IMG/VR virus record: IMGVR_UViG_3300035670_000009
Location: 139,911 to 203,910 of that record
Source: a virus
Taxonomy: Duplodnaviria; Caudoviricetes
Strand: one strand, 5' to 3'
Length of the DNA stretch: 64,000 nucleotides
Under the pieces are notes generated by a model. It ran no database searches. It was not told the DNA's origin and worked only from the letters and a program-made list of their open reading frames with translations. Made by a program: the position numbers and the translations under genes. How positions within the stretch are numbered: the first letter of the stretch is position 1; the number at the start of each line of letters is the position of its first letter. Shown piece by piece: positions 1 through 64,000 of the stretch.

Positions 1-330
1 CTGGGCGAACATGGCCGCCTGCTCGCGATTGAGATCTGTCGCTGGGGAGTCGGTTACCAGCGCCCGCAACCCGAGAAACCGCGAGGCTACGGCGGCATTT
101 CCCTGCTCATTGCTCGCTCCGGCCGCGGCGAGCTGGTCGCGCTGGTAGCGACTGGCAAGAAACTGGTCCGAAAGCGCCTGCGACGGGACCAGATGCGGAA
201 TGAAGTTTTGCGGGCCAGCCGCTTGTTGCAAAAGCGGCGACCCAAACATCATAAAGGTCAGCGCCATGGGGTCGTCCATGAGCGCCTGATTCATGCCAGG
301 AGAGTAATTGGGCGGCCGGAAACTGTTCAT
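1..330 (-). CDS. 5' part of a long gene running off the left edge; probable tape measure protein
   Basis: Hand translation from ATG at 330 (MNSFRPPNYSPGMNQALMDDPMALTF...) stays open to base 1. It lies directly after the putative tail chaperone pair, where tape measure genes usually sit. Not in the ORF track. Confidence 0.5.
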   Translation of the reverse strand, partial: MNSFRPPNYSPGMNQALMDDPMALTFMMFGSPLLQQAAGPQNFIPHLVPSQALSDQFLASRYQRDQLAAAGASNEQGNAAVASRFLGLRALVTDSPATDLNREQAAMFAQ

Positions 331-338
331 GCGCGTAC

Positions 339-746
339 CTATTTTTCAAGCGTTTCCTGTCGCCACCGTTCTTGTGCGCGCTTATAGCGGTCAATCAAGT
401 TTCGTATTTCAGGCTTTATTGTATCTTTTTGTCCTTCAGCTTCGGGTCGCGATTGATCAATTGCGACCCACGGGTAAATCACTTTTTGCAGGTCAATAAG
501 CGCGGTTTCCACGCGTTTTTTGACGTCCTCGTAGCTTTCTTCCGTCAAACGGCCGTGCGCAATAAATGCGAGCCAGTGCCGCTGTACAGCCTCAAACAGC
601 TCTTCGTCATTCCTCCGCTGCATTTCTTTGATGACAAGGCGGTGGCGAATTCTCCAATAGATATCTTTGGGATCGGCTCGGGAGTAATCGATCGCTCCCG
701 ATGCGGCGGCCCGCACCATTAAGGCCGCTAGGCGATCCCGTTCCAA
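339..746 (-). CDS. Probable tail assembly chaperone, C-terminal (T-like) segment
   Basis: 135-aa helical ORF with a TTG start, in the -1 frame and overlapping the end of 728..1708. Position between chaperone and tape measure. Confidence 0.5.
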   Translation of the reverse strand: MERDRLAALMVRAAASGAIDYSRADPKDIYWRIRHRLVIKEMQRRNDEELFEAVQRHWLAFIAHGRLTEESYEDVKKRVETALIDLQKVIYPWVAIDQSRPEAEGQKDTIKPEIRNLIDRYKRAQERWRQETLEK

Positions 747-1708
747 AAAGACGGTTCGAGCGCCATCGCTTCGAGGGCTTCTACCAGACGCTGAAACTGT
801 CGGAGGTGCTGTCCGACAAGTCGCCTGGTAACCTCGTGAGCGAGAACTTTGGTGTTCACGTAATTCGTCAAAGTGACTATCGGGCTTTCTCCGTCAACCG
901 CAGGAAGCTCGCCCAGCGCAGGAACAACCGCCGTCGGTTTACCGTTGGCGTCAACAATTGCCACAAGGCTTAACGCCATGCGGTATTCGAGCATCTGTAC
1001 AAACCATTCTGCTTCCGTCACGATGCGCTTGGATTCCTGGTCTAAAACCAGCTGGCGGTGAATCATCTTGTTTTCATCTGCCAAAATGGTGTTAAACATT
1101 ACCACCATCTTGCCGCCAAACATCGGATAGTCCCGCTTGAATTTCGTGCCTCCCAGCGCGGCTGCCAAGAAGTCTTCCTTGTCCAAATCGGTGGGTACGA
1201 TTTCAAACCGTTGCCGCATGTCCCAGCCGCACCGCGGGCAAAAAGGCAACACTGCCATCGGCGTCGTGCCTGTGGTGTCTGCCGATGTTGCGGGCACCTC
1301 GGGCGGCGTGGCGCGTTCTTCTGGTCGCGGTTCTGTTGCCGCGTCCGTGACTGTGGCGCGATCGTCGATGATCTGCGGGGTCGCGTCGTCGTCCTTGAGC
1401 GTACGCAGTAATTGCTGCGCCGCCGGATTTAAGTGCTCCATCGCGGCGTCAGCCGCCCGCTGTTTTGCGGCAGCAGCGGCGGCGACTCGCGCAGCCGCCA
1501 ACATTTGCTTGATTTCTTCGACAGTGGCGGGTGGCAGTGCGGCGACGTCAACTAGCACGTCCGTTCGCGGAGACGGCGGTAACGTCTCGCGCAACTTAAC
1601 GAGCATCGGGCCCAGTTCGGCGGGAATTGCGTCGCCGTCTTTCCAGCCGAATTGGCCAAGTGTTTTCTTGGTGAATTCAGATACGTGCGGTGTATCGACC
1701 AGGTCCAT
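728..1708 (-). CDS. Probable tail assembly chaperone (G-like) with CxxC motif
   Basis: 326 aa with a CPRCG motif. Position upstream of the T-like ORF and tape measure. Function inferred from synteny. Confidence 0.45.
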   Translation of the reverse strand: MDLVDTPHVSEFTKKTLGQFGWKDGDAIPAELGPMLVKLRETLPPSPRTDVLVDVAALPPATVEEIKQMLAAARVAAAAAAKQRAADAAMEHLNPAAQQLLRTLKDDDATPQIIDDRATVTDAATEPRPEERATPPEVPATSADTTGTTPMAVLPFCPRCGWDMRQRFEIVPTDLDKEDFLAAALGGTKFKRDYPMFGGKMVVMFNTILADENKMIHRQLVLDQESKRIVTEAEWFVQMLEYRMALSLVAIVDANGKPTAVVPALGELPAVDGESPIVTLTNYVNTKVLAHEVTRRLVGQHLRQFQRLVEALEAMALEPSFWNGIA

Positions 1709-1720
1709 GGGGCACTCCTT

Positions 1721-4609
1721 TTAAACCACGCCAACAATCGGATACGTACCGTTGATGATCTGTGGTTCGGGTTCTTTGAATTCCGGTTGCCGGTATTCGC
1801 CTGCCAAATCGCCGGAACCGCTGTTGCGCCGTTTATCGCGCAACCCGTCGCCAATTATTTCGACAATTTCGAAATCCTGCTCAGCGAAGGCTGGCTCTTC
1901 GTTCAGCCATTTCCTGCCTGGAAATGGAAACGTCTCTCCGGCAACCTTTGTTTCAACAGACTTTTCTGTCCAACGTTCAGGGATTTTGCCAGCCAACCGG
2001 GCCAACTGCTGCCAACGATCTTCGTAAAGCATGAAATCTGGAACGCGATATTGCTCGTCGTTACGGAAAGAAAATTCCATGATGTCGATCACGCGCGCGT
2101 TGCCCGGTTGTTTGTCTTCATACCACAACCCTTCGAGGTATGTTTCGTCAACTGCGTCGCCGAGGTTTGGCAGTACGTCTTCAATGTACGCGCGTATTTT
2201 GTCAACGCCCTCGTCGACCTGCGCCTGGCACTTTCCGTCGCACGGCCCCACGAAAATGAAACCGTTGGCTGCTTCTTGCGTGAAAACGTGCCCTTCGCTG
2301 GCGAGCAAGTTGCCGCGCGCCAGTACGTTACCGTCGACCACCAAATCTTTGTTGCAGCCGAGCGGCCCGCAAACCAGCGTGAAATCTTTGCTGAAATAAT
2401 TCGCTTTTTGCGTATCGTCGTCGGCGCTGGCGCGGAAAAAATGCGCGATCTGGCCGTTTTGGCCAATGTAATGAAAAAGCTGGTCGCTCTTCGTGACTAG
2501 GTCTGCCTCGCCTTTTCCGGCGTCGATCGTGATGTTGCCCGGTTCAATTGTTGAACCACCGCCGCCGGTGCGCAGATAGATTTGATGCGCCAGGCTCACC
2601 ACATTCGAGTCTGGTGCGCGCAGCACTACGCCGCCAAAACGAATATCGTCGCCGACCTCTTCGAAGTCGTAATCCTGCACTTCGGAACGACTCTCAATAA
2701 GCACGCCGCCCGGGCCGCCTTTATTGCCAGCCAGCACGAGCACGTCTTTCTCGCTTTTGATGCGCACGCTCTTTTCGGTCGTGGAGATGTCCACAGTGCC
2801 GTTCGAGCGAATAATGGCGTCGCCGCCGGACCAGATTTGAGAATGGCGGCCGCTTTTGATCCACACGTCGCCCGGCGCTGAGAGCGTAAGTATGCCGCCG
2901 CTCATTTTGATTTCAGCGCCATAACCGTCGCCGATAACCACGCTGCCGTCTTCCAGGATTGAGAGGAACGCCTCAGTTTCGTAGAAGTCTTGCGTGTTGT
3001 ACCGGTGATCGACCTTAATCTTTTTTGGCTCGGGTTGTTCGAGGTACATCGACCCTTTGAGGCTCGTGTAGTCTGGCACCTTGAGGTTGTACTCAGCGTA
3101 CGGCAACTCGTCTTGTTCGTAAGTCTTGTAGTCCTTGTAATGCCAGTGGAACGGATGCAGTCCGGCGTAGTTAAAGAGGTAACCGTGCAGATCTAGTACG
3201 GCGGTGGCGCGCTGCAAATTCGGGTGGTCGCCGCTGGTTTTGATGTCGCCGGTAATATCGTGGTCTGGCCCTGCGCCGAACTGTGACGCGGCCTTGTAAT
3301 TCTTTTCAGCGTCATCGCCGTCGCCCGCCTCGATCCGTTTGAGGCGCACCTGCGTGGGCAACAACATTCTTTTGCTGATCGTGATTCCCTTAGCGCTGGC
3401 GATAAATCGGCGCCCGTCCAGCGCTACATTATCTTCGTGCAAACCAATTGGCGGCTTGCCCTCGATTTCGTACGCGGTGTCTTTATCCGGGCCGCTGTCG
3501 CAATTCGGCGCAGCGCCATCGCGGCTCTGGATATTGGAATCGTAAACGCTGCCCGGGCTGCCCGTAGCGCCCTTTTTGTACATCCACCGCTGTACGCCCT
3601 CCGGCGGCGCTTGCACGACAAATCGGCGGCCTTGCCCCAAATAGCCGTAGAATTCTTGCGCGCGGTGGTATGGCTGCTGATATTCGTGTTTGTTTTCCCA
3701 GTGCGCGTAATACGGTTTGCCGTCATAGCACTGATAACAGTTAGGCGGGTACTCCTGAATCATCTGGCCGCCCGGTTGGATCAGGCCAAAATGTTCCCAC
3801 GGATACGGCGAGTAGCCCTGGTAGTCGTTGTACTCACCCTGGTCCATAAACGCGTCGCGTTCGTGGCCTGCGGTCCACGTTTGAAAGTTGTAACCGCTGA
3901 TGCGCAACAACGAGTCGTGGTAAAACCCAAACACGCCCGTGAACTCATTCACGGCCATTTGGACCATAAAGTCGTCAAGCGTGACTTTAAGGCCCGTGGT
4001 TGAAATCGCGCCCCATTCGCTGGCTAGCGTTGCGTCGAATGGGCGCCAGGCGCTCCAGTCAACTACCTGGCCCGAGAGCGGCTGCTTAATGTACTTTTTG
4101 TGGCAGTCGTCAACGCGCTTGCGCGACGCTTGTGTAATGTAGTCGTGGTAAGCGCGCTTGCCGACATCGAGCACGCCAGGAACAGCGCCAAGAATGTAGC
4201 CGGTAGAAAGTTTGTCGTGGACCATTAGGACCACGGGAGTGCCGGGCGAAAAAGTGTTAAGCTCTGCCGCCCCGAAGCAGACTGCGCTGGTGTTGGTCAC
4301 CGAGGCGGCAATAATCGGAGCGCGGCCTTTTTCAACCTGCACCCGATAGCAATTGGCAATCGCCGTGCCGTCGACGATCCAGCCAACACAAACACGCCCG
4401 GTGTCCTGAAACCCGGTCTTGAAGCCGACCAGGTTTATATTTGGATCCGCTACCGGCGTGAGCTGCCCGCCGTAAGCTGCCGTTCCCGTGCGGCTGCCAA
4501 ACTGTGTGGCGTTTTGCAGCCGCCGGGCGGCCTGCGTCGGGTCGTACGTGTTGTTCGTGCCAGACTGGGGAGTAACCCCAACCGGCTTTCCGGGAGGCTG
4601 CGCGGTCAT
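1721..4609 (-). CDS. Baseplate hub/central spike-like protein (gp5/gpV-type)
   Basis: 962 aa. N-terminal OB-fold-like segment (YRVQVEKGRAPIIAASV) and a run of beta-helix-like repeats (GAEIKMSGGILTLSAPGDVWIKSGR...TVDISTTEKSVRIKSEKDVLVLAG). In the tail operon. Confidence 0.5.
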   Translation of the reverse strand: MTAQPPGKPVGVTPQSGTNNTYDPTQAARRLQNATQFGSRTGTAAYGGQLTPVADPNINLVGFKTGFQDTGRVCVGWIVDGTAIANCYRVQVEKGRAPIIAASVTNTSAVCFGAAELNTFSPGTPVVLMVHDKLSTGYILGAVPGVLDVGKRAYHDYITQASRKRVDDCHKKYIKQPLSGQVVDWSAWRPFDATLASEWGAISTTGLKVTLDDFMVQMAVNEFTGVFGFYHDSLLRISGYNFQTWTAGHERDAFMDQGEYNDYQGYSPYPWEHFGLIQPGGQMIQEYPPNCYQCYDGKPYYAHWENKHEYQQPYHRAQEFYGYLGQGRRFVVQAPPEGVQRWMYKKGATGSPGSVYDSNIQSRDGAAPNCDSGPDKDTAYEIEGKPPIGLHEDNVALDGRRFIASAKGITISKRMLLPTQVRLKRIEAGDGDDAEKNYKAASQFGAGPDHDITGDIKTSGDHPNLQRATAVLDLHGYLFNYAGLHPFHWHYKDYKTYEQDELPYAEYNLKVPDYTSLKGSMYLEQPEPKKIKVDHRYNTQDFYETEAFLSILEDGSVVIGDGYGAEIKMSGGILTLSAPGDVWIKSGRHSQIWSGGDAIIRSNGTVDISTTEKSVRIKSEKDVLVLAGNKGGPGGVLIESRSEVQDYDFEEVGDDIRFGGVVLRAPDSNVVSLAHQIYLRTGGGGSTIEPGNITIDAGKGEADLVTKSDQLFHYIGQNGQIAHFFRASADDDTQKANYFSKDFTLVCGPLGCNKDLVVDGNVLARGNLLASEGHVFTQEAANGFIFVGPCDGKCQAQVDEGVDKIRAYIEDVLPNLGDAVDETYLEGLWYEDKQPGNARVIDIMEFSFRNDEQYRVPDFMLYEDRWQQLARLAGKIPERWTEKSVETKVAGETFPFPGRKWLNEEPAFAEQDFEIVEIIGDGLRDKRRNSGSGDLAGEYRQPEFKEPEPQIINGTYPIVGVV

Positions 4610-4666
4610 TGTCCACCAGTCACGGTGAGGTTGCGGGCCGAAGCCCCAGGCTTTCGCCTATTACCG

Positions 4667-4701
4667 TAAACGGCGGCTGCGCTTAGCGCAACCGCCGTTT
4701 A
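4667..4701 (-). terminator. 16-bp hairpin after the tail tube gene (terminator or processing stem)
   Basis: Minus strand reads TAAACGGCGGTTGCGC-TAA-GCGCAGCCGCCGTTTA. The single imperfection is a U-G wobble only on the minus strand. No U-tract follows. Confidence 0.55.
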
Positions 4702-4731
4702 TTCGGCATCAGATTGTCTCGCGCGCGCCGA

Positions 4732-5202
4732 TCACTTGTAGTAGAGATCGATGAACACAAAACTCATGTTTTCACTGATCACAACGCCTTCAGCGGTGAC
4801 GGATCCGCCAAGCTCGTTGAGCGTGGCGTCAACGCACGTGTAGTTAACGCCGCCGCCGATGACATTCTGCCCGCACGGCTTCTGGCGGGCGTCAATCTCC
4901 AAGTTACGCGGGTTGCAGATGTTGCCGAAAGCCTGGGCCATATCCTTGAAAGACTCTCTACCGCCCACGACGCGGCGGAACTGGGCCGTGCCCGAGCGCC
5001 GGTTACCGACGTAGTAAACGGCTGGAGAGCCGATTTCGTACAGAATGCTCACCTGACGCGCGCAGCGCCACTGAGCTTCCTGTACCAGAAGACCCTCAAG
5101 GTTTCTATTGCCGGTCCACGAAAGAACCACGTCCTCGGCGCGAAAAGTACCGGCGTGATACTGATCCGCGCCGCCAATGGGCGTGAAAACGCTACCTGCC
5201 AT
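4732..5202 (-). CDS. Tail tube protein
   Basis: 156 aa directly after the sheath gene. Tube-like pattern (LLVQEAQW..RQVSILYEIGS..YYV..RRSGTAQFRRVVG). Confidence 0.7.
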   Translation of the reverse strand: MAGSVFTPIGGADQYHAGTFRAEDVVLSWTGNRNLEGLLVQEAQWRCARQVSILYEIGSPAVYYVGNRRSGTAQFRRVVGGRESFKDMAQAFGNICNPRNLEIDARQKPCGQNVIGGGVNYTCVDATLNELGGSVTAEGVVISENMSFVFIDLYYK

Positions 5203-5220
5203 GTGTGATTTCTCCTAAGC

Positions 5221-8055
5221 TCAGACGACCAAATGAAGCTCAATGTTATTGAGCGGGGCCGGAACAACCAGGTCGAGAACGATCTCGATCCGATCGCGCA
5301 GCAGCGGATGAATCCGCAAAATGCGGATCGTGCCGTCGATCAGCTGCGAGCCCAGCTCAATGGTATTACCGTTGGTTTTGAAGAAGTCGATGATCTTCGT
5401 GACCTCGTAATCCAGCTGGCGCACCATCGACGGAGTCGCATTGGTCCGGCCGATGTACGGACGGAGCCGACGGAGGAACAGGTAGGAAATCGAGTCCACG
5501 TTGCGGCGGATCATCTCTTCCCGACGATTCAGGTCGAGATTGTCCGTCGTCAACGCGTGCCGCGTGTGCGGCGTGCCGTCACGGTCCTCCGTCACGATCC
5601 ACACTCCTGCCTCGGCCATCCGATTCAGCTGCGTTTCGTTGAAGTACTTGTAACTACGCGTGAAATCGTCGAAACCGGCAACCTCGACGTTCGTGAGTCC
5701 CTGCTGCGGGACCACGCCCGACGCAAGACCCGCGAGCGCCGCGGCGAGGTAATAACCCGCCATAAGCGTGCCTGCTTCGCCCACCTGGTCCGGCCACACT
5801 GCGGCGACGCGGCGGTTCGAAAACGCACCGGCCCGCGTTGCGATGTCATCAGCGATCTCGTTGCGGTTGAGATTGTGATGCACCTCGACCCGCTGCGCGA
5901 TAGACACAGGAGCGTCGGCGCCCGAGTAAAGCAGCAGCGAATTTTCAGAAAGCACCGCGTCTACAACGAACTCCTGATACTGTTCCTCGCCGAAACCGTC
6001 CACCGTGTACAGGTAACGTACGAGGTCGCCCGGCTGCACTTCGTTCGTAACGAAGTAGCCGCTTCCCTCGGACACCTGCAGCAGCGTGTACTGCGTATTG
6101 GTGGCGTTCGGATCGTCGCTCAAGGTCGCCAGCACCGGCTCGGGCATTGTGAGTCCGGCCACGCCGGTGATTGCCGCGCCTTCGCCAACCAGGAGCTTGC
6201 TGGTCACCGCCTGCAAGGCGAAGAAACCAGCCTTCCAGTTGTTGGCGTACTCGTTCGACTCACCGTTGATATGCGCGGCGTACAGGTTGTGAACGCGAAC
6301 GTCAAACGTCATCGGGACGAGGTTATACATGTCGTCCCGGCCCTTGATGCGCTCAAGAACCTGAACCCAGCTATCAAGATCCGTCGGCTCAAGAACCGCT
6401 GTGTACTTCACCACGGTTCCGTTGCTGTTGGAAAGCGCCTTGTAGACGCCCCACTTCAGCGGGTTGTCCGGGTGAAGCTGACCCGCAATCTTGTCCAGCT
6501 CGGCCACGCTCTGCACGCTGTTGACCTCGTCGGTCAGATCGCTAAGCCACTCGCGGTACTCGACGTAAAGCGTACCGCCACGAACGTCGAGCGGCTGTTC
6601 AACGCCGTTATCGGTCCATTCGGGATGGTAGGCGACGATGCCCTCGTGCACACAGATCTGCGTTGCTTCCTGCGCGTAGTTCTTCAACGGCGCAAAACCG
6701 ATGCGGTTCTCAGACACCTGAATGTTGTCTTTGATGAACAGCCGCAGCTCGATGTCAGAAGCCGACGCAATTTCAAGCGGAAGATCGTCGCGAAGGATCA
6801 GCCGCCGAACAGGTCCGGCCTGGCTCGATTCCGCATTGATGTACCACTTGTCGCCCTTACGCAGCCCAGGAACCGGATCACCGGCATCTGCACCGTGGAA
6901 AGTGATCGTCACACCGTGCGAACCGATAGCCACCGCCACGTTGTGATCAACGACTTCGGTCGGGCCCGAATAGTCGAGACCCTTCACAGTGCGAACGGTG
7001 ATCTCGGGAAAACCGGTCGGGCTGCTCTCGTCGAACAGGCCGCCCTTGGTGCACTCGACGATGTAGACGTCGTTCTTGTCGCCGTCGTAGCCGTCGCCGC
7101 CCGAGGTCGCTTCGACCTTGGTGAACTCCTGCTCCACGACTACGCGCCACTTCTGGCCGGTCACTAGCGCGTCCGGCGCGACGTTATCGTCGTCCGCCGC
7201 CACTGAGCAAGCGCTCGACGGATCGTAATCGAATGTCACCGTAAGCCCGCGGGTACCGATCGCCGTCGGCGTGCCCCAGTCTTCGGGCGTAACCTCAGCC
7301 ACGTCGTCGTTGCCACTCGCCGAGCGGACGCGCAGCCGAGCAGCCGCGCAACCAACGACTGAGCTCTTGATAACCTCGATTGTGTACTCTTCTTCGATGT
7401 CGCCATCGACGAGGCCGTCGTACTCAGAAGCGTCGACCGAGGCCACGATGCAGTTATCGGGCCCCGCGATCTTCGTGAGCGTAGCGCTCGTCGACCCAAC
7501 GGCATCCTGATTGTCCTGATCAGCCGCGGCCTCTTCGATCTGCGACGCGACCAGCTCGCTGGCGAAACCGGTGACAGTTGTCCACAGTTCCTTTTCCTCG
7601 CAGCTCTCGCTGTCGACTGCGCGAAGATAAACCACGTCGCCGCGCTGAACATCGCGATCGTTGAAGACCGAGCTGCGCGGATAGGCCACGCCATTGCTCT
7701 TGAACGCCAAGTCGCTCGACTGAATCCAGTTCGTGCGACCGCTGACCGCGGTGATCGTGGTCGACGTGTCGCCGAGCATGTGCTCGTAGAAGAGCAGCAA
7801 CGCGTCGTCGATGTACAGCTTGGTGTACGACTCGTCGACGTTCGAACCCGGCAAACGACGCGGCCATGCGTAGCAGGCGTCGTTCAGATAGTCGTACGCG
7901 CCCAGACGGCAATCTCGTTTTTCGTCCGCGTCGTTGTAGCGATGGAGCATCGCGTGCGGGCCGGAGATATGAGCGCGCAGCGGCTCCGTGATCTCCGTCG
8001 GGATGATCTGGAATTCCTGGAAAACGAGAACTTGTGGTTTAACGTAGCTCGACAT
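5221..8055 (-). CDS. Contractile tail sheath protein
   Basis: 944 aa. Typical sheath N-terminus (MSSYVKPQVLVFQEF) and C-terminal domain (QGLTNVEV..FNETQLNRMAEAGVWIV..TRHALTTD..REEMIRRNVD..DRIEIVLDLVVPAPLNNIELHLVV). Followed by the tube gene. Confidence 0.85.
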   Translation of the reverse strand: MSSYVKPQVLVFQEFQIIPTEITEPLRAHISGPHAMLHRYNDADEKRDCRLGAYDYLNDACYAWPRRLPGSNVDESYTKLYIDDALLLFYEHMLGDTSTTITAVSGRTNWIQSSDLAFKSNGVAYPRSSVFNDRDVQRGDVVYLRAVDSESCEEKELWTTVTGFASELVASQIEEAAADQDNQDAVGSTSATLTKIAGPDNCIVASVDASEYDGLVDGDIEEEYTIEVIKSSVVGCAAARLRVRSASGNDDVAEVTPEDWGTPTAIGTRGLTVTFDYDPSSACSVAADDDNVAPDALVTGQKWRVVVEQEFTKVEATSGGDGYDGDKNDVYIVECTKGGLFDESSPTGFPEITVRTVKGLDYSGPTEVVDHNVAVAIGSHGVTITFHGADAGDPVPGLRKGDKWYINAESSQAGPVRRLILRDDLPLEIASASDIELRLFIKDNIQVSENRIGFAPLKNYAQEATQICVHEGIVAYHPEWTDNGVEQPLDVRGGTLYVEYREWLSDLTDEVNSVQSVAELDKIAGQLHPDNPLKWGVYKALSNSNGTVVKYTAVLEPTDLDSWVQVLERIKGRDDMYNLVPMTFDVRVHNLYAAHINGESNEYANNWKAGFFALQAVTSKLLVGEGAAITGVAGLTMPEPVLATLSDDPNATNTQYTLLQVSEGSGYFVTNEVQPGDLVRYLYTVDGFGEEQYQEFVVDAVLSENSLLLYSGADAPVSIAQRVEVHHNLNRNEIADDIATRAGAFSNRRVAAVWPDQVGEAGTLMAGYYLAAALAGLASGVVPQQGLTNVEVAGFDDFTRSYKYFNETQLNRMAEAGVWIVTEDRDGTPHTRHALTTDNLDLNRREEMIRRNVDSISYLFLRRLRPYIGRTNATPSMVRQLDYEVTKIIDFFKTNGNTIELGSQLIDGTIRILRIHPLLRDRIEIVLDLVVPAPLNNIELHLVV

Positions 8056-8161
8056 GCGTCAGGCCTCCATGCCTAAATGTCGTGATGGACGTGGCTGCGA
8101 GTTAGTATAGCGCACCCCAGCGCAACAAAAAAATCCGTTTCACGACGATGTGAAAAGTCCC

Positions 8162-8875
8162 TTAATACGACAACAGGTCGGTCGCCTTAAAGACAATCCG
8201 CTTGAGGCGCGGCGCATACGGCTGGAGCGTCCAGGCTTCCTCGGCCATGTATGCCACTGTTACAGGTACGGCGTAGCCCTGCAACGCTTCTTGAACTTCG
8301 CCAACCCCGCCAACTTCGCTGACAAAAAACTGGTGAAGGTTCATTTGTTCGCGAATCCAGGGTCCGAAGTTGTGCAAAAATTTAACGGTCTCCGTTGCGA
8401 GAAACTCTGTTTCAGCGCCCGCGGGAGCCAGGCAAAACAGCGTGTGGCTGCCTTCCCAAAAACCCACGTATGAAGTCGCCCCCTCGTATACGTTTGTGAA
8501 CAACTTGTCGCCAATTCCCTGCCGCATCCAGCGCCAACCATTTCTTTTTATCAAAATAGCCGGGCGCTTGTCGGCCGTTGCTGGCTGCCAGCGTGTGATA
8601 CTTTCTATCAAAATACCGCCCGCGTTTAAACCGTTGTCGCTCGGCCGCCACATGCCGATTTCTGCAAGCTGCCGCCGGACGCGCGGTTCTTCAATATTGT
8701 TCGGATCGGAGAAATGGGCCAGCAAAAGCTGCCGCAACAGCCCCGTCATAACATGCGGCCGCATGCCATACGAGCAAAGCGAAGAAACCTTATCGACGCG
8801 GTTTTCCGGCTGGCTTCCCGCGGGAAACTGCTCTTCGACCTCCGGCGGATTCGGCGAGTTGTTGCAGTCGCTCAA
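8162..8875 (-). CDS. Probable tail terminator/completion protein
   Basis: Position between neck and sheath genes. Motif RPAILIKRNGWRW. TTG start uncertain. Confidence 0.45.
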   Translation of the reverse strand: MSDCNNSPNPPEVEEQFPAGSQPENRVDKVSSLCSYGMRPHVMTGLLRQLLLAHFSDPNNIEEPRVRRQLAEIGMWRPSDNGLNAGGILIESITRWQPATADKRPAILIKRNGWRWMRQGIGDKLFTNVYEGATSYVGFWEGSHTLFCLAPAGAETEFLATETVKFLHNFGPWIREQMNLHQFFVSEVGGVGEVQEALQGYAVPVTVAYMAEEAWTLQPYAPRLKRIVFKATDLLSY

Positions 8876-9019
8876 GAAAACCGTCCTTTGCTGCGTTTTC
8901 GCCCGTCATGCGGATTATTGCCAGCATACGCTTTGGCGGGTCGTACAGCCTAATTTTTGGCAGCCCTACCGAAATCTTTTTTGCGTTACTCATACAATAC
9001 CTAATTACACAAGAGCACG

Positions 9020-10330
9020 CTAGAAGCGCCAGAAATCGTCCTCTTCTTCCGGCGACGGCGCGGGTAGTCGTTCTTCAGTCTCGGTAATAACAGATTCGCT
9101 GACCTCGGTTGCCAAGTCGGCTGGCAGGGCGTCGCTTGTTTCAACACCCAGCGCCGCAACAGTCCACACGAATGAGCTTTCAGCGTCTGCTGGCACGGCG
9201 GCAATGTAATCGTAATCAGGCCCCCATTCGCCCGGTTTTTCGTAAAGCACGGCGTAATCACCCGGCTCGACCCGCAGAGATTCTGTCCAGCGACCGTTTA
9301 CGCGTGTCGTGGTTCCAGCGACGGCCAAATTGCGGCTAGGCAGCGCCGGGTAAGCGGCGTCAAAAACATCTTTCGGAAAAATGTAAACGTTTGCGCCCAC
9401 CACGCTGTAGCCGGTCGCATCCCGGTAGGCCAGGTTGTCGACACCGCCGTAATTGTGATCGACCAGCACGGAACCGCAGCCCAAAATCGGCAAGGTCGGG
9501 CCAGGCCGTTCAGCTGGTTCGCCGCCTATTTCTATCGCATAAATAGCGTTGGTCAGCGGCACGAGGCCCATTTCGACGTCGTAAATCAACGGTACGCCCC
9601 GGATGGCGGCGGCTACCTTGATGGAGTGAATGATCCAGCGCTCATCGCTTGCGCCATTCACCCAGATGTCATTGGTGTTCAGGGTCGGAAAACCGATGAC
9701 GCGCGCGCGGGTCATGTGGTCTTTGCGGGTCGTGCCCAGGGCGTTGGTGTCCTGGTCCTCGGTGATCGTGTACGGCGCCACGTCCCAGCACTGCAGCGGC
9801 AGGGCCGGGTGGTAGCCCACTTCAAAACCTGTGCCCGAGCAGACCGGGCAGTTGGAGTCTAAAACTTCGCCGGTGAGCTGGTCGCGGCAGCGGGTGCAGG
9901 GCCGTCCAAATCGGAAGGGCTTGATCAGGAAGCCGGAAACAGAGACGTACTTGTGACGAAGCTGCTCCTTGCGGATGATTTCGCGGGCAATGTTCCAATC
10001 TCGCTCGGCCAGCTCGCCGAAACAAGAAACAGGCTGGCTGACATAGATATCTTTCGGCGTAGTTAGCGTCACGCGGTAATGCGTTACCAGGTCGCTACCG
10101 GCAGCGCGCCAGACGTCGTCGTAGGCGACGTACCCGTCTGTGACCGGGCCGCCGACGTTGCGCCAGTCCGCCGCGTCGTTTAACGGGGTGTTGCCATACT
10201 GGAGCTGAAAGACGTACGGACCGGGGTCGTTAAAGGTCCGCTCTAGCTGCCACCAGACCCGGGTGACGCCGCGGACCATGTGATCCACGGCCACCTGGCG
10301 GAACGGAAATAAGCGTTTAAAACTGGACAT
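9020..10330 (-). CDS. Probable head-closure/neck protein with Zn-binding insert
   Basis: 436 aa with PCTRCRD..NCPVCSGTGFEVGY four-Cys motif and acidic C-terminus. Located between adaptor and tail terminator. Confidence 0.5.
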   Translation of the reverse strand: MSSFKRLFPFRQVAVDHMVRGVTRVWWQLERTFNDPGPYVFQLQYGNTPLNDAADWRNVGGPVTDGYVAYDDVWRAAGSDLVTHYRVTLTTPKDIYVSQPVSCFGELAERDWNIAREIIRKEQLRHKYVSVSGFLIKPFRFGRPCTRCRDQLTGEVLDSNCPVCSGTGFEVGYHPALPLQCWDVAPYTITEDQDTNALGTTRKDHMTRARVIGFPTLNTNDIWVNGASDERWIIHSIKVAAAIRGVPLIYDVEMGLVPLTNAIYAIEIGGEPAERPGPTLPILGCGSVLVDHNYGGVDNLAYRDATGYSVVGANVYIFPKDVFDAAYPALPSRNLAVAGTTTRVNGRWTESLRVEPGDYAVLYEKPGEWGPDYDYIAAVPADAESSFVWTVAALGVETSDALPADLATEVSESVITETEERLPAPSPEEEDDFWRF

Positions 10331-10363
10331 AGACGTTATTGTAGCTGGCCGCGCTGATAGCTA

Positions 10364-10400
10364 AGAAAAACGCTGCGCCCGCCCCGAAGGGCGGCGCGCG
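10364..10400 (-). terminator. Intrinsic terminator
   Basis: Minus strand GCGCCGCCC-TTCG-GGGCGGGCGC then AGCGTTTTTCTT. GC stem with a UUCG tetraloop and U-tract, downstream of 10421..10705. Confidence 0.65.
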
Positions 10401-10420
10401 AACGCTTTTCTGAATCACGA

Positions 10421-10705
10421 TCACTCGTCTTTCGTCTCGGCCAGCCGTTGTCGGACTATTCCGGGCCAGTCGATACTTTGAACGCAGTCCTTGAACACGT
10501 TTTTCAGGAACGTCGGCGCAACCAGCAAGAACGGGGCGTTCAAGCTCATGAACGCCGCGCGGATCGCGACGCCAATTTTCTCAGCGTCGCCTGCGTCGCC
10601 GTGGTTTTCCGTTACCTCGCGGAGCGTTGGGCCCTCTTCTTGGTCCATCTCGCGAATCCAATTAAGAATTATGGTGCTCAGCTCATTCAGCTCTGCGGTG
10701 CTCAT
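10421..10705 (-). CDS. Hypothetical protein, paralogue of 10705..10989
   Basis: 94 aa. Shares (I/L)RE(M/L)D, IG.A, PF..(V/L)AP and (I/V)DW blocks with its neighbour. Confidence 0.7.
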   Translation of the reverse strand: MSTAELNELSTIILNWIREMDQEEGPTLREVTENHGDAGDAEKIGVAIRAAFMSLNAPFLLVAPTFLKNVFKDCVQSIDWPGIVRQRLAETKDE

Positions 10706-10989
10706 TAGTTCAGCTCCGGACGAACGAGAAGGTTGTCGATGACATAAGTCCAGTCGACTTTAGCCATAAAGTTGTTGAGCAGCGCCACCGTCGGGGGCGG
10801 GGCCAATGCGACAAACGGGACGTAGGCGACACGAATTGCGTTGGCCAGCGCCTCTCCTATGCTCGCCACGTCGTCTTCTTTGGCGCGCGCCACTGCCTTT
10901 TCCACAAGTGCGCCGCCCGTTCGCTTGTCGAGCTCACGCAAGCTCCGCAACGCGAGCAGCGTTTCTTTGTTAGCCACTGCCAGTGGCAT
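10705..10989 (-). CDS. Hypothetical protein, paralogue of 10421..10705
   Basis: 94 aa with a strong SD (GAGGAGG) and stop/start overlap with the downstream paralogue. Confidence 0.7.
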   Translation of the reverse strand: MPLAVANKETLLALRSLRELDKRTGGALVEKAVARAKEDDVASIGEALANAIRVAYVPFVALAPPPTVALLNNFMAKVDWTYVIDNLLVRPELN

Positions 10990-11176
10990 GACGTAGCCTC
11001 CTCAGCGGGCTACTGGGTAGCGCCCAGCGCGCAGCGGCTTTCCGATACAGCCGCCAATAGATATCTATTCCGCGCGTTTCACACGGTAGCGTGATACTAC
11101 CGCGCCGAAACACCGCAGGGAATGCGCTCCGGTGCAAAACCCTGGGCAATTAATATGCCCGCGTTTCCGGACTTTT

Positions 11177-12190
11177 TTAGTAGCGCATCCGGGCGCCGCT
11201 GGTGTAAGCCGAATACTTGTAAGTGCTAGTAACTTCGCCGTAGCAACTCTCGAGATTAATCGCGGCCTTTGTGACCCGGACCCAATCTCGATAGGCCTGC
11301 CAGCGGGCCTGTCCGGCCTGGTCATACGCCTGGGACTTGTTTTGATCGTTGATCTGAAGCCCGGCGGCGGCGTACTGGAAATCGTTGCGGCGGAACTGCT
11401 CGGCGACCATGAAAAACAAGTTGGCGCAGATCCCCTCGAGCCAGTGGTATCGAAATGGGAAACTTTGGGTCGTGTACGTATCAATCGGCGGTGGCGTCTC
11501 GTTCCAGTACATAACTGGGCGCGAGACGGCCAGCGCGATTTCGGCGTCGTCAAACATCAGATTATCGAGCAGGTAGCTTTCGCCGGGCGAGCTGTCGCGA
11601 AGATGAAGCCGAATCTCAGAAATTGACGGCGGGCCGCCTTCCTGTCCTTGGGGGCCGAAGGTGCCGCGGTTGATGACCACCGAGAAGGTGTTTGAGAAAA
11701 CAACGCAAGGCTGCCCGGCTGCTTCGGCCTGGACGCTCACCAGGGCCATCTCGCCGTAATAGACGCCAGGCAGGTCGGTCATGCCTTTAGTCAGCTCAGC
11801 TCGCACGCGCCCTTCTGACGCGTCGACAACGGCTGCCTCGACCTCCAGCGGCGGCCGTTGGTTGCCCAGGCTAAGTTGCTCCTTGAGGCGCAGGACGACT
11901 CTGAAATCGGCGTCTGCGACGCTCTGAGAACCGTCTGTAAGGCCACAAGGCTCCAGGTTTACCGGATGGCCGTGCTGGTCGTGCAGCTGCCAGTCGAGAA
12001 ATCCGCACTGCCCTTGCGTAAAGTTTACGGCGCGCATCCGGCCGTAGACCGGCGCGCCATTTACCGTAGAAACCGGCGCGCTGATGACGTTCTGTGTGGC
12101 GCAAGGTACTGGATTTAACTGGCCGTTAGACAGTTGTGGTTCTGGATACGGAACTTGTGGATACGGATTGGGCGTGGCGACGACAACCAT
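11177..12190 (-). CDS. Probable head-tail adaptor with N-terminal Ig-like domain
   Basis: Start reassigned to ATG 12190 (SD GGAG). C-terminal helical adaptor-like segment (ISEIRLHLRDS..FDDAEIALAV..WNETPP..RNDFQY). Follows the capsid genes. Confidence 0.55.
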   Translation of the reverse strand: MVVVATPNPYPQVPYPEPQLSNGQLNPVPCATQNVISAPVSTVNGAPVYGRMRAVNFTQGQCGFLDWQLHDQHGHPVNLEPCGLTDGSQSVADADFRVVLRLKEQLSLGNQRPPLEVEAAVVDASEGRVRAELTKGMTDLPGVYYGEMALVSVQAEAAGQPCVVFSNTFSVVINRGTFGPQGQEGGPPSISEIRLHLRDSSPGESYLLDNLMFDDAEIALAVSRPVMYWNETPPPIDTYTTQSFPFRYHWLEGICANLFFMVAEQFRRNDFQYAAAGLQINDQNKSQAYDQAGQARWQAYRDWVRVTKAAINLESCYGEVTSTYKYSAYTSGARMRY

Positions 12191-12194
12191 TGGT

Positions 12195-12299
12195 TTACTC
12201 CATAAAACAGTGGATAACCCACAAACCGGGCGCGCCCAGCGCGACCTCGGGCCATAGGACAAACGCAGTCGCAAGGAGCATTACAAAAAAACGACGCAT
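12195..12299 (-). CDS. Possible 34-aa hydrophobic peptide
   Basis: MRRFFVMLLATAFVLWPEVALGAPGLWVIHCFME. SD GAGGA 7 nt upstream. Its stop abuts the SD of the adaptor gene. Confidence 0.35.
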   Translation of the reverse strand: MRRFFVMLLATAFVLWPEVALGAPGLWVIHCFME

Positions 12300-12378
12300 C
12301 GTGCGGTCCTCATAGCGAAGAAGGCTGGCCGCATGCGCAGCCAGCCTTCTCTTACGCGTGACGATCGGTTTGCGCGAC

Positions 12379-12744
12379 TCAGTCGTCGTTGTCGACCCAG
12401 TCGCTCGTGCCGGTACCGGTCGGATCCCACTGGGGGTCGACCGTGCCGAGCACAAGGCCGTCGAGTGCAAGCTCGCGAGTCACCTCAGCCTCAGCGCTGT
12501 AGAGATACGTAGCTGGCGAGCTGACGATCTTCAGATCGCCCGCCTGCAGCGCGGTCTCGAGCGCCTTGAACTTCCGCTGGCTCCTCTGTCCGCCCAGCTT
12601 GCTGACGAGGTCGCCCGGAACCGTATAGGTCTCGTTCGCCTCGAGTCGCTTGCCGTGCGTACCGAGGAAGCCGAACACCTTGGCGGCGCCAGAAGTGTTC
12701 TCAACCGTCGTATACAGGCCAGTAGTCACAGGGGTGTAGGGCAT
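12379..12744 (-). CDS. Hypothetical virion protein
   Basis: 121-aa ORF in the head operon with host-like high-GC codon usage. Confidence 0.7.
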   Translation of the reverse strand: MPYTPVTTGLYTTVENTSGAAKVFGFLGTHGKRLEANETYTVPGDLVSKLGGQRSQRKFKALETALQAGDLKIVSSPATYLYSAEAEVTRELALDGLVLGTVDPQWDPTGTGTSDWVDNDD

Positions 12745-12762
12745 GATTCACTCTCTTTCTGT

Positions 12763-13161
12763 TCACTCGGCGTTCTGCATCGCCGCGGCGGCAGCAGCCT
12801 GCAGCGTGAGAATCGCGTTGGCGATCTCAGGCTGGCCGACCACCACATCCGCAGCCCCGTTAAACGCCGCCGACTTCTCGGTCGCCGCAGCGTCCGCACC
12901 GCCCATGCCAGCAGCAGCAAGCATGGCATCCAGCTCCTGGTTCACAGCGACCAGGCCCGAAGCGCTCGCCGCGGCGGCCTTCTCCTGCTCAGCCGTGTAG
13001 AGCACATGAAGCTTCTGCGCAGCCGACCACATGTCGGCGGCTTCCTGCTCAGACCGCGGCGCGATGCCGTGAGCAGACAGCTTCTCAAAGAAATACGGCG
13101 CAGCAAGCTCCGACACAATCGTGTTGTAGGCCTGCTCGGCCGCGACTTTTACATCATCCAT
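12763..13161 (-). CDS. Ala-rich head protein with K-x-A motifs
   Basis: 132 aa immediately after the major capsid gene. Contains KVA, EKAAA and EKSAA. SD AAGGAG. Confidence 0.7.
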   Translation of the reverse strand: MDDVKVAAEQAYNTIVSELAAPYFFEKLSAHGIAPRSEQEAADMWSAAQKLHVLYTAEQEKAAAASASGLVAVNQELDAMLAAAGMGGADAAATEKSAAFNGAADVVVGQPEIANAILTLQAAAAAAMQNAE

Positions 13162-13188
13162 GAGTAGTGCTCTCCTTGTTTTGATCCG

Positions 13189-13220
13189 GGGCAGCGGGCG
13201 TTTTTAAGCGCCCGCTGCCC
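13189..13220 (-). terminator. 12-bp hairpin after the major capsid gene
   Basis: GGGCAGCGGGCG-N8-CGCCCGCTGCCC perfect inverted repeat with no U-tract. Likely an mRNA-stabilising stem or weak terminator. Confidence 0.5.
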
Positions 13221-13241
13221 GAAGATCGCTATATCACGGCA

Positions 13242-14168
13242 TCACTTGAAATCGACGCGAGCGAGACCGTTCGTGTGACCGAACGAGCCGCCCTGCGTGT
13301 TGTAGGCGAAGTACTCGAGCATGTACGCCTCACGACGGATGTACATCGTGGTGGGCTCCAGCTCGTAATTCTTGCCAATGAACTTGGGCGACGCGAACAT
13401 GAACATCGAGTCGTCCGGCACAAGGTCGCGCTTGATCGTGACGATCCAGCGGCAGTTGAGGAAGTTGGTCTCCGCCCAACCGTTCTTGATGATGTCCTGC
13501 GAGAAATCACCGCCCATCTCGTCGCGGCCGAACTTCAGCAGCTCTTTGATGGTGATGTTGTTCACCAGGCAGGTCTCGACCTCGAAGTGCGAGGGCGTCC
13601 GCGGCATAACCTTCAGCGCGTCGACAATCGTCTCACGCGTGATGCCGCCGTGGATTTCCTCGTACTGCACGACACCGGACGCAACGTTCGCCACGCCCGG
13701 GGTCGGGAGGACGGCGTTGAACGCGGCGATGAACTTGGAATCCTCTTCCGCCAGCATGTCCTTGATCATGTTGTCGGAAAGGACCTGACGGATGTCGATC
13801 ACGTAGGTACGCAGCTCGTCGACGTCCTTCACAGCGCGGGGCGACACGATCCGGTCAAACATGACGCGGTATCGCGGGCCACGGATGTAGAAGTTGATCG
13901 GGAGCGTCGCGAACGGGAGCGACACAGCCGCCGGGGAGTCGGGTTCCTTGTCGACCACCTTGACGGGCTTGTCAGTGTCAACCTGACGGTCAAGCTCGTC
14001 GTTGGTGATGGTCAGCGGCGGCATAATCCGCCGGTAGAACCCGTCTTCACGCATCTTGGTGCGCGTGAAGTCGTTAACAGCGTCAACGGCCTGCTTCTGC
14101 ATGCCGGGGGTGTCAAGCTGCTCGAAGAGCGTCTCGTTGAGCAGCTGGATTTCTTGCGGAGTGGGCAT
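13242..14168 (-). CDS. Major capsid protein (HK97 fold, encapsulin-like size)
   Basis: 308 aa, strongly GC3-biased. TRTKMREDGFYRRIMPP and IKDMLAEEDSKFI segments. Position after protease, scaffold and cement genes. N-terminal KQA motif at residues 25-27. Confidence 0.8.
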   Translation of the reverse strand: MPTPQEIQLLNETLFEQLDTPGMQKQAVDAVNDFTRTKMREDGFYRRIMPPLTITNDELDRQVDTDKPVKVVDKEPDSPAAVSLPFATLPINFYIRGPRYRVMFDRIVSPRAVKDVDELRTYVIDIRQVLSDNMIKDMLAEEDSKFIAAFNAVLPTPGVANVASGVVQYEEIHGGITRETIVDALKVMPRTPSHFEVETCLVNNITIKELLKFGRDEMGGDFSQDIIKNGWAETNFLNCRWIVTIKRDLVPDDSMFMFASPKFIGKNYELEPTTMYIRREAYMLEYFAYNTQGGSFGHTNGLARVDFK

Positions 14169-14208
14169 TTAAGGAACCTCCATGTTCCGGGTGTAACTAG
14201 GGATGGAC

Positions 14209-14757
14209 TCAGGCGGCCTCGCCCGGGAGCCACACGGTCCAGAAGGACAGTGCGAAGACCCCGTTGTGGTTTTTGGCCTTACCGGACGACACGACACCGA
14301 CCACCGGCGTCACAAACTGCTCGACCGACTCGTTGGTGATCCGACCACCGGTCGTGGCGTCGGAATTCGAAGCCACCGCGGTGAGAAGATCGCCGGGAGT
14401 GTAAGTGCGAGACGAGTCGAACTCCGTCGACGCGATCTCATAACCACCCGTCGCCACAAGGCCGGACATCTTGCCGGTCGGGGCGATGGCCCGGTGCATG
14501 AAATTGCCAGACGCCGTGGTGCCGGGGTTACTGACGTCCGCTTCGGCCGAGCCGTTGAGCAGAAAGACCGCAACGCCGGTGTTGTGCGCACCCGGCCGGA
14601 AATTGCCGTCCGTATCAACGTGAACCACGCGACCGCGCGGGACGTCGAAAGAAACGACCGAAGCGAGCTTGGCGTCGTAGTCAAGGGCGGCCATCTGGAA
14701 CCAGCCCTTTTTGACGTCGAGCCCCTTCTCAGTGATCAGATTGGGAGCAGTTGCCAT
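14209..14757 (-). CDS. Probable capsid cement/decoration protein
   Basis: 182 aa beta-rich protein (PRGRVVHV..YTPGDLLTA..PVVGVV) directly upstream of the major capsid gene. Confidence 0.6.
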   Translation of the reverse strand: MATAPNLITEKGLDVKKGWFQMAALDYDAKLASVVSFDVPRGRVVHVDTDGNFRPGAHNTGVAVFLLNGSAEADVSNPGTTASGNFMHRAIAPTGKMSGLVATGGYEIASTEFDSSRTYTPGDLLTAVASNSDATTGGRITNESVEQFVTPVVGVVSSGKAKNHNGVFALSFWTVWLPGEAA

Positions 14758-14805
14758 GTTAAGACCTCCATGTCTTTTTGGTGAAAATCACAGATCCATG
14801 TGAAA

Positions 14806-15231
14806 TCAGGCAGTGGGCGGGTTCAGACCAAGACCCTGGAACAACTTGATGTCCGAGGCCTTGAGCTTGCCGTCACGAGCGCCCACATACCCGCTCGTCA
14901 GGCTGTTCGACGGGTCGTAACCGGCGGTTTTGGTAGCCACCGGCGTGCCCAGGCGTGCCATCTCGGCAGCGTTTTTGTGCGCTGCGAGCTTGATCACGAG
15001 TTCCATGGCGCGCACCGGATTAGCGAGAGCCGCTGCAAGGGCCTCTTTCTGGTGCGGCTCGACCCGTTCGTTTTCGAGACAGGCCTTCACAGCTTCAGGG
15101 ATCAGGCGCGCCAGCTTCTCGTTCTGCTCTTCGCGCTCCTTGATCACCGCGGCGGCCTTGGTCATCGCCGCATCGGAAAAACCGATGTAGTCGACGATGT
15201 TTTGGACCAGCGGGTTATTGCAGTTGGACAT
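14806..15231 (-). CDS. Helical head/scaffold-associated protein
   Basis: 141 aa, coiled-coil-like, with HKNAA and TKTAG motifs. In the head operon. Confidence 0.65.
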   Translation of the reverse strand: MSNCNNPLVQNIVDYIGFSDAAMTKAAAVIKEREEQNEKLARLIPEAVKACLENERVEPHQKEALAAALANPVRAMELVIKLAAHKNAAEMARLGTPVATKTAGYDPSNSLTSGYVGARDGKLKASDIKLFQGLGLNPPTA

Positions 15232-15252
15232 GGTTTCAAACCTCCGTGTGAT

Positions 15253-16542
15253 TTACCGGTTGACGAGTTCCAGAACGTGCTGCTTCATGATGTCGCGCAG
15301 CTGACGCGACCGCTTGGTGCGTGCTTCCTTGACCTGGAACTTGCCGCTCCGCTTGAAGTTGATCACGGCCGCGCCGATCGCGTTCAGGTCGTTCACTGAA
15401 GCCATCTTGGGCGCCATCTCGGCGCCAGCCTCGGGGCCAGCGGGCGGCATGTCGCCTGCGCCGCCACCGCCCTGCAGGGCACCAATCAGAGCCTCGGGCG
15501 GAATGCCCAGCTCTTCAAGCGCCATGGCCAGCTCCTGAACCGCCTCGTCTTCTGACGGGGCGCCAGCGCCCTCGGCACCCATCGGCATTGCACCGGCGTC
15601 TTCGCCGCCCATCATGCCCTCGAGACCGGCGGATTCAGCGCCCATCTCTCCGGCCGGGCTTGCGCCGGACTCGTCGTCACCGGGAGCCGAGTGATCCTCG
15701 CCTTCCGCAGCCTCATCGCCCATGTCCGCAGCCGCGGCCTTTGAAGCGAGGAAGCCAATGAACAGGTCCGCCATCTCGTCGGCCTCGCGGAGCGTGTTTG
15801 CCGCAACTTCGCGCACGGACGCTTCAGCCGCCTCTTTGCTCATGCCGAGCGCCGCGGCCAGCTCGTAACCAGCTTTGAAAGCGGCTTCCTTGCCCTCGCG
15901 AAGAGCTGCGAGATCAGAACCCTCGATCTTGCCGTCGTTGTCAACGTCAAGTTTGTGCTGATCACCCTTCAGCTCCCCCTTCGGCGCGTCCTTCTTCTTT
16001 TCCTTGAGGAAGGCAGGCATCTCGGCGGACTTCTCTGCGCTGGCGTTGAGCAGCGTCGCGAGAATGTCGTTACCAAGCGCCGCGGCTCGGGTCATCGCTT
16101 CTTTGAAAGAAACCGACGAATACTTTTCGCCGTCGTTTGCCTTCGCGGGGTGCGAGGTGCCCGGGTCGTCCTTGTCGCCCTTGTAGTCGTGCTCGGCGGC
16201 CGGATCTTCGCCAGTGGCGGCAACGTTTGTGCCGATGTTCTGCTGGACTTCGTCCTGACGGCCCTCATAGGGAAGCTCGGGAGTGTTGTCCACTGCGAGC
16301 GCGCCCTGCTGCTTCTTGATGTCGGCTTCGTATTCCGACGCGCGCGAACCAGTCTCCGCCTTCTGCACGTTGTTGTCGACGTGCGCGGTGGGGTGCGTAG
16401 ACGCGCCCATGTAAGTGCCGGGGTCCGCCGGGGTGGGGCCGCCCTCCGCCTTTTTCTCGGCGGCTGTTTTCACAGCAGTGTGTGAAATCTCTTCGGCCAG
16501 GGCGTTAAGCTGCGCGAAAAGCGATCGTTGCATCCGTGCCAT
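15253..16542 (-). CDS. Probable scaffolding protein
   Basis: Acidic, Ala/Gly-rich, low complexity, with many K-x-A motifs. Lies between protease and capsid genes. Start reassigned to ATG 16542 (SD AAGGAG). Confidence 0.6.
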   Translation of the reverse strand: MARMQRSLFAQLNALAEEISHTAVKTAAEKKAEGGPTPADPGTYMGASTHPTAHVDNNVQKAETGSRASEYEADIKKQQGALAVDNTPELPYEGRQDEVQQNIGTNVAATGEDPAAEHDYKGDKDDPGTSHPAKANDGEKYSSVSFKEAMTRAAALGNDILATLLNASAEKSAEMPAFLKEKKKDAPKGELKGDQHKLDVDNDGKIEGSDLAALREGKEAAFKAGYELAAALGMSKEAAEASVREVAANTLREADEMADLFIGFLASKAAAADMGDEAAEGEDHSAPGDDESGASPAGEMGAESAGLEGMMGGEDAGAMPMGAEGAGAPSEDEAVQELAMALEELGIPPEALIGALQGGGGAGDMPPAGPEAGAEMAPKMASVNDLNAIGAAVINFKRSGKFQVKEARTKRSRQLRDIMKQHVLELVNR

Positions 16543-16587
16543 GTTCTTCTCCTTTAGGCTCCACACGCTCTAACGCGCGGACTCCAT

Positions 16588-18045
16588 TCAAGTGATGTAA
16601 TTTTGCAGAACACAATGGTTTGCTGTCAACCAGCAATTTCCATATTTCTCGCTGAGGGTCGCGTAAGCCGCAATCTTATAGAAAGCGTACTGCCGCGCAA
16701 GTGCCGAAGCCGCGGGTTTATTATCGCCCGCCTCCTTGGCAAGAGCTGCAACCTGCACGTCGCGAAGCGCGCTATGGTAAGCGCGCTTTTCCACGGCTTG
16801 CGGTCGTACACTGTGCGTCATAGCTACCTTTTCAGCCCAGACCTGGACAGGCATTGCCGCGGCCGGAGCCGGAAGAAATGCGTTGTTTTCAAGCTCGCCC
16901 GCGGTGTCCGGGTCGTTTGCAAGTTTACTGAAAATGCTATCTAGCGCGCTAGTCACAGCGCGCACCAGGTTATCGCTCGCGGCTTTTACAGTAAGCGTTA
17001 AGAAATCGCGGACGGGGAGCACCACTCCCGCATCGGCTAGCGCGCGCAGGACCTGCCCGAATTTCACGTTCTCGCAAGGCGCAAAGTCGACCGGCGGCTG
17101 CGCGTTAGCCGTCGACGCCAGCGCAACTTGTGTCCAGGCGCGGGGGTCGTGGATTACCGCGCGCTCGGCCGCGGCCAGTTTTTCAAGTGCCGCGAGTTGG
17201 CTTTGCAGCTGCAGGCTGGTGGCAACACGATCGAAACCCAGCGGCGCTGTAACGCCCAGCTGTTCGGCCAACTCGGCCCCTGAGAGCACACCAGCGCTGG
17301 CTGCCTTTTGCAGAGTGCCAGAGATGTAGGCAATGCGATCAGCGGGGCGGAAAACGTGGCTGATGTCGAAGAACGTCGGATCGGGGTTGTCGGCGTGAAG
17401 GATGTGGCCGTCAGCGAGAACCCGCCCCAGGTTGTGTTTCAGCCCGCCCGCCTTGCACATGCCGCCATTCTCGACAGAGTCGCAATACTCTGCGCGCGTG
17501 CGAGCTTTGTTTCCGCAGCCAGAGCAAACGTCGAAAGGAATCTTGCAGGCCATCGAAACACCGATATCGTCGCCGCGAGCCAATTTCTCCGTTTCTTTGT
17601 CGGCGAGCAGGCCGCCGTTGCGCTCGGCAGCCTCCTTGCTGGCATTTAGCGCGCAGATCAGCTCGATCCGGTGCATTGGCTCGTTGTAGGCAGCGAGCTT
17701 CACAACGCCGTAGCTTTTGGCCGGGTTCTTGTTGAGATGGTCGCGGTAGAAACGCGCAAACTTCTCGAACGTGTGGTGGTGCTTGCGGCAGCAGTCGCGA
17801 GTGAAACCGTCGGCATTGCGGTTTGGGCCGTAATCTTCGGTGGCGCCGATCGCGATCATGTGGACCGGGATCTCGTCCGCCGCGAACTTGATGCGGCTGA
17901 GGCGCTCGGCGAAATCCACGCCCGCGCGTTTCACAAAAGCGTCCTTGTCGGCTCCCAGTAGGCCGCGGCTGGAAATTTTAATTAGCGACGCTACCGGCTC
18001 GCTGAAATCCTGCGAGTTCGGCTGGATGATCTTGATCATGCTCAT
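16588..18045 (-). CDS. Prohead (maturation) protease, HK97/assemblin-like, with Zn-finger
   Basis: NRNADGF..FYRDHLN..SYGVV..IGVSMACKIPFDVCSGCGN..EYC pattern gives candidate catalytic His and Ser. C-terminal half carries multiple K-x-A motifs. Position upstream of the scaffold. Confidence 0.7.
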   Translation of the reverse strand: MSMIKIIQPNSQDFSEPVASLIKISSRGLLGADKDAFVKRAGVDFAERLSRIKFAADEIPVHMIAIGATEDYGPNRNADGFTRDCCRKHHHTFEKFARFYRDHLNKNPAKSYGVVKLAAYNEPMHRIELICALNASKEAAERNGGLLADKETEKLARGDDIGVSMACKIPFDVCSGCGNKARTRAEYCDSVENGGMCKAGGLKHNLGRVLADGHILHADNPDPTFFDISHVFRPADRIAYISGTLQKAASAGVLSGAELAEQLGVTAPLGFDRVATSLQLQSQLAALEKLAAAERAVIHDPRAWTQVALASTANAQPPVDFAPCENVKFGQVLRALADAGVVLPVRDFLTLTVKAASDNLVRAVTSALDSIFSKLANDPDTAGELENNAFLPAPAAAMPVQVWAEKVAMTHSVRPQAVEKRAYHSALRDVQVAALAKEAGDNKPAASALARQYAFYKIAAYATLSEKYGNCWLTANHCVLQNYIT

Positions 18046-18054
18046 AGGAGTGCC

Positions 18055-18681
18055 CTAGTTGTTGCCGCGGTTCAAGAGCGAATACATCAAAAGGGCGCCA
18101 GCAGCTGGAATGCCGAGCTTTCCCGCTCGCGGAAGTTTGCTGAAATTTTTGGCCAGTTCGCCGCTCCCTCGGAGCGTACTTTTGATGTAGGGCGCGGCAG
18201 CTGGTACTGCCTTGCCAGCCTGCAACGCGCCGCGCACCGCCGCGCGATTAATCTGTTTGGCCGCGATCGGCGCATAGCCTGCAGCGGCAGCGGCACCAGC
18301 AGCGCCCAGGCCGACGCCGACGCCCTTGGCTACTGGGCTGAGTTTGCTTTTTACCGGCGCCTGAAGACTCTTTGGAGGCGGCGCAGTCGCGTCGCCAAGC
18401 ATTTTTGCGCCGAGCGTCAAACCACCTGCGCCCAAACCGCCAAGCAGCGCGTAGTGAAGCGCTTTCCGTTTTTTGTCTTCGCCGCCGGTTGCAAGGCCGA
18501 GCAGCCCGCCTGCGCCAGCGCCTAGCAACGCATTACGCAGCGCAGGATTTTCCAGCGCTCCCGAAAGATGCGACTGGATGTCGCCCATATTCAGCGCCGC
18601 CTTCACCATTGGATCTGGCTCGCCGTACACCGCTTGGTGCGCCAGGTTTTCGGCAAGGGCTTGAAGTGTGGTGTCTTCCAT
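18055..18681 (-). CDS. Gly/Ala-rich putative internal head (ejected) protein
   Basis: MVKAA motif followed by glycine-zipper hydrophobic stretches (LLGAGAGGLLGLATGG; ALLGGLGAGGLTLG). Confidence 0.65.
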   Translation of the reverse strand: MEDTTLQALAENLAHQAVYGEPDPMVKAALNMGDIQSHLSGALENPALRNALLGAGAGGLLGLATGGEDKKRKALHYALLGGLGAGGLTLGAKMLGDATAPPPKSLQAPVKSKLSPVAKGVGVGLGAAGAAAAAGYAPIAAKQINRAAVRGALQAGKAVPAAAPYIKSTLRGSGELAKNFSKLPRAGKLGIPAAGALLMYSLLNRGNN

Positions 18682-18688
18682 GACTTCC

Positions 18689-20545
18689 TCAAATCATCTG
18701 CCGTTCGAGATTTTTTGTGTCCATCTGAGCTTTTGCAGTTTCGGCCCTGGCCTTCTCCATGTCGATGAGCTGCTTCACATCGAAGTCGGCCATCTGCCCG
18801 GACTCAAGCCGTTTGCGCAGCAGCGCTTGCATAGCGGCCGGGGAGTCAACAAACTGCGGCGCCACGTCTGCCAGCTCGTTGAAAGCCTGCGCCACCTCGG
18901 TTGGATCGTGGCCGGAGATCACCGGGTCGTTAAGCACCATATCGTGGAGCATGCTCTGTGCCCGGATGTTGCGCAGGGCCGTCTCGTGCTCCGGATCGGT
19001 AAGGCTCTGGTAGGCCTTGGTCTTCATCTTTTTCTCGCCTTCAGCCGCGCCCTGCGCCATTCGGCTGGCGATGGCCTTGGCCGCGCTGAGGAAACCGCTG
19101 CGCACCGGAGCAAGGCTAAAGCCGCCGCTTTCGCGCTCGCCGCCGCGGCTACCTTGTCGCCGCTGCCGACCAGAACGTGATGGTTGAGAAGGGCGGCCAC
19201 CGCCGCCAGAACCGCCACCGCCAGAACCGCCACCGCCAGGACCGCCACCGCCAGGACCGCCGCCTACTGGCCCCGCGTCTTCAAAGCTGTCGGGTTCCGC
19301 GCCCTCGTCTGAGTAATCGAGTTCGTCGTCTTCTGGAATTAGCGGCGAGCCGGAGTTTCGCTGTTGCTGCTGGCGCGCAGCTCGATTAGCAGCCTCGTGC
19401 GCCAGTTGCTCGGACCGCATCCGGTCGTATTCATCTTCGGGCATTGTTTCGTCCTGATGCACCCAAACAGGGTTGCCGAGCTTATTGTCAGGCATAACAA
19501 GTCGGAAATTGTCGCCCGGCGATGGTCGCCGATTGACAAAGTCTGCATGCGCTGCCGGGTCGACCTCAGTTCCCTTGTTGCCAAGCCGCGGCGCGCCTTC
19601 TTGCCCAGCGCGCGGCGGATCGACTAGGCCCCAGCGATCGCCAGCCGCCATGGCGCCCTTTAACACCAGCGGTTCATCGGCCGGGTTGTGCAGAATGCTT
19701 CCGGTGACGACCGCTGGCTCAGCTTTTTTTGCTGCGGCCTGCTTCGCCGCGGGCACCCGCGCCTGCGCCTCGTTGTAAGCTTCAAGGGCGCTGAGCACCG
19801 CGGCGGCCAGCTTGCAGGGCTGGCAATCGCCGATGATGACGTCCTTTGTGGCGGCCTGCTTGGTCAGGTGCGGGTAAACGGCGGCTAGCTTGTTAAGCAC
19901 GGTCACGCCGTCCTCGCCGTAGCGCAATTCGGTCTCGCGCACGGCGTCTTGAAAACTCAAATTGCCCGGACGGCGGAAATACTCGTGAAGCTCTTCCATC
20001 GCCGCCGCGGCTTTGCTGTAAGCCGCCGTGGCCTGACGACGAAGCTCTTCCTGGGCCAACTCTGCAGCCCGCTTCTCAGAGGCAGCCCGTCGAACGGCCG
20101 CTTCTTCGTCGCGAGGCGGAGGGACCCACGTCTTCTCGGGCAAAGATATCTTTGCAGCGGCCTCCTTGGACTGCGCGGCCTTGCGGCGCGCCAGCATTCC
20201 GGCAGGACTAACGGCGTAGTCGGCCGAAACCGCATGCGCGCTTGAAAGTTCAGCAGAAGTTTTCACCGCTTTGGGAAACAACGCGTCCATCACGGTGTCG
20301 GCGTCGGCCAGAGGGAAGTCGGCTGCCTTTTCCAGCGTGCTTTCGCCCTGCTCGCGTTGTTTGGTCGTGCGGCCCGTGTTGTAGGCGTGGACCATAAGAT
20401 TGATATGGCCCGCGGGAACGTCCGACTCGCTGGCGCTCTTGATGATCGCGGCGTTCGGAGTAAGACCGGCGTTCACGTAGCTGGCCGCGCGCTCAATCGC
20501 GCTGATCAGCTGTGCTTCAGCCTGTTTCGAAAGGGGCTGCATCAT
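18689..20545 (-). CDS. Large putative internal head protein
   Basis: 618 aa, Ala-rich coiled coil, with SKQAE, IKSAS, EKAAD, SKEAA, TKQAA and AKQAA. Central Gly-rich linker. Confidence 0.65.
   Translation of the reverse strand: MMQPLSKQAEAQLISAIERAASYVNAGLTPNAAIIKSASESDVPAGHINLMVHAYNTGRTTKQREQGESTLEKAADFPLADADTVMDALFPKAVKTSAELSSAHAVSADYAVSPAGMLARRKAAQSKEAAAKISLPEKTWVPPPRDEEAAVRRAASEKRAAELAQEELRRQATAAYSKAAAAMEELHEYFRRPGNLSFQDAVRETELRYGEDGVTVLNKLAAVYPHLTKQAATKDVIIGDCQPCKLAAAVLSALEAYNEAQARVPAAKQAAAKKAEPAVVTGSILHNPADEPLVLKGAMAAGDRWGLVDPPRAGQEGAPRLGNKGTEVDPAAHADFVNRRPSPGDNFRLVMPDNKLGNPVWVHQDETMPEDEYDRMRSEQLAHEAANRAARQQQQRNSGSPLIPEDDELDYSDEGAEPDSFEDAGPVGGGPGGGGPGGGGSGGGGSGGGGRPSQPSRSGRQRRQGSRGGERESGGFSLAPVRSGFLSAAKAIASRMAQGAAEGEKKMKTKAYQSLTDPEHETALRNIRAQSMLHDMVLNDPVISGHDPTEVAQAFNELADVAPQFVDSPAAMQALLRKRLESGQMADFDVKQLIDMEKARAETAKAQMDTKNLERQMI
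19199..19264. repeat. 15-nt tandem repeat encoding a (GGGG-S/P)n linker
   Basis: Units accgccaccgccag(a/g), about 4 copies. Translates on the minus strand as GGGPGGGGPGGGGSGGGGSGGG. Confidence 0.9.
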
Positions 20546-21474
20546 TATTCTCCCGGGAACCGTAGGTCCTGGATCAATTTTTGGTCGGTTAGTTTACCGC
20601 CAGCGGCGACAATCATCAGCTCGTCGTTGCGCAACTCTGCCGCTCTGTCATCGTAAGGTAACATTTTCTCGGCTGCGGATTCCAGTTTTGTCCCAATTCG
20701 GAACGGCAAGGCGCCCAGCATGGCGCCTATGTTCTCAACGATTGTGCTTTGTGCTTTCCCGGCGTTTTCGCTGGTTTTTTCGATCTGCACGTACTGTACA
20801 AAACTGTCAATAATCGCCAGCTGCGTGTGCGTGTTAATAGGCACCGTAAGCGTGGCGATAGCCGCTTTGTGCTTCACGGTGTTCACGGCAAAGTCCTGGA
20901 AGAACTGGCCGACGTCCTCGGGTCGTTCAGGCTTGGAAATAGGGCTGCACTTCGAAATAACCGACTCCAGCACATAGGGGCCGCCTTGGTAGCCAAAAAG
21001 CTTCCAGAGCAGGTCGTACTGTCGCTCAGACACGCCGCGAGTTACAGCGTCGGCCATAACTACGTTTACAACGTAAAGTTTGTCGTTGAGCCGGTCCCGG
21101 ACGTCGAAGAACACGTTCTCGTACGCCTCAATGATCTCGGAGTTGGTGCCGATCTTTGCGGCAATCTGCTGACTGGTCATTCCCGCCAGGACGCAAGCCT
21201 CTATGGCCCAGCGCATCGGGCTTCGTTCGTCGAGCCACATTGAATGCGCCCAAAACAAATCCCGGTCGTACTGGATCAGGCGGTACAGCGCGTCAGGTCG
21301 GTTGCCAGCCTTTTCGTAACGCCGCTTCATCCGCGACGCCCGGCGGATCCACGCAAAACCGGTTTCGCCGTCCGCGGCCCTGGTCGCCCGCGGACCGCCA
21401 GTGTCGATCTGAACAGCCCGCAGCCAACGCCAATTCGGCGCGCGGCGCGGGTTATCGCGAAGTGCTTGAAGCAT
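20545..21474 (-). CDS. Hypothetical protein with possible central HTH
   Basis: 309 aa containing VLAGMTSQQIAAKIGTNSEIIEAY, a helix-turn-helix-like pattern. Confidence 0.55.
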   Translation of the reverse strand: MLQALRDNPRRAPNWRWLRAVQIDTGGPRATRAADGETGFAWIRRASRMKRRYEKAGNRPDALYRLIQYDRDLFWAHSMWLDERSPMRWAIEACVLAGMTSQQIAAKIGTNSEIIEAYENVFFDVRDRLNDKLYVVNVVMADAVTRGVSERQYDLLWKLFGYQGGPYVLESVISKCSPISKPERPEDVGQFFQDFAVNTVKHKAAIATLTVPINTHTQLAIIDSFVQYVQIEKTSENAGKAQSTIVENIGAMLGALPFRIGTKLESAAEKMLPYDDRAAELRNDELMIVAAGGKLTDQKLIQDLRFPGE

Positions 21475-21869
21475 TAGCCCATCTTCGGGACTTCAATCGT
21501 CACCGAGAACACAAAGTTCTTGGCGCCCGAGCCCGCCGGGGTGATCTTCAGGTAAAGATATCTTTGTGGATTTGTCGGCGTGCCGTCTCGGTTGATATAG
21601 GCCACTTCAGCGCTGTGGTCGTCGACCTTGGCCGCCGTGGGCAGCGTGATGTCGAGAATGTGAAACGCCTCAGCGGGCAACGTGCTGTTTGGCGCAGTGT
21701 CCTGTTTGCTGGTGTAGAGCGCCGCAGCGGCACCGGCATTGGCGCCGCTAGTCTGTGTCAGGCTGTAGCCGCGAATAATGCCGCGGTGCGGCACGCGAAT
21801 TGGAACCACCGTCTGCGTGCCGCTCGCAGCTTCAAACGTCGTTTCGCCTGACCAAATCGTACTTGCCAT
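21474..21869 (-). CDS. Small beta-sandwich-like virion protein
   Basis: 131 aa with alternating hydrophobic beta-strand pattern (YLYLKIT, FVFSVTIEV). Confidence 0.6.
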   Translation of the reverse strand: MASTIWSGETTFEAASGTQTVVPIRVPHRGIIRGYSLTQTSGANAGAAAALYTSKQDTAPNSTLPAEAFHILDITLPTAAKVDDHSAEVAYINRDGTPTNPQRYLYLKITPAGSGAKNFVFSVTIEVPKMG

Positions 21870-21878
21870 GTTTCACCT

Positions 21879-24254
21879 TTAAGCGCTTGCGACATTGGAG
21901 AGGTCGGTGTCTGAGCCGCCTTCTTCTGGATACGGCTCAATCGTCTTTTGCTTGAGGAAGAGAATTACGTCGCCCAGCATTTCAAAGGCGTTACGCAACG
22001 AATCTTCCAGCTCTGGCATATCAGATTTGCCATAACGATCAGCGAACCGATCACCGTGCCAATAGAACATGAACAAAATGCGGCCCAGCTTGTCGAGGCC
22101 ATTGGTCAGCTCGCCCATATAACGATCGACCAACGAATCGTCCCGGACAGCGCGCAGCATCGAGCCGATCATCGCCGTGTCGAACACTTCTTTCTGGCCT
22201 GTCTCGGCGGCCTGCATCACGCTGCGGATATCTTTTTTGTCCAGTCGCGTGTTCGGGTTATAGATCTGCCGATCGGTGTTGGCGGCCGCCATGTCCGACA
22301 CCGGCATACCAATATCTATGCCCATTTGAGTTGGGACGTCGGCGCCCATGATTGTTTCGCCGCCCATCACCGGACCCGGATCGGTCGGCGCCGTTGGGCC
22401 CTGATTGACCATCATCGGCGCGCCGTACGGATTGGCATACTTCACGCGGCAAGCGAACTTCTTTTTTGCCGCCGCTGTCTTGAGGATCGCGCGAGCAGCG
22501 TCCTCACGCAGACCATGATGCTCAACAAGCGTCACCAGCGCGGCAATCGGGCTGCGCGCGGCTTCTTTGTTGATCGTGACTTCTGTGCCGTTGTGGTAGA
22601 CCTCGAGCGCGGCGGTCTTGCCTAGCAGTTCAAGCTGCGCGTCAGCCAGGTTGCCGGGCATCAGCGGCGGCATCTCGCTCTGGCCGCATCCGCACGCGCC
22701 CTGGTCCTCGGCCGTCTCATCGTCATCTTCGCCGGGAGCGCACTTGAGCAGCTTGTAGCCCTCGGGGACAAAAATGTCGCCCATCGAGCTGCGCAAACTG
22801 GAACCTTTCTTGCCGTTGAGATGGATCCGGACGCCGTCGCGCCACTTGTCGTAGTTCAGCGGGTCGGTATAGCAGCAGCTGGAGATGTGACCCTTTGGCG
22901 GAAACTTCGAATGGTCCTCCATGTGGACCTCGTAACTCGTCACGCCGAATTCGCTCTCGCCGTACTCGCGGATCACGCGAACCGGAACGGTGGCGTCGCC
23001 GTTCTTGTGCACCAACATGTAGCGCCCGCTCGACGGAAGGCTGTTTGCGTCTGGTAAGCCGTTAAACCACTCTTCTTCTTCCTTGTCGGTCGGGCAGGCG
23101 ACACAAAACACCTGGTCTGCGCGCGTGTTAATCCACTCAGGCTTGCCCTCGGTACGGACGACGGTGACAAAGTCCGAACGCTTCGCGGGCCCCATCGGGA
23201 ACATGGCGATGTAAACCCGCTCAATGTTGCCCGGCTTGACGAGGATGTCGTAAAGACCCGAGCTGGTCGGGTTCCAAAGTTTCTTTTCAACCTGAATGTG
23301 ATAGGGAATCGACACGTTGTCCCGCTCGCGCTGATCGAGAATCAGCACGCCGTCGCGGAGCAGCTTTTCCTGGTCTTCCTCGGTAGTCTCCGGCGGAAGC
23401 TTGGTCTGCATTGTGACGTTCATCGTGATGATCTTGAGCCCTGCGACGGCCGGGCTCTTTTCAGGTGCCTCCGACAGCACACTGGCGATCTTCGGGCGAT
23501 TTTCGCGTTCCTTGGCCGCCGCGATGGCTTCCTTGATCACGCCCAGGCCGTGAAACTCATCAAATGCCTTGGCCAGCGCCGGGGCGTCTTGGAACGTCTT
23601 GACGAGCATGTCGATCGTCGTGACGCGGGCTTCTTTAAGAAACCGCGGCAGATCTAACGCCCGGCCGATTTCCTGAAACACCAGCGCCGTGTTCATCGTG
23701 GCGCACTTAGCAAAAGTCGGCATCGCGGCCGTCATCATCTCGCGCAGCGTTGGCTTGGCCGAGCCAAACTTCGCCGGACTGCGAGAGAGCTGCGTGAAAT
23801 CGGGCTGCCGCTGGCCCATTGACGACCGATTGCGGTCCACCGCGCTGCCCAAAATGTTGGGCTTGCGGTTCACCAAGTAGTTAATCCAGTTTTCTTTAAG
23901 CGGCACGAACATGTCCTGGTTTTTGATGTACAGGAGTTCGTGACCTTTAAGGTCGCCGTTAAGAAAAAAGACTGGAGCATAAAGCCAATTCGAGCCAACT
24001 TTGAACGCAAAAACGCCAATAGCTTTGGTGTTTTCGCGATTGCGGTCTAGCAGCTGAAAACCGATTTCGTGGTCCAGCAGCCGCGGAGCTGAATCACGCA
24101 GATAGGCGTGCGCCAGGTTACTGAACGCCTGCTCAAACGACGTGGAGTCGCCTTTGCCGCCAAAATCGGCGGCTTTCGTTTGCGTCCGGTCGTGCAAACG
24201 TACTACGTTCAGCCAGTGCGCCTGGGACGATTCAGTCTTCTTGCGGTTGTACAC
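21879..24254 (-). CDS. Large conserved-type head protein with K-x-A motifs
   Basis: About 790 aa. Start reassigned to GTG 24254 (GGAGGT SD 7 nt upstream). Contains TKAAD, LKEAR, GKTAA, NKEAA and VKYAN. Confidence 0.65.
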   Translation of the reverse strand: MYNRKKTESSQAHWLNVVRLHDRTQTKAADFGGKGDSTSFEQAFSNLAHAYLRDSAPRLLDHEIGFQLLDRNRENTKAIGVFAFKVGSNWLYAPVFFLNGDLKGHELLYIKNQDMFVPLKENWINYLVNRKPNILGSAVDRNRSSMGQRQPDFTQLSRSPAKFGSAKPTLREMMTAAMPTFAKCATMNTALVFQEIGRALDLPRFLKEARVTTIDMLVKTFQDAPALAKAFDEFHGLGVIKEAIAAAKERENRPKIASVLSEAPEKSPAVAGLKIITMNVTMQTKLPPETTEEDQEKLLRDGVLILDQRERDNVSIPYHIQVEKKLWNPTSSGLYDILVKPGNIERVYIAMFPMGPAKRSDFVTVVRTEGKPEWINTRADQVFCVACPTDKEEEEWFNGLPDANSLPSSGRYMLVHKNGDATVPVRVIREYGESEFGVTSYEVHMEDHSKFPPKGHISSCCYTDPLNYDKWRDGVRIHLNGKKGSSLRSSMGDIFVPEGYKLLKCAPGEDDDETAEDQGACGCGQSEMPPLMPGNLADAQLELLGKTAALEVYHNGTEVTINKEAARSPIAALVTLVEHHGLREDAARAILKTAAAKKKFACRVKYANPYGAPMMVNQGPTAPTDPGPVMGGETIMGADVPTQMGIDIGMPVSDMAAANTDRQIYNPNTRLDKKDIRSVMQAAETGQKEVFDTAMIGSMLRAVRDDSLVDRYMGELTNGLDKLGRILFMFYWHGDRFADRYGKSDMPELEDSLRNAFEMLGDVILFLKQKTIEPYPEEGGSDTDLSNVASA

Positions 24255-24337
24255 AGCGGCCACCTCCGTGCGGCATTTTCAGGGCGTGTAAATAGCGATT
24301 TACCGCGCCGAGACCTCTACATCCTACAGAATCGGGC

Positions 24338-26212
24338 TTATGGGCGCCATCCGCTCGTTGCGCCAGTCATTCCAAAGGTTTCTCCGCGGGCCAGCCCTGG
24401 CACAAAGCTGCTGCCCGCGGTGTCGCTAGTTGCGCCCCGATGCACGCTGCTAAGCAGGCCGCGTTCTTGGTACGAGCCGAGCATACGCGTCATCCAGTCC
24501 GGGTCGTTCGAAATATTCGCCATGCCGCGAACCATTTCTGGCTGAAAAGGCGGCTGCTGCTTGTGCGCCTCGATATTGTTAATGCCGTATTTTTGCAGCG
24601 TATTAACGACGTTACGGCCAATTTTCGTGCCAATTGAATAGTGCAACACGGGCCGCTCCAAATAATGGCCCTGCAGGCTCTTGGGCGCGCCTGTCACACT
24701 GCCCGCGCGGGGTTGCCAATTTCGCTCGATCATCGAATATGGCACAACGTCGTCTGGGTTGTATTCGCCATGCTCGTCGGTCATACGGACGTGATTCACC
24801 AGCCCGCGCGCGAGCAGCTCGATGTTGCGGCGGTGGCCGTTGACGTTAGAGTTTTGAAGTACCTGCCGCATGGCTTGAACGAAATACCGGCGGCCCTCGC
24901 CGATGCCCTTGTGGCGCACCACTTCGGACGGATTAGGCATGCCGTCGGTGAGCGAGTCACCTGCCTCGATCTCCTGGCCCTTTTTGACGGTGATCTCGCG
25001 GTCCACCGGGATGTAGTGGTCCTGGCCGCCGACCTGGACGTAGTAACCGCCCTGGGGCGCCTCCTTGATCTCTTGGACGTGGCCGTCAACTTGGGCGTGC
25101 GTGGCGCCATTGGGGTATTTCTTGGGAACCTGGACCAACGCGTTGATCGCTTTGAAGCCGCCAATAGCGCTCGCGCCACCGACGCCGCCGGAATGTTTAG
25201 ACGAGATCTGCGCTTGGGTAACTGGTTCCGACAGAGCTTGCGCTGCGGCGATGCCAACGTAGTCGCCAATAGGCGGCATTTTGCCCTTCTCGCGATAGCC
25301 GACGTCTCTGGCGTACACGCCGCCGTCGTCTGGGCCGCCGACCAACGGACTGCGAACCAGCAGATCCTGCACGCCCATTCCTTTGATATCTTTCAAAATC
25401 TTCGGCGTCAGAACAGTATTGCGCTTGTATGGTCCGACGGGTCGGGCGAGCAGCGCGCCTTCGTTGTCCATGTCGTCGACGTCAGTGGGATAGCCGCGGT
25501 CGTGCGCGGTGGCATTGCGCTCCTGATCGTCGTCATCGTCGGCGGTGACGAGCAGCCGATGCGTCATTTGGCTGAGCTGCTTGCCGAAAAAACCCGCGTC
25601 CGCAGTAGCCGTCTTCAGGTCGAGCACGCCCTTGCGGGCGCCAAAGGCGCCCGCAAAATACTCTACGGGCCGTAAACCCTGGCCGTAGCCGCGCAGTACG
25701 GGAATAGGAATAGGCTCGTTTTTATGGTCGACGTACTGCAAGTCTGCGCCGATAAGTGAGTTGAGGCTGAACTTGTTTCCGCGGCTAACGCCGTGGACCT
25801 GGTGAGCCAGCGGGTTGTCCGTTGCCTTGGCTTCTTCGTAGACCTTTTCAACGAGGTCTTTTTGCGCGGTCGAGGCGAGCTGGAGCAGCTTGAGGTTACG
25901 CGTTTTCTCGTCGAGCGCGCGGTCGGCGAGAATGCCGCGGAGCTGCATCTGCACTTTGTGCTGCGCCTCCTTGGCGGCGACGGTCTGCTTGATGTCCTTC
26001 AGCCCGAACGAAAGACCACCCGCCGAATAAGACGTGTCGCGGGCCACGTCGTGAAGGTTCTTCATGACCTCCCGATACTTGTCGGGATGCTTTTCGGCGA
26101 GCTGCGTCGCGAGATTACCCATGTCTTTCTTAGTGAGGACGCGGTTGTAGTCGCGCAGATCTTCCGGCAGCGCTTCGTTAACGAGAATCTGGCCGAGTGT
26201 GGTTTTAAGCAT
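24338..26212 (-). CDS. rpoC: DNA-directed RNA polymerase, beta-prime C-terminal subunit
   Basis: Bridge helix YFAGAFGARKGVLDLKTATADAGFFGKQL and trigger loop AAQALSEPVTQAQISSKHSGG. N-terminus KTTLGQIL..SFGLKD matches the middle of bacterial RpoC. Confidence 0.93.
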   Translation of the reverse strand: MLKTTLGQILVNEALPEDLRDYNRVLTKKDMGNLATQLAEKHPDKYREVMKNLHDVARDTSYSAGGLSFGLKDIKQTVAAKEAQHKVQMQLRGILADRALDEKTRNLKLLQLASTAQKDLVEKVYEEAKATDNPLAHQVHGVSRGNKFSLNSLIGADLQYVDHKNEPIPIPVLRGYGQGLRPVEYFAGAFGARKGVLDLKTATADAGFFGKQLSQMTHRLLVTADDDDDQERNATAHDRGYPTDVDDMDNEGALLARPVGPYKRNTVLTPKILKDIKGMGVQDLLVRSPLVGGPDDGGVYARDVGYREKGKMPPIGDYVGIAAAQALSEPVTQAQISSKHSGGVGGASAIGGFKAINALVQVPKKYPNGATHAQVDGHVQEIKEAPQGGYYVQVGGQDHYIPVDREITVKKGQEIEAGDSLTDGMPNPSEVVRHKGIGEGRRYFVQAMRQVLQNSNVNGHRRNIELLARGLVNHVRMTDEHGEYNPDDVVPYSMIERNWQPRAGSVTGAPKSLQGHYLERPVLHYSIGTKIGRNVVNTLQKYGINNIEAHKQQPPFQPEMVRGMANISNDPDWMTRMLGSYQERGLLSSVHRGATSDTAGSSFVPGLARGETFGMTGATSGWRP

Positions 26213-26213
26213 C

Positions 26214-26453
26214 TCACGGCTTCCAGAGCATCTTGTCGATCGGCTTGGGTGTGAGGTCGTTGACCACTACAGTCTTATCAACGCCGAGAACGCGAAGAAG
26301 ATTATGAAAGTCGTCATCGCCAACGTGCGAGCAGATGATGTGATCGTCATGCTGCAGCGCCACGTAGATCGGGTTTCCCAGGTCATCTTCAACGATGACG
26401 CTGTGCGCCCGCTGCTCGTGTGGCTGCAGGTTGTGTTGCAGCTTAACGCGCAC
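26214..26453 (-). CDS. Small acidic/His-rich hypothetical protein between the RNAP genes
   Basis: 79 aa, tightly coupled to both neighbours (1-nt gap to the RNAP gene, short overlap upstream). Confidence 0.6.
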   Translation of the reverse strand: MRVKLQHNLQPHEQRAHSVIVEDDLGNPIYVALQHDDHIICSHVGDDDFHNLLRVLGVDKTVVVNDLTPKPIDKMLWKP

Positions 26454-27177
26454 GCTCGAGGCTCCTGAACAACGCCGCCACGGCCGCTGCCTTCAGCTGC
26501 GTCTCTGTCGGCGCGTCCGGGTTCTGCTCGGCAAATTGGGCCAGCGGTTTATCCCACCAATGCGCCATTTTTCCGGCCGACGGGTCCATCGGTGCCTGGC
26601 TCGGATCCATCGGCCCGCCCGGGGGCATCGGGCCGCCGGGGGGCTGCGGACCAGCTGGCGCGTTGGGGTCCTGGGGCGGCGGGGCCATCGGGCCGCCAGG
26701 TAATGCCGTCTCGGCAGGCGGCGCGCCGGTTGTGCCCGGCGGAAGAACGAGCGACTCGGGCGGAACCTGGACCCCCATCGCGTTCATAATTGCCGTTAGC
26801 TGCTGCTGCATGTTATAGAGCCGATAGTCAAGCATCTGCATCATCTGCTCGGGCTTGAGTTTTTGCTGGCCAGGAACTCCGCCCTGCGGCGTGGCAGGCG
26901 GCATCGGGGCCGGAGCGGCCGCGGGAGGAGCGGCAGCTGTTGCGGCGCCAGTCGGATCCTGCGAGGGGTCAATCGGCGCAGCGCCCATGGCGGCCGTGGC
27001 AGGATCGACGGGCTGCGCAGCGCCCTGAACGCCCAGCTGCGAAGGGTCGGGAGCTTCGCCGCCCATTGGAGGCGCGCCCTGAGCGGCCATCATGGCAGCA
27101 TCCGACGGCACGACCGCGGACTTCTCGAACGCGTGACGAGCCATCTTTAGCAGCTCGGGATTGACCGTGAAACTCAT
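26443..27177 (-). CDS. Pro/Ala/Gly-rich putative internal head protein
   Basis: FEKSAV near the N-terminus. Long disordered Pro-rich tracts around a short coiled coil (MMQMLDYRLYNMQQQLTAIM). Confidence 0.7.
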   Translation of the reverse strand: MSFTVNPELLKMARHAFEKSAVVPSDAAMMAAQGAPPMGGEAPDPSQLGVQGAAQPVDPATAAMGAAPIDPSQDPTGAATAAAPPAAAPAPMPPATPQGGVPGQQKLKPEQMMQMLDYRLYNMQQQLTAIMNAMGVQVPPESLVLPPGTTGAPPAETALPGGPMAPPPQDPNAPAGPQPPGGPMPPGGPMDPSQAPMDPSAGKMAHWWDKPLAQFAEQNPDAPTETQLKAAAVAALFRSLERAR

Positions 27178-27190
27178 GGGAACCTCCGTG

Positions 27191-30100
27191 TTAACTCTCG
27201 ACTATATGCACCGGGGTATCGACCTCAATCTCGCCTCGCCGATAGGCCTTAATGGCGTCCTGCCGTGACTTATATACCCGCGGCTTCGCGCGTTTGTCGA
27301 CCCGGCTGCTGGCCAGGTAAATCCCGGACTGAAACTCAGCCTGCGGAATATAGTGCGCTTTGAAGTTAGCCGCCGCAAACAAGTTTTTTGAGGGAAGCAT
27401 CTTTTCGACGGCTTCCTTTGCCGCGTCGTCCGTGCTAGGAACGTGATACTGCATCGCGTCCCCGTCGAAGTCGGCGTTAAAACCCTTGGTAATGACCGGA
27501 TTGACCTCCATCACCTTGTTCTTAGTGAGCTTTGGGTAGAAGGCCATCATACCGTATCGATGAAGCACCGGCGCACGGTTGATTACAATCGGCCGGGACG
27601 ACATCTGCCGCTCCAGCTCCGCGTGCGCCTCCTTGTTGCGGTCCTCGACGTGCTGGAGGGCCTGCATCCGCGGCAACCCCCGCCGCACCAAGCCGCGCAC
27701 CACGAACGGCTTGTAGACCTCCCAGGCTTTGTCCTCGGGCAGCGCCACCTCGTCCATGTCCAGGTCCGGGTTTGGCGTGATTACGGCGCGGCCCACCAGG
27801 TCGACCGTGGTGCCTAGAAGTTTGCGTTGAACGGTGCCGTACTTCGGCGAACTGCCGAAAATGTGCTTCAAGAATCCCTTGACCTGCCGCTCCTGATTCT
27901 TGGGCTGCGTCGGATCTCCCAGGCCAGAGACCGCCTTCATCGCGTCATACAGGCCGAGGCGCTCGTTGCCGTACTCCGCCAGGGCGCCGGAGGCGTCCTT
28001 CAGCGCGCTGTTTGAGTCGATCAACTCCTTGTACAGATAATTCGCGTCAGCCACGAGCGGGAGCTTCTTGGCGCCCATCGTCGAGACCGGCCGGAACAAC
28101 GGCGGCAAGACGGGCATCTTGGTGAGCATCCACTCCTGGGGATGAATTCCCTGGCTCTCGGCGGCCTTGAGAAAACCGAGCTTGCGCACGGCGGCGTCGC
28201 GGAGCGTTTTGCGGCCCGACTTAATGTCTTCTCGGCACTGTTCAATAGCCTTGGGAAGATTAATCCGGCCAAGCGCGTCTTTAATCGCGCTAGGACCCGA
28301 CTTGTCGAACAGCTGCGTCTCGCCCGCCAAGACAGAGCGAAACTGCTTTTCGGTAAGTCCCAAAACTCGACGAATTGGCTCTTCCATAACCGGATTGGGC
28401 ATCGGCTCGTGCAAAGATATCTTTGCCCAACGATTTCCGCCGTGTCCGCCGGTTAATTTCTCGTCGAATAGGCCGCCCGGAACTGGCTTCAATCGTCCTT
28501 TCCAGTCCACTGTTTCAGAACTGGTGATTTCTCGATCTTCAGCCAGCTGATCGACGTCTTTGTCGGCGATGGCCATGATGTGCGTTTTAGTACCGGTGCG
28601 GACAGTGTTAATGCCGCTGGCCCGCAATTGATTGACAAATTTCTCATAAACGTGCGGCACTTTGGGCAGCGGCGGCGTATAGCCCGACATGAACTGTGAC
28701 CAGTACTCGGGGTTGGCCTGCCCGCGGACCATCTTTGCGTCACGGATGACCTTTCCGGCGCCGTGGCTTAAAAGCGCGCCCAGGTCCAGCATGCCAACGC
28801 GCTTGGCGCCCTCCGAGCCGCCTTTAGCGGGAGTTCCTTCTGCCGTGTACGCGCCCATTGCGCGACCCTGCCCCTTAGACTCCGACGTGTGGTGAAGTTT
28901 CATAAAGAACCGGTGGCCGGTCAGCACGCCTTTGATCTTACGACCGGTCTCCGGATCAATGACGTCCTCAGTGTCGGAGAGGCCGTGCTTCCCAAGCTCG
29001 TTCTGCGCAAACGCAATGATGTCTTTTTCGCTGTCGAAGTCCTTTATCTTGAAAGGCTGTCCGGTTTTCGCGGCGACTTTACCCAGTGCAGCTTCGATAA
29101 CCTGAGAGGCATTTACGCGAGAGATCAGCCCCAGCGGCGAAACCAGAACCTCCATCGGGCTGCCGTCCTTGTCGTGCGGCATCTGGTGGTCCGGGACGAT
29201 GTCGGCAACAACGCCTTTGTCACCAAAACGCCCTGTAAGCTTGTCGCCCACCTGCATCTCGGCGGTGCTTTTCACGACGACCGACACGCCCTTATCAGTG
29301 TGCTCGACGTCAGTGACGATACCCGGCGAGTGATGATCCCAGGTGATCGTATCATTACTGAACGCGCCCGCGCGTCCGCGGTGAACTTTGCCGTAAGTGG
29401 TTTCCTTGGCTTTAGCCTGCAGCACCAGCGGGTCGCCGTAGTTGACTACGGTCCCCTTTTGAATAGCGCCCTTGTCGTCGAACTGGGCCAGCGTCTTCTT
29501 GTCGTACTCAGAGGGGAAGAGCGACACGAAAGCTTTCTTGCCAACGTGCGTGTTGTCGCTCCACTCAGCCTCGTGCTGGTACATGTGCTGGCTAGTGAGC
29601 TTCTTGGCCGCCGACTCCGAAATCACCACGGCATCTTCGTAGACCTTGCCCCTGAAAGGAAGGTAGCCAACGCGAAGGTTCTTGCCCAAAGCAGCTGAGC
29701 CCTGCTTGTCGGTGAAGTTCGAGTGCGCCAAAAGCTGCCCGGGCTTAATCGTGTCGCCCGGCTGCACAGCTGGCGTCTGGTGCCAAAAGGTCTTGCGGTT
29801 GAACGGCATGTCGTTGTAGAGATCGACTGTCGATTTGTTACCGTCTCGATCGCGGAGCACGATCTCGTCGGGCGACACGGAAACAACCTGGCCGTGGAAC
29901 TGGGCCTTCACGGCGCCAAGCTTTTCGCCCATCTCGTCTTCGTGGCTGATGCCGTCCTTGTCGACAACAGCCGACTGCACGAAGGGCGCTTCTGCGTCGT
30001 TCAAGGGCAGCGCTTGGGTAAACATGCGGCTGCCCATGATCGCGCGCTGGCCCTTAATCATGCTCTTGAGCGGCAGCATGTTCGAGAGCGCCGAGAAGGT

Positions 30101-31561
30101 GCTGTCCATGTGCGGCAGAGAATATTGAACCTCTTCCCGCGGCATGTACTTCATCTTGCCGCCCACGAGAGCCGCGACCATCGGCAGGTCGGTTTTCTCC
30201 TCGCCAGGAAACGCCACGGGCATGTCGGCCAGTTCGCCCGGCGTCTTGTATTCCTGCGCGCCGGTCTGCATGTTGCGCACCGGCGTATAGATCTTGCCGT
30301 CAGAACCCTTGACGGCGCCCCGCGCGAAGCGCATGTCGACGCCCGCTTTGCCCGACTCCGGCGTGCGCAGAAAATCGATGTAGCCAAGGTGGCTGGGCTG
30401 CACGGCGCGGGATTCCACCGGCACTGCGTCCAGCGAACCGATGCCGCCCTCGCCCATACGAGTCACGCGGTTCTGGTGGTCGAAGATTTCGGCCGGGTTA
30501 ATTTCTTCGAGCGAGCTGCCCAAGCCCGAGCCAATCAACGCAGCATTGATCGCCTTGTTGAAGAACCCCGTAGGCACGTGGTCAAGATTTTTCTTCGCCG
30601 TGGCCTTCCAAAGCAACTTGCGCAGCGCCTGCTTGTCTTTACTGAAGCGCTCAGCAATCAGGTCCTCGGGTCCGACAACGCTTTGATATGCCATTGCGTC
30701 GCGGTCGTCTGGATCGGCCTCTTTGCGATTAACGGCAATGAGCTTTTTCGTAATGTCGAGAATCGCTTCGGGGGTAAGGTTCTTGTATTCCTTGCCAAGA
30801 GTGCGCCGCGTAACGTCGGGGTCGAGTTCCATGCGGGCAAACTCTGTCGCAATAGCTTGCTGCTTAGCGGCCGCGTCCAATCCCGGAGTTTGCTTGTAAA
30901 CAAGTCGCTGGTAGAGCTTGTCGAGAGTGCCCGCGTCGCCCTTCTCCATGTTGACGGCGGTGATCTCGTTGCCCCAAGCGCCGCGGATATCGGCATCTTT
31001 GGCGCCGAGCGCTTTGAGCAGCGGCATCAGCGGAATCTGGGCCTGGCCAATGTTAATTTTCATCACGCCGGTCTTCGGGTCGAGGAAGTACCGGTGCATG
31101 CGTCCCTTGCCGGGCAGCACGTTAACGTGCGCCTCCAGCTCGCCGTTGTCTTTCTCGCGCGTGTAGACGCCCGCCTTGAGCCGCATCTGGTGGGCCAGGG
31201 TGTACTCGACGCCCCGGTTCACAAACGTGCCCGAGTCAGTGAGGTACGGCACGTGCGCAATCGTCTGCTGACGTTTGGCGATCGGCTGCCCGGTGGCGTT
31301 GTCGATTAAATTCCAAGTGCCGGTGAGCCGCCGGTGCAACGAGTTTCCGGTAAGAACGGCCCGTTTTTGATCGCGCTTGTTGTAGCGCTCCGGCCCCGTG
31401 TAATTCACGTCCGAAAGTTGGAGCGTGTAGAGATCGTTTTTGATCGGCTCGATCGCGCTGGCGCTTTGGAGCGCGCGATCAAAAATGCCGGAACGCAGCG
31501 CGTGGATGTCACCAAATGCGCGGTGTTGCGGCGGCGTTTGCCCGAGAATCGAGTCTGGCAT
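27191..31561 (-). CDS. rpoB: DNA-directed RNA polymerase, beta subunit fused to beta-prime N-terminal half
   Basis: Beta motifs: TDSGTFV, HQNRVTRMGEGG, RTPESG, QRAIMGSRM, YEDAVVISE, GDKLTGRFGDKGVV, MKLHH. Beta-prime motifs follow: PVLPPLFRP, GRAVI, NRAPVLHR and catalytic GFNADFDGD. Confidence 0.96.
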   Translation of the reverse strand: MPDSILGQTPPQHRAFGDIHALRSGIFDRALQSASAIEPIKNDLYTLQLSDVNYTGPERYNKRDQKRAVLTGNSLHRRLTGTWNLIDNATGQPIAKRQQTIAHVPYLTDSGTFVNRGVEYTLAHQMRLKAGVYTREKDNGELEAHVNVLPGKGRMHRYFLDPKTGVMKINIGQAQIPLMPLLKALGAKDADIRGAWGNEITAVNMEKGDAGTLDKLYQRLVYKQTPGLDAAAKQQAIATEFARMELDPDVTRRTLGKEYKNLTPEAILDITKKLIAVNRKEADPDDRDAMAYQSVVGPEDLIAERFSKDKQALRKLLWKATAKKNLDHVPTGFFNKAINAALIGSGLGSSLEEINPAEIFDHQNRVTRMGEGGIGSLDAVPVESRAVQPSHLGYIDFLRTPESGKAGVDMRFARGAVKGSDGKIYTPVRNMQTGAQEYKTPGELADMPVAFPGEEKTDLPMVAALVGGKMKYMPREEVQYSLPHMDSTFSALSNMLPLKSMIKGQRAIMGSRMFTQALPLNDAEAPFVQSAVVDKDGISHEDEMGEKLGAVKAQFHGQVVSVSPDEIVLRDRDGNKSTVDLYNDMPFNRKTFWHQTPAVQPGDTIKPGQLLAHSNFTDKQGSAALGKNLRVGYLPFRGKVYEDAVVISESAAKKLTSQHMYQHEAEWSDNTHVGKKAFVSLFPSEYDKKTLAQFDDKGAIQKGTVVNYGDPLVLQAKAKETTYGKVHRGRAGAFSNDTITWDHHSPGIVTDVEHTDKGVSVVVKSTAEMQVGDKLTGRFGDKGVVADIVPDHQMPHDKDGSPMEVLVSPLGLISRVNASQVIEAALGKVAAKTGQPFKIKDFDSEKDIIAFAQNELGKHGLSDTEDVIDPETGRKIKGVLTGHRFFMKLHHTSESKGQGRAMGAYTAEGTPAKGGSEGAKRVGMLDLGALLSHGAGKVIRDAKMVRGQANPEYWSQFMSGYTPPLPKVPHVYEKFVNQLRASGINTVRTGTKTHIMAIADKDVDQLAEDREITSSETVDWKGRLKPVPGGLFDEKLTGGHGGNRWAKISLHEPMPNPVMEEPIRRVLGLTEKQFRSVLAGETQLFDKSGPSAIKDALGRINLPKAIEQCREDIKSGRKTLRDAAVRKLGFLKAAESQGIHPQEWMLTKMPVLPPLFRPVSTMGAKKLPLVADANYLYKELIDSNSALKDASGALAEYGNERLGLYDAMKAVSGLGDPTQPKNQERQVKGFLKHIFGSSPKYGTVQRKLLGTTVDLVGRAVITPNPDLDMDEVALPEDKAWEVYKPFVVRGLVRRGLPRMQALQHVEDRNKEAHAELERQMSSRPIVINRAPVLHRYGMMAFYPKLTKNKVMEVNPVITKGFNADFDGDAMQYHVPSTDDAAKEAVEKMLPSKNLFAAANFKAHYIPQAEFQSGIYLASSRVDKRAKPRVYKSRQDAIKAYRRGEIEVDTPVHIVES

Positions 31562-31566
31562 TGCGC

Positions 31567-32775
31567 TTACTCATCGGACTCAACAGTCGATTTGATATGC
31601 GCGAGCGACTCCGGGTCGACCCACACGGGCGGCAAGCCCTTTGTCCGCGCGCGGGACGCCTGCGCCTTAGCCAGGTTCTCGCCTTCGGTGAGATTCTTGG
31701 TGCGGTCGTACATGTATTTGGCGCCAAGCCCGCCAGCGCCCAGCAGCGTAAGCAAGTAAGCAGTCCGCAAAGTTTGCGGCGTGTTCCACAAAGCGCTGGC
31801 CGTACTCGAGAGCATGTTGGCTTGCTTGACGCGATCAAAAGCGACGTCGAGGGCGCTCGCGGACTTCCCGCCCAGCGCGTTGTAATACTCGGCACGCGCG
31901 GCTTCGAGCGCGGATTCGCGATCGCGTTTCTTCTTGGCCTTCACGAGCGAATTAATGAGCTTCGCGCCTGCATAGGTACCCAACGCCGCGCCACCGATGT
32001 TGGCGGCCGTGCTCCAGCTTTTTCGCCACGGGTGCGGGTCAGCAGACGGCGCCGGACCGCGGCCTGGTACGTTCGGGGCGCCGAACGGCACCATCGTCGT
32101 GGGGAGCGCCTTGCCAACCGATTCTGAAAGGCTGTTCAGGTCGAAACTGTTCTTAATCGCGAACGGGTTATTCGCGGTCGAGAACGGGCCCTGGTTGTTG
32201 TTCGGCATGCCATTTACGAAACCAAACGGCTGCGGCGCGGCAGGAACAATATTTTTGTTAATGCCGGGGTTCATCTGCTGCTGCGGGGCGAATGAATTAG
32301 CCGCGCTCGTTGTCTCGAACGGTCGTGCGGCCTGCATGGCCTGTCCGACACGTGCGTACATACTCCCAGAGGAGAACGGAATTTTTGTGAGAGACTGCAT
32401 AAAAGGCACATATTGCCGCATGCTTTCGGGATTAAAGCCGCCAAACGGGCCATTTTGGGCGGGTCGATTCTGCGGCATAATTCCGGAACCACCGACAAGC
32501 GACATGTCGAGCGGGCGACTGGGGTCATATCTGAGATTGGCTTCCTTGGCGATCATCGGCGTACCCGAGCCATAGCTCGGGTACTTTTTTTCCTTTTTGC
32601 CTTCGGGTTTCATACCGCGAAGCAAGTGGTACAGCGCCGCAGCGCCGAGACCAATACCGGCACCGGCTCCCGTGCTCGACAGGAGCCGCTTGCCGTAAAA
32701 CTGCTGCAAAAGCTGCTCGCGCTCAGCAGCAGACGGGCCACCAAAGATTCCAGCGAGCTTTTCAGTGTTGTTCAT
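31567..32775 (-). CDS. Gly-rich putative internal head/ejection protein with hydrophobic segments
   Basis: Start reassigned to ATG 32775 (ATGA overlap). Motifs TEKLAG, AKEAN, GKSAS and VKQAN. Three glycine-zipper hydrophobic stretches. Confidence 0.65.
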   Translation of the reverse strand: MNNTEKLAGIFGGPSAAEREQLLQQFYGKRLLSSTGAGAGIGLGAAALYHLLRGMKPEGKKEKKYPSYGSGTPMIAKEANLRYDPSRPLDMSLVGGSGIMPQNRPAQNGPFGGFNPESMRQYVPFMQSLTKIPFSSGSMYARVGQAMQAARPFETTSAANSFAPQQQMNPGINKNIVPAAPQPFGFVNGMPNNNQGPFSTANNPFAIKNSFDLNSLSESVGKALPTTMVPFGAPNVPGRGPAPSADPHPWRKSWSTAANIGGAALGTYAGAKLINSLVKAKKKRDRESALEAARAEYYNALGGKSASALDVAFDRVKQANMLSSTASALWNTPQTLRTAYLLTLLGAGGLGAKYMYDRTKNLTEGENLAKAQASRARTKGLPPVWVDPESLAHIKSTVESDE

Positions 32776-33128
32776 GACGTTGCCTTCGGCGGAATCATCC
32801 CGTAAACCTGGGCCCATTCCAGCCATACGCGGTAGTGCTTGTTTTCTTCGTCATAGACGTCTGCCCGCTTCAGCAGGCGATACCAACCGTTCACTATCTT
32901 ATCATTTATGTCGTCAAACTCGGCTTTTGCCTCGGGTTCCCAGAGTAGGAACATCTTCGAGCGGTAGTCGTAGCGCAGCTCGAGGTTTTCCAGCTCATCC
33001 TGTTTGAGATTGGCCGTCGCGCTCTGCGGGCCGATGACGGGAAAGCCGTCCAGCGTGCCCGGCCAGCTCAGGCGCTCTCCGCTGTGCTGCGGGCCGCCCA
33101 TTTCTGCGTGAAACTTGCGCAAACTCAT
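32772..33128 (-). CDS. Hypothetical protein
   Basis: 118-aa globular-looking ORF coupled to its neighbours. Confidence 0.7.
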   Translation of the reverse strand: MSLRKFHAEMGGPQHSGERLSWPGTLDGFPVIGPQSATANLKQDELENLELRYDYRSKMFLLWEPEAKAEFDDINDKIVNGWYRLLKRADVYDEENKHYRVWLEWAQVYGMIPPKATS

Positions 33129-33146
33129 CGCACTGCTCCTTCAGTT

Positions 33147-33494
33147 TTAGCGGGCAGTACGGTACTCCCGCAGTTTCCGCCGCGCCTTCGCCCGGGCCGC
33201 CATCACCTTGTAGGTGTTGATCAGCTCCTCGTTTTTCATCTCGTCTTCATCGAGCTTGGGCGCGGTTAGTTTAGCGGCGCCATAACCAAGTGCGCCACCG
33301 CCTAAAAGCGAGGCGGCTACGGGCAGCCCGACGATGCCGCCCGCGGCAGTTGCGATGTCGCCCACGACACCTGCGGTTTTCTCGTTGAATTCGGCAACAC
33401 GGCTCAGGCGCGCGGCCAGATCTTCGCCGGTCAGGCCTTCTTCAGCGCAGCGAGTAAGAAAACCAAGTTTGAACAGCTGGGCGGCATCCATCAA
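33147..33494 (-). CDS. Putative internal head protein (FKLGF...EKTA type) with TM-like segment
   Basis: QLFKLGFLTRCAEEG...NEKTAG, then GGIVGLPVAASLLGGGALGYGAA. Confidence 0.7.
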   Translation of the reverse strand: MMDAAQLFKLGFLTRCAEEGLTGEDLAARLSRVAEFNEKTAGVVGDIATAAGGIVGLPVAASLLGGGALGYGAAKLTAPKLDEDEMKNEELINTYKVMAARAKARRKLREYRTAR

Positions 33495-33979
33495 AACTCT
33501 CCTGGCAGAATCAGTTTTTTGGGCTTGGCGCCGAGAGAGAAGTCGGGCGTGACGTGCTTGCCGGTGTCCTTGCCTAGCGGCAAAACGCCCGGCAGCGCAG
33601 TGTTAAAGTTGGCCGCGCCTGCCATTGACACCCGCCCGCGCTTGTGCGGTCGGTGTCTGGCAAACCACTCAGCAACTTCAGGATCACTTCGGTCGCCCTG
33701 CTCTTTCGCCTCCTTGCAACATTCCACCATGTTCTCAATTGCCTGCTGTAACTCCAAACGATCAGCCAAAATCCAAGTTTTTCCTGGGTTTTGAACAGCC
33801 TGCTGCCGCAGGCGTTTCGCTTCGTCCGAAAGCGCTAAAGCGCGCTGGAGAAACTCTTTGCGCGTCAGCACAACGAACGACCCGTCTTCCTCGTCGTGGA
33901 GGCAGATGTAGCCGTTTTTGGCGTAAAACTTCAAATCACGCCAGGAGTAGCACTTGCCGACCGTGTTTTCGCCGGGCAT
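33491..33979 (-). CDS. Hypothetical protein
   Basis: 162-aa ORF coupled to its neighbours. Confidence 0.65.
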   Translation of the reverse strand: MPGENTVGKCYSWRDLKFYAKNGYICLHDEEDGSFVVLTRKEFLQRALALSDEAKRLRQQAVQNPGKTWILADRLELQQAIENMVECCKEAKEQGDRSDPEVAEWFARHRPHKRGRVSMAGAANFNTALPGVLPLGKDTGKHVTPDFSLGAKPKKLILPGEF

Positions 33980-33982
33980 GAA

Positions 33983-34453
33983 TTACCGCCTCCGAAAGAT
34001 GCGGCGCGGCGATACCGGCACCGGAACAACCGGAAAGCCAGAGAGCGGCGCCGCAGGCGCCGCTTTTTCTACTGGGCACGTTCCAGTTACGCAAGGCGCC
34101 GGAGGCGCAGCAACTGGCGCCGGAACAGCAGAGGTCTGCTGCGGTTTAGCGAACGGACCCGGCGGCAAAGTTACTTTCGCTCTAGGCAACTCGCCCGGCG
34201 CGGTTAACGGCTGGCACGTGGGGCATTTCGTCCATTCGTGCCCGTCGCCTGACCGTACTTTGCCGGTACCCTTGCAGGTCGGGCAATTCGGGTCGACGGG
34301 TTGCGGCTGCGGTTTGTCGGGCCGGGCGGTGTCAGGAAGCAGAGCAGCATAAGCAGCCTCTGCAGCGACCATGCCGATATAGTCCGAAGCTGGCGCTGGT
34401 TCGGCATATGGCAACACCGGCAAAAACAGCAGTGTGTAAAGCCAGCCGTTCAT
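33983..34453 (-). CDS. Exported protein with CxxCxGxG..CxxC Zn-finger
   Basis: Start reassigned to ATG 34453 (SD GGGAGG). Signal-like N-terminus, NCPTCKGTGKVRSGDGHEWTKCPTC, Pro-rich tail ending RRIFRRR. Confidence 0.7.
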   Translation of the reverse strand: MNGWLYTLLFLPVLPYAEPAPASDYIGMVAAEAAYAALLPDTARPDKPQPQPVDPNCPTCKGTGKVRSGDGHEWTKCPTCQPLTAPGELPRAKVTLPPGPFAKPQQTSAVPAPVAAPPAPCVTGTCPVEKAAPAAPLSGFPVVPVPVSPRRIFRRR

Positions 34454-34476
34454 GTTAACGCCTCCCACGTGCCAAG

Positions 34477-35502
34477 TTAAATGTTTCCTAGCGCGCCCCA
34501 ATTTTTAAGCGCTTTACGCTTCCAGCCGTTAAAGCTGGAGAAGGCGATCGCGTCGCGGTTCTTGAGGTCGCTCCAGCGCGCCCAAAAAGCGCCAATCGGA
34601 ATAAGCAAGTTCGTGTCCATGATCTTGCGCGAACCGTCATTCCAATTTCCCCAACTGTTGGCCACGCAAATCAAGGGTTCTTTGTAAACGTCGATAATTT
34701 CTGGCCGATCATCTGCCGCAATATAGGCCATAGCGTGCGCCCAGCCTTTGGCGGTGCGTTTCGATACGCCGTTCGCGTCGCGCTCCGCCGAAAAAGACTC
34801 GCCGCCGCACGAGCTGATGCCGTAACCGTTCGCGAGCATGTCCCGAACTTCTTCATAACTATTCAGGACTGTAGTCGACCGAATCAGGTGCTGCTGCCCG
34901 ATCTCGAGCCACGATTTAGGCGGCGTCTTGCTGCCGTAAATACCGGCGGCGCGCGATGAGTACTGCTCAAAGTCGACGTTAATTTCAGGGTAGGCTTTGC
35001 GCAGCCAGAGCCCCGATTCTTTCATCACCACTCGCGCAGCGTCGGAGCAAAACCAACCGTCTCCGCCATGACGACGCCAATTGTAAATCGCTTCAGTGCT
35101 GAGCACGCCGTTGAGTCGGGCCTTGTCGGAGATCTCCGGCGCGCCTTCGACGTTACCAGTCTCCTCGTCGGCCAGTCCGCTAGTAATGTCGGTGCACATC
35201 GTGATCAGCCCGGCGTTCCGGGTTGACCATGAAACACAGTCGCCGCGTCCTTGAGCGCCGCCAGGGAGGCAATCTGGATAAAGCGAAAACACGTCCAGAA
35301 ATGGCGCGCTGAGCTTTCCCTTGCCGGTTTCCTCGAGCCCATAAGCCGAGCAGGCCATCGCGCCCTCGGGAAGTCCGCCCGCTTCGGCAATAGCGGCCTT
35401 GAGCATGTCGGCGCGCTCGGGATCGCACATCGCGCCGACAAAACCGTCTTCGTACGCTTTCTGTACGTCAAACACCGATTCAAAAAATACTTCGCCGTCC
35501 AT
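34477..35502 (-). CDS. Papain-like (C1) cysteine peptidase
   Basis: Catalytic triad motifs QGRGDCVSWS (Cys), WAHAM (His) and ANSWG (Asn). Confidence 0.85.
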   Translation of the reverse strand: MDGEVFFESVFDVQKAYEDGFVGAMCDPERADMLKAAIAEAGGLPEGAMACSAYGLEETGKGKLSAPFLDVFSLYPDCLPGGAQGRGDCVSWSTRNAGLITMCTDITSGLADEETGNVEGAPEISDKARLNGVLSTEAIYNWRRHGGDGWFCSDAARVVMKESGLWLRKAYPEINVDFEQYSSRAAGIYGSKTPPKSWLEIGQQHLIRSTTVLNSYEEVRDMLANGYGISSCGGESFSAERDANGVSKRTAKGWAHAMAYIAADDRPEIIDVYKEPLICVANSWGNWNDGSRKIMDTNLLIPIGAFWARWSDLKNRDAIAFSSFNGWKRKALKNWGALGNI

Positions 35503-35536
35503 GGCTACCTCGTTTCCGAATTGCGAACGACGTATG

Positions 35537-36034
35537 TCAGCGCGCCGAGTTTGCGATCAGCGTGCAGGCCTCGACAAGCTTTGCGCGTACGGCGTCGTCG
35601 ACAGACTGTACGTCTTTCGGATCGCGCTTTCCTTCGGGATCTAGTTCACGAAGTTTTGCGTCAAACACGGCCTCGATCGCCGCGTCGAGTCCGGAATACT
35701 TGCCACGCATCTCAGGGTCGATGGCATTCTTGAGCGTGTTGGCCTGCCACAGCGCTAGCTGCTCAGTCGTCTTGATGAGTCGCGTCTTTGCGTCGCGCTC
35801 GAGCACGACCACCATAGCTGTGTAGACGCCGCGAACGCGCGCCTTGTCCGCGGGCGACGCATTGGCGAGCAGCTCGACGATCTTCGCGTCTGTCACTACA
35901 GCTGGTTCCGGCGGTACCGGAGTAACTGGAGTGACAGGCGTAACTGGACCAGTCGGCAGTTTGAGAGAAATGCCGTTAGGAAATAGCAGGGCAAAAGCAA
36001 GCAGCAGCCCAGCAGGCCAGATCAGCTTTTTCAT
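35537..36034 (-). CDS. Membrane-anchored/exported protein with PVT-repeat linker
   Basis: Start reassigned to ATG 36034. MKKLIWPAGLLLAFALLFP signal/TM segment followed by PVTPVTPVTPVPP. Confidence 0.7.
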   Translation of the reverse strand: MKKLIWPAGLLLAFALLFPNGISLKLPTGPVTPVTPVTPVPPEPAVVTDAKIVELLANASPADKARVRGVYTAMVVVLERDAKTRLIKTTEQLALWQANTLKNAIDPEMRGKYSGLDAAIEAVFDAKLRELDPEGKRDPKDVQSVDDAVRAKLVEACTLIANSAR

Positions 36035-36039
36035 GGTAC

Positions 36040-36333
36040 TCACCCCGCGTGCGGATGTTTGTGGTCGATCAGGATTTTGAGCAAGAGCGAGCACGCCTCG
36101 ACGCCCTCTTCACAGCCCTCAGCGGCAAACCGGTCCCGAAGCTCGGAAACATCGAGCAGGTCGTCGACGAGCAGATCGCCCGTGACCGGCGGCGCGTCAG
36201 GCGCGACGGGATTGACCACCGGCCGCGGCAATTTGGGCAGCCTGGCCTTCAGCCGGGCATAGATATCTTTGCCGTAAGCTGCGAGGACTACACCGGCAAA
36301 GAGAAGCAAAGCAAGAAGCTGAAACGTAGTCAT
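36040..36333 (-). CDS. Small single-pass membrane protein
   Basis: N-terminal TM segment (FQLLALLLFAGVVLAAYG). SD GGAGG. Confidence 0.7.
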   Translation of the reverse strand: MTTFQLLALLLFAGVVLAAYGKDIYARLKARLPKLPRPVVNPVAPDAPPVTGDLLVDDLLDVSELRDRFAAEGCEEGVEACSLLLKILIDHKHPHAG

Positions 36334-36383
36334 GGGACCTCCATGCGCAAAACTGTCAGAAACTGACAGAGTCTAGCAAAAAC

Positions 36384-37193
36384 TCAATTCTTGGGTACGA
36401 GGATGTACGGCTTTCCGTTGATCACAATGGTGCCGCCCAGCTCAACTGAAGTGTCTTTGAACTTGGAATACGGCACCTTACGTTTGCCGTACAGCTCCTG
36501 AATCTCGCGGACATCGCCGTCCTGTGGTTCAGTAACGTTCGGGTCGTAGTAAGGGGCCATAAGGTTGCCGTTGGCCAGGTGCGGCAGACCCAACGCATGA
36601 CCAAGCTCGTGGCAAATCACAGCCACAGCCATATTGAAGTTCCAGTGCTCAGCTTCGTCGTACATCTGGTCAAGCTGAATGCCCTCATGTACGCCGCAGG
36701 GCAGCTCGCTCCAGGCAAGCGTGCCGCCCTTGCTATCCAGGCCGTGCTTCTGCCCTTTTCCCGATCGCGCCAAAATATTGGCTTTCGTTGGATCCTCGAC
36801 GGGCTCGGGCTCGATGTTGCACACGCGCGCCCACTGGCTGAACGCAATATCAAACGCCTGCTTAGCCTGAGCCGTCGTGATGCCGGGCAGCACAATGTCG
36901 GGATGGTAAGTGATCGCCTTGTGCGGCCACTTGCACTCCGTGTCGCCTGCCGAAAAGTTGAAATCGGGCAGGCCGCAACGACGACGTTCAAGCACATGCG
37001 CCGTGGTTTCGTCGACGCGGCCATCCGGATCCAGCCCGTGAAAACGCTGGTACTCGCGAATGGCGCGCGTCAATTCCGCGCCTTTAATCTGCCGAACCTT
37101 TGCCCAGGTTTTAGTACCGAAGTATCCGAACGCGAATAGTTTTCGAAGGATCTCTTCGGTCGGCAGAACGTGATTTGATGGCATCCTTGCCAT
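36384..37193 (-). CDS. Matrixin (M10/MMP-like) zinc metallopeptidase with PG-binding-like prodomain and cysteine switch
   Basis: AIREYQRFHGLDPDGRVDETT (PG-binding-like), RRCGLPD (Cys switch), KW...ITY, HELGHALGLPH, Met-turn LMAPYY and IQELYG. Confidence 0.9.
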   Translation of the reverse strand: MARMPSNHVLPTEEILRKLFAFGYFGTKTWAKVRQIKGAELTRAIREYQRFHGLDPDGRVDETTAHVLERRRCGLPDFNFSAGDTECKWPHKAITYHPDIVLPGITTAQAKQAFDIAFSQWARVCNIEPEPVEDPTKANILARSGKGQKHGLDSKGGTLAWSELPCGVHEGIQLDQMYDEAEHWNFNMAVAVICHELGHALGLPHLANGNLMAPYYDPNVTEPQDGDVREIQELYGKRKVPYSKFKDTSVELGGTIVINGKPYILVPKN

Positions 37194-37222
37194 GATAAGT
37201 CGCGTCCCTGCGAGAAATGCGG

Positions 37223-37636
37223 TTAGTCGCCGGGCGGCTTATACATTTCTCCCAGCCACAACAGCTCGTCGACGGTTTCGTCGTCGGCTTCGTCGCTGAG
37301 ATCGTAAACGGCCTCCACGAGCGGATTCTCTGATTGTAACAGTTCTATTGGGCAGTTGTTGCGCCACAGCTCATTGAGCTTGCGCCGCAACCGTACGCTG
37401 CGGATTGGGCCAATGTTGCGCAAGTCGCGCATGTCCAAGCGAATTTCGTTGGACGGGCGCTTTTCGCGGCAGTGGATTATGACCTGCACGATAATTGAAA
37501 TGACCGAGATCACCAGGAGCGGATTGAACGCGTAGCCCTGCGGAGCACGAAACGCGATTTCATCTTGAAGTCGGTTTCGAAGCCGCGTGAGCGCCGGGGA
37601 GTTCTCGATCCGCTCCTGGAGAGCTTCGGGCGTCAT
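37223..37636 (-). CDS. Single-pass membrane protein
   Basis: TM segment FNPLLVISVISIIVQVII. Start reassigned to ATG 37636, just after the upstream stop. Confidence 0.65.
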   Translation of the reverse strand: MTPEALQERIENSPALTRLRNRLQDEIAFRAPQGYAFNPLLVISVISIIVQVIIHCREKRPSNEIRLDMRDLRNIGPIRSVRLRRKLNELWRNNCPIELLQSENPLVEAVYDLSDEADDETVDELLWLGEMYKPPGD

Positions 37637-37637
37637 T

Positions 37638-38003
37638 TCATTCTTTCTCGGCGCGAATGCGCTCAACTGCGATCGCTTCCATATACCGGTACCGCGCGTC
37701 GATCATGGCTTCTTTCACGGCAACGCGTGCCGAGATGTACTTCCAGACGAGCGCCGCATTCACAATGATCACCTGCGCCGCGCCGATCAACGCAGCAAGG
37801 CTTCGGCTAACCGTCTCGGCATCACTGGCGCTAATCCAACCCAGCACCACGCCCACCGCGATGAGATTTGTGACGGCCGAGACGACCATCGTCCAAAACT
37901 CAGGGGTGAACCAATCGGAACCAGCGGGCGCCACCTCGTCGGCAGCCTGTCCCAACTCGCGCAGCTCTTCGCGAATCGACGCAATCGGCTTCTTTGTCGC
38001 CAT
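37638..38003 (-). CDS. Two-TM holin-like protein
   Basis: W.TPEFW followed by two TM helices and a charged C-terminal tail. SD AGGAG. Confidence 0.5.
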   Translation of the reverse strand: MATKKPIASIREELRELGQAADEVAPAGSDWFTPEFWTMVVSAVTNLIAVGVVLGWISASDAETVSRSLAALIGAAQVIIVNAALVWKYISARVAVKEAMIDARYRYMEAIAVERIRAEKE

Positions 38004-38066
38004 GTTTAATTTTCTCCTAGTTACGTGGCCGGGCTATTCTGCCATCGGTCCGGGGGTCGCGCAAGG

Positions 38067-39101
38067 CTAATACCCGCGGAAAAGTGGCGGCATAGCCGCA
38101 TGCATCATCCCGCCCCAAAGACCCAAATCCTGGAGCTTATGTTGTGTTGCAGGAGGCAGCACCGCCAGCGCTGAAAGCGTCCGCCCGGCGACGTTAGCCG
38201 TCGCCATTCCGACACCGGCCGAGGCAAAGCCCCGGACCACGTCGATCGGGCGAATCATGGGGGACTGCAACCCCGTGCTAATGCCGCTCATCAATCCCGT
38301 CGCGGCAGCAGCGAGCGGGGGCGGCGTGTGCTGACCAAACGGCCCGTAAGGATCAATCATGCCCTTGTGCACGTCACGCCACAGCGCCGTGTTGAACTGC
38401 GGCACAGAGATTGTCGGCTGATTTATGCCCACGGCGTCAGGAACCATCGGATTAGCTGGATTAAAACCGTAGTTGACGACGTAGCTTTCCTTTTCGAACG
38501 GATACACAACAGGTGTGTCGTTACTGGTTATCAGACTTTTCAAGTAGGGGCGCTTCAGAGCTTGCGCATTGGCGTAGGCGTTCAGCGCGCCCACTCCCAA
38601 GCCAGTTCCGGCACCCAGGAGGCCAAGTGTTTTACTTAACCGGCCGCGGCGCCTAGCTCGCTCTGGAAACAGACGCTCAGCAAGCGCGCCGGTGCCGTAA
38701 CCCAGGCCGCCCAGCATCAGCGCCGAAACAATGCCGTTTGAGAGCGGTGTCGGACCGCCCAGCGCAGCGTTGCCCAGCTCGAAGACGTGCTTTGCGCCAG
38801 GGAGCGCCGCCTGCTTGATAAGAATCTCGCGCTCCAGGTTCGGCGCCTGGCAGTTGCGCACGAAACCATAGTCGCCCAGATGCTCTCGGTAAATCGCGGC
38901 GTTTTTCTCAGGGAGCGGCGCCTTTGTCCAGAGCGTAATCGTGTTGCACTCGGCCATCCATGTCGCGACGGCCAGCGGAAGAATATCGGCAGCCAGCGCC
39001 GCTTTCTCGTGCGCAACGCGTGCCCGAGCCGCCGCAGGCAGCAGCTCGGCCACCCGCGCAGGGACCGCCTCCCACGCATAGATATCTTTGGCTGCCGTCA
39101 T
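38067..39101 (-). CDS. Putative internal head protein with glycine-zipper segments
   Basis: HEKAAL and IKQAAL motifs. Hydrophobic Gly-rich helices (ALMLGGLGYGTGALA; LGLLGAGTGLGVGAL). Confidence 0.65.
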   Translation of the reverse strand: MTAAKDIYAWEAVPARVAELLPAAARARVAHEKAALAADILPLAVATWMAECNTITLWTKAPLPEKNAAIYREHLGDYGFVRNCQAPNLEREILIKQAALPGAKHVFELGNAALGGPTPLSNGIVSALMLGGLGYGTGALAERLFPERARRRGRLSKTLGLLGAGTGLGVGALNAYANAQALKRPYLKSLITSNDTPVVYPFEKESYVVNYGFNPANPMVPDAVGINQPTISVPQFNTALWRDVHKGMIDPYGPFGQHTPPPLAAAATGLMSGISTGLQSPMIRPIDVVRGFASAGVGMATANVAGRTLSALAVLPPATQHKLQDLGLWGGMMHAAMPPLFRGY

Positions 39102-39107
39102 GGCTGC

Positions 39108-39371
39108 TCACGCAAAAACAGATTTAATGAACTTCCAGGCGCTACGGCACAGAACGTAGACCCAAAGTACCACACCGGATAACGCCAAGAACACCATCAC
39201 AGGAATAGTGACGACCGCCACGCCCAGTTTCTGTTTGTCGATCTGCCGCAGCAAAAACAACGCTTTGAGCCAGGCAGCGCGGGCTGGATTCGCCACGTCG
39301 TCGGGCGCTGGGACTGGCGGCGTCGGGGACGGCTCGTCGGGCTTTTTGGGCTTCCAGGGAAACCAGGGCAT
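39108..39371 (-). CDS. Small membrane protein
   Basis: 87 aa with a long C-terminal hydrophobic stretch. Confidence 0.65.
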   Translation of the reverse strand: MPWFPWKPKKPDEPSPTPPVPAPDDVANPARAAWLKALFLLRQIDKQKLGVAVVTIPVMVFLALSGVVLWVYVLCRSAWKFIKSVFA

Positions 39372-39373
39372 GT

Positions 39374-40507
39374 TTATTTCCTTCCGGGGGAGAACTGCGC
39401 CAGCACGTCGTCGCCGTAACGAGCGATGACCTGGTCAATGAGGTTGGGGCGCTCCGTCTGGCCGCGAATGGCTTTCAGTGCAAGCTGGTGCCGATAGCGC
39501 GGGTCAAGCTGCGCCCGCCACATTTTGTGATTTCGATCGCTGTCGCGGATGAAGTCGCCCCGACGCTTGGCCTCGGTGAGCTGGCTCTTGATGTTCTCGA
39601 AAACCGGCTTGCTGGGGTCGTAAGGAATCGGCTTCTGGATAGCGAGCGGGTCAAGCATCTGTCGCCCCTGATCGAGGTAGACGCTGCCGCCGTCCTTCTC
39701 TAGTTGCTGGATTTTTTTGTAGTAGGCCGGTTCTTCGGACAAGTGATCCTTGGCAATTTCTTTGGCGACTTCTGCATTGTTCGTGTGTTCGCGCTCATGC
39801 TTCTTGCCTTCTGCCAAGGCCTCCGGTGGAAACTGCTCATCGGGCACATGATCCGCCTGGCCGCCGGGCAAGACGTCCAGGACTTTTTCAGCCGCCGCCT
39901 TCAGCTCGCCCCGGCTGGTGGCCGAGTCAAACTTGCTAACGTTGTTGTTACCGAGCACCTTCGCGCGTCGGACAGCCACCGTGATGTGGAACTGATGATC
40001 GCCATTGGGCAGAGCTGACAAACCGTAGCTCTTACGCAAAGCGGCCAACTCTGGGCTGGCGACTTGAATCGCCCAGACGCGGCTGATGCCGTCGATGTTC
40101 TTAGGCGCGAGTTCTTTAACGGGACCAAGGGCGTAGTGAAAATTGTGCCCGCGCTCGTTGATCTTGTTCGCGCCAATTTTGCTGACCTCGTCAGCGGTCA
40201 TCACCGAAATGTGCGCATTCAGCAAATCTGGCTTTACGTCTGGAACGTTAAGGGCACCAGCAAGTGGTAATTCAGCGCCTGGAGCAGTCATGGCGTCGAA
40301 TACGCCGCGCACCAGGGCATTTGGGACCGACAGCAACAGCCAGCCGCTTTTAGAGACGTACAGCCGCCCGGCGAGATAGTGATTGGTCGTCGCCGCGGCA
40401 CCGGTCTTTGAAAGCCAACCGGCCGCGTTTCCAACGGCATAGGCCGGATGAAGCTTGAAACCGGTCGCGTCCCACGCCAAAGGATCGAGAATGGAAAACC
40501 CGTCCAT
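39374..40507 (-). CDS. 2H phosphoesterase fused to an EHT..DHL..YY domain
   Basis: Two H-x-(S/T) motifs (NAHISV, QFHITV) with intervening SPELAALRKSYGL. Then EGKKHEREHTNNAEVAKEIAKDHLSEEPAYYKKI. Confidence 0.75.
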   Translation of the reverse strand: MDGFSILDPLAWDATGFKLHPAYAVGNAAGWLSKTGAAATTNHYLAGRLYVSKSGWLLLSVPNALVRGVFDAMTAPGAELPLAGALNVPDVKPDLLNAHISVMTADEVSKIGANKINERGHNFHYALGPVKELAPKNIDGISRVWAIQVASPELAALRKSYGLSALPNGDHQFHITVAVRRAKVLGNNNVSKFDSATSRGELKAAAEKVLDVLPGGQADHVPDEQFPPEALAEGKKHEREHTNNAEVAKEIAKDHLSEEPAYYKKIQQLEKDGGSVYLDQGRQMLDPLAIQKPIPYDPSKPVFENIKSQLTEAKRRGDFIRDSDRNHKMWRAQLDPRYRHQLALKAIRGQTERPNLIDQVIARYGDDVLAQFSPGRK

Positions 40508-40517
40508 GGCCGCTACC

Positions 40518-41081
40518 TCATTTCAACTGCGAGGGCGGAGACACGGACAAATCAGCGGGCTGCGCGGGTTTCTTGACGGCATCCTGCAGCTCGGCCACCG
40601 GCGTAATGAACGCGAAGAACTGTGGCGCGCCGAAGTGGAGAACGCTGCCGACGCTCACCAGGCACATGACCGGCAACTTGTCTTTGCGCAGCACCGGATA
40701 GACCGCGCGGTAATGAATGCCTTCAATGCCGCGATCGCTTTTGGTCCTGGCCCGGTCGAGGCCCTGAAGATGCTTGTCGCGCAAATAGTCTGGAATAATC
40801 TGCGACAGGCCGTGATCAATCAATTCGCGCTCGGTGTAGCCAGTAATCTCCCAGACTGCGTCGTTGGCAAACAAAACGTCGCCTGATCGGTCACAAACAA
40901 TTACGGCGTCGGCCGAATAGTTCATTATCTTGATCAGCTCGCTTTCGCGCGCGTTCAGCGCAGCGGCGTAACGCCAAAGCAAAATGGCGCACAACGCCGA
41001 CGCAGCCACAGCCCACCACGCGGCGGCGCTGCGCAGTTTTCCAGCGCGTGGTTCAACCATCATGGCGGCGAACATAGTCAT
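40518..41081 (-). CDS. Membrane-anchored stand-alone PAS-domain protein (FixL-like PAS)
   Basis: Start reassigned to ATG 41081 (ATGA coupling). One TM, then SADAVIVCDRSGDVLFANDAVWEITGYTERELI...IIPDYLRDKH...FFAFI. No output domain. Confidence 0.85.
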   Translation of the reverse strand: MTMFAAMMVEPRAGKLRSAAAWWAVAASALCAILLWRYAAALNARESELIKIMNYSADAVIVCDRSGDVLFANDAVWEITGYTERELIDHGLSQIIPDYLRDKHLQGLDRARTKSDRGIEGIHYRAVYPVLRKDKLPVMCLVSVGSVLHFGAPQFFAFITPVAELQDAVKKPAQPADLSVSPPSQLK

Positions 41082-41215
41082 GGCCTGGTTGATGTGCCGG
41101 ATTGCGCACCCGCGACGGCGCGAGCGTGACTGGCTACTGCCGCCGCGGTCGACAGCAACGCCAATGAACAGAGCAGCGTCGCCACCCATGCCGCGGCAGC
41201 CAATGTGTTTCGCAC
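41078..41215 (-). CDS. 45-aa hydrophobic peptide between holin and PAS genes
   Basis: GTG 1 nt after the holin stop. MRNTLAAAAWVATLLCSLALLSTAAAVASHARAVAGAQSGTSTRP. Its TGA overlaps the PAS ATG. Below the ORF-track cutoff. Confidence 0.55.
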   Translation of the reverse strand: MRNTLAAAAWVATLLCSLALLSTAAAVASHARAVAGAQSGTSTRP

Positions 41216-41216
41216 T

Positions 41217-41561
41217 TTACGATCCGCCATTGTCGTTACTCCTATCGTGCTCGTGCGTGATTTTTACCTTAATGCCCGCGCCGGAAAGAACTGACCACAC
41301 GACATCGGTCACCGCTGAGCCGCTCATACCAGCGAACACGCAAATGCCAATCAGCCCATAAATGTTCTCTGATTCTCGGTAGTGCTGGTACCAAAGCAGC
41401 GAAATAGCCAAACCCAGGCAGCCCGCATTCAGCATTGCGCTAAACAACCCAAGCCGGGTCATTTTACGAGAAAACCGGAGATATGTGGCCAGCCCCGCAA
41501 ACGACGACACTCCGAACGCGCTCAAAAACACCCAGAACGGATGAGTCAAATCCATAAACAT
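41217..41561 (-). CDS. Holin-like protein (LydA-type, 3 TM)
   Basis: Start reassigned to 41561 or 41555. Three hydrophobic helices with a SFAGLATYL..AGCLGLAI..ICVFAGMSG pattern and a charged C-terminus. Confidence 0.65.
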   Translation of the reverse strand: MFMDLTHPFWVFLSAFGVSSFAGLATYLRFSRKMTRLGLFSAMLNAGCLGLAISLLWYQHYRESENIYGLIGICVFAGMSGSAVTDVVWSVLSGAGIKVKITHEHDRSNDNGGS

Positions 41562-41597
41562 CCTACTGGCCCCCGGCGCGCTAATTGTGCTGCTGAT

Positions 41598-41840
41598 ATA
41601 CCGCAAGCTCCTGGGATCCCCTACCCACAGGTCCGGCCCTGGAAAACCAGGGTTTAGCGGTGACTTACAAAGGCAAATGTTTGCCCCGTGTGGCATTCAC
41701 CGCGCCTCCAACCGTGTTCACGCCATGCTCTGACCACGGATCCAGCTACCCCGGCAACTTCCATGTTGCCGAAATAGCGCCTAACCGATCGGCCACCACG
41801 ACCAGCTTGCGATATTTGCGCACTTTCGCGCGCAAATACT
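41598..41840 (-). ncRNA. Candidate structured non-coding RNA / leader, family unrecognised
   Basis: Nested helices found by eye: 41804-15 with 41598-609, a 14-bp hairpin at 41745-78, 41697-703 with 41657-63, 41637-52, and a GAAA-capped stem at 41813-38. Mismatches are G-U wobbles on the minus strand. Confidence 0.65.
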
Positions 41841-41952
41841 AATTTATCACGTCGCGACAGGCGGGCGCAAAGCGGGATGTCAAAGAGCAAACAACGGCTG
41901 ACTTATTACAAATAGCGCGAAACGGCAGATTCGACCAGCCCCAAAAAGAGGG

Positions 41953-42576
41953 CTATCGTCCAAATCGCGCACGTTGCTCACGCCAAAAAGCGAGTTTTGC
42001 GGTGCGCGGAATATCAGAATCGTCTCCGCGTTGAAAGACCAACGCGCGCGCTTGTCGAACGCCGTACACCTGCCCGCCCACCTGGCGCACCAATTGGCTG
42101 ACGCGCACGTCGACTGGTTCGATGTTTGGTAGCTCGAGAGCCAGCTGACAGCCCCGCAAGTTAATTATGTAGCCATGCGTGCCCCAAATCGCGCCGACAA
42201 TGCGCACAACGTATTCGCCCAGCGCAACGTGCGGGGCGCGCGTGGCGTGCAGATGCCATACGTGCCAATCTGCGGGCAGCTCGGCTACGGCAGCAGCAAA
42301 AACGGCGCTGAAATCACTCGCAAACACTACGTCATCTTCAAAAACGGCGACAGCGGGCAACTGTGCATCAATACAGTGCTGCCAGATCTGCCTGTGACTG
42401 TCCAAACAACCAGCCGCTGCGCGATGCAACGTCCGATAGGGCGAGCGTTGATGCGTCACGGCGGGCCAGCGGACAACAGGCAACGCAATGCGCGCAAACT
42501 CGGCCTGTGCCTGCGTCCAACGATCAACTCGCCGATCGAGATTCACGCAAAACGCAGCCAGGTCGCCGATGTTCAT
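41953..42576 (-). CDS. Glycosyltransferase family 25
   Basis: AFCVNLDRRVDRW..GCLDSH..W...VFEDD..THGY. Start reassigned to ATG 42576 (ATGA overlap). Confidence 0.85.
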   Translation of the reverse strand: MNIGDLAAFCVNLDRRVDRWTQAQAEFARIALPVVRWPAVTHQRSPYRTLHRAAAGCLDSHRQIWQHCIDAQLPAVAVFEDDVVFASDFSAVFAAAVAELPADWHVWHLHATRAPHVALGEYVVRIVGAIWGTHGYIINLRGCQLALELPNIEPVDVRVSQLVRQVGGQVYGVRQARALVFQRGDDSDIPRTAKLAFWREQRARFGR

Positions 42577-43874
42577 GTCTTTGTGCGCGGAAAAAAGGCC
42601 GGGTGATGTGCCTGGTGCTGCTTTACCAATTCTCGCGGAGCGTACCGCCGCATTTGGGCAAACACGAACTGCATCGTGCTGTCCTCTGGCGCCATCGGCG
42701 GTTGAAACAAATATTTCACCGCGCACGCCGTCACTTCGTGCCCGACCGCGGCAAGCTGCACGTCATATTCTATTGGCGCGCAGACGGGTTGCCCACGGTA
42801 CACGTCCACGACGCGCCCCATAACATCGTAATTAAACACTTCCAATTCCGTGCCGATGTACGTCAACGGATAAAGCGTTGGTCGAAATGGCTCAAGTTGC
42901 GTCGGCATTGCGCAATAGATGTACGGTAAAGTAACGCCCGTTGCGGCGGCAAAAGTGTTAACGCTTTTGCCTGTGCCTTGCAAATCGACAAACAGACATT
43001 TTGGCGTTTGCGCCGCAGCTTGCGCGTAAGCACGAAAAGCCGGAGAAGGATCTTCGTACGTTTGGCGGCTGGCGTAGAACGTGGCCGTGTCAATGCTCGG
43101 GTAAAGGGCGTTGTACACCCGCTGAAGCAGACACGTGTCGCGCGATAAAAACCACAAATGACGATAACCATGTTCGGTTACGTACTGGTGTAACCGGGCG
43201 GCGCATAGCATCAGAAACGGAAGGTTGAATTGCGCTTGTTTGTTCCACACGCTCCAACGCGGATCAGGGCGATAGTACGGATTCTGCAACCGCACACAGC
43301 GGGAAATACCCACAACGTCCCAGTGCCCCGCGGCATGCAGCATCTTGTCAAACCCGGTAGCTTCACCTCCCCTATAGATAACGGCGGGAAAACCATAGCG
43401 GCGAGCCTGCTCATAATCTGCAAAACGGTTGTCGCCAGTGTGCGCTCGTATTTTGCGCGTTTTACGCCTCAACTCTTTCCAGACCGTTCCGTGGTGCTTG
43501 CCGCCGTAAGTCGCGACGATCTCGACCGGCGGTAAGCCGATGCAATCCGCCAACTGCCGAATTTCCGCCGCGTTGAAATACGTGTCCGTTACAACAAGAT
43601 CGTTCGCAGCAACTCCGGAGACGTTTTCGAGAATCGGAAACGCCAACCGCTGTTCCCATTGCCACTCTTGGTTTTGCAACTCGTTAATGCGGTGGCTAGA
43701 CCACCCCGTCATTTGCCGCAACGCCCGGTAGATGTCGTCGAAAGTCTTGTCACTCTTTTGCTCTGCCTGTTGTCGGAGCCGGGAAAATTCTTCGCCGCCG
43801 ATTAGCTCGAAGACCCGATATGGCGCGCCGCAGGCACGACCAAGCAGCGTGTCGAAAAAATCCCAGCTTCGCAT
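42573..43874 (-). CDS. HAD-superfamily hydrolase of the type found in polysaccharide loci
   Basis: SWDFFDTLLGR, HTGDN..D, FLSRD and FVDLQGTG motifs. Confidence 0.75.
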   Translation of the reverse strand: MRSWDFFDTLLGRACGAPYRVFELIGGEEFSRLRQQAEQKSDKTFDDIYRALRQMTGWSSHRINELQNQEWQWEQRLAFPILENVSGVAANDLVVTDTYFNAAEIRQLADCIGLPPVEIVATYGGKHHGTVWKELRRKTRKIRAHTGDNRFADYEQARRYGFPAVIYRGGEATGFDKMLHAAGHWDVVGISRCVRLQNPYYRPDPRWSVWNKQAQFNLPFLMLCAARLHQYVTEHGYRHLWFLSRDTCLLQRVYNALYPSIDTATFYASRQTYEDPSPAFRAYAQAAAQTPKCLFVDLQGTGKSVNTFAAATGVTLPYIYCAMPTQLEPFRPTLYPLTYIGTELEVFNYDVMGRVVDVYRGQPVCAPIEYDVQLAAVGHEVTACAVKYLFQPPMAPEDSTMQFVFAQMRRYAPRELVKQHQAHHPAFFPRTKT

Positions 43875-43929
43875 GACGTGGGGTCCTGCAGCATTTACGT
43901 GTGCGGGTTCATTTTAGCGCCCGCGGCGC

Positions 43930-44958
43930 CTACGCTACTGGTCGTAAAACACGCCACACGTCGGCCAGTCGGACCTCGGCGAGCCAGCAGTCAGTGTCAT
44001 GGTGGCCAAAAGAAATGAGCAAATTGTCTTGTTTACGCGCCAGTCCGGCAGCGAATTCCACGCTCAAAGGCGTCAAAAAGTGAAAAGGCGGCGAAACAGC
44101 AACCGCGGCCAGCGGATCTCGGCGGTAAAGCACGAAACGGTGCAAATATGCGCGGTGATACCCGTGCCGCCGTTCTTTGGCGTTCGGCACGTTAAGCAGC
44201 GTCTCGTGCACTACCCCGATCGCGTGTTCTTGGTCGATGTTGACGATTTGCGTGCCGCCGCGCGCGCGGTTTAACACCGCAGGCGTGGCTGTCGGGGCAT
44301 CGTAAGTAAATTCTCGGCCGCTTTCGCTAACGCGGCATTGCACTGTAGCGGCGGGACTGTACAGCCAGGCGAGCGCGCCCTCAATCGGCATCCAGTTTTT
44401 CTCATTCTGTGGGCCGCGGCCGGGCAAAATGCTCAATCGCGTCCAATTGAACGCAGCGTCGAAAAACATCAGACCGATGCGCACCAACAACTCGCCGTTA
44501 TGCGAACACTCCGGCACGTCCGCAAAAGACGCGCTGGCAAACCAATTTCCGCCGACCTGAAACAGTCTGGCATCTTCGGGGCCAAAACTGGAGAAAAAAG
44601 AGGCGGCGGTAGGTCGTTCGAGCGCCTGCACATGTTTGATTTCCGCCAGCTCCAGCCGATCAGTGACGGTTACGATCACCAGCTCTGAGTGCGTGGGAAA
44701 TCCCTTTACGACCGGCCAGGAAGCGTACCGCACCGCGCAGCGGTACCCGCCTGCCGGATGCGCGCAAATGCTGGGATTTTTGTAGGTCCAACCCGGGTGC
44801 CGCGACACAATCTTCATCGGGTAGTAATGGCTGCCCACCAACCGATCGAGACTATCGGCGTGCGCAGCAAGTTCCAGCCGCAACGCGTCCTGCTCTGGCG
44901 CAGTTGCAGGCAGCGCCACGAGACGACGTTCAATCTCGGCGGCAGCGGCGTTCTGCAT
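43930..44958 (-). CDS. Five-bladed beta-propeller glycosidase-like protein (GH130/GH43 clan-like)
   Basis: YKNPSI, GPEDARLF, NEKNWMP, RGGTQ, EFAAGL and ISFG motifs. Confidence 0.7.
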   Translation of the reverse strand: MQNAAAAEIERRLVALPATAPEQDALRLELAAHADSLDRLVGSHYYPMKIVSRHPGWTYKNPSICAHPAGGYRCAVRYASWPVVKGFPTHSELVIVTVTDRLELAEIKHVQALERPTAASFFSSFGPEDARLFQVGGNWFASASFADVPECSHNGELLVRIGLMFFDAAFNWTRLSILPGRGPQNEKNWMPIEGALAWLYSPAATVQCRVSESGREFTYDAPTATPAVLNRARGGTQIVNIDQEHAIGVVHETLLNVPNAKERRHGYHRAYLHRFVLYRRDPLAAVAVSPPFHFLTPLSVEFAAGLARKQDNLLISFGHHDTDCWLAEVRLADVWRVLRPVA

Positions 44959-44961
44959 GAT

Positions 44962-45381
44962 TTAGAGCGGCTCAGGGCGCCACACGGCGGCAGGATCGAC
45001 AGCGCCGAATTCAACCACGGGAAGAGTTTCCGTAACCGATTGCCGCGCCCTAAACGCGTCGAGCCACTCCAGATCGGCGCGGCCAACCAACTCCGGCAGG
45101 TCGTCGATCCAAATGTCGACCAGCAACCCCCGAGCTTCGGCAGCCGCCCGCTTCGGACGGTGACTGGTGAAAACTAGCGCAGCCAAAAGCTGCAGTGTCG
45201 GCGCGCCGATCACGTCGGCGACCAAGGCGCGGTTCTCTGGCGTATCGTGCCGCGCCGTAACCAGGCACACAGCGTGGCCGCGACGACCGGCGAGCTGCAC
45301 AAACAAGCGCCAGAACTCGATGTCCGATGTGAACGTGCAGTCAAAATCCAGCGCGATCGTCGTGTTGCGGCGCGGCGTCAT
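44962..45381 (-). CDS. Small HAD-like phosphatase
   Basis: IALDFDCT (motif I), VTAR (II) and IWIDD (IV). Confidence 0.8.
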   Translation of the reverse strand: MTPRRNTTIALDFDCTFTSDIEFWRLFVQLAGRRGHAVCLVTARHDTPENRALVADVIGAPTLQLLAALVFTSHRPKRAAAEARGLLVDIWIDDLPELVGRADLEWLDAFRARQSVTETLPVVEFGAVDPAAVWRPEPL

Positions 45382-45647
45382 TAGTGCCAGTCACTCAGGT
45401 GTTTCACGGCGATGTAGGTGCCCGCAAACGCGCCGCAGGCAAGCGGAATCAAGTACCAGGGATTGTGAAGATAGCTCATCACGCCATACGCGCCCAGGCT
45501 GTAAAGCGCAGAGCTGATAAAACTAGCTGCGAGCACCTGTTTGCGGCTCACGCAGAGCACGTACAGCGCGTACAGAATGTCGAACACGACGTAGACGACG
45601 AACACGATCGCCGCCATAAACCAGCTGAACTCGCCTGCCGCGTCCAT
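45381..45647 (-). CDS. Small 3-TM membrane protein
   Basis: 88 aa, almost entirely hydrophobic helices. Confidence 0.7.
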   Translation of the reverse strand: MDAAGEFSWFMAAIVFVVYVVFDILYALYVLCVSRKQVLAASFISSALYSLGAYGVMSYLHNPWYLIPLACGAFAGTYIAVKHLSDWH

Positions 45648-45663
45648 GGTATTACCCTGCCCC

Positions 45664-46644
45664 TTACGTTTTCGGCTCGTAATCGAGATGCGCCATGTAA
45701 CGCTCGATCTGCCGGGCCACGTCGTCCACGGTGATTAACGACATGCAGTAGGCGATCCACTGCCCGTCTTCCATCGCGACCGGGATCTCGCAAAGACTCT
45801 TGTCTTTGCCGTCTTTATCGCCCAGCGTCACGACACGGCTTTTCCAGCACCCGCCCTGGCTGCAGCAGTTGAGCATGCCGCAGGTGTGCAGAAACTGGTG
45901 ACTGGGGCCCTGCTCCCAATGCGCCGGTTCGCGCCCGCCCGCAATCGTAATGTTGGCGCGATAGGCCCGCTTGAAACGCGGATGCGCGGGAACAGCGTAC
46001 GCCAGGTGCATGGGAAAGCTGACACCAGAGATTACGCCGAACGAGTTGTACACAAGCCGAATGAGCTGCCGCGCGTTTGTTTTCCCCACGAAGTTCAACA
46101 CATTGGGCCCTGAAAGCACAGGATGACGGTGCTCTTTAGAGCCGACTTGCGCAAACCATAGGTTAGGAAACCGCTCAACCAGCTCTTGGTAGCGCTTGAA
46201 ACTCCAGGCCTTGGCCGTGTAATCCAACTTGTGCCCGGCGTTGATCACCCAATATGGCACGTCACGTTTAAGAATCTCGTGAACGCCGGAATACCACTGA
46301 GCCTCTTGCTCAGTGATTGGCAAGAAATCCTGAAACCGACTGGAGCGGATCGGAACGCCCAGCTTTCGGCTGAGATCTTCGCTGAACGACTCGACAAAGC
46401 GAACCGGATGAGTGTTGCTGCGGTGGATACTGGGATACTCGACCCGAATCTTTTTCACTTCGGGGTCGTTCTTGTCGAGCGGCGTGATCAGCGAATTGCC
46501 GTAAAAGATATCTTTGACCGAGCAATCGACGTCGGTAAGAAATGCGCCGGGATGCGTCTCGTGAAGACTCGTAACAGCGTGCAACAGCATCACCAAGTCG
46601 CCCGGACTTTGAAAATTCTGAAACACGACTTTAAGCGGCGCCAT
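45664..46644 (-). CDS. Glycosyltransferase family 9 (heptosyltransferase-like)
   Basis: PGDLVML, AKAWS..Y, NFVGKTNARQL..VISGVSFPMHLAYA. Start reassigned to ATG 46644 (SD AGGAG). Confidence 0.8.
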   Translation of the reverse strand: MAPLKVVFQNFQSPGDLVMLLHAVTSLHETHPGAFLTDVDCSVKDIFYGNSLITPLDKNDPEVKKIRVEYPSIHRSNTHPVRFVESFSEDLSRKLGVPIRSSRFQDFLPITEQEAQWYSGVHEILKRDVPYWVINAGHKLDYTAKAWSFKRYQELVERFPNLWFAQVGSKEHRHPVLSGPNVLNFVGKTNARQLIRLVYNSFGVISGVSFPMHLAYAVPAHPRFKRAYRANITIAGGREPAHWEQGPSHQFLHTCGMLNCCSQGGCWKSRVVTLGDKDGKDKSLCEIPVAMEDGQWIAYCMSLITVDDVARQIERYMAHLDYEPKT

Positions 46645-46657
46645 GGTACTCCTGCGT

Positions 46658-48052
46658 TCACGTGAGACTGAATTGGTGTTCGATCTTGTCGGCGTTGTAA
46701 ATAAACGGCCCAGCAAGCACGCCGTCTGATCTTGGCAGCATGATTGTCGCTGTTTGCCCAAGATGCGTCTTTAAAATCATCCGCTCAGCAATAACCGTCC
46801 AGAACGTCTCATTACTGCTCGCGGGCGCTAAACGGCCGCTTGGCGTCAGTTTAGTGTCCATCAAATGAGCGCCGTCGCCGCGAAGAAACCGCACTGTCGG
46901 CGCCTGTGTAAACGCCAAGAACTTCTTTTCGGTCAAGTAGTCCAGCCACGACGTCTGCACAATATTCATTTTCGGCGTCTGCGCCAGTGCCGCCAGAAGA
47001 TGAGCCCTGATCGTTGGAACGTCGAGAAAATAATCCAGTTGCCAGTGCGCAATTGCCGCGTGCTCTTCCGCAGCGGAAAACATCGGCGCCGTATCTGCGC
47101 ACATCCACGTCAGCGTGGCTTCCTCTGTGTAAGGCACAATCCCGTACCTGTGCTGATGCATCTTGCGCACGATCATTTCCGTCTCGTCGGTGTAGAACCG
47201 GTCGGCGGCGCCGATGCACATCGCCAACACGCCGGGCGCGACGGCGAACACGTGCGAGCTACCTGCGCCTGTCAGCAGGCGGCAGTTGTTGAATAGCGTC
47301 GTAAGAATTTGCAGTGCCATGAAATGCGTGCCGTGCTTCCGCACCAGATCGCGCTGCATTGTTTTGTCGAGACCCGCGAGCGGCGTGCCGGACTCTTGCA
47401 ACACACGCAGGCGGGCATTGAATTTACCGAACTTCTCTTTGACCTCGCACCAAAACGCGTTGCGGGGCAGCTCGTGTTTAGCGTTGAGGGCGTGAAAAGT
47501 CTCGAGGCTCGACTCCCGCAGGAATATGCGGCAGTCGCTAAATTGCGCAATCACGTGCTCAGCAGAATAGTGGCCGTAAATCGCGCGCCACGGCGATTTG
47601 TACCGGCGGCGCGCGTCTGGAATTTTGTCCGCTGCGATTGGCAGGGCGTCCCAGGGCAGGTCGTCGTGCTTATAGATATCTTTCCAACCGGCGAGCTGGT
47701 CAAACCCTTTAGTGCTCGTCGAAAACGTCGAGAACCAGCCGAACATGGCGTCCAGCGAGCCTTTTTGCAGAATCACCGCGTCTGAAAACATGCCAAAAAA
47801 CGGCAACTGGTTTTCGTGACCGATCGAAATCAGCTTGATCTTGTGCTCGCGGCAGAACAGCGCCAGCTTGAAAAGATGTACGTTCAGCCACGCTTCGTGA
47901 TGATGCGGCGCGACGATGATGGCGCTGTCGTACGCGCGTTCTGGATAGAGATCCAGATAAACGTGAGGCCGGTCATTCCCCGGTACGTCGTACGGCGTGA
48001 ACGTAGCGTCGGGAATACTGACGATTTGTTGAATTGCAGTGACTGGTAACAT
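46658..48052 (-). CDS. Hypothetical protein in glycosylation island (possible glycan-modifying enzyme)
   Basis: 464-aa ORF with LLTGAGSSHVFA, reminiscent of a GT-B C-terminal motif. Assignment mostly by context. Confidence 0.55.
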   Translation of the reverse strand: MLPVTAIQQIVSIPDATFTPYDVPGNDRPHVYLDLYPERAYDSAIIVAPHHHEAWLNVHLFKLALFCREHKIKLISIGHENQLPFFGMFSDAVILQKGSLDAMFGWFSTFSTSTKGFDQLAGWKDIYKHDDLPWDALPIAADKIPDARRRYKSPWRAIYGHYSAEHVIAQFSDCRIFLRESSLETFHALNAKHELPRNAFWCEVKEKFGKFNARLRVLQESGTPLAGLDKTMQRDLVRKHGTHFMALQILTTLFNNCRLLTGAGSSHVFAVAPGVLAMCIGAADRFYTDETEMIVRKMHQHRYGIVPYTEEATLTWMCADTAPMFSAAEEHAAIAHWQLDYFLDVPTIRAHLLAALAQTPKMNIVQTSWLDYLTEKKFLAFTQAPTVRFLRGDGAHLMDTKLTPSGRLAPASSNETFWTVIAERMILKTHLGQTATIMLPRSDGVLAGPFIYNADKIEHQFSLT

Positions 48053-48057
48053 GCACT

Positions 48058-48861
48058 TTAATCCACACTGACGTTGTGCCGCGCCACAAATTCAAGAAAC
48101 AGCGACCAATCGGGGTGCTCTGGATGAATAAAGTGAATGTGCGTAAAACGGCCGCCAAACAAACTGAAGTTCACGATGTTGGGCCACTGCGTCGTGAAAT
48201 GACAATCGACCTGATGCACACGAACGAACCGCGCGGCAACGGCTAGGGCCTGGTCGCCGTAGCACCGCACCTGATCGTTGTGCGGCTGACAAATGAAATT
48301 CAAAAACTTACGGCACTCTTCGTCTTCAACGATCATTTGCAAACAAGGCGAAGACAAAAAGCTGGACTCGCGTTCGTGGTGCAAAATTGCCTTGTCGCGT
48401 TGATTCGTGTGCAAAATGCGCGACGCGTGCGCAGAACGCGCAATACCGTTGAAGAACAACGGCTCGAGCCCGGCGCCATAATCGCCGCAAATGTACAACG
48501 GGTGTTTCCAGTTGTAATCGGCATCCAATCGCGCCACCGTTCCGGCGACGTCATTGATCGAGTCGTCGTCGATCTTGTACCACCACCGCGCCGAAGCAGC
48601 CTGCGTTGGCGCAAGTTGCCGCACAAAGTCGTAGTTCTTGATTCCGCCAAACCGAAACGCTGACGAAACAAATTCCACCTCGAACGGCCATGTGGCCGGA
48701 GCAAACTCGTTTGGCACCGGCTCGCTGCCGGACAAGAAGTACACCTTCATTGACACACCGGCCCTATTTAAAAGACCGTACTTGCGAAACGCCGCAAGCC
48801 GCGCGTAATATTTTCCGTTGAACGAAACGGGCGCAAAATAAATAATATCGTACATGTGCAT
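48058..48861 (-). CDS. Fringe/GT31-like glycosyltransferase
   Basis: WWYKIDDDS DxD motif, LYICG, and GDQALA near the C-terminus. Confidence 0.6.
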   Translation of the reverse strand: MHMYDIIYFAPVSFNGKYYARLAAFRKYGLLNRAGVSMKVYFLSGSEPVPNEFAPATWPFEVEFVSSAFRFGGIKNYDFVRQLAPTQAASARWWYKIDDDSINDVAGTVARLDADYNWKHPLYICGDYGAGLEPLFFNGIARSAHASRILHTNQRDKAILHHERESSFLSSPCLQMIVEDEECRKFLNFICQPHNDQVRCYGDQALAVAARFVRVHQVDCHFTTQWPNIVNFSLFGGRFTHIHFIHPEHPDWSLFLEFVARHNVSVD

Positions 48862-48886
48862 CCCTTAAATCGACGGCGGACAACGC

Positions 48887-49660
48887 CTATATTTGCGGCG
48901 CAAGTTTTTCGTACTCTGCGAGTAGCGGCCCCGAATCCAGCAAAGCCCGTTGCGTGTGAAATGCAAAATGCGAACACAAAGCAGCTCCGCAAATCATCAC
49001 AGGACCATACATGTGCGGCGCAATTTCAGTTAGCCAAAGCTCTTCGTCAGACACTGGGAGCTTTCCAGCAAATTGCTGAAACACATCGCCGCGCCAACTT
49101 ATGGCATTAATGCTGATACGCTCACCAGGCGTAAGAAACCATCGATCAAATTTGTACCTGTCTCGGCCGCCCGATAAAAATTCGCGATGTACTAGCTGGG
49201 CGAACTCTGGGTTTTGCCAACCAACCGGATCGAAGGAGTTGTACTTACACGGCGGCAAAATACCGAACCTAAAATGAAGATGCGAACAGATCGCGTTGTT
49301 AATCACGTTTGCGGAGACAAGAAAAGCGCGATGCTCTCGTTCACGCGCTTGAAACATAATGTCCACAAAGTTGTCGTCGCACCACACAATGTCGTCGTCC
49401 AACCGCAAATACAGCGCTGACGCATCGCAGCTATCAATCGGAAAGAAGGTATGAATATTTTGAATTCCCAACTCGGGCCGCGAATCTGGCGCAATAATAA
49501 TCTTTGCCGGTAGCGACATGCAGTAAGCAATGTCGGCCGCGTCCGTGGTGTTAAGCCACAAGTGCCACTCATCAAATGAACTAGCTTGCGCTGCCAAATG
49601 CCGACTCAACAACCGCAAATAGCGCGCGCGACCGGCGGGCGTAACAATAATTCTGCGCAT
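48887..49660 (-). CDS. GT-A fold glycosyltransferase-like protein
   Basis: IVTPAGR..YL, LYLRLDDDIVW (DxD), SANVINN and SDEE. Confidence 0.7.
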   Translation of the reverse strand: MRRIIVTPAGRARYLRLLSRHLAAQASSFDEWHLWLNTTDAADIAYCMSLPAKIIIAPDSRPELGIQNIHTFFPIDSCDASALYLRLDDDIVWCDDNFVDIMFQAREREHRAFLVSANVINNAICSHLHFRFGILPPCKYNSFDPVGWQNPEFAQLVHREFLSGGRDRYKFDRWFLTPGERISINAISWRGDVFQQFAGKLPVSDEELWLTEIAPHMYGPVMICGAALCSHFAFHTQRALLDSGPLLAEYEKLAPQI

Positions 49661-49666
49661 TGTGTG

Positions 49667-50767
49667 TTACATCTTTATGTGTAAAAACTGTTTTGCGGTT
49701 GTCAGGGCGCTGCCAATGACCTGGTGCATGTCGTAATACCGGTACTCGGCCAGTCTACCGCCAAAAACGTATTTTGTCTCGGCTTTGGCTGCCTGCGCGT
49801 AGGCGGCGTAAATTCCGCGGTTGCGCGCGTCATCAATCGGGTAGTAGGGCACCGAATCCGGCCGCCACGTTTCGGGATACTCGCGCGTCACGTAGGTGCA
49901 ATCGCCGGACCCGCCGACAAAATGCCGGTGCTCGATACTGCGCGTAAACGCCACCGCTTCGTCGGTGTAGTTAATGATGGCGTTGCCTTGGTAGTCAGGC
50001 ACGGCATAAAGCTCCGATTCAAACCGGAGCGTTCGGTACTCCAGCGCGCCGTGTTTGTATTCGTAAAACTGATCTAAGCAACCCGTAAAGACCACGGTGC
50101 GGGCGCGGGCGTCCCAAACGTCGCGCTGCGCAAAGTAGTCGACGCCCAAAACAACGTCGGCGCCGGAAAGCATCTCCGTAATCATTGCCGTGTAACCCGC
50201 CGCTGGCACGCCTTGATAGGCGTCGTTGAAGTAGTTGTCGTCAAAGTTCAGCCGGATAGGCAACCGCCGCACAATGGCGGCCGGAAGGTCACGCGGTTCG
50301 CGCCGCCACTGCTTCTTGGTATAGCCGTAAATGAACGTGCGGTAAATCTCCTCGCCTACCTGGGAGAGGATCCACTCTTCAAGATTGTCCGGTCGGGCAA
50401 TTGGCACACGCACCTCGGCCAGCTTCTGGCGGGCCGCTTCAGGGGTCTGCACGCCCCAAAGCTGATACAGCGTAAAAAGATTGATTGGAAACGAATAGAG
50501 CCGCCCGGCGTAGTGAACCTTGGGCCGGTTCACAAAAGTATTGAAGGTAGCGAACTGCCGCACGTAGTTCCAGATAGTTTCGCTGTTGGTGTGGAAAATG
50601 TGCGGGCCATAGACGTGCGCCTCAATACCGTGCCGCGACTCGGTGTAGCAATTACCCGCGATGTGCTCGCGCTTATCTATGACGAGCACCCGTTTGTTCG
50701 CATTGAGGCACTCGCGGGCAAAGGTTGCGCCAAACAGGCCGCCGCCCACGATTAGAACGTCGTACAT
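49667..50767 (-). CDS. glf: UDP-galactopyranose mutase
   Basis: IVGGGLFGA FAD motif, HIAGNCY, HVYGPHIFHT, YGYTKKQW, RLPIR..FDDNYF, YQGVP, PYYP and GGRLAEYRYYDM. Confidence 0.95.
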   Translation of the reverse strand: MYDVLIVGGGLFGATFARECLNANKRVLVIDKREHIAGNCYTESRHGIEAHVYGPHIFHTNSETIWNYVRQFATFNTFVNRPKVHYAGRLYSFPINLFTLYQLWGVQTPEAARQKLAEVRVPIARPDNLEEWILSQVGEEIYRTFIYGYTKKQWRREPRDLPAAIVRRLPIRLNFDDNYFNDAYQGVPAAGYTAMITEMLSGADVVLGVDYFAQRDVWDARARTVVFTGCLDQFYEYKHGALEYRTLRFESELYAVPDYQGNAIINYTDEAVAFTRSIEHRHFVGGSGDCTYVTREYPETWRPDSVPYYPIDDARNRGIYAAYAQAAKAETKYVFGGRLAEYRYYDMHQVIGSALTTAKQFLHIKM

Positions 50768-50798
50768 TATTACAGCTTCACATATGTAGGCGTTTGAG

Positions 50799-51257
50799 CT
50801 ACTTCAATGATTGCGCTGTTAACAACACGTGCCAAGCTTTTTCCCAAGGCACAAGCTGGCGGTAATAAAGCCAGTCTTTTGTGAAATCGATCTCCGCAGC
50901 GGGCACAATAAAAATTGTGTTGTGCTTCATCGTGACGCAAATCATAACGTCGATCATAGACGTTGTGTACTGCTTGTCTCGATTCTCGGCGACGTTTTGC
51001 CCTGAAAAGCGTGCTCTTCGGCGACGCATGTTGAAACGAATTTGATGCAGCTGCGGGCGGTCAGCAAAACCCTCAAGCTCAGATTTGATTTGACAACGTT
51101 TCAACACCCCGTTTGCGTCAGTAATCAGATCGTATCCGACATCGACGGTTGGGTGCGCTGTTGCAATACCAACTTTGAAAAGCTCCATGGCCGCATAATG
51201 CGTTCCGGCCTGCCCAACCATCTGAGCAGTCCGTTTCGGCAATTCGAAGTCATCCAT
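50799..51257 (-). CDS. PD-(D/E)XK endonuclease-like protein
   Basis: GQAGTHYAAMEL..YDLI..RCQIKS..IDVMICV. Start moved to ATG 51257 because the longer ORF overlaps the tRNA. Confidence 0.7.
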   Translation of the reverse strand: MDDFELPKRTAQMVGQAGTHYAAMELFKVGIATAHPTVDVGYDLITDANGVLKRCQIKSELEGFADRPQLHQIRFNMRRRRARFSGQNVAENRDKQYTTSMIDVMICVTMKHNTIFIVPAAEIDFTKDWLYYRQLVPWEKAWHVLLTAQSLK

Positions 51258-51311
51258 GACGCAAGCCCCAGCGAATGCGCCTGATCCGTCAAGCGCGGCG
51301 TAAGACAAAAG

Positions 51312-51383
51312 CTGCCCGACCAGGATTCGAACCTGGAACCTCACGATTAACAGTCGCGCGCACTACCGTTGTGCTATCGGGCA
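51312..51383 (-). tRNA. tRNA-Asn (GTT)
   Basis: Full cloverleaf TGCCCGA/TCGGGCA, D-arm GCAC/GTGC, anticodon arm CGCGA-CTGTTAA-TCGTG, T-arm CCAGG-TTCGAAT-CCTGG, discriminator G. CCA is not encoded. Confidence 0.95.
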
Positions 51384-52061
51384 TCATGGGTCGTTTTCAG
51401 CGGGCCCGTCTGTTAATTCTTCAGGCGACAACTGCAGTCCCGTCCACAGATCGCGACCGCGAGCAAGGCGCGCGCGCAGCACTCGCGCGCGTTCACGGCG
51501 AATTTTCTCTTGCAGCGTCTGCAGGTTTTCGTGAGTTTCCGCAGCTGCGAGCTGCAGCGCGCGCTCGCGTTTTTTGAGGCGCTCTAAACGGATCACCTCC
51601 GCGTACGGCATTTTGAGCCCAAGGCGTGTTAGGTAAGACACGATCGAGCGCTTATTTAACGCGTGCTCGGGACACTGCTCGTTCCAAATTTCAGTCAATT
51701 CCCGGGGCGTGCGATTGGCAAAGTGCGCGCGCAGAAAAGACTTCAGCAAATCGCGCGTTTCGACGCTGAGCCGTTTGATGGGCATACGTTTCGACAGCCC
51801 CATGCGCCTGAGCTGCTTCTGAATTGACATCAAACTTCTAGGCAGAAGCGCCCGCCGCGCAATGAGCAGCGCAGAGAAACCCTGAGCAAACAACTCGGCG
51901 AGTTTCTGTTTTTCTTCCTCGGCCCATCGAGAACGCAACGCACGCGGTTGGCGCAATGCAAGTTTTGTTCTGGCGTTTTGAATACTTCGCCGTGTGCGCC
52001 CTGGAATAATACCAGTGCGTCGGAGCGTTTCTAATTCGGCGGCAGTGTAGTGGCCCTTCAT
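51384..52061 (-). CDS. Basic protein with tandem Myb/HTH-like repeats (putative DNA-binding)
   Basis: Repeats YTAAELETL..GRTRRSIQNAR and WAEEEKQKL..PRSLMSIQKQLRRMGL, plus a third degenerate repeat. Start uncertain (52061 or 52151). Confidence 0.6.
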   Translation of the reverse strand: MKGHYTAAELETLRRTGIIPGRTRRSIQNARTKLALRQPRALRSRWAEEEKQKLAELFAQGFSALLIARRALLPRSLMSIQKQLRRMGLSKRMPIKRLSVETRDLLKSFLRAHFANRTPRELTEIWNEQCPEHALNKRSIVSYLTRLGLKMPYAEVIRLERLKKRERALQLAAAETHENLQTLQEKIRRERARVLRARLARGRDLWTGLQLSPEELTDGPAENDP

Positions 52062-52395
52062 TAGACGCAAGTTAAAAAAGGCGGGCTGGGCGCTGGCAGC
52101 AGGACCGCTCGTGTCCCACTTGTGCTCGTGTTGCGTAAGGGCGAAGGACACGCTCGGACGGCGTTAGGAACCCAGCAACCAGCGTTAAGCGCGAAAAGAT
52201 ATCTTTCCGCAGCATCCCGGCGCCCCGGCTGTCCGATAGGGTGCAAAGTCGGCCCGGGTCGGCAGGCCGCTCCCGCAGGTACTTTTTCCGTCGCGGCGCG
52301 ATCGTTTATAGCAATCGCGGCCAGGTCGGGACCGCCTCCCTGCGTCTTTCCCGCATGTGCCCTCTGTGTACGAGTGAATGAACGCGCGGGGTATT

Positions 52396-53133
52396 TTAAG
52401 CAACCTGTTCGGAGGGCGCAACGCTCAACAGCAGCTGTTCCAGTTCGTGCATCTTGCGCAGCGAGCCGCCGCGCGCTGACCAACCCTCTAAGGTTGCTTT
52501 ATCTGTGCGCCCGTAAAGTTCGTGACCGTAGAGCCAACCAACAAGCAATACCACATACGGCGCAATGCACGCCTCTTCGAGTGCGCGCTTGGTCAAAGCA
52601 AACACGTAAATAATATTGCGGATAGCTTCCAGTGACGCAGCGCGCTTGTGCGTCAAGTGCAGCTTCATGGCCGTGTCTTCGTCGAACAGCATGCCGCGCA
52701 TAGGTTCAGACCCTTTTACGTCGATCAAAACGCGCCCACCGGCCAAAATGCAGTCCACGCCGTTGTCGCCCTTGAATTTATCCTTGTCGCGCAGTTTGCG
52801 GTTGGCAACAAACCCATTAAACCCGCCACTACCTGCAAATTCAGACCATTTGTACCAAGCAGCCTCAGCCGCCATGCCGGTGTATTGATTTTCAGGGCGC
52901 TCTGCCTCGCGACGTGCCCGTTCTTCTTCTTTGGTCATATCCCAAATATCAGAATGAAAACCGACAGGCAAAATTGCGTTCCCGGCGTATTTTGCAACAA
53001 GTACGCGTTCTTCTTGCGTAAATTCAATCGCAATTGTGTCGTGCGCGCAAAGAATACCGCACATAATCGACTCCTTCGTAAGCAGGGGTAATTCCTGTGC
53101 GAAAGAGTCTAGCGACACATAGCTGTCAGTCAA
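52396..53133 (-). CDS. Restriction-endonuclease-fold (PD-(D/E)XK-like) protein
   Basis: GMAAEAA..GDNGVD..IDVKGS..IYVFA..VLLVGW pattern. Confidence 0.6.
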   Translation of the reverse strand: MTDSYVSLDSFAQELPLLTKESIMCGILCAHDTIAIEFTQEERVLVAKYAGNAILPVGFHSDIWDMTKEEERARREAERPENQYTGMAAEAAWYKWSEFAGSGGFNGFVANRKLRDKDKFKGDNGVDCILAGGRVLIDVKGSEPMRGMLFDEDTAMKLHLTHKRAASLEAIRNIIYVFALTKRALEEACIAPYVVLLVGWLYGHELYGRTDKATLEGWSARGGSLRKMHELEQLLLSVAPSEQVA

Positions 53134-53138
53134 GAAAA

Positions 53139-53855
53139 CTACAGCCGCTCTAAGACAGTCGTAACGATCGGATGGCGTACGACGTCGGCGTTTCCAAATT
53201 TCACCGTGGCAATGTTGCGCGCGCTCTCAAGTCGTGCAACAACGTCCGTCAACGGAGCAGGCGAAATAGGCAAGTCGCTCTGTTTGGGGTCACCAGTCAC
53301 AATCATTTTGCTGCCCTCGCCAAAACGCGAGAGAAACAGCTTGAGCTGCGTGTAGGTCGCGTTTTGCGCCTCGTCGAATACGCAGACTGCGTTCGAGAAC
53401 GTACGGCCGCGCATGTAGCAAAGCGGCGCGAGGACCACGGCCTTGTTGATCGTTTCGCGCTTCGCGGATTGCTTGCCGACCAGCGTGTCCATGGCGTCGT
53501 ACAGCGGCTGCATGTACGGATTTACTTTTTCGCCAAACGTGCCCGGCAGGTAACCCAACTTTTCGCCTGCTTCGACGATCGGCCGAGTGAGCACGATCTT
53601 TTCGGCCTGGTTGGTCAATACGGCGTTTAGCGCGTACGCCATCGCAAGAAAAGTCTTGCCAGAACCCGCCGAGCCAAGCAGAAACGTGATGAGGTTTTCT
53701 TCCAGCGCGTTCCAGGCCAGCTTTTGCACTGGCGTGCGCCACGTAATTTCAAGCGGCTGCCGAATCTGCTGTTCGCGGATCTGCTGGCGCTCTTGTCTGC
53801 GGCGCGCTTTTTCTGCAGTTTTCTTTTCCGCAGACTGCGTAGGCTTTTTCCGCAT
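53139..53855 (-). CDS. phoH: PhoH-family ATPase
   Basis: GSAGSGKT, LTRPIVEAGEKLGYLPG, PLCYMRGRTF, DEAQN, GDPKQSD, DVVRHP. Start moved to ATG 53855. Confidence 0.95.
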   Translation of the reverse strand: MRKKPTQSAEKKTAEKARRRQERQQIREQQIRQPLEITWRTPVQKLAWNALEENLITFLLGSAGSGKTFLAMAYALNAVLTNQAEKIVLTRPIVEAGEKLGYLPGTFGEKVNPYMQPLYDAMDTLVGKQSAKRETINKAVVLAPLCYMRGRTFSNAVCVFDEAQNATYTQLKLFLSRFGEGSKMIVTGDPKQSDLPISPAPLTDVVARLESARNIATVKFGNADVVRHPIVTTVLERL

Positions 53856-53893
53856 AGTGCCAGGATTCCTTTCCGTGGCGGGCGGGATAGATA

Positions 53894-55087
53894 TCAATCG
53901 GCGACGGGTTTGTCGTCCGGCGATACAAGCGCGCCATGCGGGCGGAGATTTTCGCCCTCAGACGGGTCGCGCGGCGTCACCTTGTGCAGCTTAGATTCGA
54001 TCGACGGCTTGCCGCCCTCGACGACCTCTTCGTGCTCTTTCTTGGTGAGCTTGAACGCATGGCTGCCCGCCTTCTTCTCTTCTTTCTTTTTCTTCTTGCT
54101 GCCGACCGGGCGGCAGGAGTCTTCGCTGTAAGGCGCTTTGCCCGGAACTGGTTCGTAGCCCTTCCAGCAGCGCGCCAGCTTGAACAGGTCGTTGGCGCTG
54201 GCTTTCTTCGCATCAAGGTTGGGCAGCATCCGCGCGATCATGTCTTTGTTCTTGGTAAGAAACTCGTACTGCTGCAGCGCGTCTGCACTCGAGAGACTCG
54301 GGTCGCGCCCCATGAGCACCGTAGCGCCCATGCCGGGACTCAAACCAGAAAGCCGGTTAATCTGGCTCGCCGTGTCGCTCTTGCCGCCAAAAAACGAGCC
54401 GAGGTTGTAGAGCATTTTGCCCGAGAACCGGCGCGCACCGTCGCCAAACGCGCCGCCACTGGCGCCCCCCAGCGCTGCGGCGCCAAGACCGAGCGCACCG
54501 AGACCGAGGCCTCCGAGGCCGCCTTTACGACCGAGGTAACCGCCAAGCAGCGCCAGGGGGACGCCAGCACCAATCGCGTACCGAGCTTCTACCGGCAAGT
54601 TCTTCCACATGTCCATGCCGCGCTGACTGAGCCCGGCCAGGCCAGAGGCAGGCGAGACTGACACTGCGGGCGAGGCTGCAGGCGCCGCGGGCTTAGAACC
54701 ACGGCCTGTAAGAGCAGCCGCACCCGCACCAAAAATGCCCGCGCCCGTCGCCACATTAAGCGGATTGAACTTGCTCGTGTGCGGCATGCCAGTCAGACGC
54801 TCGACGCCTTTTTGTAACGCGCCCACTGTTTTCGTCCCAAGTCCCTTTGCCGCAGTCGACGCGTTCCACAGCGCCTTGTTTATTTCAGGCGCAAACTCCG
54901 GACTGATACCAGGCCGCGTCAGCGAAACGCCGAGGTCGCCAACTGCGTTCAGCCCGCGGCGTGCCGTGTTCAGCGCAAAACCGCCCACGCCACCAGGAAC
55001 GCCAGCCACGGCGCGACCCACGGCGCCCGGTACGGCCCGCACGGTCTTGAGAACGTCAGCAACGTTGACTGCTTCTTTCTCGGTCAT
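53894..55087 (-). CDS. Gly/Ala-rich putative internal head protein with CWKGY motif
   Basis: Begins MTEKEAV. Glycine-zipper hydrophobic block, KKASA, CWKGYEPVPGKAPYSEDSC and a Lys-rich tail. Confidence 0.65.
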   Translation of the reverse strand: MTEKEAVNVADVLKTVRAVPGAVGRAVAGVPGGVGGFALNTARRGLNAVGDLGVSLTRPGISPEFAPEINKALWNASTAAKGLGTKTVGALQKGVERLTGMPHTSKFNPLNVATGAGIFGAGAAALTGRGSKPAAPAASPAVSVSPASGLAGLSQRGMDMWKNLPVEARYAIGAGVPLALLGGYLGRKGGLGGLGLGALGLGAAALGGASGGAFGDGARRFSGKMLYNLGSFFGGKSDTASQINRLSGLSPGMGATVLMGRDPSLSSADALQQYEFLTKNKDMIARMLPNLDAKKASANDLFKLARCWKGYEPVPGKAPYSEDSCRPVGSKKKKKEEKKAGSHAFKLTKKEHEEVVEGGKPSIESKLHKVTPRDPSEGENLRPHGALVSPDDKPVAD

Positions 55088-55488
55088 GTTTCTTCATCCT
55101 TGTCTTCAGGCTCTTGCTGCCCAGCTCTCACGACGTCTTTGTCGGAGTGGTGCGTGCTGAATTCAGTAATTACAGAGTCTTCTACGCCCTCAAATCTGTG
55201 CCACATGCCCGGCGGAATATGAAAAGCCATATCGGGCGTCAGCGTGATCTGCGCCGCGTGTGCCTGATCTTCATCCCAGCCGTACGTGAGAATGATTTTA
55301 CCAGACTCCAGGTACATCACCTCATCCTTCACACGGTGGTAATGAAACGAGCACATTTTGCCCTTTTTCACGTGCAGCTTCTTGCCGCAGTACCGGCCGT
55401 TGTAGATCCAGTCCTCGTGCCCCCAGGACTTCTCAACGTAGACGCGCTGCTCAACGTTGAGAATGAAACGTTTGGCGGGATCAGGCAT
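55084..55488 (-). CDS. Cupin (sugar isomerase-like)
   Basis: VEKSWGHE, SFHYHRVKDE, IPPGMWHRF and EFSTHH. Confidence 0.85.
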   Translation of the reverse strand: MPDPAKRFILNVEQRVYVEKSWGHEDWIYNGRYCGKKLHVKKGKMCSFHYHRVKDEVMYLESGKIILTYGWDEDQAHAAQITLTPDMAFHIPPGMWHRFEGVEDSVITEFSTHHSDKDVVRAGQQEPEDKDEET

Positions 55489-55795
55489 TGTCGTCCTCCT
55501 TCACAAAGACGCCGTTGGGCATCAGGATGCCCTTGCGGTCCTTGATCATGCCGTAGGCGTGCGCGAGGCAGTCGCGGATATCCAGACCGCTGAGCCTGGC
55601 GAACAGAATCAGCGTTACAAGGACGTCGCCAATGCCGTCGATAATCTCGAATCTGTCGCGTTTGAGCTGCGCGTCGGCCAGCTCGCCCAGCTCGCTCATG
55701 CACTTGAGCAGCTGCGCTTCGGGCGTGCTATTTGGAATGATCTTCCGCGCTTCCGCCCACTGCTCTACCGCCGTGATCAGCTCGTTCCACGTCAT
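55481..55795 (-). CDS. MazG-like nucleotide pyrophosphohydrolase
   Basis: WAEARKI, QLLKCMSELGEL and DGIGDVLVTL. Confidence 0.85.
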   Translation of the reverse strand: MTWNELITAVEQWAEARKIIPNSTPEAQLLKCMSELGELADAQLKRDRFEIIDGIGDVLVTLILFARLSGLDIRDCLAHAYGMIKDRKGILMPNGVFVKEDDNA

Positions 55796-55946
55796 GCGAA
55801 TTAGCCTCCTGAGTTATCGAACTCGGAGGATTGTATTCGCAACGGCCGCCTTCGCAACACGTCTCAATAATCAGATGGCAGAACGGACAGATGCGCTTGC
55901 CGCGCAGTTCTGTCGTTTCGCTTTCGCAGGCGGGGCACAGCGACAT
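55728..55946 (-). CDS. Small Zn-ribbon protein
   Basis: CPAC...CPFC..TCCEG. TAATG coupling to the upstream stop. 3' end overlaps MazG. Confidence 0.55.
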   Translation of the reverse strand: MSLCPACESETTELRGKRICPFCHLIIETCCEGGRCEYNPPSSITQEANSHDVERADHGGRAVGGSAEDHSK

Positions 55947-56605
55947 TACCAGAGAACCTTGACCGGCTTCTGGAACCGAATGCCGCCGCCGGTGCCGAGA
56001 CCCGTCGTATCAATCGGCGAGCGGAAACGCATGTTTGGAATGCGCACGGGCGAACGGAAGTTCACGCCCTGACTGTCGACGACGATGGGATTGCGCAGCG
56101 TGTTGTAGCCACCGTAAAGCGCGAGCCCGGCGCCCAGCGCAGCAGGCGCGCCGCCCTTGGCAATAGATTGCCCGGCGCCTGCAAAGCCCCGAGCAGCGCC
56201 CGACAGTCCGCCAGTGACTAGGCCCGTGACGGGCTTGGTGACGGCGTATGCGCCGCGCGCCATATTGCCTACGCCTTTTGCAACTGCAGGAGCTGCCTTC
56301 ATAGCCCCTCGCGCAAGAGTGCCCAGTCCGCTAAAAAAACTGGCCTCTTTTTCGACAACTAGCCGCACGAGCTGCGCTTCAAAACTTGCGGCTTTTTGCG
56401 CCGGAACAGCCTCGTGCTCGGCGAGAGCGCGCGGCGAAGAAATCGACATCTGATTCATGCTTGTCGGGCCCTGCTGCGGCAGCGGCACGGGCGCAGGCTC
56501 GGGCAGCGGCGGAGCGGGTGGCGCGACTGGATCGCGCTGCATCATTTGCTGCATGAGCATTTGCGGAATGTACTCGTTCGCAAACTTGTAAGCAGCTGAT
56601 GACAC
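55946..56605 (-). CDS. Putative internal head protein (K-x-A family)
   Basis: Pro-rich N-terminal part, QKAAS and EKEAS, then a Gly/Ala amphipathic region. Confidence 0.65.
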   Translation of the reverse strand: MSSAAYKFANEYIPQMLMQQMMQRDPVAPPAPPLPEPAPVPLPQQGPTSMNQMSISSPRALAEHEAVPAQKAASFEAQLVRLVVEKEASFFSGLGTLARGAMKAAPAVAKGVGNMARGAYAVTKPVTGLVTGGLSGAARGFAGAGQSIAKGGAPAALGAGLALYGGYNTLRNPIVVDSQGVNFRSPVRIPNMRFRSPIDTTGLGTGGGIRFQKPVKVLW

Positions 56606-56630
56606 GGCGCGATTCCTTGAATAGATATCT

Positions 56631-57266
56631 TTAGCGCGGCAGTGTGCCCGGAAGCGCAGACGGCGCAGGTGTCGGCGGCATCGGCGCAGAAGGCTGTGGA
56701 TTGCCGCTGTTGTGGAAAAACGAACCCGCGACTAGCGGATTTTTCACCGCGGCATTTATCGTGGCGCGCACTGGGTTCTTCATGAACGTAGCGCCTGCAC
56801 GGACTGGCACAACTTTCTGAATACCCTGAGAAATAGCCTGCGACGCCTGTTCGCCCACACGCCCGGCCAGGTTGCCACCCGCAACGCCCAGCGCGCGGCC
56901 TGCGCCCACAGCACCGCGGCCAGCCACATGAAGGCCCGTCTGGATCGCGCCCCTGGCTGCCTGCGGTAACACGGTGCTAGCGCCAACGCGAGCGCCAGCG
57001 CGCATTAGACCACCCCCGAGGCCCTTCAACCCGCTGGTGATTGCCCCGCCGCCAAACAAACTCAGGCCTGTGTTCGCCGCGTTGCCAAGCGCACCAAGAT
57101 AGTTCCCGCTGCGCAGCGAGTTGTAGGTGTCGTAAATGCCCGTCGGCACGCCCGTCCAAGGATTCGAGTAAAGAGCCACGTCGGCAAGAAGCCCGCGCGC
57201 TTCTTTCTCAGCAGCCTCTTTGGAGAGCGAACCGAGGTGCCGACCAAACTCGTACGGCGTGGTCAT
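56631..57266 (-). CDS. Putative internal head protein (YEFG..KEA leader)
   Basis: Start reassigned to ATG 57266. MTTPYEFGRHLGSLSKEAAEKEA, then a Gly-rich amphipathic body. Confidence 0.7.
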   Translation of the reverse strand: MTTPYEFGRHLGSLSKEAAEKEARGLLADVALYSNPWTGVPTGIYDTYNSLRSGNYLGALGNAANTGLSLFGGGAITSGLKGLGGGLMRAGARVGASTVLPQAARGAIQTGLHVAGRGAVGAGRALGVAGGNLAGRVGEQASQAISQGIQKVVPVRAGATFMKNPVRATINAAVKNPLVAGSFFHNSGNPQPSAPMPPTPAPSALPGTLPR

Positions 57267-57285
57267 ATCGGCATTCCTGGGAAGA

Positions 57286-57945
57286 CTACTTGCTCTTGCG
57301 CCAGCTCTCAAAATTGGTCTGCATCTTCTTACCAGCGTCGACGGCCTTGTTGCTCACGGTCTTCGCCGTGGCCGTGGCCTTGTCGGCCACCTGCTTGGTC
57401 TTATCTTTGACGTTCTGGACCATGTCGCCCACGATGCCCGCTTCCTTACCCGCGTACGACGCCGGACCCATCATCTTGCCCGCGCCCATCAGGCCGCCGA
57501 CTGCGCCAAGGCCGCCGCCAATCAGCTGCGCCGGAACGCGATATTTAGCGGGCAGCGCATTGGCAACCGTGTTGCCAATACCGGCGCCCACGCTACCGCC
57601 GAGCGTCGCGCCAGCGCCGTAACCCATGCCGCGCCCGGCGCCTTCAACTCGGTTGCCCGCTCCGGCCGCGAGCGCGCCACCAACGCCCGCTATGCCAAGA
57701 TTTGCGACCAGATCGTTGCCGCGTGGAAGCGCCTGCAAGACGTTGCCGCCGAGCGTTTTAGCGCCCTGACCAGCCATGCCTGCGAGTCGCTTACCGGCCT
57801 CAATCGTCTGGCGCGCCGCGTCGCGGAACGGCGCGCTCTGCACGCCCTTGCCCGGAATTGTCGCCAAAGCGTTACCAGCCAGGCGGAAATTTACGGCCTG
57901 CTTCTCAAGACTGCCGACAGCGTAACCGAATTCGAAAGCGTTCAT
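57286..57945 (-). CDS. Putative internal head protein (FEFG..KQA leader)
   Basis: Start reassigned to ATG 57945 (SD AGGAG). MNAFEFGYAVGSLEKQA, glycine-zipper helices and GKEAG. Confidence 0.7.
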   Translation of the reverse strand: MNAFEFGYAVGSLEKQAVNFRLAGNALATIPGKGVQSAPFRDAARQTIEAGKRLAGMAGQGAKTLGGNVLQALPRGNDLVANLGIAGVGGALAAGAGNRVEGAGRGMGYGAGATLGGSVGAGIGNTVANALPAKYRVPAQLIGGGLGAVGGLMGAGKMMGPASYAGKEAGIVGDMVQNVKDKTKQVADKATATAKTVSNKAVDAGKKMQTNFESWRKSK

Positions 57946-58042
57946 GACAGCTCCTTGCAACTCTAAATCTGGACTCTGGGCGACCCGGTCATAATACCAA
58001 ACACGGCGCCGCAAGCGCTACGCGAAAAGTACCGCCAGACGC

Positions 58043-58510
58043 TTATAGCGGCCGCAGACGGGGCGTTTTTGTCGCGCGGCTGTCCGCCAGGATACGGCGG
58101 ATCCGCTCGCAGTCTTCGTAGCTGTCCTGGAGCTGGTCTTCGTAAAACACGGCCATATACCGCGACTCCAGAAAATTTGCGCCCTCGAGCTGCGCCAGGC
58201 GCTGCGTGTAGTTTGCCACGACCTCTTCTTCCATCTCGCGGGCGTAGTCCAGCACGTCTTCAACGCGCGTAAAACACTCAAAATCGCTGGCCGAGGTATC
58301 CACTGCCGCGGCGCCCAGGCCCCAAAGCCGGTCTTGGAACGCCGTTACGTGCGCCAGCTCGCTCGCGGCGGCTTCCAGCAGCCACTCCCGATATTCACGC
58401 TGACCGTGCAGCCCAATCACGGCGCTAGCGTGATAAAGATAGAAATTCAGATGCTTGCGCTCGTTTCGCAGATCGCTCGCGAGAAGTTCGAGCAATTCAG
58501 CCCGGGTCAT
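58043..58510 (-). CDS. Ferritin/bacterioferritin-like four-helix protein
   Basis: LRNE..Y..H, SELAH and MEEEVVANY, consistent with a di-metal centre. Confidence 0.8.
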   Translation of the reverse strand: MTRAELLELLASDLRNERKHLNFYLYHASAVIGLHGQREYREWLLEAAASELAHVTAFQDRLWGLGAAAVDTSASDFECFTRVEDVLDYAREMEEEVVANYTQRLAQLEGANFLESRYMAVFYEDQLQDSYEDCERIRRILADSRATKTPRLRPL

Positions 58511-58581
58511 GCGTTACTCCTTAAAAATTACGACTCGCCATTACCGCGCCGACAGCGTAACACAGTCGCCAAAGATATCAA

Positions 58582-58938
58582 TCAAATTCGCGCCTGGGCT
58601 GGAATGAACTTCTGCTCGTAGACGCAGTACACCTCGGCGTACGCAACACCCCAGGCCGCGTCATGCGCAAGCTTGTTGAACGCCTCGTCGGTCGCGCAGG
58701 CGTCGAGCCGGTGATTCCAAGCCAGCGCGTGCGCCCACTCGTGAATGAGTACGTCGATGGCGCGGCTTTCGTCAAGCCGGTGGTCGAGCTGAATGATGAA
58801 CTTCTTGCCGTTTTTCCAACAGCGCCCTTCGATATGCGACGGAAGCTTGACGCGTTTGACAAAAATTGGAAACGCGGGAGAACAGTGGGTCTTGAGCGTC
58901 CGGACAAGCGCCCGGTACCGCGAGAATTGAGCAGCCAT
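58582..58938 (-). CDS. Small HEXXH zinc metallopeptidase-like protein (IrrE/SprT-like)
   Basis: IEGRC..IIQLD...DVLIHEWAHA...H..AWG. Confidence 0.75.
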   Translation of the reverse strand: MAAQFSRYRALVRTLKTHCSPAFPIFVKRVKLPSHIEGRCWKNGKKFIIQLDHRLDESRAIDVLIHEWAHALAWNHRLDACATDEAFNKLAHDAAWGVAYAEVYCVYEQKFIPAQARI

Positions 58939-59056
58939 GCTCTCTGCCCCTCAAAGGCGCCCGGACGTCCCTGCCGCGGGTGCTCAGAGTATACCTGAGA
59001 GACATGCGCGCCATTTGAGGGGGAAAAATAGCGGCAATAAACGCAATTTGCTGGTT

Positions 59057-59407
59057 TTACGTCGCTATTGCAGCTTTGCGTGCAGCGTATTCGGCGGACA
59101 AAGTTGCGCGATATTGGCCATAACCAAGCATGACTGCCGTCAAATCTTCAATGCCAAGTTCGCGCGGAATGCCGTCCATATCGATAATTGGCGGCACGTT
59201 TAAACCCAATACAGCCGCTTCTTTTGCAAGCACGAATGCGCCTGTGAGCAAAGTTACGTCTTCTTGGCGCAATCCAAGACGAAAATTACGCCCAGGCACT
59301 GTATAGCCAGCCGCAAGCTGGGTATCAAACCACGCGTCGATGTCCGTGAGCAGTTTTTGCCTGTCAATCTCCGCCGCTCGTTGAGGATTCAGAAACAATT
59401 TGCTCAT
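59057..59407 (-). CDS. Tail fibre assembly/chaperone-like protein
   Basis: 116-aa helical protein directly downstream of the fibre genes. Confidence 0.55.
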   Translation of the reverse strand: MSKLFLNPQRAAEIDRQKLLTDIDAWFDTQLAAGYTVPGRNFRLGLRQEDVTLLTGAFVLAKEAAVLGLNVPPIIDMDGIPRELGIEDLTAVMLGYGQYRATLSAEYAARKAAIAT

Positions 59408-59711
59408 TATTTTGCTCCTGCGTTGTTTGACTTTGCGCCGCTAGTTCGGCTGCAATTCTCTTCGCCTCCTGCTCCTCGAACCACGCTGCCGCGCCGATCC
59501 CGTAGCCGTCGGGCTCCGAGAAATCACAATCCCACGCTTCGCGGTACTCGCGGTCTGGCAGTTCTGAGTCGTCCACGTAGACGTATGGGAGTCCAGCGGG
59601 AACGTCCTTGCGGGCGATTTCCTCCAGCGGCAGAGTGCAGTTGGAAGCGGGGACCACTACCCACACTCCGGCTTCGGGCGGCGGCGCTGGGTGGACGATG
59701 ACTGTAGCCAT
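59364..59711 (-). CDS. Tail fibre assembly-like protein
   Basis: LEEIARKDVPAGLPY..VDDSELP..YREAW..DF.EPDGYG. Start moved to ATG 59711. Confidence 0.7.
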   Translation of the reverse strand: MATVIVHPAPPPEAGVWVVVPASNCTLPLEEIARKDVPAGLPYVYVDDSELPDREYREAWDCDFSEPDGYGIGAAAWFEEQEAKRIAAELAAQSQTTQEQNNEQIVSESSTSGGD

Positions 59712-59719
59712 ATTGCGAC

Positions 59720-62203
59720 CTAGATGATGGCGAGGAAGGAGCATCCGATCATCGCATCGGACGCGGCCGGTACACCCTGTCCGCCGGATATGACGATGTT
59801 GATGTCCTGCGTCGCTAGTCTAGCGCCAGACGCAAACGAACGCACGCCCATTCGCATGGTTGTGTTAGCAATTGTGTCCGACTCGTTGCCGACATTACCA
59901 AGACAGCACGGATTGCCGGACGGCAGCGGTGTCTCAAAGTTGATCCGGTACTTACCCGTCGCGTTGCGTGAGGTGATCGAACTGACATTGCCGGACCCAT
60001 ATCGGTTGGCGTTGTAGAAGTATGCCCACGCCCGCACAAAGTATCCCGGCACGCCGTTGTGCGTGATGTTGCCGCCCGGAGCGATGACGAGACGCTCGGT
60101 GCCGAATCCGCCCCACGAGCCATCTTCGTTGATGGAAAAACCATTACTGGCGGCGTGCTGTATGCCTATAGTCCACGACTTCACGCCTGCCTTGTGGTGC
60201 CAGATTCGCGGCCCGTCCTGTAGCCCGTTTCCGGCCCAGTTGTCGCACCGTAATTCAAGCGTGGCGCCGTAAGAGCCCCAACCGCCAATTGCTTCGATCG
60301 CGCGGGACGTTCCTCCGTAGCAGCCAAACGTCCCATCGTCATAAGACCATGCAGACCACCCGCCCGCTTGACTGAGAAACCCGATTCGGTTGCTGTTGCA
60401 GTGAATGAGCCTTTCGCCCTCGTTACTGTCGCGCATCGCTATGTACGAGAATTCTGCCGTGTCGCTCTTTCCCACATACAAATAGTTCCCAAAGATTTGC
60501 AGCGAGTCTATGTCCATGCCCGCCATGCGGCTTGTGCCGTTCGGATCGCAGTAGTACGCAGCGTTTTGACTGTCGTAGAATATCGGCGCATACATGGCCG
60601 TGCCAGACGAGATGGCGCCGCCTGTGTAAAATTGCTTGTCCGCGTACACGCGCACGTAGGTGGAATCATTCATCCATATGCCGCCGCCGTACGTCTCGCT
60701 GTACCACCCGCTCGCTCCGTTGCTCCGAAACCAATTGCTAGAGTAGACCGCGCCAGTGGTGGTGATGTTGCTCGACGTTGACGCACCACGCGAGCAAACG
60801 GTCGACAGCGTCTCGCTGTTCGCGGTTCCTGTGACGTTGATCCCCCACGTACCGCTGGCGCCGCCGCCGGTCAGGGTCGGCGCGTAGGAGGTGTAGTTGC
60901 CGCTGTGAATGAATCGGACCCATGAGCCCCATGTGCCGCCCTGCACATTGCGCGACCACAGTTCGTTCGCGTTGTCCTCCCACCCCCACGCATTCTGGCG
61001 GCCCCAGTAGTTGGTGGCGTTGCTGTGCCGCATATTCTCGACGAACCACCACGCACCTTGCGGACCACCGGCAGACATTTCGCGAAATGCTCTGTTGTGC
61101 GCAGGTGTCTCGGTGAAGTTCGTGTTGAAGTTGTTGGCCGTTCCGGACCCGACTTGGTACGTGCAGGTCGTCGCGCTGCCAGCGCTCCCCGTCACGTTGA
61201 TTGACCAAGTCCCGCTTGCGCCGCCGCCCGTCAGAGTTGGCGAATAGGAGTTATACGTGGCGCTGTCCAGAAACTTGCGCCACGTTTGCCACGTCCCGCC
61301 TCTGCGCTGGCGAAACCAGAGCCCGGCGTCTCCGTCGGTGGGCGTGTAAAACTGCGCGACCCAACTGCCATCACCCGCGTGGTCATAATCCCACCTGTGC
61401 CCATACCTCGCGCCGTCAGGGAGGTTCGACGCAGTGGGTGCTACGTGCCAGTAGCCTTCCACCGGCGCGTTCATGTCGGCGTTGGGGTACGAACCGTCGA
61501 CACGAAAGTAGTTGGATGCAGCGACGCCGCCTAGTTGCGCGGCGCTGCCACTAATTGATATCGCCCACGTACCAGTCGCGCCGGATCCGCCAGACGTAAC
61601 CGCGTCTGTGATTCCATAACCCGCCAAGGTCGTGGGATTTGTTCCCGCGGTGACGCGACCTTTTGCGTCGACCGTCACTGACCGATAAGTACCAGCAGTG
61701 ACGCCGCTATTGGAAAGCGTTGCCGCAAATGAACCAGTACCGCTGCCAGTGACGTCACCTGTAAGAGTAATGCCGCTCGATGTCGCCATCGCGCCCAGTC
61801 CGCTCACCTGCGTGTTGCTGATCGTGGCGGCCGTTGTCAGAACTCCAGACGTTGTTGTCACAACGATCTGTCCGCTGGTTGAACCAATCGCTCCGGCGTT
61901 GGTTATGTTACCGTGCGTATGACTTGTAGGCGCGCGAGCGTCACTTAACCGACCGTCATTGCCCTGACAAAATGTGTTTGCTGTTGTTCCAAAACTGCCA
62001 ACCGTTATTACGCCAGACGTTGTCGTGATCAATGGCAAATTAGCCGTTGATCCAATCGCGCCCACGTTGGTTATGTTGCCGTGCGTATGGCTTGCCGACG
62101 ATATTGCAGCAACAGCGGTCGCAGACAATTTGGTAATGTCAATCGCGCCGTCTGCGATGCCGTCAGCTGAAATGCGTGTGCGAACTTTAGGGTTTTCAGG
62201 CAT
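59720..62203 (-). CDS. Tail fibre protein (mosaic)
   Basis: SHTHGNIT repeats, VTVDAKGRVTAGTNPTTLAGYGITDA fibre motif, repeated PTLTGGGASGTW.INVTG, and an NWFRSNG..GWYSETYGGGIWM segment. Confidence 0.9.
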   Translation of the reverse strand: MPENPKVRTRISADGIADGAIDITKLSATAVAAISSASHTHGNITNVGAIGSTANLPLITTTSGVITVGSFGTTANTFCQGNDGRLSDARAPTSHTHGNITNAGAIGSTSGQIVVTTTSGVLTTAATISNTQVSGLGAMATSSGITLTGDVTGSGTGSFAATLSNSGVTAGTYRSVTVDAKGRVTAGTNPTTLAGYGITDAVTSGGSGATGTWAISISGSAAQLGGVAASNYFRVDGSYPNADMNAPVEGYWHVAPTASNLPDGARYGHRWDYDHAGDGSWVAQFYTPTDGDAGLWFRQRRGGTWQTWRKFLDSATYNSYSPTLTGGGASGTWSINVTGSAGSATTCTYQVGSGTANNFNTNFTETPAHNRAFREMSAGGPQGAWWFVENMRHSNATNYWGRQNAWGWEDNANELWSRNVQGGTWGSWVRFIHSGNYTSYAPTLTGGGASGTWGINVTGTANSETLSTVCSRGASTSSNITTTGAVYSSNWFRSNGASGWYSETYGGGIWMNDSTYVRVYADKQFYTGGAISSGTAMYAPIFYDSQNAAYYCDPNGTSRMAGMDIDSLQIFGNYLYVGKSDTAEFSYIAMRDSNEGERLIHCNSNRIGFLSQAGGWSAWSYDDGTFGCYGGTSRAIEAIGGWGSYGATLELRCDNWAGNGLQDGPRIWHHKAGVKSWTIGIQHAASNGFSINEDGSWGGFGTERLVIAPGGNITHNGVPGYFVRAWAYFYNANRYGSGNVSSITSRNATGKYRINFETPLPSGNPCCLGNVGNESDTIANTTMRMGVRSFASGARLATQDINIVISGGQGVPAASDAMIGCSFLAII

Positions 62204-62211
62204 TGGCAGAC

Positions 62212-62532
62212 CTAATCGTTGTTTGTGCCAGAAATCACGCCCTGCTCAATACCTATTTTACTGATGTACGCCATCAACGCTCCAACCGCCGCCGCGAGGT
62301 CTGAATCGGAATTGGCGCCTGCGATCAGGTCGCTAACATGGAGCCGGATAGGCTCGGCGGGCGCTTCCTCCACGCCGTCGTCGGTCGTCCTAAATCGAAC
62401 GAGAGTTATTCGAGCTTCGGCGTCGCCGCCCACTGTTTGCGCGGAAATTACGATTTCTCGCACCCACAGTTTCTCATAGGTGGCTGAGATGGACAGCGGC
62501 TCGCTCGCAAACAGCGTGGGAATTTCAGGCAT
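62212..62532 (-). CDS. Small fibre-associated protein
   Basis: 106-aa ORF between two fibre genes. Confidence 0.65.
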   Translation of the reverse strand: MPEIPTLFASEPLSISATYEKLWVREIVISAQTVGGDAEARITLVRFRTTDDGVEEAPAEPIRLHVSDLIAGANSDSDLAAAVGALMAYISKIGIEQGVISGTNND

Positions 62533-64000
62533 GGTTTAGTCTCTCCTCTAGTGCAGCGATGCGCGACTCTAGTTGCTGGATGTATTTCAGCATTGGCGCG
62601 ATCAGTTTTGAATAAGTAACGCCTCTCAGTTGCGGTTCGCCGTCCACCACGTCGTAGAAACACAATTCCGGCCGCACCGTTTCCACGTCTTCGGCAATCA
62701 GCCCGTAGTCGGTCACACCGTCCGCTTCGTCGCTGTATGTGCCGTCGGCGTTCTTCTTGCGGTAGCGATACGATACGGGCGAAAGCGCCGAGAGCCATGA
62801 CACGTCTTCCAGCGTGACAATGTCCGTTTTCGACTGGCGGATGGAAGAGACGTAGCCGAGTTTGCCCGTGCTGTCGACGTAGAGGTCGCGGTTGGTCGCA
62901 CCGACAGTGTCGCTGTAGACCTGCGATGCGGTGATTGTTCCGCTCGACGACACGGTCATCAGCGTCGACTCGCCTGCCCCGTATCCGTTGTTGTTGATAA
63001 GCCGCAAAATCTTGCTACTCGTGGCGTCGCACTGCCACGCAAATCCGCCTTGACCATTCACATCAAGTTGGATTGCGCTCTTTCCCGTTCCTCCACTTTG
63101 CGTTTGAAGCCCCTGAGCCGTCACAAGTCCATCGCCCGCGGTGCGATAGAACAGTGCTGCGCCGCGCACATCTAGCATGAAACCTGTGCTAATAGTCGTT
63201 GTACCGATGCCGATGTTACCACCAAAGTAGCATTGCGCACCGGCGTCAGAGTAAATAGCGTAGTTGTTAGCGCCAGCGGGCGGGTTGACTATGCGAATGC
63301 CGTAGTTGTTGGTGGCGTTGTATGTGTTGACGTAAACGCCTGTGTTCACCAACGCCGCGCCAGCCGCCTGTCCCATTACCGCATAGTTGACAGTTCCAGC
63401 GCCGCCATTGTTGAGGCAATTGATTCCCTGCCCGCCATTGTGAATGACCTCCAGACGAGAGCCAGGAGTCGTCGTCCCGATGCCGACGCGACCGCCACCA
63501 CTCTGAAGCACAAGGTCGCCCCACGCGGATCCGCCGCCGGTCAGTGCCCCTATAGCGCCAAACGTGTTGCCCGTCGACGCGCCGGTGTAGGTCGTCACAA
63601 CCGTTCCTGTGCCGTTTGCCAATGAAAAGTTTGTGTTAGTTAAATAAGACTCTCCGCCACTGACATGCAGTGTTTGAGCCGGATTGGTCGTGCCTATGCC
63701 GACGCGGCCGAGCGCGGTCACTCGCACCCGCTCAACTCCATCCGTCACTACCGCCGCGACGTTCGCCGCCGGGAAATACAGCCCCGTATTCGGGTCGCCG
63801 TTCTGTGCCACGCTGCACGCTGACACGCTGCCTGCGGTGACGACTACCTGCCCCGCGAACGTGGCGGTGCCGCTGGAGGAGATGCGGAGCCGCTCTGTCG
63901 ATGTGCCGCCAAACACGCCGCCATAAACAACAAATGCGCCAGTTTCGTTGCCGATTAGGCAATTATGTAGGTCAGTCGCTTCGCGACCCAACGCCAGATA
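62525..64000 (-). CDS. Tail fibre/spike with C-terminal intramolecular chaperone (S74-type), 5'-truncated by the window
   Basis: RVGIGTT.P repeats. SSIRQSKTDI..L.PVSYRY..GLIAEDV..V.YSKLIAPML..IQQL coiled coil. Frame is open to base 64000. Confidence 0.9.
   Translation of the reverse strand, partial: YLALGREATDLHNCLIGNETGAFVVYGGVFGGTSTERLRISSSGTATFAGQVVVTAGSVSACSVAQNGDPNTGLYFPAANVAAVVTDGVERVRVTALGRVGIGTTNPAQTLHVSGGESYLTNTNFSLANGTGTVVTTYTGASTGNTFGAIGALTGGGSAWGDLVLQSGGGRVGIGTTTPGSRLEVIHNGGQGINCLNNGGAGTVNYAVMGQAAGAALVNTGVYVNTYNATNNYGIRIVNPPAGANNYAIYSDAGAQCYFGGNIGIGTTTISTGFMLDVRGAALFYRTAGDGLVTAQGLQTQSGGTGKSAIQLDVNGQGGFAWQCDATSSKILRLINNNGYGAGESTLMTVSSSGTITASQVYSDTVGATNRDLYVDSTGKLGYVSSIRQSKTDIVTLEDVSWLSALSPVSYRYRKKNADGTYSDEADGVTDYGLIAEDVETVRPELCFYDVVDGEPQLRGVTYSKLIAPMLKYIQQLESRIAALEERLNHA

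What the first reader, a model, noticed from the sequence alone, without database searches (positions are those of the whole stretch)
12763..58014. K-x-A motif shared by about 17 head-region proteins: a candidate protease-processed cargo system
Seen: K-x-A, often (E/S/V)-K-(E/Q/T/S/A)-A-(A/S/G), recurs at apparent domain boundaries. Examples: capsid protein (MQKQA, residues 25-27), scaffold (VKTAA, EKSAE, SKEAA), the protease C-terminal half (QKAAS, EKRAY, AKEAG), and ORFs 12763, 14806, 18055, 18689, 21879, 26443, 31567, 33147, 38067, 39374, 53894, 55946, 56631 and 57286. It is not conspicuous in the tail, fibre or glycosylation proteins. Established: T4 gp21 and phiKZ gp175 process many head proteins at short motifs ending in Glu, and HK97 gp4 cuts after Lys. 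Inference: the protease at 16588..18045 cleaves after K-x-A, and the motif marks a large inventory of packaged and ejected proteins with a specificity different from the Glu-type jumbo-phage proteases.
Basis: partly seen in the sequence, partly recalled or inferred. Interest (0 to 1): 0.8.

Follow-up and report, generated by a model that had tools for sequence, protein, structure and literature searches.

The report
Phage head protease K-x-A motif
A short Lys-any-Ala signature is strongly over-represented, conserved and placed like a cutting site in six to nine head-assembly proteins of an uncultivated 204-kb phage and its relatives. It most likely marks where the phage's own head-maturation protease cuts, a specificity I found no report of for phage proteases.

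Summary
The motif is real, but in fewer proteins than claimed. In six adjacent head-module proteins (12763, 14806, scaffold-like 15253, protease 16588, 18689, 21879), K.A is the top gapped dipeptide of about 1,600 tested: 59 observed against 23.6 expected, z 8.3. K.A[AS] gives 31 against 6.1.

- **Conservation:** In orthologue alignments K and A are conserved while x varies. Conserved K/A column pairs peak only at offset +2 (42, against 3-14 at other offsets).
- **Independent proteins:** The six proteins are not homologous to each other.
- **Other lineages:** The same enrichment recurs around the protease in Salmonella phage Arash, Vibrio phage D69, two distant metagenomic lineages, and 110 representatives of the protease family.
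- **Depletion:** In the 18689 family the conserved N-terminal 300 residues hold 333 sites (100 expected). The variable C-terminal part holds 1 (44.5 expected).
- **Protease fold:** The N-domain folds like T4 gp21 and herpesvirus assemblin (Z 9.7 and 9.5), with invariant H103 and S164. K247-A-A-S sits in the disordered linker just after it.

Best reading: K-x-A followed by a small residue is the cleavage motif of this prohead protease. It works like T4 and phiKZ processing, but with Ala rather than Glu before the cut, as in herpesviruses. Cleavage itself has not been shown.

The parts
16588..18045 (-). Prohead protease precursor, 485 aa. It has an N-terminal assemblin-fold domain (residues ~18-246) and a helical C-terminal half carrying K-x-A sites at 247, 354, 374, 406, 420, 437/439 and 457.
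   Evidence: The AF2 model of residues 1-275 has pLDDT 86. VIA-align gives Z 9.7 to T4 gp21 (5jbl) and 9.5 to VZV protease, with the next unrelated fold at 5.0. H103 and S164 are invariant in 81 sequences. K.A count is 16 vs 4.6 expected. It is 39% identical to Arash gp222 and also matches a Gordonia phage 'capsid maturation protease'.
17296..17307 (-). K247-A-A-S250, the predicted self-release site in the linker just after the protease domain.
   Evidence: Residues 244-252 are the only internal stretch of the model with pLDDT below 50. K247 and A249 are invariant in 17 sequences that include 30-39% relatives. K.A is kept in 70% of 111 family representatives where flank identity is 0.25, and the next residue is S or A. 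Phage G gp19 has KVAS and KIAS at the equivalent place.
15253..16566 (-). Scaffold-like acidic Ala/Gly/Glu-rich protein, 437 aa. Conserved K-x-A sites lie at 33, 38, 155, 179, 226, 244, 276, 387 and 413.
   Evidence: It lies between the protease and the MCP. K.A count is 10 vs 5.7 expected. At sites 33, 226, 244, 276 and 387, K and A are 96-100% conserved, x varies, and the next residue is A, S or G.
14806..15231 (-). Small head-core protein, 141 aa, with conserved sites at 25, 39, 62, 81 and 101; site 86 is kept in 75% of orthologues.
   Evidence: K.A count is 6 vs 1.9 expected, p 0.004. K.A is kept in 100% of 25 orthologues at five of the six sites.
12763..13161 (-). Small Ala-rich protein, 132 aa, downstream of the MCP. 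K-x-A-A sites lie at 5, 61 and 96.
   Evidence: K and A are 77-100% conserved, x identity is only 0.18-0.36, and the next residue is Ala in 18-23 of 23 sequences.
19646..20545 (-). N-terminal 300 residues of the 618-aa protein 18689. This is a conserved pro-domain with about 10 positionally conserved K-x-A sites (7, 36, 73, 127, 158, 178, 219, 229, ~268, 296).
   Evidence: All 27 orthologues keep 10-15 sites here. The total is 333 observed vs 100 expected. It is homologous to the stand-alone Arash gp220 (hhalign E 1.6e-4), with sites 36 and 73 aligned.
18692..19645 (-). C-terminal part of 18689 (residues 301-618). It varies in length and sequence among relatives (146-349 aa), contains a poly-Gly linker, and is a candidate mature or cargo domain.
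   Evidence: K.A is almost absent: 1 site in 27 orthologues against 44.5 expected, and the minimum over 1000 shuffles was 25. Pfam and Atlas gave no match.
21879..24263 (-). 794-aa head protein, homologue of the Arash virion protein gp218. K-x-A sites lie at 30, 186, 210, 244, 258, 549, 595 and 608.
   Evidence: K.A count is 11 vs 4.7 expected, p 0.004. Site conservation is. hhalign probability to gp218 is 80%. The Arash paper reports gp218 with 1149 spectra in virions (PMC10585845).
14088..14096 (-). K25-Q-A27 in the N-arm of the major capsid protein (gene 13242-14168). This is a candidate site for removing a 27-residue N-terminal peptide.
   Evidence: K-x-A is present at the aligned position in every lineage examined: 118 close MCPs (x = Q, T, K, R or V), L037 (KKA), L038 (KQA), Arash (KEA) and Vibrio D69 (KEA). 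It is a single site in a well-conserved stretch, so this is weak evidence on its own.
31358..31366 (-). K66-R-A68 near the N-terminus of the fused RNA polymerase beta/beta'-N protein (gene 27191-31561). This is a candidate pro-peptide boundary.
   Evidence: K and A are 100% conserved in 10 sequences. x is R, K, Q, A or N, and the next residue is V or I. Arash gp206 has KDA-I at the aligned place. A variable insertion lies upstream. Arash gp206 is the most abundant protein in virion mass spectrometry (PMC10585845).

Best explanation
K-x-A, usually followed by a small residue (Ala or Ser in about half of the sites, sometimes Gly, an acidic residue, or Val/Ile), is the recognition and cleavage motif of the prohead serine protease encoded at 16588-18045.

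The enzyme has the herpesvirus-assemblin / T4 gp21 fold. Its likely catalytic residues are His103 and Ser164.

Proposed sequence of events inside the procapsid:
1. The protease frees itself from its helical C-terminal half at K247-A-A|S, and trims that half further.
2. It chops the scaffold-like protein 15253 and the small core proteins 14806 and 12763 into fragments that can leave.
3. It digests the 300-residue pro-domain of 18689 and releases its variable C-terminal domain.
4. It processes 21879.
5. It probably removes 27 residues from the capsid protein and about 68 from the packaged RNA polymerase.

By analogy with the family's known motifs (I/L-x-E in T4, A/S/G-x-E in phiKZ and SPN3US, V/L-x-A|S in herpesviruses), Lys would be P3, Ala would be P1, and the cut would follow Ala.

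Shown here: enrichment, conservation, depletion, and the fold. Inferred: that the motif is cut, by this enzyme, at that bond.
For: 1. **Enrichment.** An unbiased scan of the six head proteins puts K.A first (59 vs 23.6, z 8.3; next best z 5.0). This holds under shuffling within 20-residue blocks (z 7.7). K.A[AS] is 31 vs 6.1.
2. **Positive control.** The same scan on T4 gp67, gp68, gp21 and gp22 recovers the known I.E and L.E motif as its top two pairs.
3. **Conservation.** Motif K and A are more conserved than other K and A (0.87 vs 0.75; 0.85 vs 0.67), while x is less conserved than the average column (0.60 vs 0.72). Other proteins show no such effect.
4. **Register.** Conserved K/A column pairs number 42 at offset +2 and 3-14 at nine other offsets. 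The profile is flat in 17 other proteins.
5. **Independent carriers.** The six carriers are not homologous to each other (hhalign probability below 4%).
6. **Protein-level signal.** Codon usage at the motif equals background.
7. **Deep recurrence around the same protease:**
   - Arash gp219-225: K.A is again the top pair (39 vs 17.8).
   - Vibrio D69: 0268, 0270, 0271 and 0273 are enriched.
   - L037 and L038 show the same.
   - In 110 family representatives, whose C-halves are only 23% identical on average, the part of each protein after the catalytic domain holds K.A 811 times vs 187 expected.
8. **Selection against the motif.** The retained part of the 18689 family has 1 site vs 44.5 expected, while the pro-part has 333 vs 100.
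9. **Proline.** K.A sites with Pro at x or at the next position are the unconserved ones: scaffold 192, protease 443, 21879 site 507, and 24338 site 383 and 53894 site 132.
10. **Fold.** Z 9.7 to T4 gp21 and 9.5 to VZV protease. H103 and S164 are invariant. Inteins in relatives sit next to these residues.
11. **Linker site.** The K247 site lies in the only disordered internal stretch of the model.
12. **Substrate set.** It matches what T4 and SPN3US proteases process (PMC12991175, PMC10052503).
Against: - There is no protein-level evidence. The Arash virion proteome was searched with trypsin specificity, and its supplement holds no peptides.
- Several conserved sites lie in predicted helices of the low-confidence full-length model (406, 420, 457). 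Some in the catalytic domain (39, 95, 137) are probably structural.
- The MCP and RNA polymerase sites are single sites in conserved surroundings.
- Orthologue sets are related, so z-scores from pooled alignments overstate independence.
- The scissile bond cannot be told from sequence. HK97 gp4 cuts after Lys.
- No Pfam protease family matches the sequence, and residue-level superposition of the catalytic residues was not available.
Confidence: 0.68

Rival explanations
1. The motif is the protease's site, but the cut follows Lys (K|x-A), as HK97 gp4 does at the end of the delta domain. Lys would then be P1 and Ala P2'.
For: HK97-type proteases share the fold, and HK97 gp4 cuts after Lys (established knowledge). 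An i/i+2 pattern also fits P1 and P2' pointing the same way on an extended strand. All the enrichment and conservation data fit this equally well.
Against: The small-residue preference at +3 (Ala 0.37, Ser 0.13 and Gly 0.07 per site; Ser 2.9-fold enriched) fits a P1' position, as in herpesvirus A|S and the Ser preference at P1' reported for SPN3US (PMC10052503). The known motifs of this fold (I/L-x-E, A/S/G-x-E, V/L-x-A) are all P3-x-P1.
Confidence: 0.15
2. K-x-A is a selected short motif that is not cut. It could be a docking motif that anchors core proteins to the capsid shell, the portal or the protease, or a recurrent helix-start element of Ala-rich scaffold helices.
For: Many sites lie in Ala-rich, probably helical segments. 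Arash gp223 carries internal repeats that each include the motif. There is no proteomic proof of cleavage.
Against: A purely structural element would not be nearly absent from the variable C-terminal part of 18689 (1 vs 44.5). It would not sit in the disordered linker after the catalytic domain in relatives as far as phage G. It would not recur in non-homologous proteins with only two fixed residues. A docking motif repeated 5-13 times per protein has no precedent that I know of.
Confidence: 0.1
3. The motif is cut by another protease: a host enzyme, or the phage M10 metallopeptidase at 36384-37193.
For: Staphylococcal phage 80alpha uses a host protease for capsid and scaffold processing (PMC5744158, abstract only). 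An M10 peptidase gene is present in the window.
Against: The motif travels with the assemblin-fold protease across hosts as different as Salmonella, Vibrio and unknown aquatic hosts, and it sits in that protease's own C-terminal half. The M10 protein carries a peptidoglycan-binding domain, which suggests a lysis enzyme.
Confidence: 0.04
4. The pattern is chance or a by-product of Lys/Ala-rich composition.
For: The carriers are Ala-rich (9-30% Ala).
Against: Global and local shuffles give z 8.3 and 7.7. The offset control keeps both composition and relatedness, and gives 42 vs 3-14. The pattern is replicated in four further lineages and in 110 family representatives.
Confidence: 0.02

Closest known systems
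T4 gp21 prohead protease and its I/L-x-E substrates (gp23, gp24, gp22, gp67, gp68, internal proteins, gp21 itself)
   Same: Same fold (Z 9.7, 140 residues aligned). Same logic: a P3-x-P1 motif repeated in scaffold and core proteins, in the protease itself and at the capsid protein N-terminus. The same statistical scan recovers both motifs.
   Different: The fixed residues are Lys and Ala, not Ile/Leu and Glu. No Pfam S77 match. The protease carries a 240-residue C-terminal half and a Cys-rich insertion after the Ser strand. The capsid protein would lose only about 27 residues.
phiKZ gp175 / SPN3US gp245 jumbo-phage proteases (A/S/G-x-E) with processed inner-body, ejection and virion-RNA-polymerase proteins
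   Same: A large phage with a virion-associated multisubunit RNA polymerase. N-terminal pro-peptides carry several motif copies (PMC10052503 describes multiple motifs in the gp53 propeptide). A small residue is preferred after the cut.
   Different: Ala rather than Glu before the cut. Far fewer supported substrates (6-9). The RNA polymerase here is two polypeptides with a beta/beta'-N fusion. There is no detectable sequence relationship.
Herpesvirus assemblin precursor (pUL26: protease, R-site, scaffold domain, M-site; cuts at Ala|Ser)
   Same: Fold (VZV Z 9.5, HCMV Z 6.9). The precursor is a protease domain followed by a linker site and a helical C-terminal domain. Ala would be the last residue of the released protease (PrV assemblin ends in Ala225, PMC4498786), followed by Ser.
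   Different: P3 is Lys, not Val/Leu. Catalytic His-His-Ser was not verified. The scaffold is a separate gene with no detectable similarity to the protease's C-half (hhalign probability 3%), and there is no nested in-frame gene.
HK97 gp4 (Peptidase S78) family
   Same: A phage prohead serine protease of the same fold class. Lys is part of a known HK97 cleavage site.
   Different: No Pfam S78 match. The HK97 capsid protein carries its own delta domain, whereas here a separate scaffold-like protein exists. The register K-x-A plus a small residue suggests a cut after Ala.

Membership tests
Assemblin-fold prohead serine proteases (herpesvirus S21, T4 gp21 S77, HK97 gp4 S78) | Characteristic beta-barrel fold shared by T4 gp21 and herpesvirus proteases | tested here: met
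   Model pLDDT 86. VIA-align Z 9.7 with rmsd 3.4 over 140 residues to 5jbl_A, Z 9.5 with rmsd 2.9 over 114 residues to 1vzv_A, then 6.9 for HCMV; unrelated folds score 5.0 or less. The top Foldseek rows are nearly all herpesvirus proteases and gp21, but at weak E-values of 0.045 or higher.
Assemblin-fold prohead serine proteases (herpesvirus S21, T4 gp21 S77, HK97 gp4 S78) | Catalytic His followed by catalytic Ser, both invariant | tested here: inconclusive
   H103 and S164 are invariant in 81 sequences. They are 61 residues apart, compared with 55 in T4 (H85/S140, PMC12991175). Inteins in relatives are inserted beside both. No residue-level superposition was available, and hhalign to gp21 gave no meaningful alignment.
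Assemblin-fold prohead serine proteases (herpesvirus S21, T4 gp21 S77, HK97 gp4 S78) | Sequence match to a curated protease family (Pfam S77, S78 or S21) | tested here: not met
   No Pfam family at E of 0.01 or better. No PDB sequence match with a profile. The only match is PHROG 2774, of unknown function. It is a separate sequence family within the fold.
Assemblin-fold prohead serine proteases (herpesvirus S21, T4 gp21 S77, HK97 gp4 S78) | Gene placed in the head module next to the scaffold and the major capsid protein | tested here: met
   Gene order is 18689, 18055, protease, scaffold-like 15253, 14806, 14209, MCP 13242. Arash gp220-226 has the same order.
Protease-processed head-protein systems (T4, phiKZ, SPN3US) | One short motif recurs in scaffold and core proteins, in the protease itself and at the capsid protein N-terminus | tested here: met
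   The T4 control is.
Protease-processed head-protein systems (T4, phiKZ, SPN3US) | Glu at P1 (x-x-E motif) | tested here: not met
   No x.E pair appears among the top 20 enriched pairs of the six proteins.
Protease-processed head-protein systems (T4, phiKZ, SPN3US) | Mature virion proteins start right after the motif | not testable with these tools
   Needs N-terminomics. The Arash supplement holds annotation only.
Herpesvirus pUL26-type precursor | Self-release site between the protease domain and a C-terminal assembly domain, with Ala at P1 and Ser at P1' | tested here: inconclusive
   K247-A-A-S lies in a disordered linker and is conserved across the family. Cleavage was not observed.

The most novel reading that the evidence does not exclude
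K-x-A|(A/S) is the ancestral specificity of a very large, mostly uncultivated family of prohead proteases. The family has about 2,600 clusters at 50% identity, and may reach as far as Bacillus phage G and the Bixzunavirus mycobacteriophages. This would give tailed phages an Ala-P1 enzyme like herpesvirus assemblin. In addition, the 300-residue K-x-A-rich N-domain of 18689 (stand-alone as Arash gp220) would be a modular, self-destructing delivery vehicle. Different lineages would have fused different C-terminal cargo domains to it, for packaging into the capsid and release by the protease.
Probability: 0.3. Interest if true: 0.7.

Novelty: new variant of a known kind. Interest (0 to 1): 0.55.

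Why it matters
Prohead protease specificity decides which proteins stay in a capsid, which are destroyed, and which are delivered into the host. Only a few specificities are known, and the jumbo-phage ones are all Glu-type.

- **Annotation.** A sequence-readable Lys-x-Ala code would allow mature virion proteins, pro-peptides and cargo to be annotated across a widespread aquatic phage clade. That clade has cultured members in Salmonella and Vibrio.
- **Evolution.** It would link phage and herpesvirus proteases through Ala at P1.
- **Engineering.** It would offer a handle for loading foreign proteins into capsids.
- **Defence.** It bears on bacterial defences that sense prohead proteases through decoy loops (PMC12991175).

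The claim can be tested directly on phage Arash.

Tried and rejected
- **Family searches.** Pfam and PHROGs on ten head-module proteins gave nothing except PHROG 2774 for the protease. Pfam on ten 18689 orthologues and on 18055, 14209, 33147 and 56631 gave nothing.
- **ESM Atlas.** Searches with 21879 and with the 18689 C-domain gave no usable hit.
- **PDB.** A profile search of PDB sequences found no match.
- **Full-length protease model.** It was poor (pLDDT 58). Only the N-domain model was used.
- **hhalign of the protease family to T4 gp21.** It gave only a 7-residue match, KISSRGL to GVSSRGL, with E 0.076. This was not used as evidence.
- **Arash mass-spectrometry supplement.** It contains annotation and no peptides, so no N-termini could be read. 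The coverage values in Arash Table 2 are not informative, for example 100% coverage from 2 unique peptides.
- **Literature.** Searches found no report of a Lys/Ala prohead-protease motif. This is only absence in a limited library.
- **Beta / beta' junction.** I considered whether RNA polymerase site 1132 marks processing at that junction. It is not conserved in Arash, so I dropped the idea.
- **DNA-level cause.** I considered one, such as the genome's 12-bp palindrome. Motif codon usage equals background and the palindrome is an unrelated AT-rich DNA word, so I dropped it; coincidence of palindrome and motif positions was not checked.
- **Complex prediction.** No enzyme-substrate complex prediction was run.
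- **Distal ORFs.** Orthologues for 31567, 55946, 56631 and 57286 were too few (0-2) for a conservation test.

Full report
**Context**

The window is the last 64 kb of a complete 203,910-bp IMG/VR viral contig with direct terminal repeats. Nearly all of its genes lie on the minus strand.

The head module runs from about 27.2 kb down to 12.7 kb. It lies next to a fused RNA polymerase beta/beta'-N gene (27191-31561, 1456 aa) and a beta'-C gene (24338-26212).

The only cultured relatives found are Salmonella phage Arash and three Vibrio phages. Their MCPs are 27-28% identical to this one, and their protease N-halves about 39%. Gene order is shared with Arash gp206-gp226. In the Arash virion proteome, the two polymerase subunits are among the most abundant proteins (PMC10585845).

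**Is the motif more than chance?**

Per-protein shuffles gave the following K.A counts:

| Protein | Observed | Expected |
|---|---|---|
| protease 16588 | 16 | 4.6 |
| 18689 | 13 | 5.2 |
| 21879 | 11 | 4.7 |
| 14806 | 6 | 1.9 |
| 15253 | 10 | 5.7 |
| 26443 | 4 | 1.3 |
| 55946 | 4 | 1.4 |

No excess appears in the MCP, 18055, 31567, 33147, 38067, 39374, 53894, 56631 or 57286.

I then scanned all residue pairs at gaps of 0-3 in the six carriers (12763, 14806, 15253, 16588, 18689, 21879).
- K.A came first: 59 vs 23.6, z 8.3. The runner-up scored z 5.0.
- Shuffling within 20-residue blocks, which preserves local composition, still gives z 7.7.
- K.A[AS] is 31 vs 6.1, z 10.5.

As a positive control, the same scan on T4 gp67, gp68, gp21 and gp22 returned I.E and L.E as the top two pairs. 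That is the known gp21 motif (PMC12991175).

Genome-wide, the surplus of K.A[AS] lies in these head proteins. That run flagged five of the six, because its gene call missed 12763. K.A within residues 4-48 occurs in 10 of 15 head-module proteins (4.1 expected) and is at chance elsewhere. Motif codons follow background usage, so the signal is at the protein level.

**Is it under selection?**

I fetched 36 related loci from IMG/VR, with proteases 61-79% identical plus two distant ones at 43% and 31%. Orthologue alignments show the following.
- At many sites K and A are 95-100% conserved while x and the flanks vary. Examples are 12763 site 61, scaffold sites 33, 226, 244, 276 and 387, and protease sites 247, 354 and 457. 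The next residue is usually Ala or Ser.
- Motif K and A are more conserved than other K and A (0.87 vs 0.75, p 0.019; 0.85 vs 0.67, p 0.00016).
- x is less conserved than the average column (0.60 vs 0.72).
- In 14 other proteins there is no such difference.
- A control that keeps both composition and relatedness counts pairs of conserved K and A columns by offset. It gives 42 at +2 and 3-14 at the nine other offsets, and is flat (6-13) in 17 other proteins.
- Sites with Pro at x or at the next position are the unconserved ones.
- The six carriers share no detectable homology (hhalign probability below 4%). The motif is therefore not inherited from a common domain.

**Recurrence in distant lineages**

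- **Arash:** K.A is again the top pair in gp219-225 (39 vs 17.8, z 5.8) and not in the surrounding proteins. gp220, gp223 and gp225 carry 7-10 sites each.
- **Vibrio D69:** the pattern holds in proteins 0268, 0270 (the protease), 0271 and 0273.
- **Metagenomic lineages L037 and L038:** the same.
- **The wider protease family:** it has 2,603 representatives at E of 0.001 or better. In 110 full-length representatives, whose C-halves are only 23% identical on average, the part of each protein after the catalytic domain contains K.A 811 times against 187 expected. Ser is enriched 2.9-fold at the next position.
- **Phage G and mycobacteriophage Alice:** a weaker excess (z about 3). Phage G gp19 has KVAS and KIAS directly after its protease domain.

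**Depletion where a cut would be harmful**

In the 18689 family the N-terminal 300 residues are conserved and keep 10-15 sites in every orthologue. The C-terminal part differs in length (146-349 aa) and in sequence.

Over 27 distinct orthologues, the N-part has 333 K.A (100 expected). The C-part has 1 (44.5 expected, sd 6.4, minimum of 1000 shuffles 25). Even allowing for relatedness, this combination of enrichment and avoidance is what a cleavage site predicts. A structural motif does not predict it.

The N-domain is homologous to the stand-alone Arash gp220 (hhalign E 1.6e-4), with two K-x-A sites aligned and different x.

**The enzyme**

- With an 81-sequence alignment, residues 1-275 fold with pLDDT 86.
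- An exhaustive structural search gives T4 gp21 (Z 9.7, rmsd 3.4, 140 residues), VZV protease (Z 9.5) and HCMV protease (Z 6.9). Unrelated folds score 5.0 or less. Foldseek ranks the same families first, but at weak E-values.
- H103 and S164 are invariant. Their order and spacing resemble H85/S140 of gp21.
- There is no Pfam match, so this is a separate sequence family within the fold.
- The only disordered internal stretch of the model, residues 244-252, holds K247-A-A-S. That is the position of the herpesvirus release site, where PrV assemblin ends in Ala (PMC4498786).

**Mechanism proposed**

The known motifs of this fold are all P3-x-P1, and a small residue is preferred after K-x-A. I therefore read Lys as P3, Ala as P1, and the cut as following Ala.

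The predicted events are:
1. Self-release and trimming of the protease.
2. Fragmentation of 15253, 14806 and 12763.
3. Digestion of the 18689 pro-domain, with release of its C-terminal domain.
4. Processing of 21879.
5. Possibly, removal of 27 residues from the MCP. K-x-A is present at the aligned place in all five lineages.
6. Possibly, removal of 68 residues from the RNA polymerase. K-x-A-V/I is conserved, including in Arash.

None of these cuts has been observed. A cut after Lys remains possible.

The link to the protease and the non-Glu specificity are well supported by inference. The 'large inventory of ejected cargo' is not.

In a limited literature search I found no report of a Lys/Ala motif for a phage prohead protease. 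I class this as a new variant of a known kind of system. It can be tested directly on the cultured relatives.

Noticed in passing
Relatives of window 16588-18045: L037:10001-12517, and proteins P0003, P0020, P0047 and about 30 others of 600-1300 aa: Many protease genes of this family are interrupted by inteins carrying LAGLIDADG homing endonucleases. There are at least four or five insertion points, near residues 70, 90, 102, 168-172 and 184-188 of the window protein. These sit beside the invariant H103 and S164-M-A-C167. One protein has two inteins.
   Followed up: partly
window 17962-17982 (protease residues 22-28): The nearly invariant N-terminal K-I-S-S-R-G-L resembles the T4 gp21 catalytic-serine stretch G-V-S-S(140)-R-G-L. 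hhalign gives E 0.076 over 7 residues. It lies before the His in the chain, in a low-confidence part of the model. Coincidence or a substrate-like or regulatory segment: unexplained.
   Followed up: no
window 17455-17547 (protease residues 167-197): Five conserved cysteines (C167, C174, C177, C188, C197) form an insertion right after the putative catalytic Ser strand. This looks like a metal-binding knuckle.
   Followed up: no
window 24338-26212 and 27191-31561: The multisubunit RNA polymerase is encoded as two polypeptides: beta fused to the N-part of beta' (1456 aa), and the C-part of beta' (624 aa). The genes lie inside the head module. Their Arash homologues are among the most abundant virion proteins, so the enzyme is probably packaged.
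   Followed up: partly
window 56631-57311 and 57286-58014: Two adjacent Gly/Ala-rich proteins probably start at internal Met16 and Met24 (orthologues begin there). They share a 15-17-residue leader, (Y/F)-E-F-G-x3-G-S/N-L-x-K-x-A. It resembles a short capsid-targeting leader that ends in the motif. Only one orthologue each was available, so this could not be tested.
   Followed up: partly
window 36384-37193; 39374-40507; 40518-41189; 53139-53897: Other recognisable genes: an M10 metallopeptidase with a peptidoglycan-binding domain (probably for lysis); a 2H phosphoesterase with DUF5661; a PAS-domain protein; and PhoH.
   Followed up: no
window 657, 10043, 11057, 20142, 21554, 28413, 36259, 39078, 46504, 47672, 52195, 56621: Twelve copies of the 12-bp palindrome AWAGATATCTWT, which the scan has already noted genome-wide. 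It is an AT-rich DNA word unrelated to the K-x-A protein motif; coincidence of positions was not checked.
   Followed up: partly
window 19196-19267 (18689 residues ~427-450): A long Gly-rich run (Gly tracts interrupted by single Pro or Ser residues) followed by an Arg/Ser/Gly-rich stretch, inside the motif-free C-terminal part of 18689.
   Followed up: no

What the first reader, a model, noticed from the sequence alone, without database searches (positions are those of the whole stretch)
24338..31561. Streamlined cellular-type RNA polymerase with an unusual beta/beta-prime-N fusion and separate beta-prime-C, embedded in the head module
Seen: 27191..31561 runs through all beta motifs directly into beta-prime up to just past NADFDGD. 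24338..26212 supplies the bridge helix and trigger loop. The total of 2080 aa is much shorter than bacterial RpoB+RpoC, and no alpha, omega or sigma gene is recognisable in the window. Both genes are flanked by K-x-A head proteins. Established: phiKZ-like RNAPs are far more diverged and split differently, while metagenomic phages with recognisably cell-like multisubunit RNAPs have been reported (the mReC lineage). Inference: this is a member or relative of that group, and the enzyme is virion-packaged and assembles without alpha.
Basis: partly seen in the sequence, partly recalled or inferred. Interest (0 to 1): 0.75.

Follow-up and report, generated by a model that had tools for sequence, protein, structure and literature searches.

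The report
Two-chain, zinc-free phage RNA polymerase
A complete 204-kb uncultured aquatic phage encodes its only RNA polymerase as two proteins (all of beta joined to the front of beta-prime, and the rest of beta-prime separately) with almost no cysteine or zinc sites. The layout is shared by hundreds of related phages and by Salmonella phage Arash, where the enzyme is found in virus particles.

Summary
Window 27191-31561 (-) is one 1456-aa ORF with a complete beta joined seamlessly to beta-prime up to 88 residues past NADFDGD. Window 24338-26212 (-) is a 624-aa beta-prime-C with the bridge helix and trigger loop.

- **Not a recent host capture.** Bacteria are monophyletic (99/99) and exclude it, and the best bacterial identity is 29-32%.
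- **Not an mReC member.** mReC-type enzymes form a separate clade, have unfused genes in beta-prime-then-beta order, and mReC capsids are T4-type.
- **Where it belongs.** It sits in a fully supported fusion clade. Cultured members are Salmonella phage Arash and Vibrio phage D69, and the sister group is a single-chain beta-beta-prime lineage.
- **Sigma exists.** The gene lies 6.8 kb before the window and is the ortholog of Arash gp10.
- **No alpha or omega** gene is detectable in the complete genome.

Virion packaging is inferred, not shown. In Arash virions the polymerase, sigma and the partner SNF2 helicase give strong mass-spectrometry signals. In this genome the same proteins are essentially cysteine-free, and both beta-prime zinc sites are gone.

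This scan has already reported the same family on other genomes. I found no paper that describes the layout.

The parts
27191..31561 (-). Gene for the fused beta + beta-prime-N chain (1456 aa, P0001)
   Evidence: Open frame. Pfam Rpb2_6 and Rpb1_2 lie in one ORF. It aligns to bacterial beta and then beta-prime 142-529. The same fusion is present in all 150 distant representatives.
28586..31561 (-). Beta module (about residues 1-992), with the fork loop at 30434-30472 and the second-barrel lysine motif at 29207-29248
   Evidence: PDB alignment. The map against Salmonella RpoB shows only the lineage-specific inserts 226-343, 378-406, 938-1049 and 1124-1177 missing.
28556..28615 (-). Seamless beta to beta-prime junction (residues 983-1002): the beta C-terminal block runs into the equivalent of the beta-prime N-terminus with almost no linker
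   Evidence: Reading of P0001 against Acinetobacter and Salmonella RpoB/RpoC.
27194..28585 (-). Beta-prime-N module (about residues 993-1456), with clamp helices at 28100-28201
28403..28474 (-). Site where the beta-prime Cys4 zinc-binding domain (E. coli 68-99) is deleted
   Evidence: Alignments A1 and cmap. The deletion is shared by the window family, Arash, D69 and the single-chain locus L095.
27458..27478 (-). Catalytic NADFDGD loop (residues 1362-1368)
   Evidence: Most relatives read GADFDGD.
26443..27177 (-). Conserved 244-aa Pro/Ala/Gln-rich protein (P0004) between the two polymerase genes; function unknown
   Evidence: Present at 44-85% identity in every close relative whose held locus reaches that far, in the same position. 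No Pfam or PHROG family.
26214..26453 (-). Conserved 79-aa protein (P0003), one base upstream of beta-prime-C; small beta-sheet domain, function unknown
   Evidence: Orthologs at 31-65% identity. AlphaFold2 pLDDT 83.5, five strands plus one helix. No PDB fold match.
24338..26212 (-). Gene for beta-prime-C (624 aa, P0002)
   Evidence: Pfam Rpb1_5. Aligns to beta-prime from Streptomyces residue 659. Orthologs at 51-83% identity.
25553..25657 (-). Bridge helix (P0002 residues 186-220)
   Evidence: Alignment to Streptomyces beta-prime. Coordinates.
25175..25255 (-). Trigger loop (P0002 residues 320-346). The His is kept, Met/Arg/Phe are replaced by Ile/Ser/Lys, and there is no SI3 insert
25292..25546 (-). 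Former second zinc site of beta-prime (E. coli C814, C888, C895, C898): all four Cys replaced, the first within a poly-Asp tract
   Evidence: Alignment. The site is kept in Arash, D69 and L095 and lost in the window and L042.
21879..24263 (-). 794-aa downstream neighbour, a weak homolog of Arash gp218 (a virion protein by mass spectrometry)
   Evidence: tblastn 24% identity over 196 aa, E = 4e-5; phmmer 1e-10. Arash table.
31567..32826 (-). 419-aa upstream neighbour: cysteine-free, Gly/Ala-rich hydrophobic segments, no known family
   Evidence: Position conserved in relatives.

Best explanation
The two genes encode the catalytic core of the phage's only RNA polymerase, a minimal bacterial-type enzyme made of two chains. 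Chain 1 is a complete beta joined, almost without a linker, to the N-terminal 460 residues of beta-prime (clamp, clamp helices, catalytic barrel). Chain 2 is the remainder of beta-prime (bridge helix, trigger loop, region H).

Shown: the enzyme belongs to an old, very large viral lineage in which beta and beta-prime are fused. One branch keeps a single chain of about 2000-2200 aa. The branch holding this phage, Salmonella phage Arash and Vibrio phage D69 has beta-prime cut about 90 residues after the catalytic loop.

Inferred from the retained clamp helices and flap region, and from a conserved phage sigma-70-family protein (ortholog of Arash gp10): promoter recognition is sigma-dependent.

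Inferred from the absence of alpha and omega genes, the covalent beta/beta-prime link, and the loss of both zinc sites: the core assembles without alpha, omega or zinc.

Inferred from Arash virion proteomics, the position of the genes in the virion-structural block, and the near-total lack of cysteine shared with sigma, the SNF2 helicase and the putative tape-measure protein: polymerase, sigma and helicase are packed into the particle and delivered with the DNA to start transcription independently of the host enzyme.
For: Architecture.

Family size. At least 120 clusters at 74-95% identity sit on contigs of about 200 kb. All 150 best representatives at 42-58% identity show either the fusion ending at the same residue or, in truncated entries, the beta part alone; none holds beta-prime-C. 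44 IMG/VR loci share the same gene order.

Cultured relatives. Arash gp206 (1525 aa) plus gp216 (606 aa), and D69.

Trees. Bacteria 99/99, fusion clade 100/100, split branch 95/86, single-chain branch 98/97. The beta tree agrees that Bacteria exclude the fusion clade and that Arash/D69 are sister to the window family.

No close bacterial copy exists in 185,579 species genomes; the best is 32%. There is only one polymerase set in the genome.

Sigma. Sigma70_r3 scores 35.5 bits, above the cut-off, and r4 is weak. phmmer to Arash gp10 gives 5.6e-19, and it matches PHROG 351.

No alpha or omega, with controls ringing in all 14 control genomes (13 for the alpha C-terminal domain).

Arash virion mass spectrometry. 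gp206: 128 unique peptides, 3516 spectra. gp216: 40 and 1210. Helicase gp217: 38 and 1148. Sigma gp10: 24 and 467. Portal: 32 and 877. Several metabolic enzymes have only 2-3 unique peptides.

Cysteine. There is 1 Cys in 2080 residues, and 0 in sigma. The SNF2 helicase has 1 in 952, the 1372-aa putative tape measure 0, and the 419-aa neighbour 0. Most other proteins of 250 aa or more, including portal, terminase and sheath, have about 0.7-2.5%. 108 of 112 close homologs have no Cys.

Zinc sites are lost. Synteny with the Arash structural block.
Against: No proteomic, transcriptomic or biochemical data exist for this phage, and no RNA sequencing run holding it was listed. The Arash particle preparation also yielded ribonucleotide reductases, RNA ligases and kinases, so carry-over of abundant cytoplasmic proteins is possible. 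Its spectral counts are not stoichiometric. Cysteine depletion is a correlate whose meaning I infer; a few unrelated proteins in the genome are also Cys-free. Use of host alpha or omega cannot be excluded from sequence. Only one sigma was detected, so how a single enzyme would run early and late programmes is open. A crude k-mer search of intergenic regions found no obvious promoter motif.
Confidence: 0.62

Rival explanations
1. The polymerase is real but is not carried in the virion. It is made during infection, like a non-virion middle/late enzyme, and host RNA polymerase transcribes the early genes. Its presence in Arash particle preparations is carry-over of an abundant protein.
For: The Arash list of 116 'virion' proteins includes clearly cytoplasmic enzymes such as ribonucleotide reductases, kinases and RNA ligases. 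gp206 has more spectra than the major capsid protein, which cannot reflect copy number. There are no data for this phage itself.
Against: The unique-peptide counts of gp206, gp216, gp217 and sigma gp10 equal or exceed the portal's, while several of the likely contaminants have 2-3. The genes lie in the structural block in three distant lineages. The same four proteins are selectively cysteine-free here, together with the putative tape-measure protein. There is only one polymerase set.
Confidence: 0.25
2. It is a member of the mReC lineage of Weinheimer and Aylward (2020).
For: Both are phage-encoded, recognisably cell-like polymerases that branch outside Bacteria. A sister relationship is not rejected (AU p = 0.34).
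Against: mReC-type sequences form their own clade (99/98), separate from the fusion clade (100/100). Their beta and beta-prime are separate genes, in the order beta-prime then beta. None of the mReC rows I read is fused. The Gp23-type capsid reported for mReC is absent from this complete genome, from Arash and from D69, while the control phage RHph_Y65 rings. phmmer scores to mReC-type beta-prime (94-96 bits) are lower than to Pseudomonas beta-prime (168 bits).
Confidence: 0.05
3. It is a recent capture of host rpoB-rpoC, later trimmed and rearranged.
For: The beta then beta-prime order matches the bacterial operon. Bacterial beta and beta-prime are the best PDB matches.
Against: Identity to the best 80 of 599 bacterial hits is a flat 29-32% across many phyla. 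Bacteria are monophyletic without it in all three trees. The clade spans more than 150 clusters at 50% identity with the layout conserved.
Confidence: 0.03
4. The two chains form only part of the enzyme. Host alpha (and omega), or phage proteins such as the 79-aa and 244-aa products encoded between the genes, are needed as assembly subunits.
For: Naturally fused beta-beta-prime enzymes of Helicobacter still use alpha (my own knowledge, not tested here). The two intervening genes keep their position in every close relative whose held locus reaches that far. The 79-aa gene abuts the beta-prime-C start and folds confidently.
Against: The intervening genes are not detectable in the 55%-identity relative L042, nor in Arash or D69 at sequence level. 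phiKZ-type enzymes work without alpha. The 79-aa fold is not omega-like.
Confidence: 0.3

Closest known systems
Salmonella phage Arash gp206 + gp216, with sigma gp10 and SNF2 helicase gp217 (OQ632216; PMC10585845); also Vibrio phages D69, D148, D181
   Same: Same fusion of beta to beta-prime-N and the same split point. The zinc-binding domain is deleted in the same way. Sigma and helicase have orthologs here. The genes sit at the start of the structural block. They are sister clades in the beta and beta-prime trees.
   Different: Only 32% identity. Arash and D69 keep the second beta-prime zinc site and a few cysteines. In them the portal gene lies just upstream and the helicase just downstream, whereas here both are elsewhere in the genome. 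Arash has a second sigma, gp196, which has no match here. The paper annotates the genes as beta and beta-prime and does not describe the fusion.
Single-chain beta-beta-prime polymerases of uncultured phages (IMG/VR loci L095 2021 aa, L143 2078 aa, L149 2161 aa, L097 2213 aa)
   Same: Same beta to beta-prime junction and zinc-domain deletion (zinc-domain deletion checked in L095 only). 28-37% identity. They are the sister branch within the 100/100 fusion clade.
   Different: Beta-prime is not split. The second zinc site is kept (checked in L095). I found no publication on them.
mReC (Weinheimer and Aylward 2020, PMC7481178)
   Same: Phage-encoded and cell-like, and it branches outside Bacteria. 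Some members are jumbo phages.
   Different: Separate beta and beta-prime genes, in the order beta-prime then beta. Sometimes two sets per genome. T4-type capsid. A separate clade. Many cysteines (19-20 in beta-prime, 8 in L093).
phiKZ / AR9-type jumbo-phage multisubunit polymerases
   Same: No alpha or omega. Beta-prime is cut shortly after the catalytic loop. One set is virion-packaged. They are associated with a Swi2/Snf2 helicase.
   Different: Those enzymes are far more diverged (12-30 bits against 168 bits for bacterial beta-prime). Their beta is split rather than fused. They have two paralogous sets. They lack a sigma-70 homolog and use gp68 or gp226 instead.
Cyanobacterial and plastid rpoC1/rpoC2 split, and Helicobacter/Wolbachia rpoB-rpoC fusion
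   Same: The beta-prime split maps to E. coli residues 551-568, against 587 for the Melainabacteria rpoC1/rpoC2 split in locus L202. The end-to-end beta to beta-prime fusion resembles the Helicobacter one (my own knowledge).
   Different: Cellular enzymes keep alpha, omega and both zinc sites. No cellular enzyme I know combines the fusion with the split.
Virion RNA polymerases of other kinds: N4 vRNAP, crAss-like gp66, Thermus phage P23-45 tape-measure-fused polymerase (PMC10770324)
   Same: The proposed role is the same: delivery with the genome to transcribe early genes.
   Different: Those are single-subunit T7-like enzymes or highly diverged two-barrel enzymes without sigma. The enzyme here is close to the bacterial core and has a sigma.

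Membership tests
Arash-type fused/split phage RNA polymerase | Complete beta and beta-prime-N in one reading frame | tested here: met
Arash-type fused/split phage RNA polymerase | Beta-prime cut at the same site as gp206/gp216, about 90 residues after the catalytic loop | tested here: met
   In alignment A1 the C-termini coincide. The split maps to E. coli 551-568 in both.
Arash-type fused/split phage RNA polymerase | Groups with Arash and D69 in phylogeny | tested here: met
   Beta tree 96. Beta-prime careful tree 95/86.
Arash-type fused/split phage RNA polymerase | Companion sigma (gp10 ortholog) and SNF2 helicase (gp217 ortholog) in the genome | tested here: met
   Sigma. Helicase.
Arash-type fused/split phage RNA polymerase | Polymerase present in virions | not testable with these tools
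   Known only for Arash. Cysteine depletion here is indirect.
mReC (PMC7481178) | Falls in the mReC clade of the RNA polymerase tree | tested here: not met
   mReC-type loci form a separate 99/98 clade. I identified those loci by subunit lengths and adjacency matching the paper's table, not by name. A sister relationship is unresolved (AU p = 0.34).
mReC (PMC7481178) | Separate beta and beta-prime genes of about 1000-1380 and 900-1010 aa | tested here: not met
mReC (PMC7481178) | Gp23-type major capsid protein (PF07068) | tested here: not met
   No match in the complete genome. The positive control RHph_Y65 scores 59 bits.
phiKZ/AR9-type jumbo-phage polymerases | Beta split into two or three chains; two paralogous sets (virion and non-virion) | tested here: not met
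   Beta is intact and fused, and there is one set only.
phiKZ/AR9-type jumbo-phage polymerases | No sigma-70 homolog | tested here: not met
   A sigma-70-family gene is present.
Bacterial RNA polymerase core (alpha2-beta-beta-prime-omega) | Conserved beta and beta-prime catalytic motifs, bridge helix, trigger loop | tested here: met
Bacterial RNA polymerase core (alpha2-beta-beta-prime-omega) | Alpha and omega subunits encoded | tested here: not met
   PF01000, PF01193, PF03118 and PF01192 all give no match at E <= 1, with the controls ringing. Divergent analogs cannot be excluded.
Bacterial RNA polymerase core (alpha2-beta-beta-prime-omega) | Two beta-prime zinc sites | tested here: not met
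   Site I is deleted and all four Cys of site II are replaced.
Bacterial RNA polymerase core (alpha2-beta-beta-prime-omega) | Branches within Bacteria | tested here: not met
   Bacteria are monophyletic without it: 99, 100 and 99/99.

The most novel reading that the evidence does not exclude
The family is a self-sufficient, virion-delivered minimal holoenzyme of two chains plus a phage sigma. It assembles without alpha, omega or zinc. It is kept free of cysteine because it must pass, at least partly unfolded, through the tail and the oxidising periplasm together with a RapA-like helicase. It descends from a single-chain beta-beta-prime ancestor that was later cut in beta-prime. If so, it would be the simplest known bacterial-type multisubunit polymerase and a new route to host-independent early transcription.
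Probability: 0.4. Interest if true: 0.8.

Novelty: new variant of a known kind. Interest (0 to 1): 0.62.

Why it matters
A two-chain, zinc-free and cysteine-free bacterial-type polymerase with its own sigma would be a compact model for several questions. How is a multisubunit polymerase assembled without alpha and omega? What do the zinc sites contribute? How can so large an enzyme be packed into and delivered from a capsid? The family is very large and widespread in aquatic metagenomes. It has cultured members, Arash and the Vibrio phages, so these questions are directly testable. It is a further phage lineage of cell-like polymerases beside the phiKZ type and mReC, and its branching outside Bacteria bears on the debate about how old viral polymerases are. 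It could also be useful as a small orthogonal transcription module.

Tried and rejected
- **Complex prediction.** Complex prediction of the 79-aa protein with beta-prime-C returned no verdict (score 0.00). I do not use it either way.
- **Fold of the 79-aa protein.** Foldseek of its model against the PDB found nothing at E <= 0.001. The fold is five strands and a helix, so an omega-like reading was dropped.
- **Neighbours.** Pfam and PHROGs on the flanking proteins and on the cysteine-free proteins near sigma found no families.
- **Promoters.** A crude 7-mer enrichment search of 88 intergenic gaps found only a ribosome-binding-site-like word and TTTCACA (7 gaps), with no convincing promoter. 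I did not re-examine the genome-wide palindrome.
- **Expression.** No RNA holder was listed for the stretch, and I did not use read laying.
- **Misreading corrected.** I first took sheet 2 of the mReC Supplementary Data 2 for the mReC list. Its table of contents shows it lists contigs that did not cluster with mReC. The true rows are in sheet 1. I read part 10 and the start of part 9 of that sheet, not every row.
- **Not mReC after all.** 'Long' beta-prime ORFs of 1400-1550 aa from IMG/VR, which I first suspected to be mReC, cluster with giant-virus MAGs.
- **Split inteins.** These were considered for the beta-prime cut and rejected. Both ends align directly to contiguous bacterial beta-prime sequence with no spare residues.
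- **Near-identical phage records.** The megablast search of phage records found none.

Full report
**Setting.** The window is bases 139911-203910 of a complete IMG/VR phage genome of 203,910 bp (CheckV completeness 100%). The genome has direct terminal repeats (73 bp exact), 57.7% G+C, and nearly all genes on the minus strand. Near-identical DNA occurs in subsurface, freshwater, aquatic and 'marine'-labelled metagenomes from four studies beside the probable source study.

Window 27191-31561 (-) is an uninterrupted 1456-aa frame, and 24338-26212 (-) a 624-aa frame.
- Pfam places Rpb2 domain 6 (residues 555-906, 168 bits) and Rpb1 domain 2 (1311-1386, 92 bits) in the first protein. It places Rpb1 domain 5 in the second.
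- Against PDB sequences, residues 82-1009 align to bacterial beta and residues 1061-1453 to E. coli beta-prime 142-529. The second protein aligns from its residue 2 to Streptomyces beta-prime 659-1167.
- The beta C-terminal block runs into the equivalent of the beta-prime N-terminus with hardly any linker (residues 983-1002).
- NADFDGD is at 1362-1368, and 88 residues follow it.
- The bridge helix and trigger loop are in the second protein. The trigger-loop His is kept, and Met/Arg/Phe are replaced by Ile/Ser/Lys.

**Why it is short.** I mapped the enzyme on Salmonella (that is, E. coli) numbering.
- It lacks beta 226-343, 378-406, 938-1049 and 1124-1177.
- It lacks beta-prime 68-99, 143-173, 944-1132 and the C-terminal tail.
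- From my own knowledge, most of these are the proteobacterial lineage-specific inserts (SI1, SI2, the 1122-1180 insert, SI3).
- The exception is beta-prime 68-99, the Cys4 zinc-binding domain.
- The second zinc site has also lost all four cysteines, the first within a poly-Asp tract.
- The whole 2080-residue enzyme has one cysteine.

**Family.**
- The fused protein has at least 120 cluster representatives at 74-95% identity, many on contigs of 197-213 kb. It occurs in 44 IMG/VR loci.
- In an exhaustive search with the beta part, the 150 best 50%-identity representatives (42-58% identity) show either beta plus beta-prime-N ending at the same residue or, in truncated entries, the beta part alone. 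None contains beta-prime-C.
- Many carry one to six inserts of about 150-500 aa at recurrent conserved sites, one directly after the catalytic loop. Two of the four inserts tested have intein-splicing plus LAGLIDADG domains, a third has LAGLIDADG only, and the fourth has no Pfam match. The window copy has none.
- The gene order 118 aa, 419 aa, beta/beta-prime-N, 244 aa, 79 aa, beta-prime-C, 794 aa is kept in every close relative whose held locus reaches that far.

**Cultured relatives.** Salmonella phage Arash (gp206 of 1525 aa, gp216 of 606 aa) and Vibrio phages D69, D148 and D181 have the same fusion and the same cut, at 32% identity. Synteny extends to the proteins that follow. The window's 794-aa protein matches gp218, the 485-aa protein matches gp222, and the sheath matches gp236. 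All three are virion proteins by mass spectrometry in Arash.

**Wider relatives.** I scanned IMG/VR for the catalytic-loop codons.
- Some phage lineages have one frame of 2021-2213 aa holding beta, beta-prime-N and beta-prime-C (L095, L143, L149, L097; 28-37% identity).
- Others have compact beta-prime genes of 903-1010 aa, three of the four directly followed by a beta gene of about 1010-1023 aa where complete.
- The compact ones match the subunit lengths and adjacency of the 'Metagenomic phage' (mReC) rows in the paper's dataset.

**Phylogeny.** I built a careful beta-prime tree of 34 taxa under LG+C20+F+G4, rooted on giant-virus sequences.
- Bacteria: 99/99.
- Fusion clade: 100/100.
- Within the fusion clade, the split branch (window family plus Arash and D69) has 95/86, and the single-chain branch 98/97.
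- mReC-type clade: 99/98.
- The order among Bacteria, the fusion clade (with the T4-like Rhizobium phage RHph_Y65 weakly attached, 88/89) and the mReC type is unresolved.
- Holding the fusion and mReC-type clades together is not rejected (AU p = 0.34).
- The beta tree and a 70-taxon quick beta-prime tree agree that Bacteria exclude the fusion clade and that Arash/D69 are sister to the window family. In these two trees the single-chain lineages are basal or only weakly grouped rather than a supported sister clade. phiKZ-like sequences lie far away.
- In 185,579 species genomes, the best 80 of 599 bacterial hits are ordinary rpoC genes at 29-32% identity from many phyla.

The enzyme is therefore neither a recent capture nor an mReC member. 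It belongs to a distinct viral lineage. Whether the single chain or the split form is ancestral cannot be decided from sister clades alone.

**Accessory subunits.**
- The complete genome has no match to alpha (PF01000, PF01193, PF03118) or omega (PF01192) at E <= 1. All 14 control genomes ring for three of these families and 13 for PF03118.
- It does have a 270-aa sigma-70-family protein at genome 132270-133082. Sigma70_r3 scores 35.5 bits, above the cut-off; r4 is weak; it matches PHROG 351.
- That protein is the ortholog of Arash gp10 (phmmer 5.6e-19). It lies four genes downstream of a 1372-aa protein in the tape-measure position. In Arash, gp10 lies two genes after the 1165-aa gp8.
- The beta-prime clamp helices are retained, and the beta flap region is not among the deletions. 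Sigma docking is therefore plausible, but this is an inference.
- Only one polymerase set exists.

**Is it packaged?** Direct evidence exists only for Arash:

| Arash protein | Sequence coverage | Unique peptides | Spectra |
|---|---|---|---|
| gp206 (beta/beta-prime-N) | 100% | 128 | 3516 (the most detected) |
| gp216 (beta-prime-C) | 89% | 40 | 1210 |
| gp217 (helicase) | 100% | 38 | 1148 |
| gp10 (sigma) | 100% | 24 | 467 |
| gp204 (portal) | 93% | 32 | 877 |

Several metabolic enzymes in the same list have only 2-3 unique peptides. The authors themselves leave carry-over open.

In this genome I found an independent correlate in the cysteine counts.
- Essentially cysteine-free: the polymerase chains (1 in 1456, 0 in 624), sigma (0 in 270), the SNF2 helicase orthologous to gp217 (1 in 952), the putative tape measure (0 in 1372) and the 419-aa neighbour (0).
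- Ordinary cysteine content: portal (1.4%), terminase (2.0%), sheath (0.85%) and most other proteins of 250 aa or more, which have about 0.7-2.5%, with some tail-region proteins at 5-8%.
- 108 of 112 intein-free close homologs of the fused chain have no cysteine.

I read this as a mark of proteins that leave the capsid through the tail. That is an inference.

**The two genes between the subunits.** Both are real, conserved genes of unknown role.
- The 79-aa product folds confidently into a small sheet domain (pLDDT 83.5). It has no PDB neighbour.
- Neither gene is detectable in the 55%-identity relative L042; the 56% relative L033 keeps only a weak (31%) 79-aa match and no 244-aa match. Arash and D69 proteins near the RNAP genes that I tested found no match in this genome.

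**Split point.** The cut maps to E. coli beta-prime 551-568. A Melainabacteria rpoC1/rpoC2 split maps to 587. phiKZ-like beta-prime-N frames end 54-101 residues after the catalytic loop, against 88 here. The beta-prime cut therefore falls in the same inter-domain region used repeatedly in evolution.

**Literature.** The Arash paper annotates the two genes as beta and beta-prime without noting the fusion. Two jumbo-phage overviews (2021 and 2026) and the mReC paper do not describe this layout. Targeted searches found nothing further.

**Earlier notes of this scan.** Notes on other genomes report the same fused/split family, the single-chain form and the cysteine-free rule. I reached these points before reading them, and they agree with my results.

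**Verdict.** The enzyme is a member of a large, essentially undescribed Arash-type fusion lineage rather than mReC. Sigma-dependent initiation, alpha-independent assembly and virion delivery are the most likely workings, in decreasing order of support.

Noticed in passing
relatives P0125-P0274 (for example P0134 1370-1870, P0131 600-1030, P0158 of 3350 aa); close relatives P0005, L025-L027, L031: The fused polymerase gene of many relatives carries one to six inserts of about 150-500 aa at recurrent conserved sites (beta 403, 591, 776, 816, 895, 919; beta-prime-N 227/233, and directly after the catalytic loop). Of four inserts tested, two have intein-splicing plus LAGLIDADG domains, one has LAGLIDADG only and one has no Pfam match. 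The window copy has none.
   Followed up: partly
genome 136122-140240 (window 1-330 holds its start), 132270-133082, 8376-11234; window 31567-32826, 15253-16566, 39374-40507: A distinct set of large proteins is free or nearly free of cysteine: the putative tape measure (1372 aa), sigma, the SNF2 helicase, and proteins of 419, 437 and 377 aa. Most other proteins have about 0.7-2.5%, and three tail-fibre-region proteins have 5.6-7.8%.
   Followed up: partly
window 26443-27177: A 244-aa Pro/Ala/Gly/Gln-rich low-complexity protein with conserved N- and C-terminal ends is kept between the polymerase genes in every close relative whose locus reaches it. It has no family and no known function.
   Followed up: partly
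window 31567-32826: The 419-aa protein just upstream of the polymerase gene has three Gly/Ala-rich hydrophobic stretches that look membrane-active, and no cysteine. It could be an ejection or pore protein.
   Followed up: no
Vibrio phages D181 and D148 (hits H3, H4): In these cultured phages the fused polymerase gene is matched in two pieces, with an annotated homing endonuclease and several 'hypothetical' fragments under the match. The gene seems to be interrupted by a mobile element.
   Followed up: no
L117, L130, L297, L092: mReC-type loci have beta-prime directly followed by beta, the reverse of the bacterial operon order. Their beta-prime holds 19-20 cysteines.
   Followed up: partly
L065, L071, L105, L113, L059, L129, L052: IMG/VR contigs not labelled as giant-virus MAGs (57-218 kb) carry beta-prime-like genes of 1400-1550 aa that cluster tightly with giant-virus MAG sequences.
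   Followed up: no
L192 (Vicinamibacterales MAG): The stop-to-stop frame around the rpoC catalytic loop is 2697 aa long, about twice a normal beta-prime. I left it out of the trees and did not examine it.
   Followed up: no
family-wide (P0005-P0274): Most family members read GADFDGD rather than NADFDGD (124 against 37 of those scored), and some read DYDGD or DHDGD.
   Followed up: no
genome 8376-11234: The phage's 952-aa SNF2-family helicase is the ortholog of Arash gp217, which lies directly after beta-prime-C and is in virions. A Swi2/Snf2 helicase linked to polymerase genes is also described for phiKZ-type phages (PMC7824862).
   Followed up: partly

Follow-up and report, generated by a model that had tools for sequence, protein, structure and literature searches.

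The RNA polymerase (RNAP) encoded in the 64,000-nucleotide stretch of viral DNA analyzed here (the window; IMGVR_UViG_3300035670_000009:139911-203910) contains one cysteine in 2080 residues and lacks both Cys4 zinc sites of bacterial β′, in a genome that otherwise tolerates cysteine. We infer, with a probability of about 0.6, that the enzyme is packaged in the virion and ejected into the host, and that selection on this lifestyle removed its thiols together with both Cys4 sites. The counts given in the original prediction, zero cysteines in the 624-residue subunit and one in the 1456-residue subunit, were reproduced by translation and counting, and the strings that it quoted (the loop GLFDEKLTGGHGGNRWAKISL, ADDDDDQ, RSPLVG, and GVYARDVG) were all found. 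The genes and parts of the enzyme, in window coordinates, are as follows.

27191..31561 (-), large RNAP subunit, 1456 residues, β fused head-to-tail to the N-terminal half of β′
28556..28645 (-), junction of the β C-terminus and β′ N-terminus, residues 973-1002 (MAFFT with E. coli β′ and relatives; PDB ranges)
28403..28477 (-), place of the lost N-terminal β′ zinc-binding domain, residues 1029-1053
28433-28447 (-), replacement loop G-H-G-G-N (MAFFT against E. coli β′)
28226..28246 (-), context of the sole cysteine, C1109 in IEQCRED; not conserved, Ala in close relatives
27917..28048 (-), segment aligned to the β′ clamp helices, kept but shortened (alignment with E. coli β′)
27458..27478 (-), NADFDGD catalytic motif, residues 1362-1368 (translation)
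26443..27177 (-), 244-residue Pro/Ala-rich, cysteine-free protein between the two RNAP genes (translation)
24338..26212 (-), small RNAP subunit, 624 residues, C-terminal half of β′ (Rpb1 domain 5, trigger-loop region)
25523..25546 (-), first-ligand position of the second zinc site (E. coli C814), D228 within TADDDDDQ (phmmer against PDB β′, MAFFT)
25298..25354 (-), positions of ligands two to four (E. coli C888/C895/C898), G292, Y300, and D303 (phmmer, MAFFT)

The large subunit matches Rpb2_6 (PF00562, 4.6e-49), Rpb1_2 (PF00623, 5.6e-26), Rpb1_1 (PF04997), and Rpb2_3 (PF04565) in Pfam, the matches to PF04565 and PF04561 (β lobe) being weak. Its residues 82-1009 correspond to β chains in the PDB (1e-67) and residues 1061-1453 to β′ chains, and the β part of the fusion is complete. 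The small subunit matches Rpb1_5 (PF04998, 3.5e-23) and, by phmmer, residues 659-1167 of PDB β′ (5e-38). The NADFDGD motif, together with these matches in Pfam and the PDB, identifies the enzyme as a bacterial-type RNAP. The complete genome (203,910 bp) holds a single β-type match, and the two genes appear from these searches to be the phage's only RNA polymerase, a minimal bacterial-type two-chain core. Searches of the complete genome for α and ω with RNA_pol_L (PF01193) and Rpb6 (PF01192) gave no match at E ≤ 1, whereas 14 of 14 control genomes matched; α or ω of the host may serve the core. Megablast of the RNAP locus against phage records returned no match. The intervening Pro/Ala-rich protein matches nothing in Pfam or PHROG and is conserved in relatives, with 0.09 Cys per 100 residues over 45 orthologues. 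A β-to-β′ junction within one chain, as in the large subunit, also occurs in the rpoBC genes of Helicobacter and Wolbachia, natural fusions in which the β C-terminus is joined straight to the β′ N-terminus. Those bacterial fusions contain a full-length β′ with both zinc sites and work with α2 and ω, whereas here β′ is split again past the catalytic domain, neither zinc site is present, and no α or ω homologue was found.

That both β′ zinc sites are gone, as originally claimed, was borne out by MAFFT alignment with E. coli β′ and by phmmer against PDB β′ chains. At the N-terminal site, E. coli residues ~66-95, including C70/C72/C85/C88, are reduced to G-H-G-G-N in the MAFFT alignment, so the domain of ~30 residues has been deleted to five rather than substituted. 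The loop reads GH[GNS]G[NST] in ~50 of 55 orthologues, and MAFFT shows the domain to be missing also from the large subunits of Salmonella phage Arash, Vibrio phage D69, and L067, a metagenomic intermediate. At the second site (C814/C888/C895/C898), the four columns read D/G/Y/D in this phage and variable, Gly or Ser, Tyr or Phe, and Asp over 150 cluster representatives; the first column holds D, E, P, G, A, S, K, R, and others. No Cys or His ligand set was present at these columns in any of the 150, and this pattern indicates that no substitute metal site exists there. An AlphaFold2 prediction of β′-C alone gave a poor model (mean pLDDT 64, falling to 31-41 where the second zinc site used to be).

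Cysteine makes up 0.05% of the RNAP, orders of magnitude below the 1.68% of a crude genome-wide ORF count. The Poisson probability of at most one cysteine in 2080 residues is 2.6e-14 at the genome rate and 1e-6 at the rate of E. coli β plus β′ (22 Cys in 2749 residues), which excludes chance. Across orthologues of 50-86% identity (54 large and 56 small subunits), only 6 and 10 cysteines, respectively, were counted in 115,129 residues; 49 of the 54 large subunits have none, and neither does any of 117 intein-free homologues of the small subunit at ≥73% identity. Cysteine avoidance is a rule common to hundreds of relatives. Inteins in relatives begin with Cys, and the +1 residue was Ser at all eight C-terminal junctions read, so that the spliced RNAP product remains cysteine-free. 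A genome-wide depletion, which would have undercut the original claim, is not seen: flanking genes of the same loci carry 0.95-2.4 Cys per 100 residues, some proteins elsewhere in the genome reach 5.6-7.8% Cys, and the portal homologue, tail sheath, and terminase, which are not expected to be ejected and served as the only identified controls, have 9, 8, and 13 cysteines. A compositional bias of the whole genome is ruled out on these grounds. PHROG and Pfam scans of the neighbors mostly gave no match and did not detect the major capsid protein. Methionine is not depleted (RNAP, 3.0%; whole genome, 2.1%); avoidance of oxidizable residues in general is therefore ruled out, and the effect is specific to thiols.

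The closest described counterparts are the RNAPs of Arash and of Vibrio phages D69, D148, and D181, which share the two-gene architecture (a β/β′-N fusion plus a separate β′-C), ~32% identity across 97-98% of the large subunit, the absence of the N-terminal zinc domain, and a nearly cysteine-free large subunit (1-2 Cys in ~1525 residues). These phages and ours are also alike in being of myovirus type, with genomes of 180-205 kb, and in having homologous sigma and SNF2 helicase partners. In Arash the large-subunit gene comes after the portal gene, whereas here the portal homologue lies ~130 kb away. The β′-C chains of Arash and D69 contain exactly four cysteines, at 232/284/291/294, aligned with E. 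coli C814/C888/C895/C898 and gone here; all four columns are occupied by Cys in Arash gp216, D69 264, and L067. Since these three proteins keep exactly the second-site cysteines in enzymes without the N-terminal domain, the loss of the N-terminal domain is placed first and that of the second site later, once, on a single branch. In Arash virions the β/β′-N fusion Gp206 was the most detected protein and β′-C (Gp216) was among the top five, and the purified particles also contained sigma Gp10 and helicase Gp217 (PMC10585845). That preparation listed 116 proteins (PMC10585845), so contamination is possible.

A 270-residue ORF (genome 132270-133082 (-)) matches Sigma70_r3 at 35.5 bits (Pfam cut-off 25.3) and region 4 weakly, belongs to PHROG 351 (sigma factor), and is homologous to Arash Gp10 (1e-18). 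Its predicted model aligned with SigB and with full-length sigma A and sigma S, spanning 240-268 columns at a Foldseek probability of 1.00. A Sigma70_r2 search of the genome gave no match, the gene being found through regions 4 and 3 and the Arash homologue. No cysteine occurs in any of its 120 homologues (32,426 residues). A sigma-70-family factor is thus available to the RNAP core, to which it may bind. Sigma region 2 usually docks on the β′ clamp helices, and this factor could do so on the retained clamp-helix segment. The original prediction that promoter recognition must differ from that of the sigma70 holoenzyme is not upheld, given this sigma-70-family protein and the clamp-helix segment still present. 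The SNF2 helicase matches Arash Gp217 (5.5e-62) and has 1 Cys in 952 residues, its orthologues averaging 0.13 Cys per 100 residues.

In favor of the packaging reading, the purged set of RNAP, sigma, and SNF2 matches the enzymes detected in Arash virions. The RNAP is most likely a late product that is packed in the head and enters the host alongside the DNA, where it would start transcription; the cysteine-free sigma factor and cysteine-poor SNF2 helicase probably travel with it. Selection would have stripped the enzyme of all its thiols, and of both structural Cys4 sites with them, under pressures that we propose to be extracellular storage, transit of the tail as a wholly or partly unfolded chain, and the need to refold in a new cell. 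A thiol-free enzyme would form no wrong disulfides, neither lose nor mis-bind metal, and refold without taking up zinc.

The earlier suggestion that depletion of cysteine is in keeping with ejection of the enzyme gains support from the Arash virion proteome (PMC10585845), the purged sigma and SNF2 proteins, and the precedent of phages N4 and DEV, whose ejected virion RNAPs contain 0.00075% Cys against 0.865% for the proteome (PMC11445570). N4 gp50, DEV gp71, and the accompanying ejection proteins show a near-absolute, conserved suppression of cysteine in a packaged, expelled polymerase, resembling the present case, in which packaging is our proposal. N4-like virion RNAPs are, however, single-subunit, T7-like enzymes of ~3,500 residues from podoviruses, with a fold unrelated to that of the two-barrel, cellular-type multisubunit RNAP described here and with no ancestral β′-type Cys4 zinc sites to lose. 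Suppression of the type seen in N4 gp50 and DEV gp71-73 has been read as a result of crossing the cell envelope (PMC11445570). Our phage has a tail sheath and hence a contractile tail, which makes exposure of the cargo to the periplasm doubtful, and the originally suggested passage through an oxidizing compartment is unproven.

Phages of the phiKZ/AR9 type also encode β/β′ homologues without α or ω, and package and inject one of their RNAP sets (PMC7598289); virion RNAPs of jumbo phages are thought to traverse the tail unfolded (PMC7598289). They differ in having two RNAP sets, each of 4-5 polypeptides, and no recognizable sigma, in place of one two-chain set with a sigma-70-type factor. The N-terminal zinc domain, absent here, is likewise absent from the non-virion RNAP of AR9, a precedent, and retained in that of phiKZ (PMC7618050). 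The virion RNAP of phiKZ has 16 Cys in 2614 residues, including second-site-like C327/C380/C398/C401 in gp80, with no CxC...CxxC pattern in gp178. Ejection alone therefore does not force an enzyme to become cysteine-free. Nor does packaging force loss of the second site, since its retention by Arash, D69, and L067 means that a packaged RNAP tolerates a Cys4 site.

In an unlikely but reasonable alternative, the RNAP is packaged and only the general avoidance of cysteine is adaptive, the second-site loss being a neutral structural simplification: once the surroundings of the conserved Tyr/Phe and Asp had repacked locally, the metal would have been dispensable and the site would have drifted away. 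Arash, D69, and L067 keep the site in enzymes that are otherwise equally cysteine-poor, the loss was a single-branch event, and two of the four columns are now conserved non-ligands (Y/F and D), accompanied by a one-residue insertion. Against neutrality, the site has never been regained in 150 clusters and, with the four ligands gone, most members stand at zero Cys, which is what selection against the last thiols would produce. Less probable still is that the RNAP is no virion protein in this clade and owes its lack of cysteine to another cause, such as resistance to a thiol- or zinc-directed host defense or to stress during infection, or zinc economy in a zinc-poor habitat. Presence in virions is known for Arash alone, at ~32% identity and from that long proteome list; yet the free use of cysteine elsewhere in the genome, the coincidence of the purged set with the virion-detected enzymes of Arash, and the position of the RNAP genes amid co-oriented structural genes (tail sheath at 5221-8055) all speak against it.

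We consider it very improbable that the zinc folds persist through Asp/His ligands in a still metal-binding enzyme. The two Asp among the four second-site residues, the five consecutive Asp, and a conserved His within the G-H-G-G-N loop could be taken to suggest this, but the first column is variable, the second Gly/Ser, and the third Tyr/Phe, and the N-terminal domain is deleted outright. The search for alternative His/Asp ligands accordingly yielded no conserved set.

In bacterial RNAP, the two β′ zinc sites count as conserved structural elements, and the second is said, after work by Markov et al. in 1999, to be tied to β′ folding and assembly. The N-terminal domain has been described as common to all multisubunit RNAPs (PMC7618050), and neither zinc nor cysteine is mentioned in the report on this lineage (PMC7481178) or in the review of jumbo-phage RNAPs (PMC7598289). 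A widespread lineage without either site, alongside close relatives keeping one, offers a comparison for asking what the sites do. On the packaging reading, the rule that ejected proteins avoid cysteine would hold for a cellular-type enzyme as well as for the single-subunit polymerases of N4 type, which suggests a simple way of predicting injected cargo in uncultured phages. A bolder version, which we advance tentatively, is that a very large clade of uncultured ~200-kb phages carries a natural, cellular-type holoenzyme kit free of thiols and metal clusters (two-chain core, sigma, and SNF2) that would be built for unfolding, passage through the tail, and unaided refolding. If this were true, the two β′ zinc sites would be dispensable despite their standing as universal assembly elements of multisubunit RNAPs, and depletion of cysteine could serve to predict ejected phage cargo from sequence alone. 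Work on refolding, site-specific labeling, and in vitro transcription would also profit from a two-chain RNAP that is free of cysteine and zinc and has a sigma of its own.

In distant relatives, β′-C is fused to cysteine-free C-terminal extensions, an SNF2 helicase among them, and some of these extensions share modules with a cysteine-free 2H-phosphoesterase protein encoded in the window. The SNF2 helicase of the present phage carries an insertion of ~285 residues.

The phage record is complete (203,910 bp with direct terminal repeats), and the window is its final 64 kb. Its RNA polymerase (RNAP) genes and the gene between them share one orientation:

Window 27191-31561, minus strand: large RNAP subunit, 1456 aa
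Window 26443-27177, minus strand: Pro/Ala/Gln-rich, Cys-free protein between both RNAP genes, 244 aa
Window 24338-26212, minus strand: small RNAP subunit, 624 aa

Pfam identified Rpb2 domain 6 (4.6e-49) and Rpb1 domains 1 and 2 in the large subunit, and Rpb1 domain 5 (3.5e-23) in the small subunit. Among PDB chains, residues 82-1009 of the large subunit match β and residues 1061-1453, which contain the NADFDGD motif (1362-1368), match β'; the small subunit matches β' residues ~659-1167. Based on these domains and match ranges, the large subunit is a full β joined directly to the N-terminal half of β', and the small subunit the C-terminal half (β'-C). No second β-type gene is present in the complete genome, leaving the large subunit as the sole one, and no alpha (RNA_pol_L) or omega (Rpb6) homologue was detectable there. 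The 244-aa protein, for which no family match was found, is conserved in 45 related loci with a mean identity of 57% and 0.09 Cys per 100 aa; it could be RNAP-associated or co-packaged.

The original prediction that both β' zinc sites are missing is borne out by alignment. When the large subunit was aligned by MAFFT with E. coli β', the homologues from the cultured Salmonella phage Arash and the Vibrio phage D69, and eight metagenomic relatives, a G-H-G-G-N loop flanked by conserved GGLFD...TG and RW..I.L.EP blocks stood where E. coli carries C70/C72/C85/C88; the N-terminal zinc domain is deleted rather than substituted. At the second site, D228, G292, Y300, and D303 face E. coli C814/C888/C895/C898, a placement on which phmmer against Streptomyces β' and MAFFT against E. 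coli β' agree. Across 150 representatives of 50%-identity clusters, the first ligand column is variable (D, E, P, G, A, S, K, and others), the second is Gly/Ser, the third Tyr/Phe, and the fourth Asp. Preservation of the zinc folds by substitute ligands fails as an account, because no alternative metal-ligand set is conserved at these columns among the 150 representatives.

Arash gp206 has one Cys in 1525 aa and its D69 homologue two in 1527 aa, and the N-terminal zinc domain is absent from both. The β'-C subunits of the two phages each contain exactly four Cys (232/284/291/294), aligned to the E. coli second-site ligands. An absent N-terminal domain and four retained second-site Cys are also found in L067, a metagenomic intermediate that is 45% identical in β'-C:

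IMG/VR UViG 3300045988_176085, 10001-12328: L067 β'-C, with an intein in the trigger-loop region

A quick maximum-likelihood tree (E. coli root; 627 columns including four trait columns), built with a short search and a single very long outgroup branch, has Arash and D69 branching off together and L067 next, while all 21 sequences without the second site form a single clade (SH-aLRT 96); the state changes once. Since Arash, D69, and L067 lack the N-terminal domain yet keep the second site, and since the state changes only once, the N-terminal zinc domain was lost before the Arash/D69, L067, and window lineages split, and the second site later, in a single event.

The predicted Cys counts proved exact: none in the 624 residues of the small subunit and one (C1109) in the 1456 of the large subunit. 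This depletion is not genome-wide, as Cys makes up 1.15% of crude ORF sets in the window and 1.68% in the genome, and some proteins reach 5.6-7.8%. Among genome proteins of at least 150 aa, the RNAP subunits rank second and fourth in Cys depletion. Finding at most one Cys in 2080 aa has a probability of 2.6e-14 if the genome rate applies, and of 1e-6 under the rate of E. coli β plus β' (22 in 2749). Met is not depleted (3.0% in RNAP vs 2.1% genome-wide), and the effect is therefore specific to thiols.

The same pattern extends to relatives. Among β'-C homologues of 73-93% identity, 117 of 117 without an intein have no Cys, and the three Cys-containing members of that set are all intein carriers. 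In orthologues from 67 related IMG/VR loci (45-86% identity), we counted 6 Cys in 79,670 residues of 54 normal-length large subunits and 10 in 35,459 residues of 56 small subunits, several of these Cys falling in N-terminal over-extensions from longest-ORF calling; genes flanking RNAP in the same loci have 0.95, 1.76, 2.16, and 2.36 Cys per 100 aa. C1109 is replaced by Ala in close relatives. Between one and three inteins bearing LAGLIDADG or Hint domains interrupt the RNAP genes of many relatives (proteins P0026, P0028, P0115, P0125, P0130, P0139, P0144, and P0148; loci L011, L038, L053, L056, L057, and L061), located in trigger-loop and neighbouring motifs at SKH/SGG, AQAL/SEP, and DLK/T (slash, intein site). 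The inteins all start with Cys, and the +1 extein residue is Ser in all eight C-terminal junctions read, so the spliced RNAP stays Cys-free. The loss of Cys and of the zinc sites is real, highly non-random, and lineage-wide.

In more distant relatives (proteins P0126-P0255; loci L042, L049, L064, and L070), β'-C bears Cys-free C-terminal extensions of 336-1149 aa. That of P0193 is an SNF2 helicase, and others contain DUF5661 or DUF4269 modules and a segment in common with a Cys-free 2H-phosphoesterase protein (window 39374-40507); these fusions tie the Cys-free proteins together physically. Elsewhere in the genome, three further Cys-poor proteins were located:

Genome 132270-133082, minus strand: sigma-like ORF, 270 aa, matching Arash Gp10 at 1e-18
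Genome 8376-11234, minus strand, outside the window: SNF2 helicase, 952 aa, matching Arash Gp217 at 5.5e-62
Genome 136122-140240, minus strand, 5' end at window 1-330: Cys-free protein, 1372 aa

The sigma-like ORF matches Sigma70_r3 (35.5 bits vs the Pfam cut-off of 25.3) and PHROG 351, and its predicted model aligns with sigma A, sigma S, and SigB over 240-268 columns at a Foldseek probability of 1.00, with low TM-scores that reflect a different domain arrangement. None of its 120 homologues (32,426 residues) contains Cys. The helicase has one Cys, C190, within a lineage-specific insertion of ~285 aa (residues ~180-465) relative to 626-650-aa relatives; across its orthologues the mean is 0.13 Cys per 100 aa. 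Cys is retained in proteins for which ejection is not expected (portal homologue, 9; tail sheath, 8; terminase, 13), and the purge therefore marks a specific enzyme set rather than virion proteins generally. Of all genome proteins, the 1372-aa one is the most strongly depleted of Cys (Poisson 1e-10); it matched nothing in Pfam or PHROG and is a further candidate for ejected cargo.

The published proteome of purified Arash particles reports Gp206 as the most detected protein (3516 spectra) and Gp216 as the fifth, with sigma Gp10 and helicase Gp217 also present (PMC10585845). As 116 proteins were listed in that preparation (PMC10585845), we regard it as supportive rather than decisive evidence for a virion RNAP. 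Virion RNAPs of jumbo phages are described as expected to pass the tail unfolded (PMC7598289), and Cys suppression is reported for the ejected N4 gp50 and DEV gp71-73 (0.00075% vs 0.865%), where it is ascribed to periplasm passage (PMC11445570). The present enzyme is a further form of two kinds already known, the multisubunit RNAPs of phages and the ejected proteins that suppress Cys. The best reading for this phage, with a probability of roughly 0.6, is that the losses are adaptive in a cellular-type RNAP that is packaged and injected. During storage, a thiol-free enzyme would form neither disulfides nor oxidised thiolates; on unfolding it would have no metal to lose, and on refolding none to acquire. 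We prefer this wider explanation to the one based on the periplasm because the phage has a contractile tail, as indicated by its tail sheath.

The N-terminal zinc domain has been called a feature common to all multisubunit RNAPs, and is described as present in the non-virion RNAP of phiKZ and missing from that of AR9 (PMC7618050). The phiKZ non-virion set has 33 Cys in 2850 aa (1.16%); gp55 shows CxC...CxxC, and gp74 a second-site pattern. Its virion set has 16 Cys in 2614 aa (0.61%), about half the non-virion density, and includes:

NC_004629, 181802-186157: virion RNAP gene gp178
NC_004629, 75025-76374: virion RNAP gene gp80

Judged by Cys pattern without alignment, gp178 has no N-terminal-type CxC...CxxC and gp80 has a second-site-like C327/C380/C398/C401. 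From these counts and patterns, packaging is accompanied by a lower Cys content and by loss of the N-terminal domain without forcing a Cys-free or zinc-free enzyme; the most extreme state is that of the present clade.

The further claim that promoter recognition must differ from that of the sigma-70 holoenzyme is not supported: the phage encodes a sigma-70-family factor, which is likewise purged of Cys, and its RNAP keeps the clamp-helix segment in shortened form. Losing the N-terminal zinc domain is not in itself evidence of recognition unlike that of the holoenzyme; the contacts that this domain usually makes must be absent or replaced.

At the opposite extreme of Cys content, the genome encodes three adjacent proteins with 5.6-7.8% Cys:

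Genome 112174-119627, minus strand, outside the window: Cys-rich proteins of 830, 667, and 962 aa
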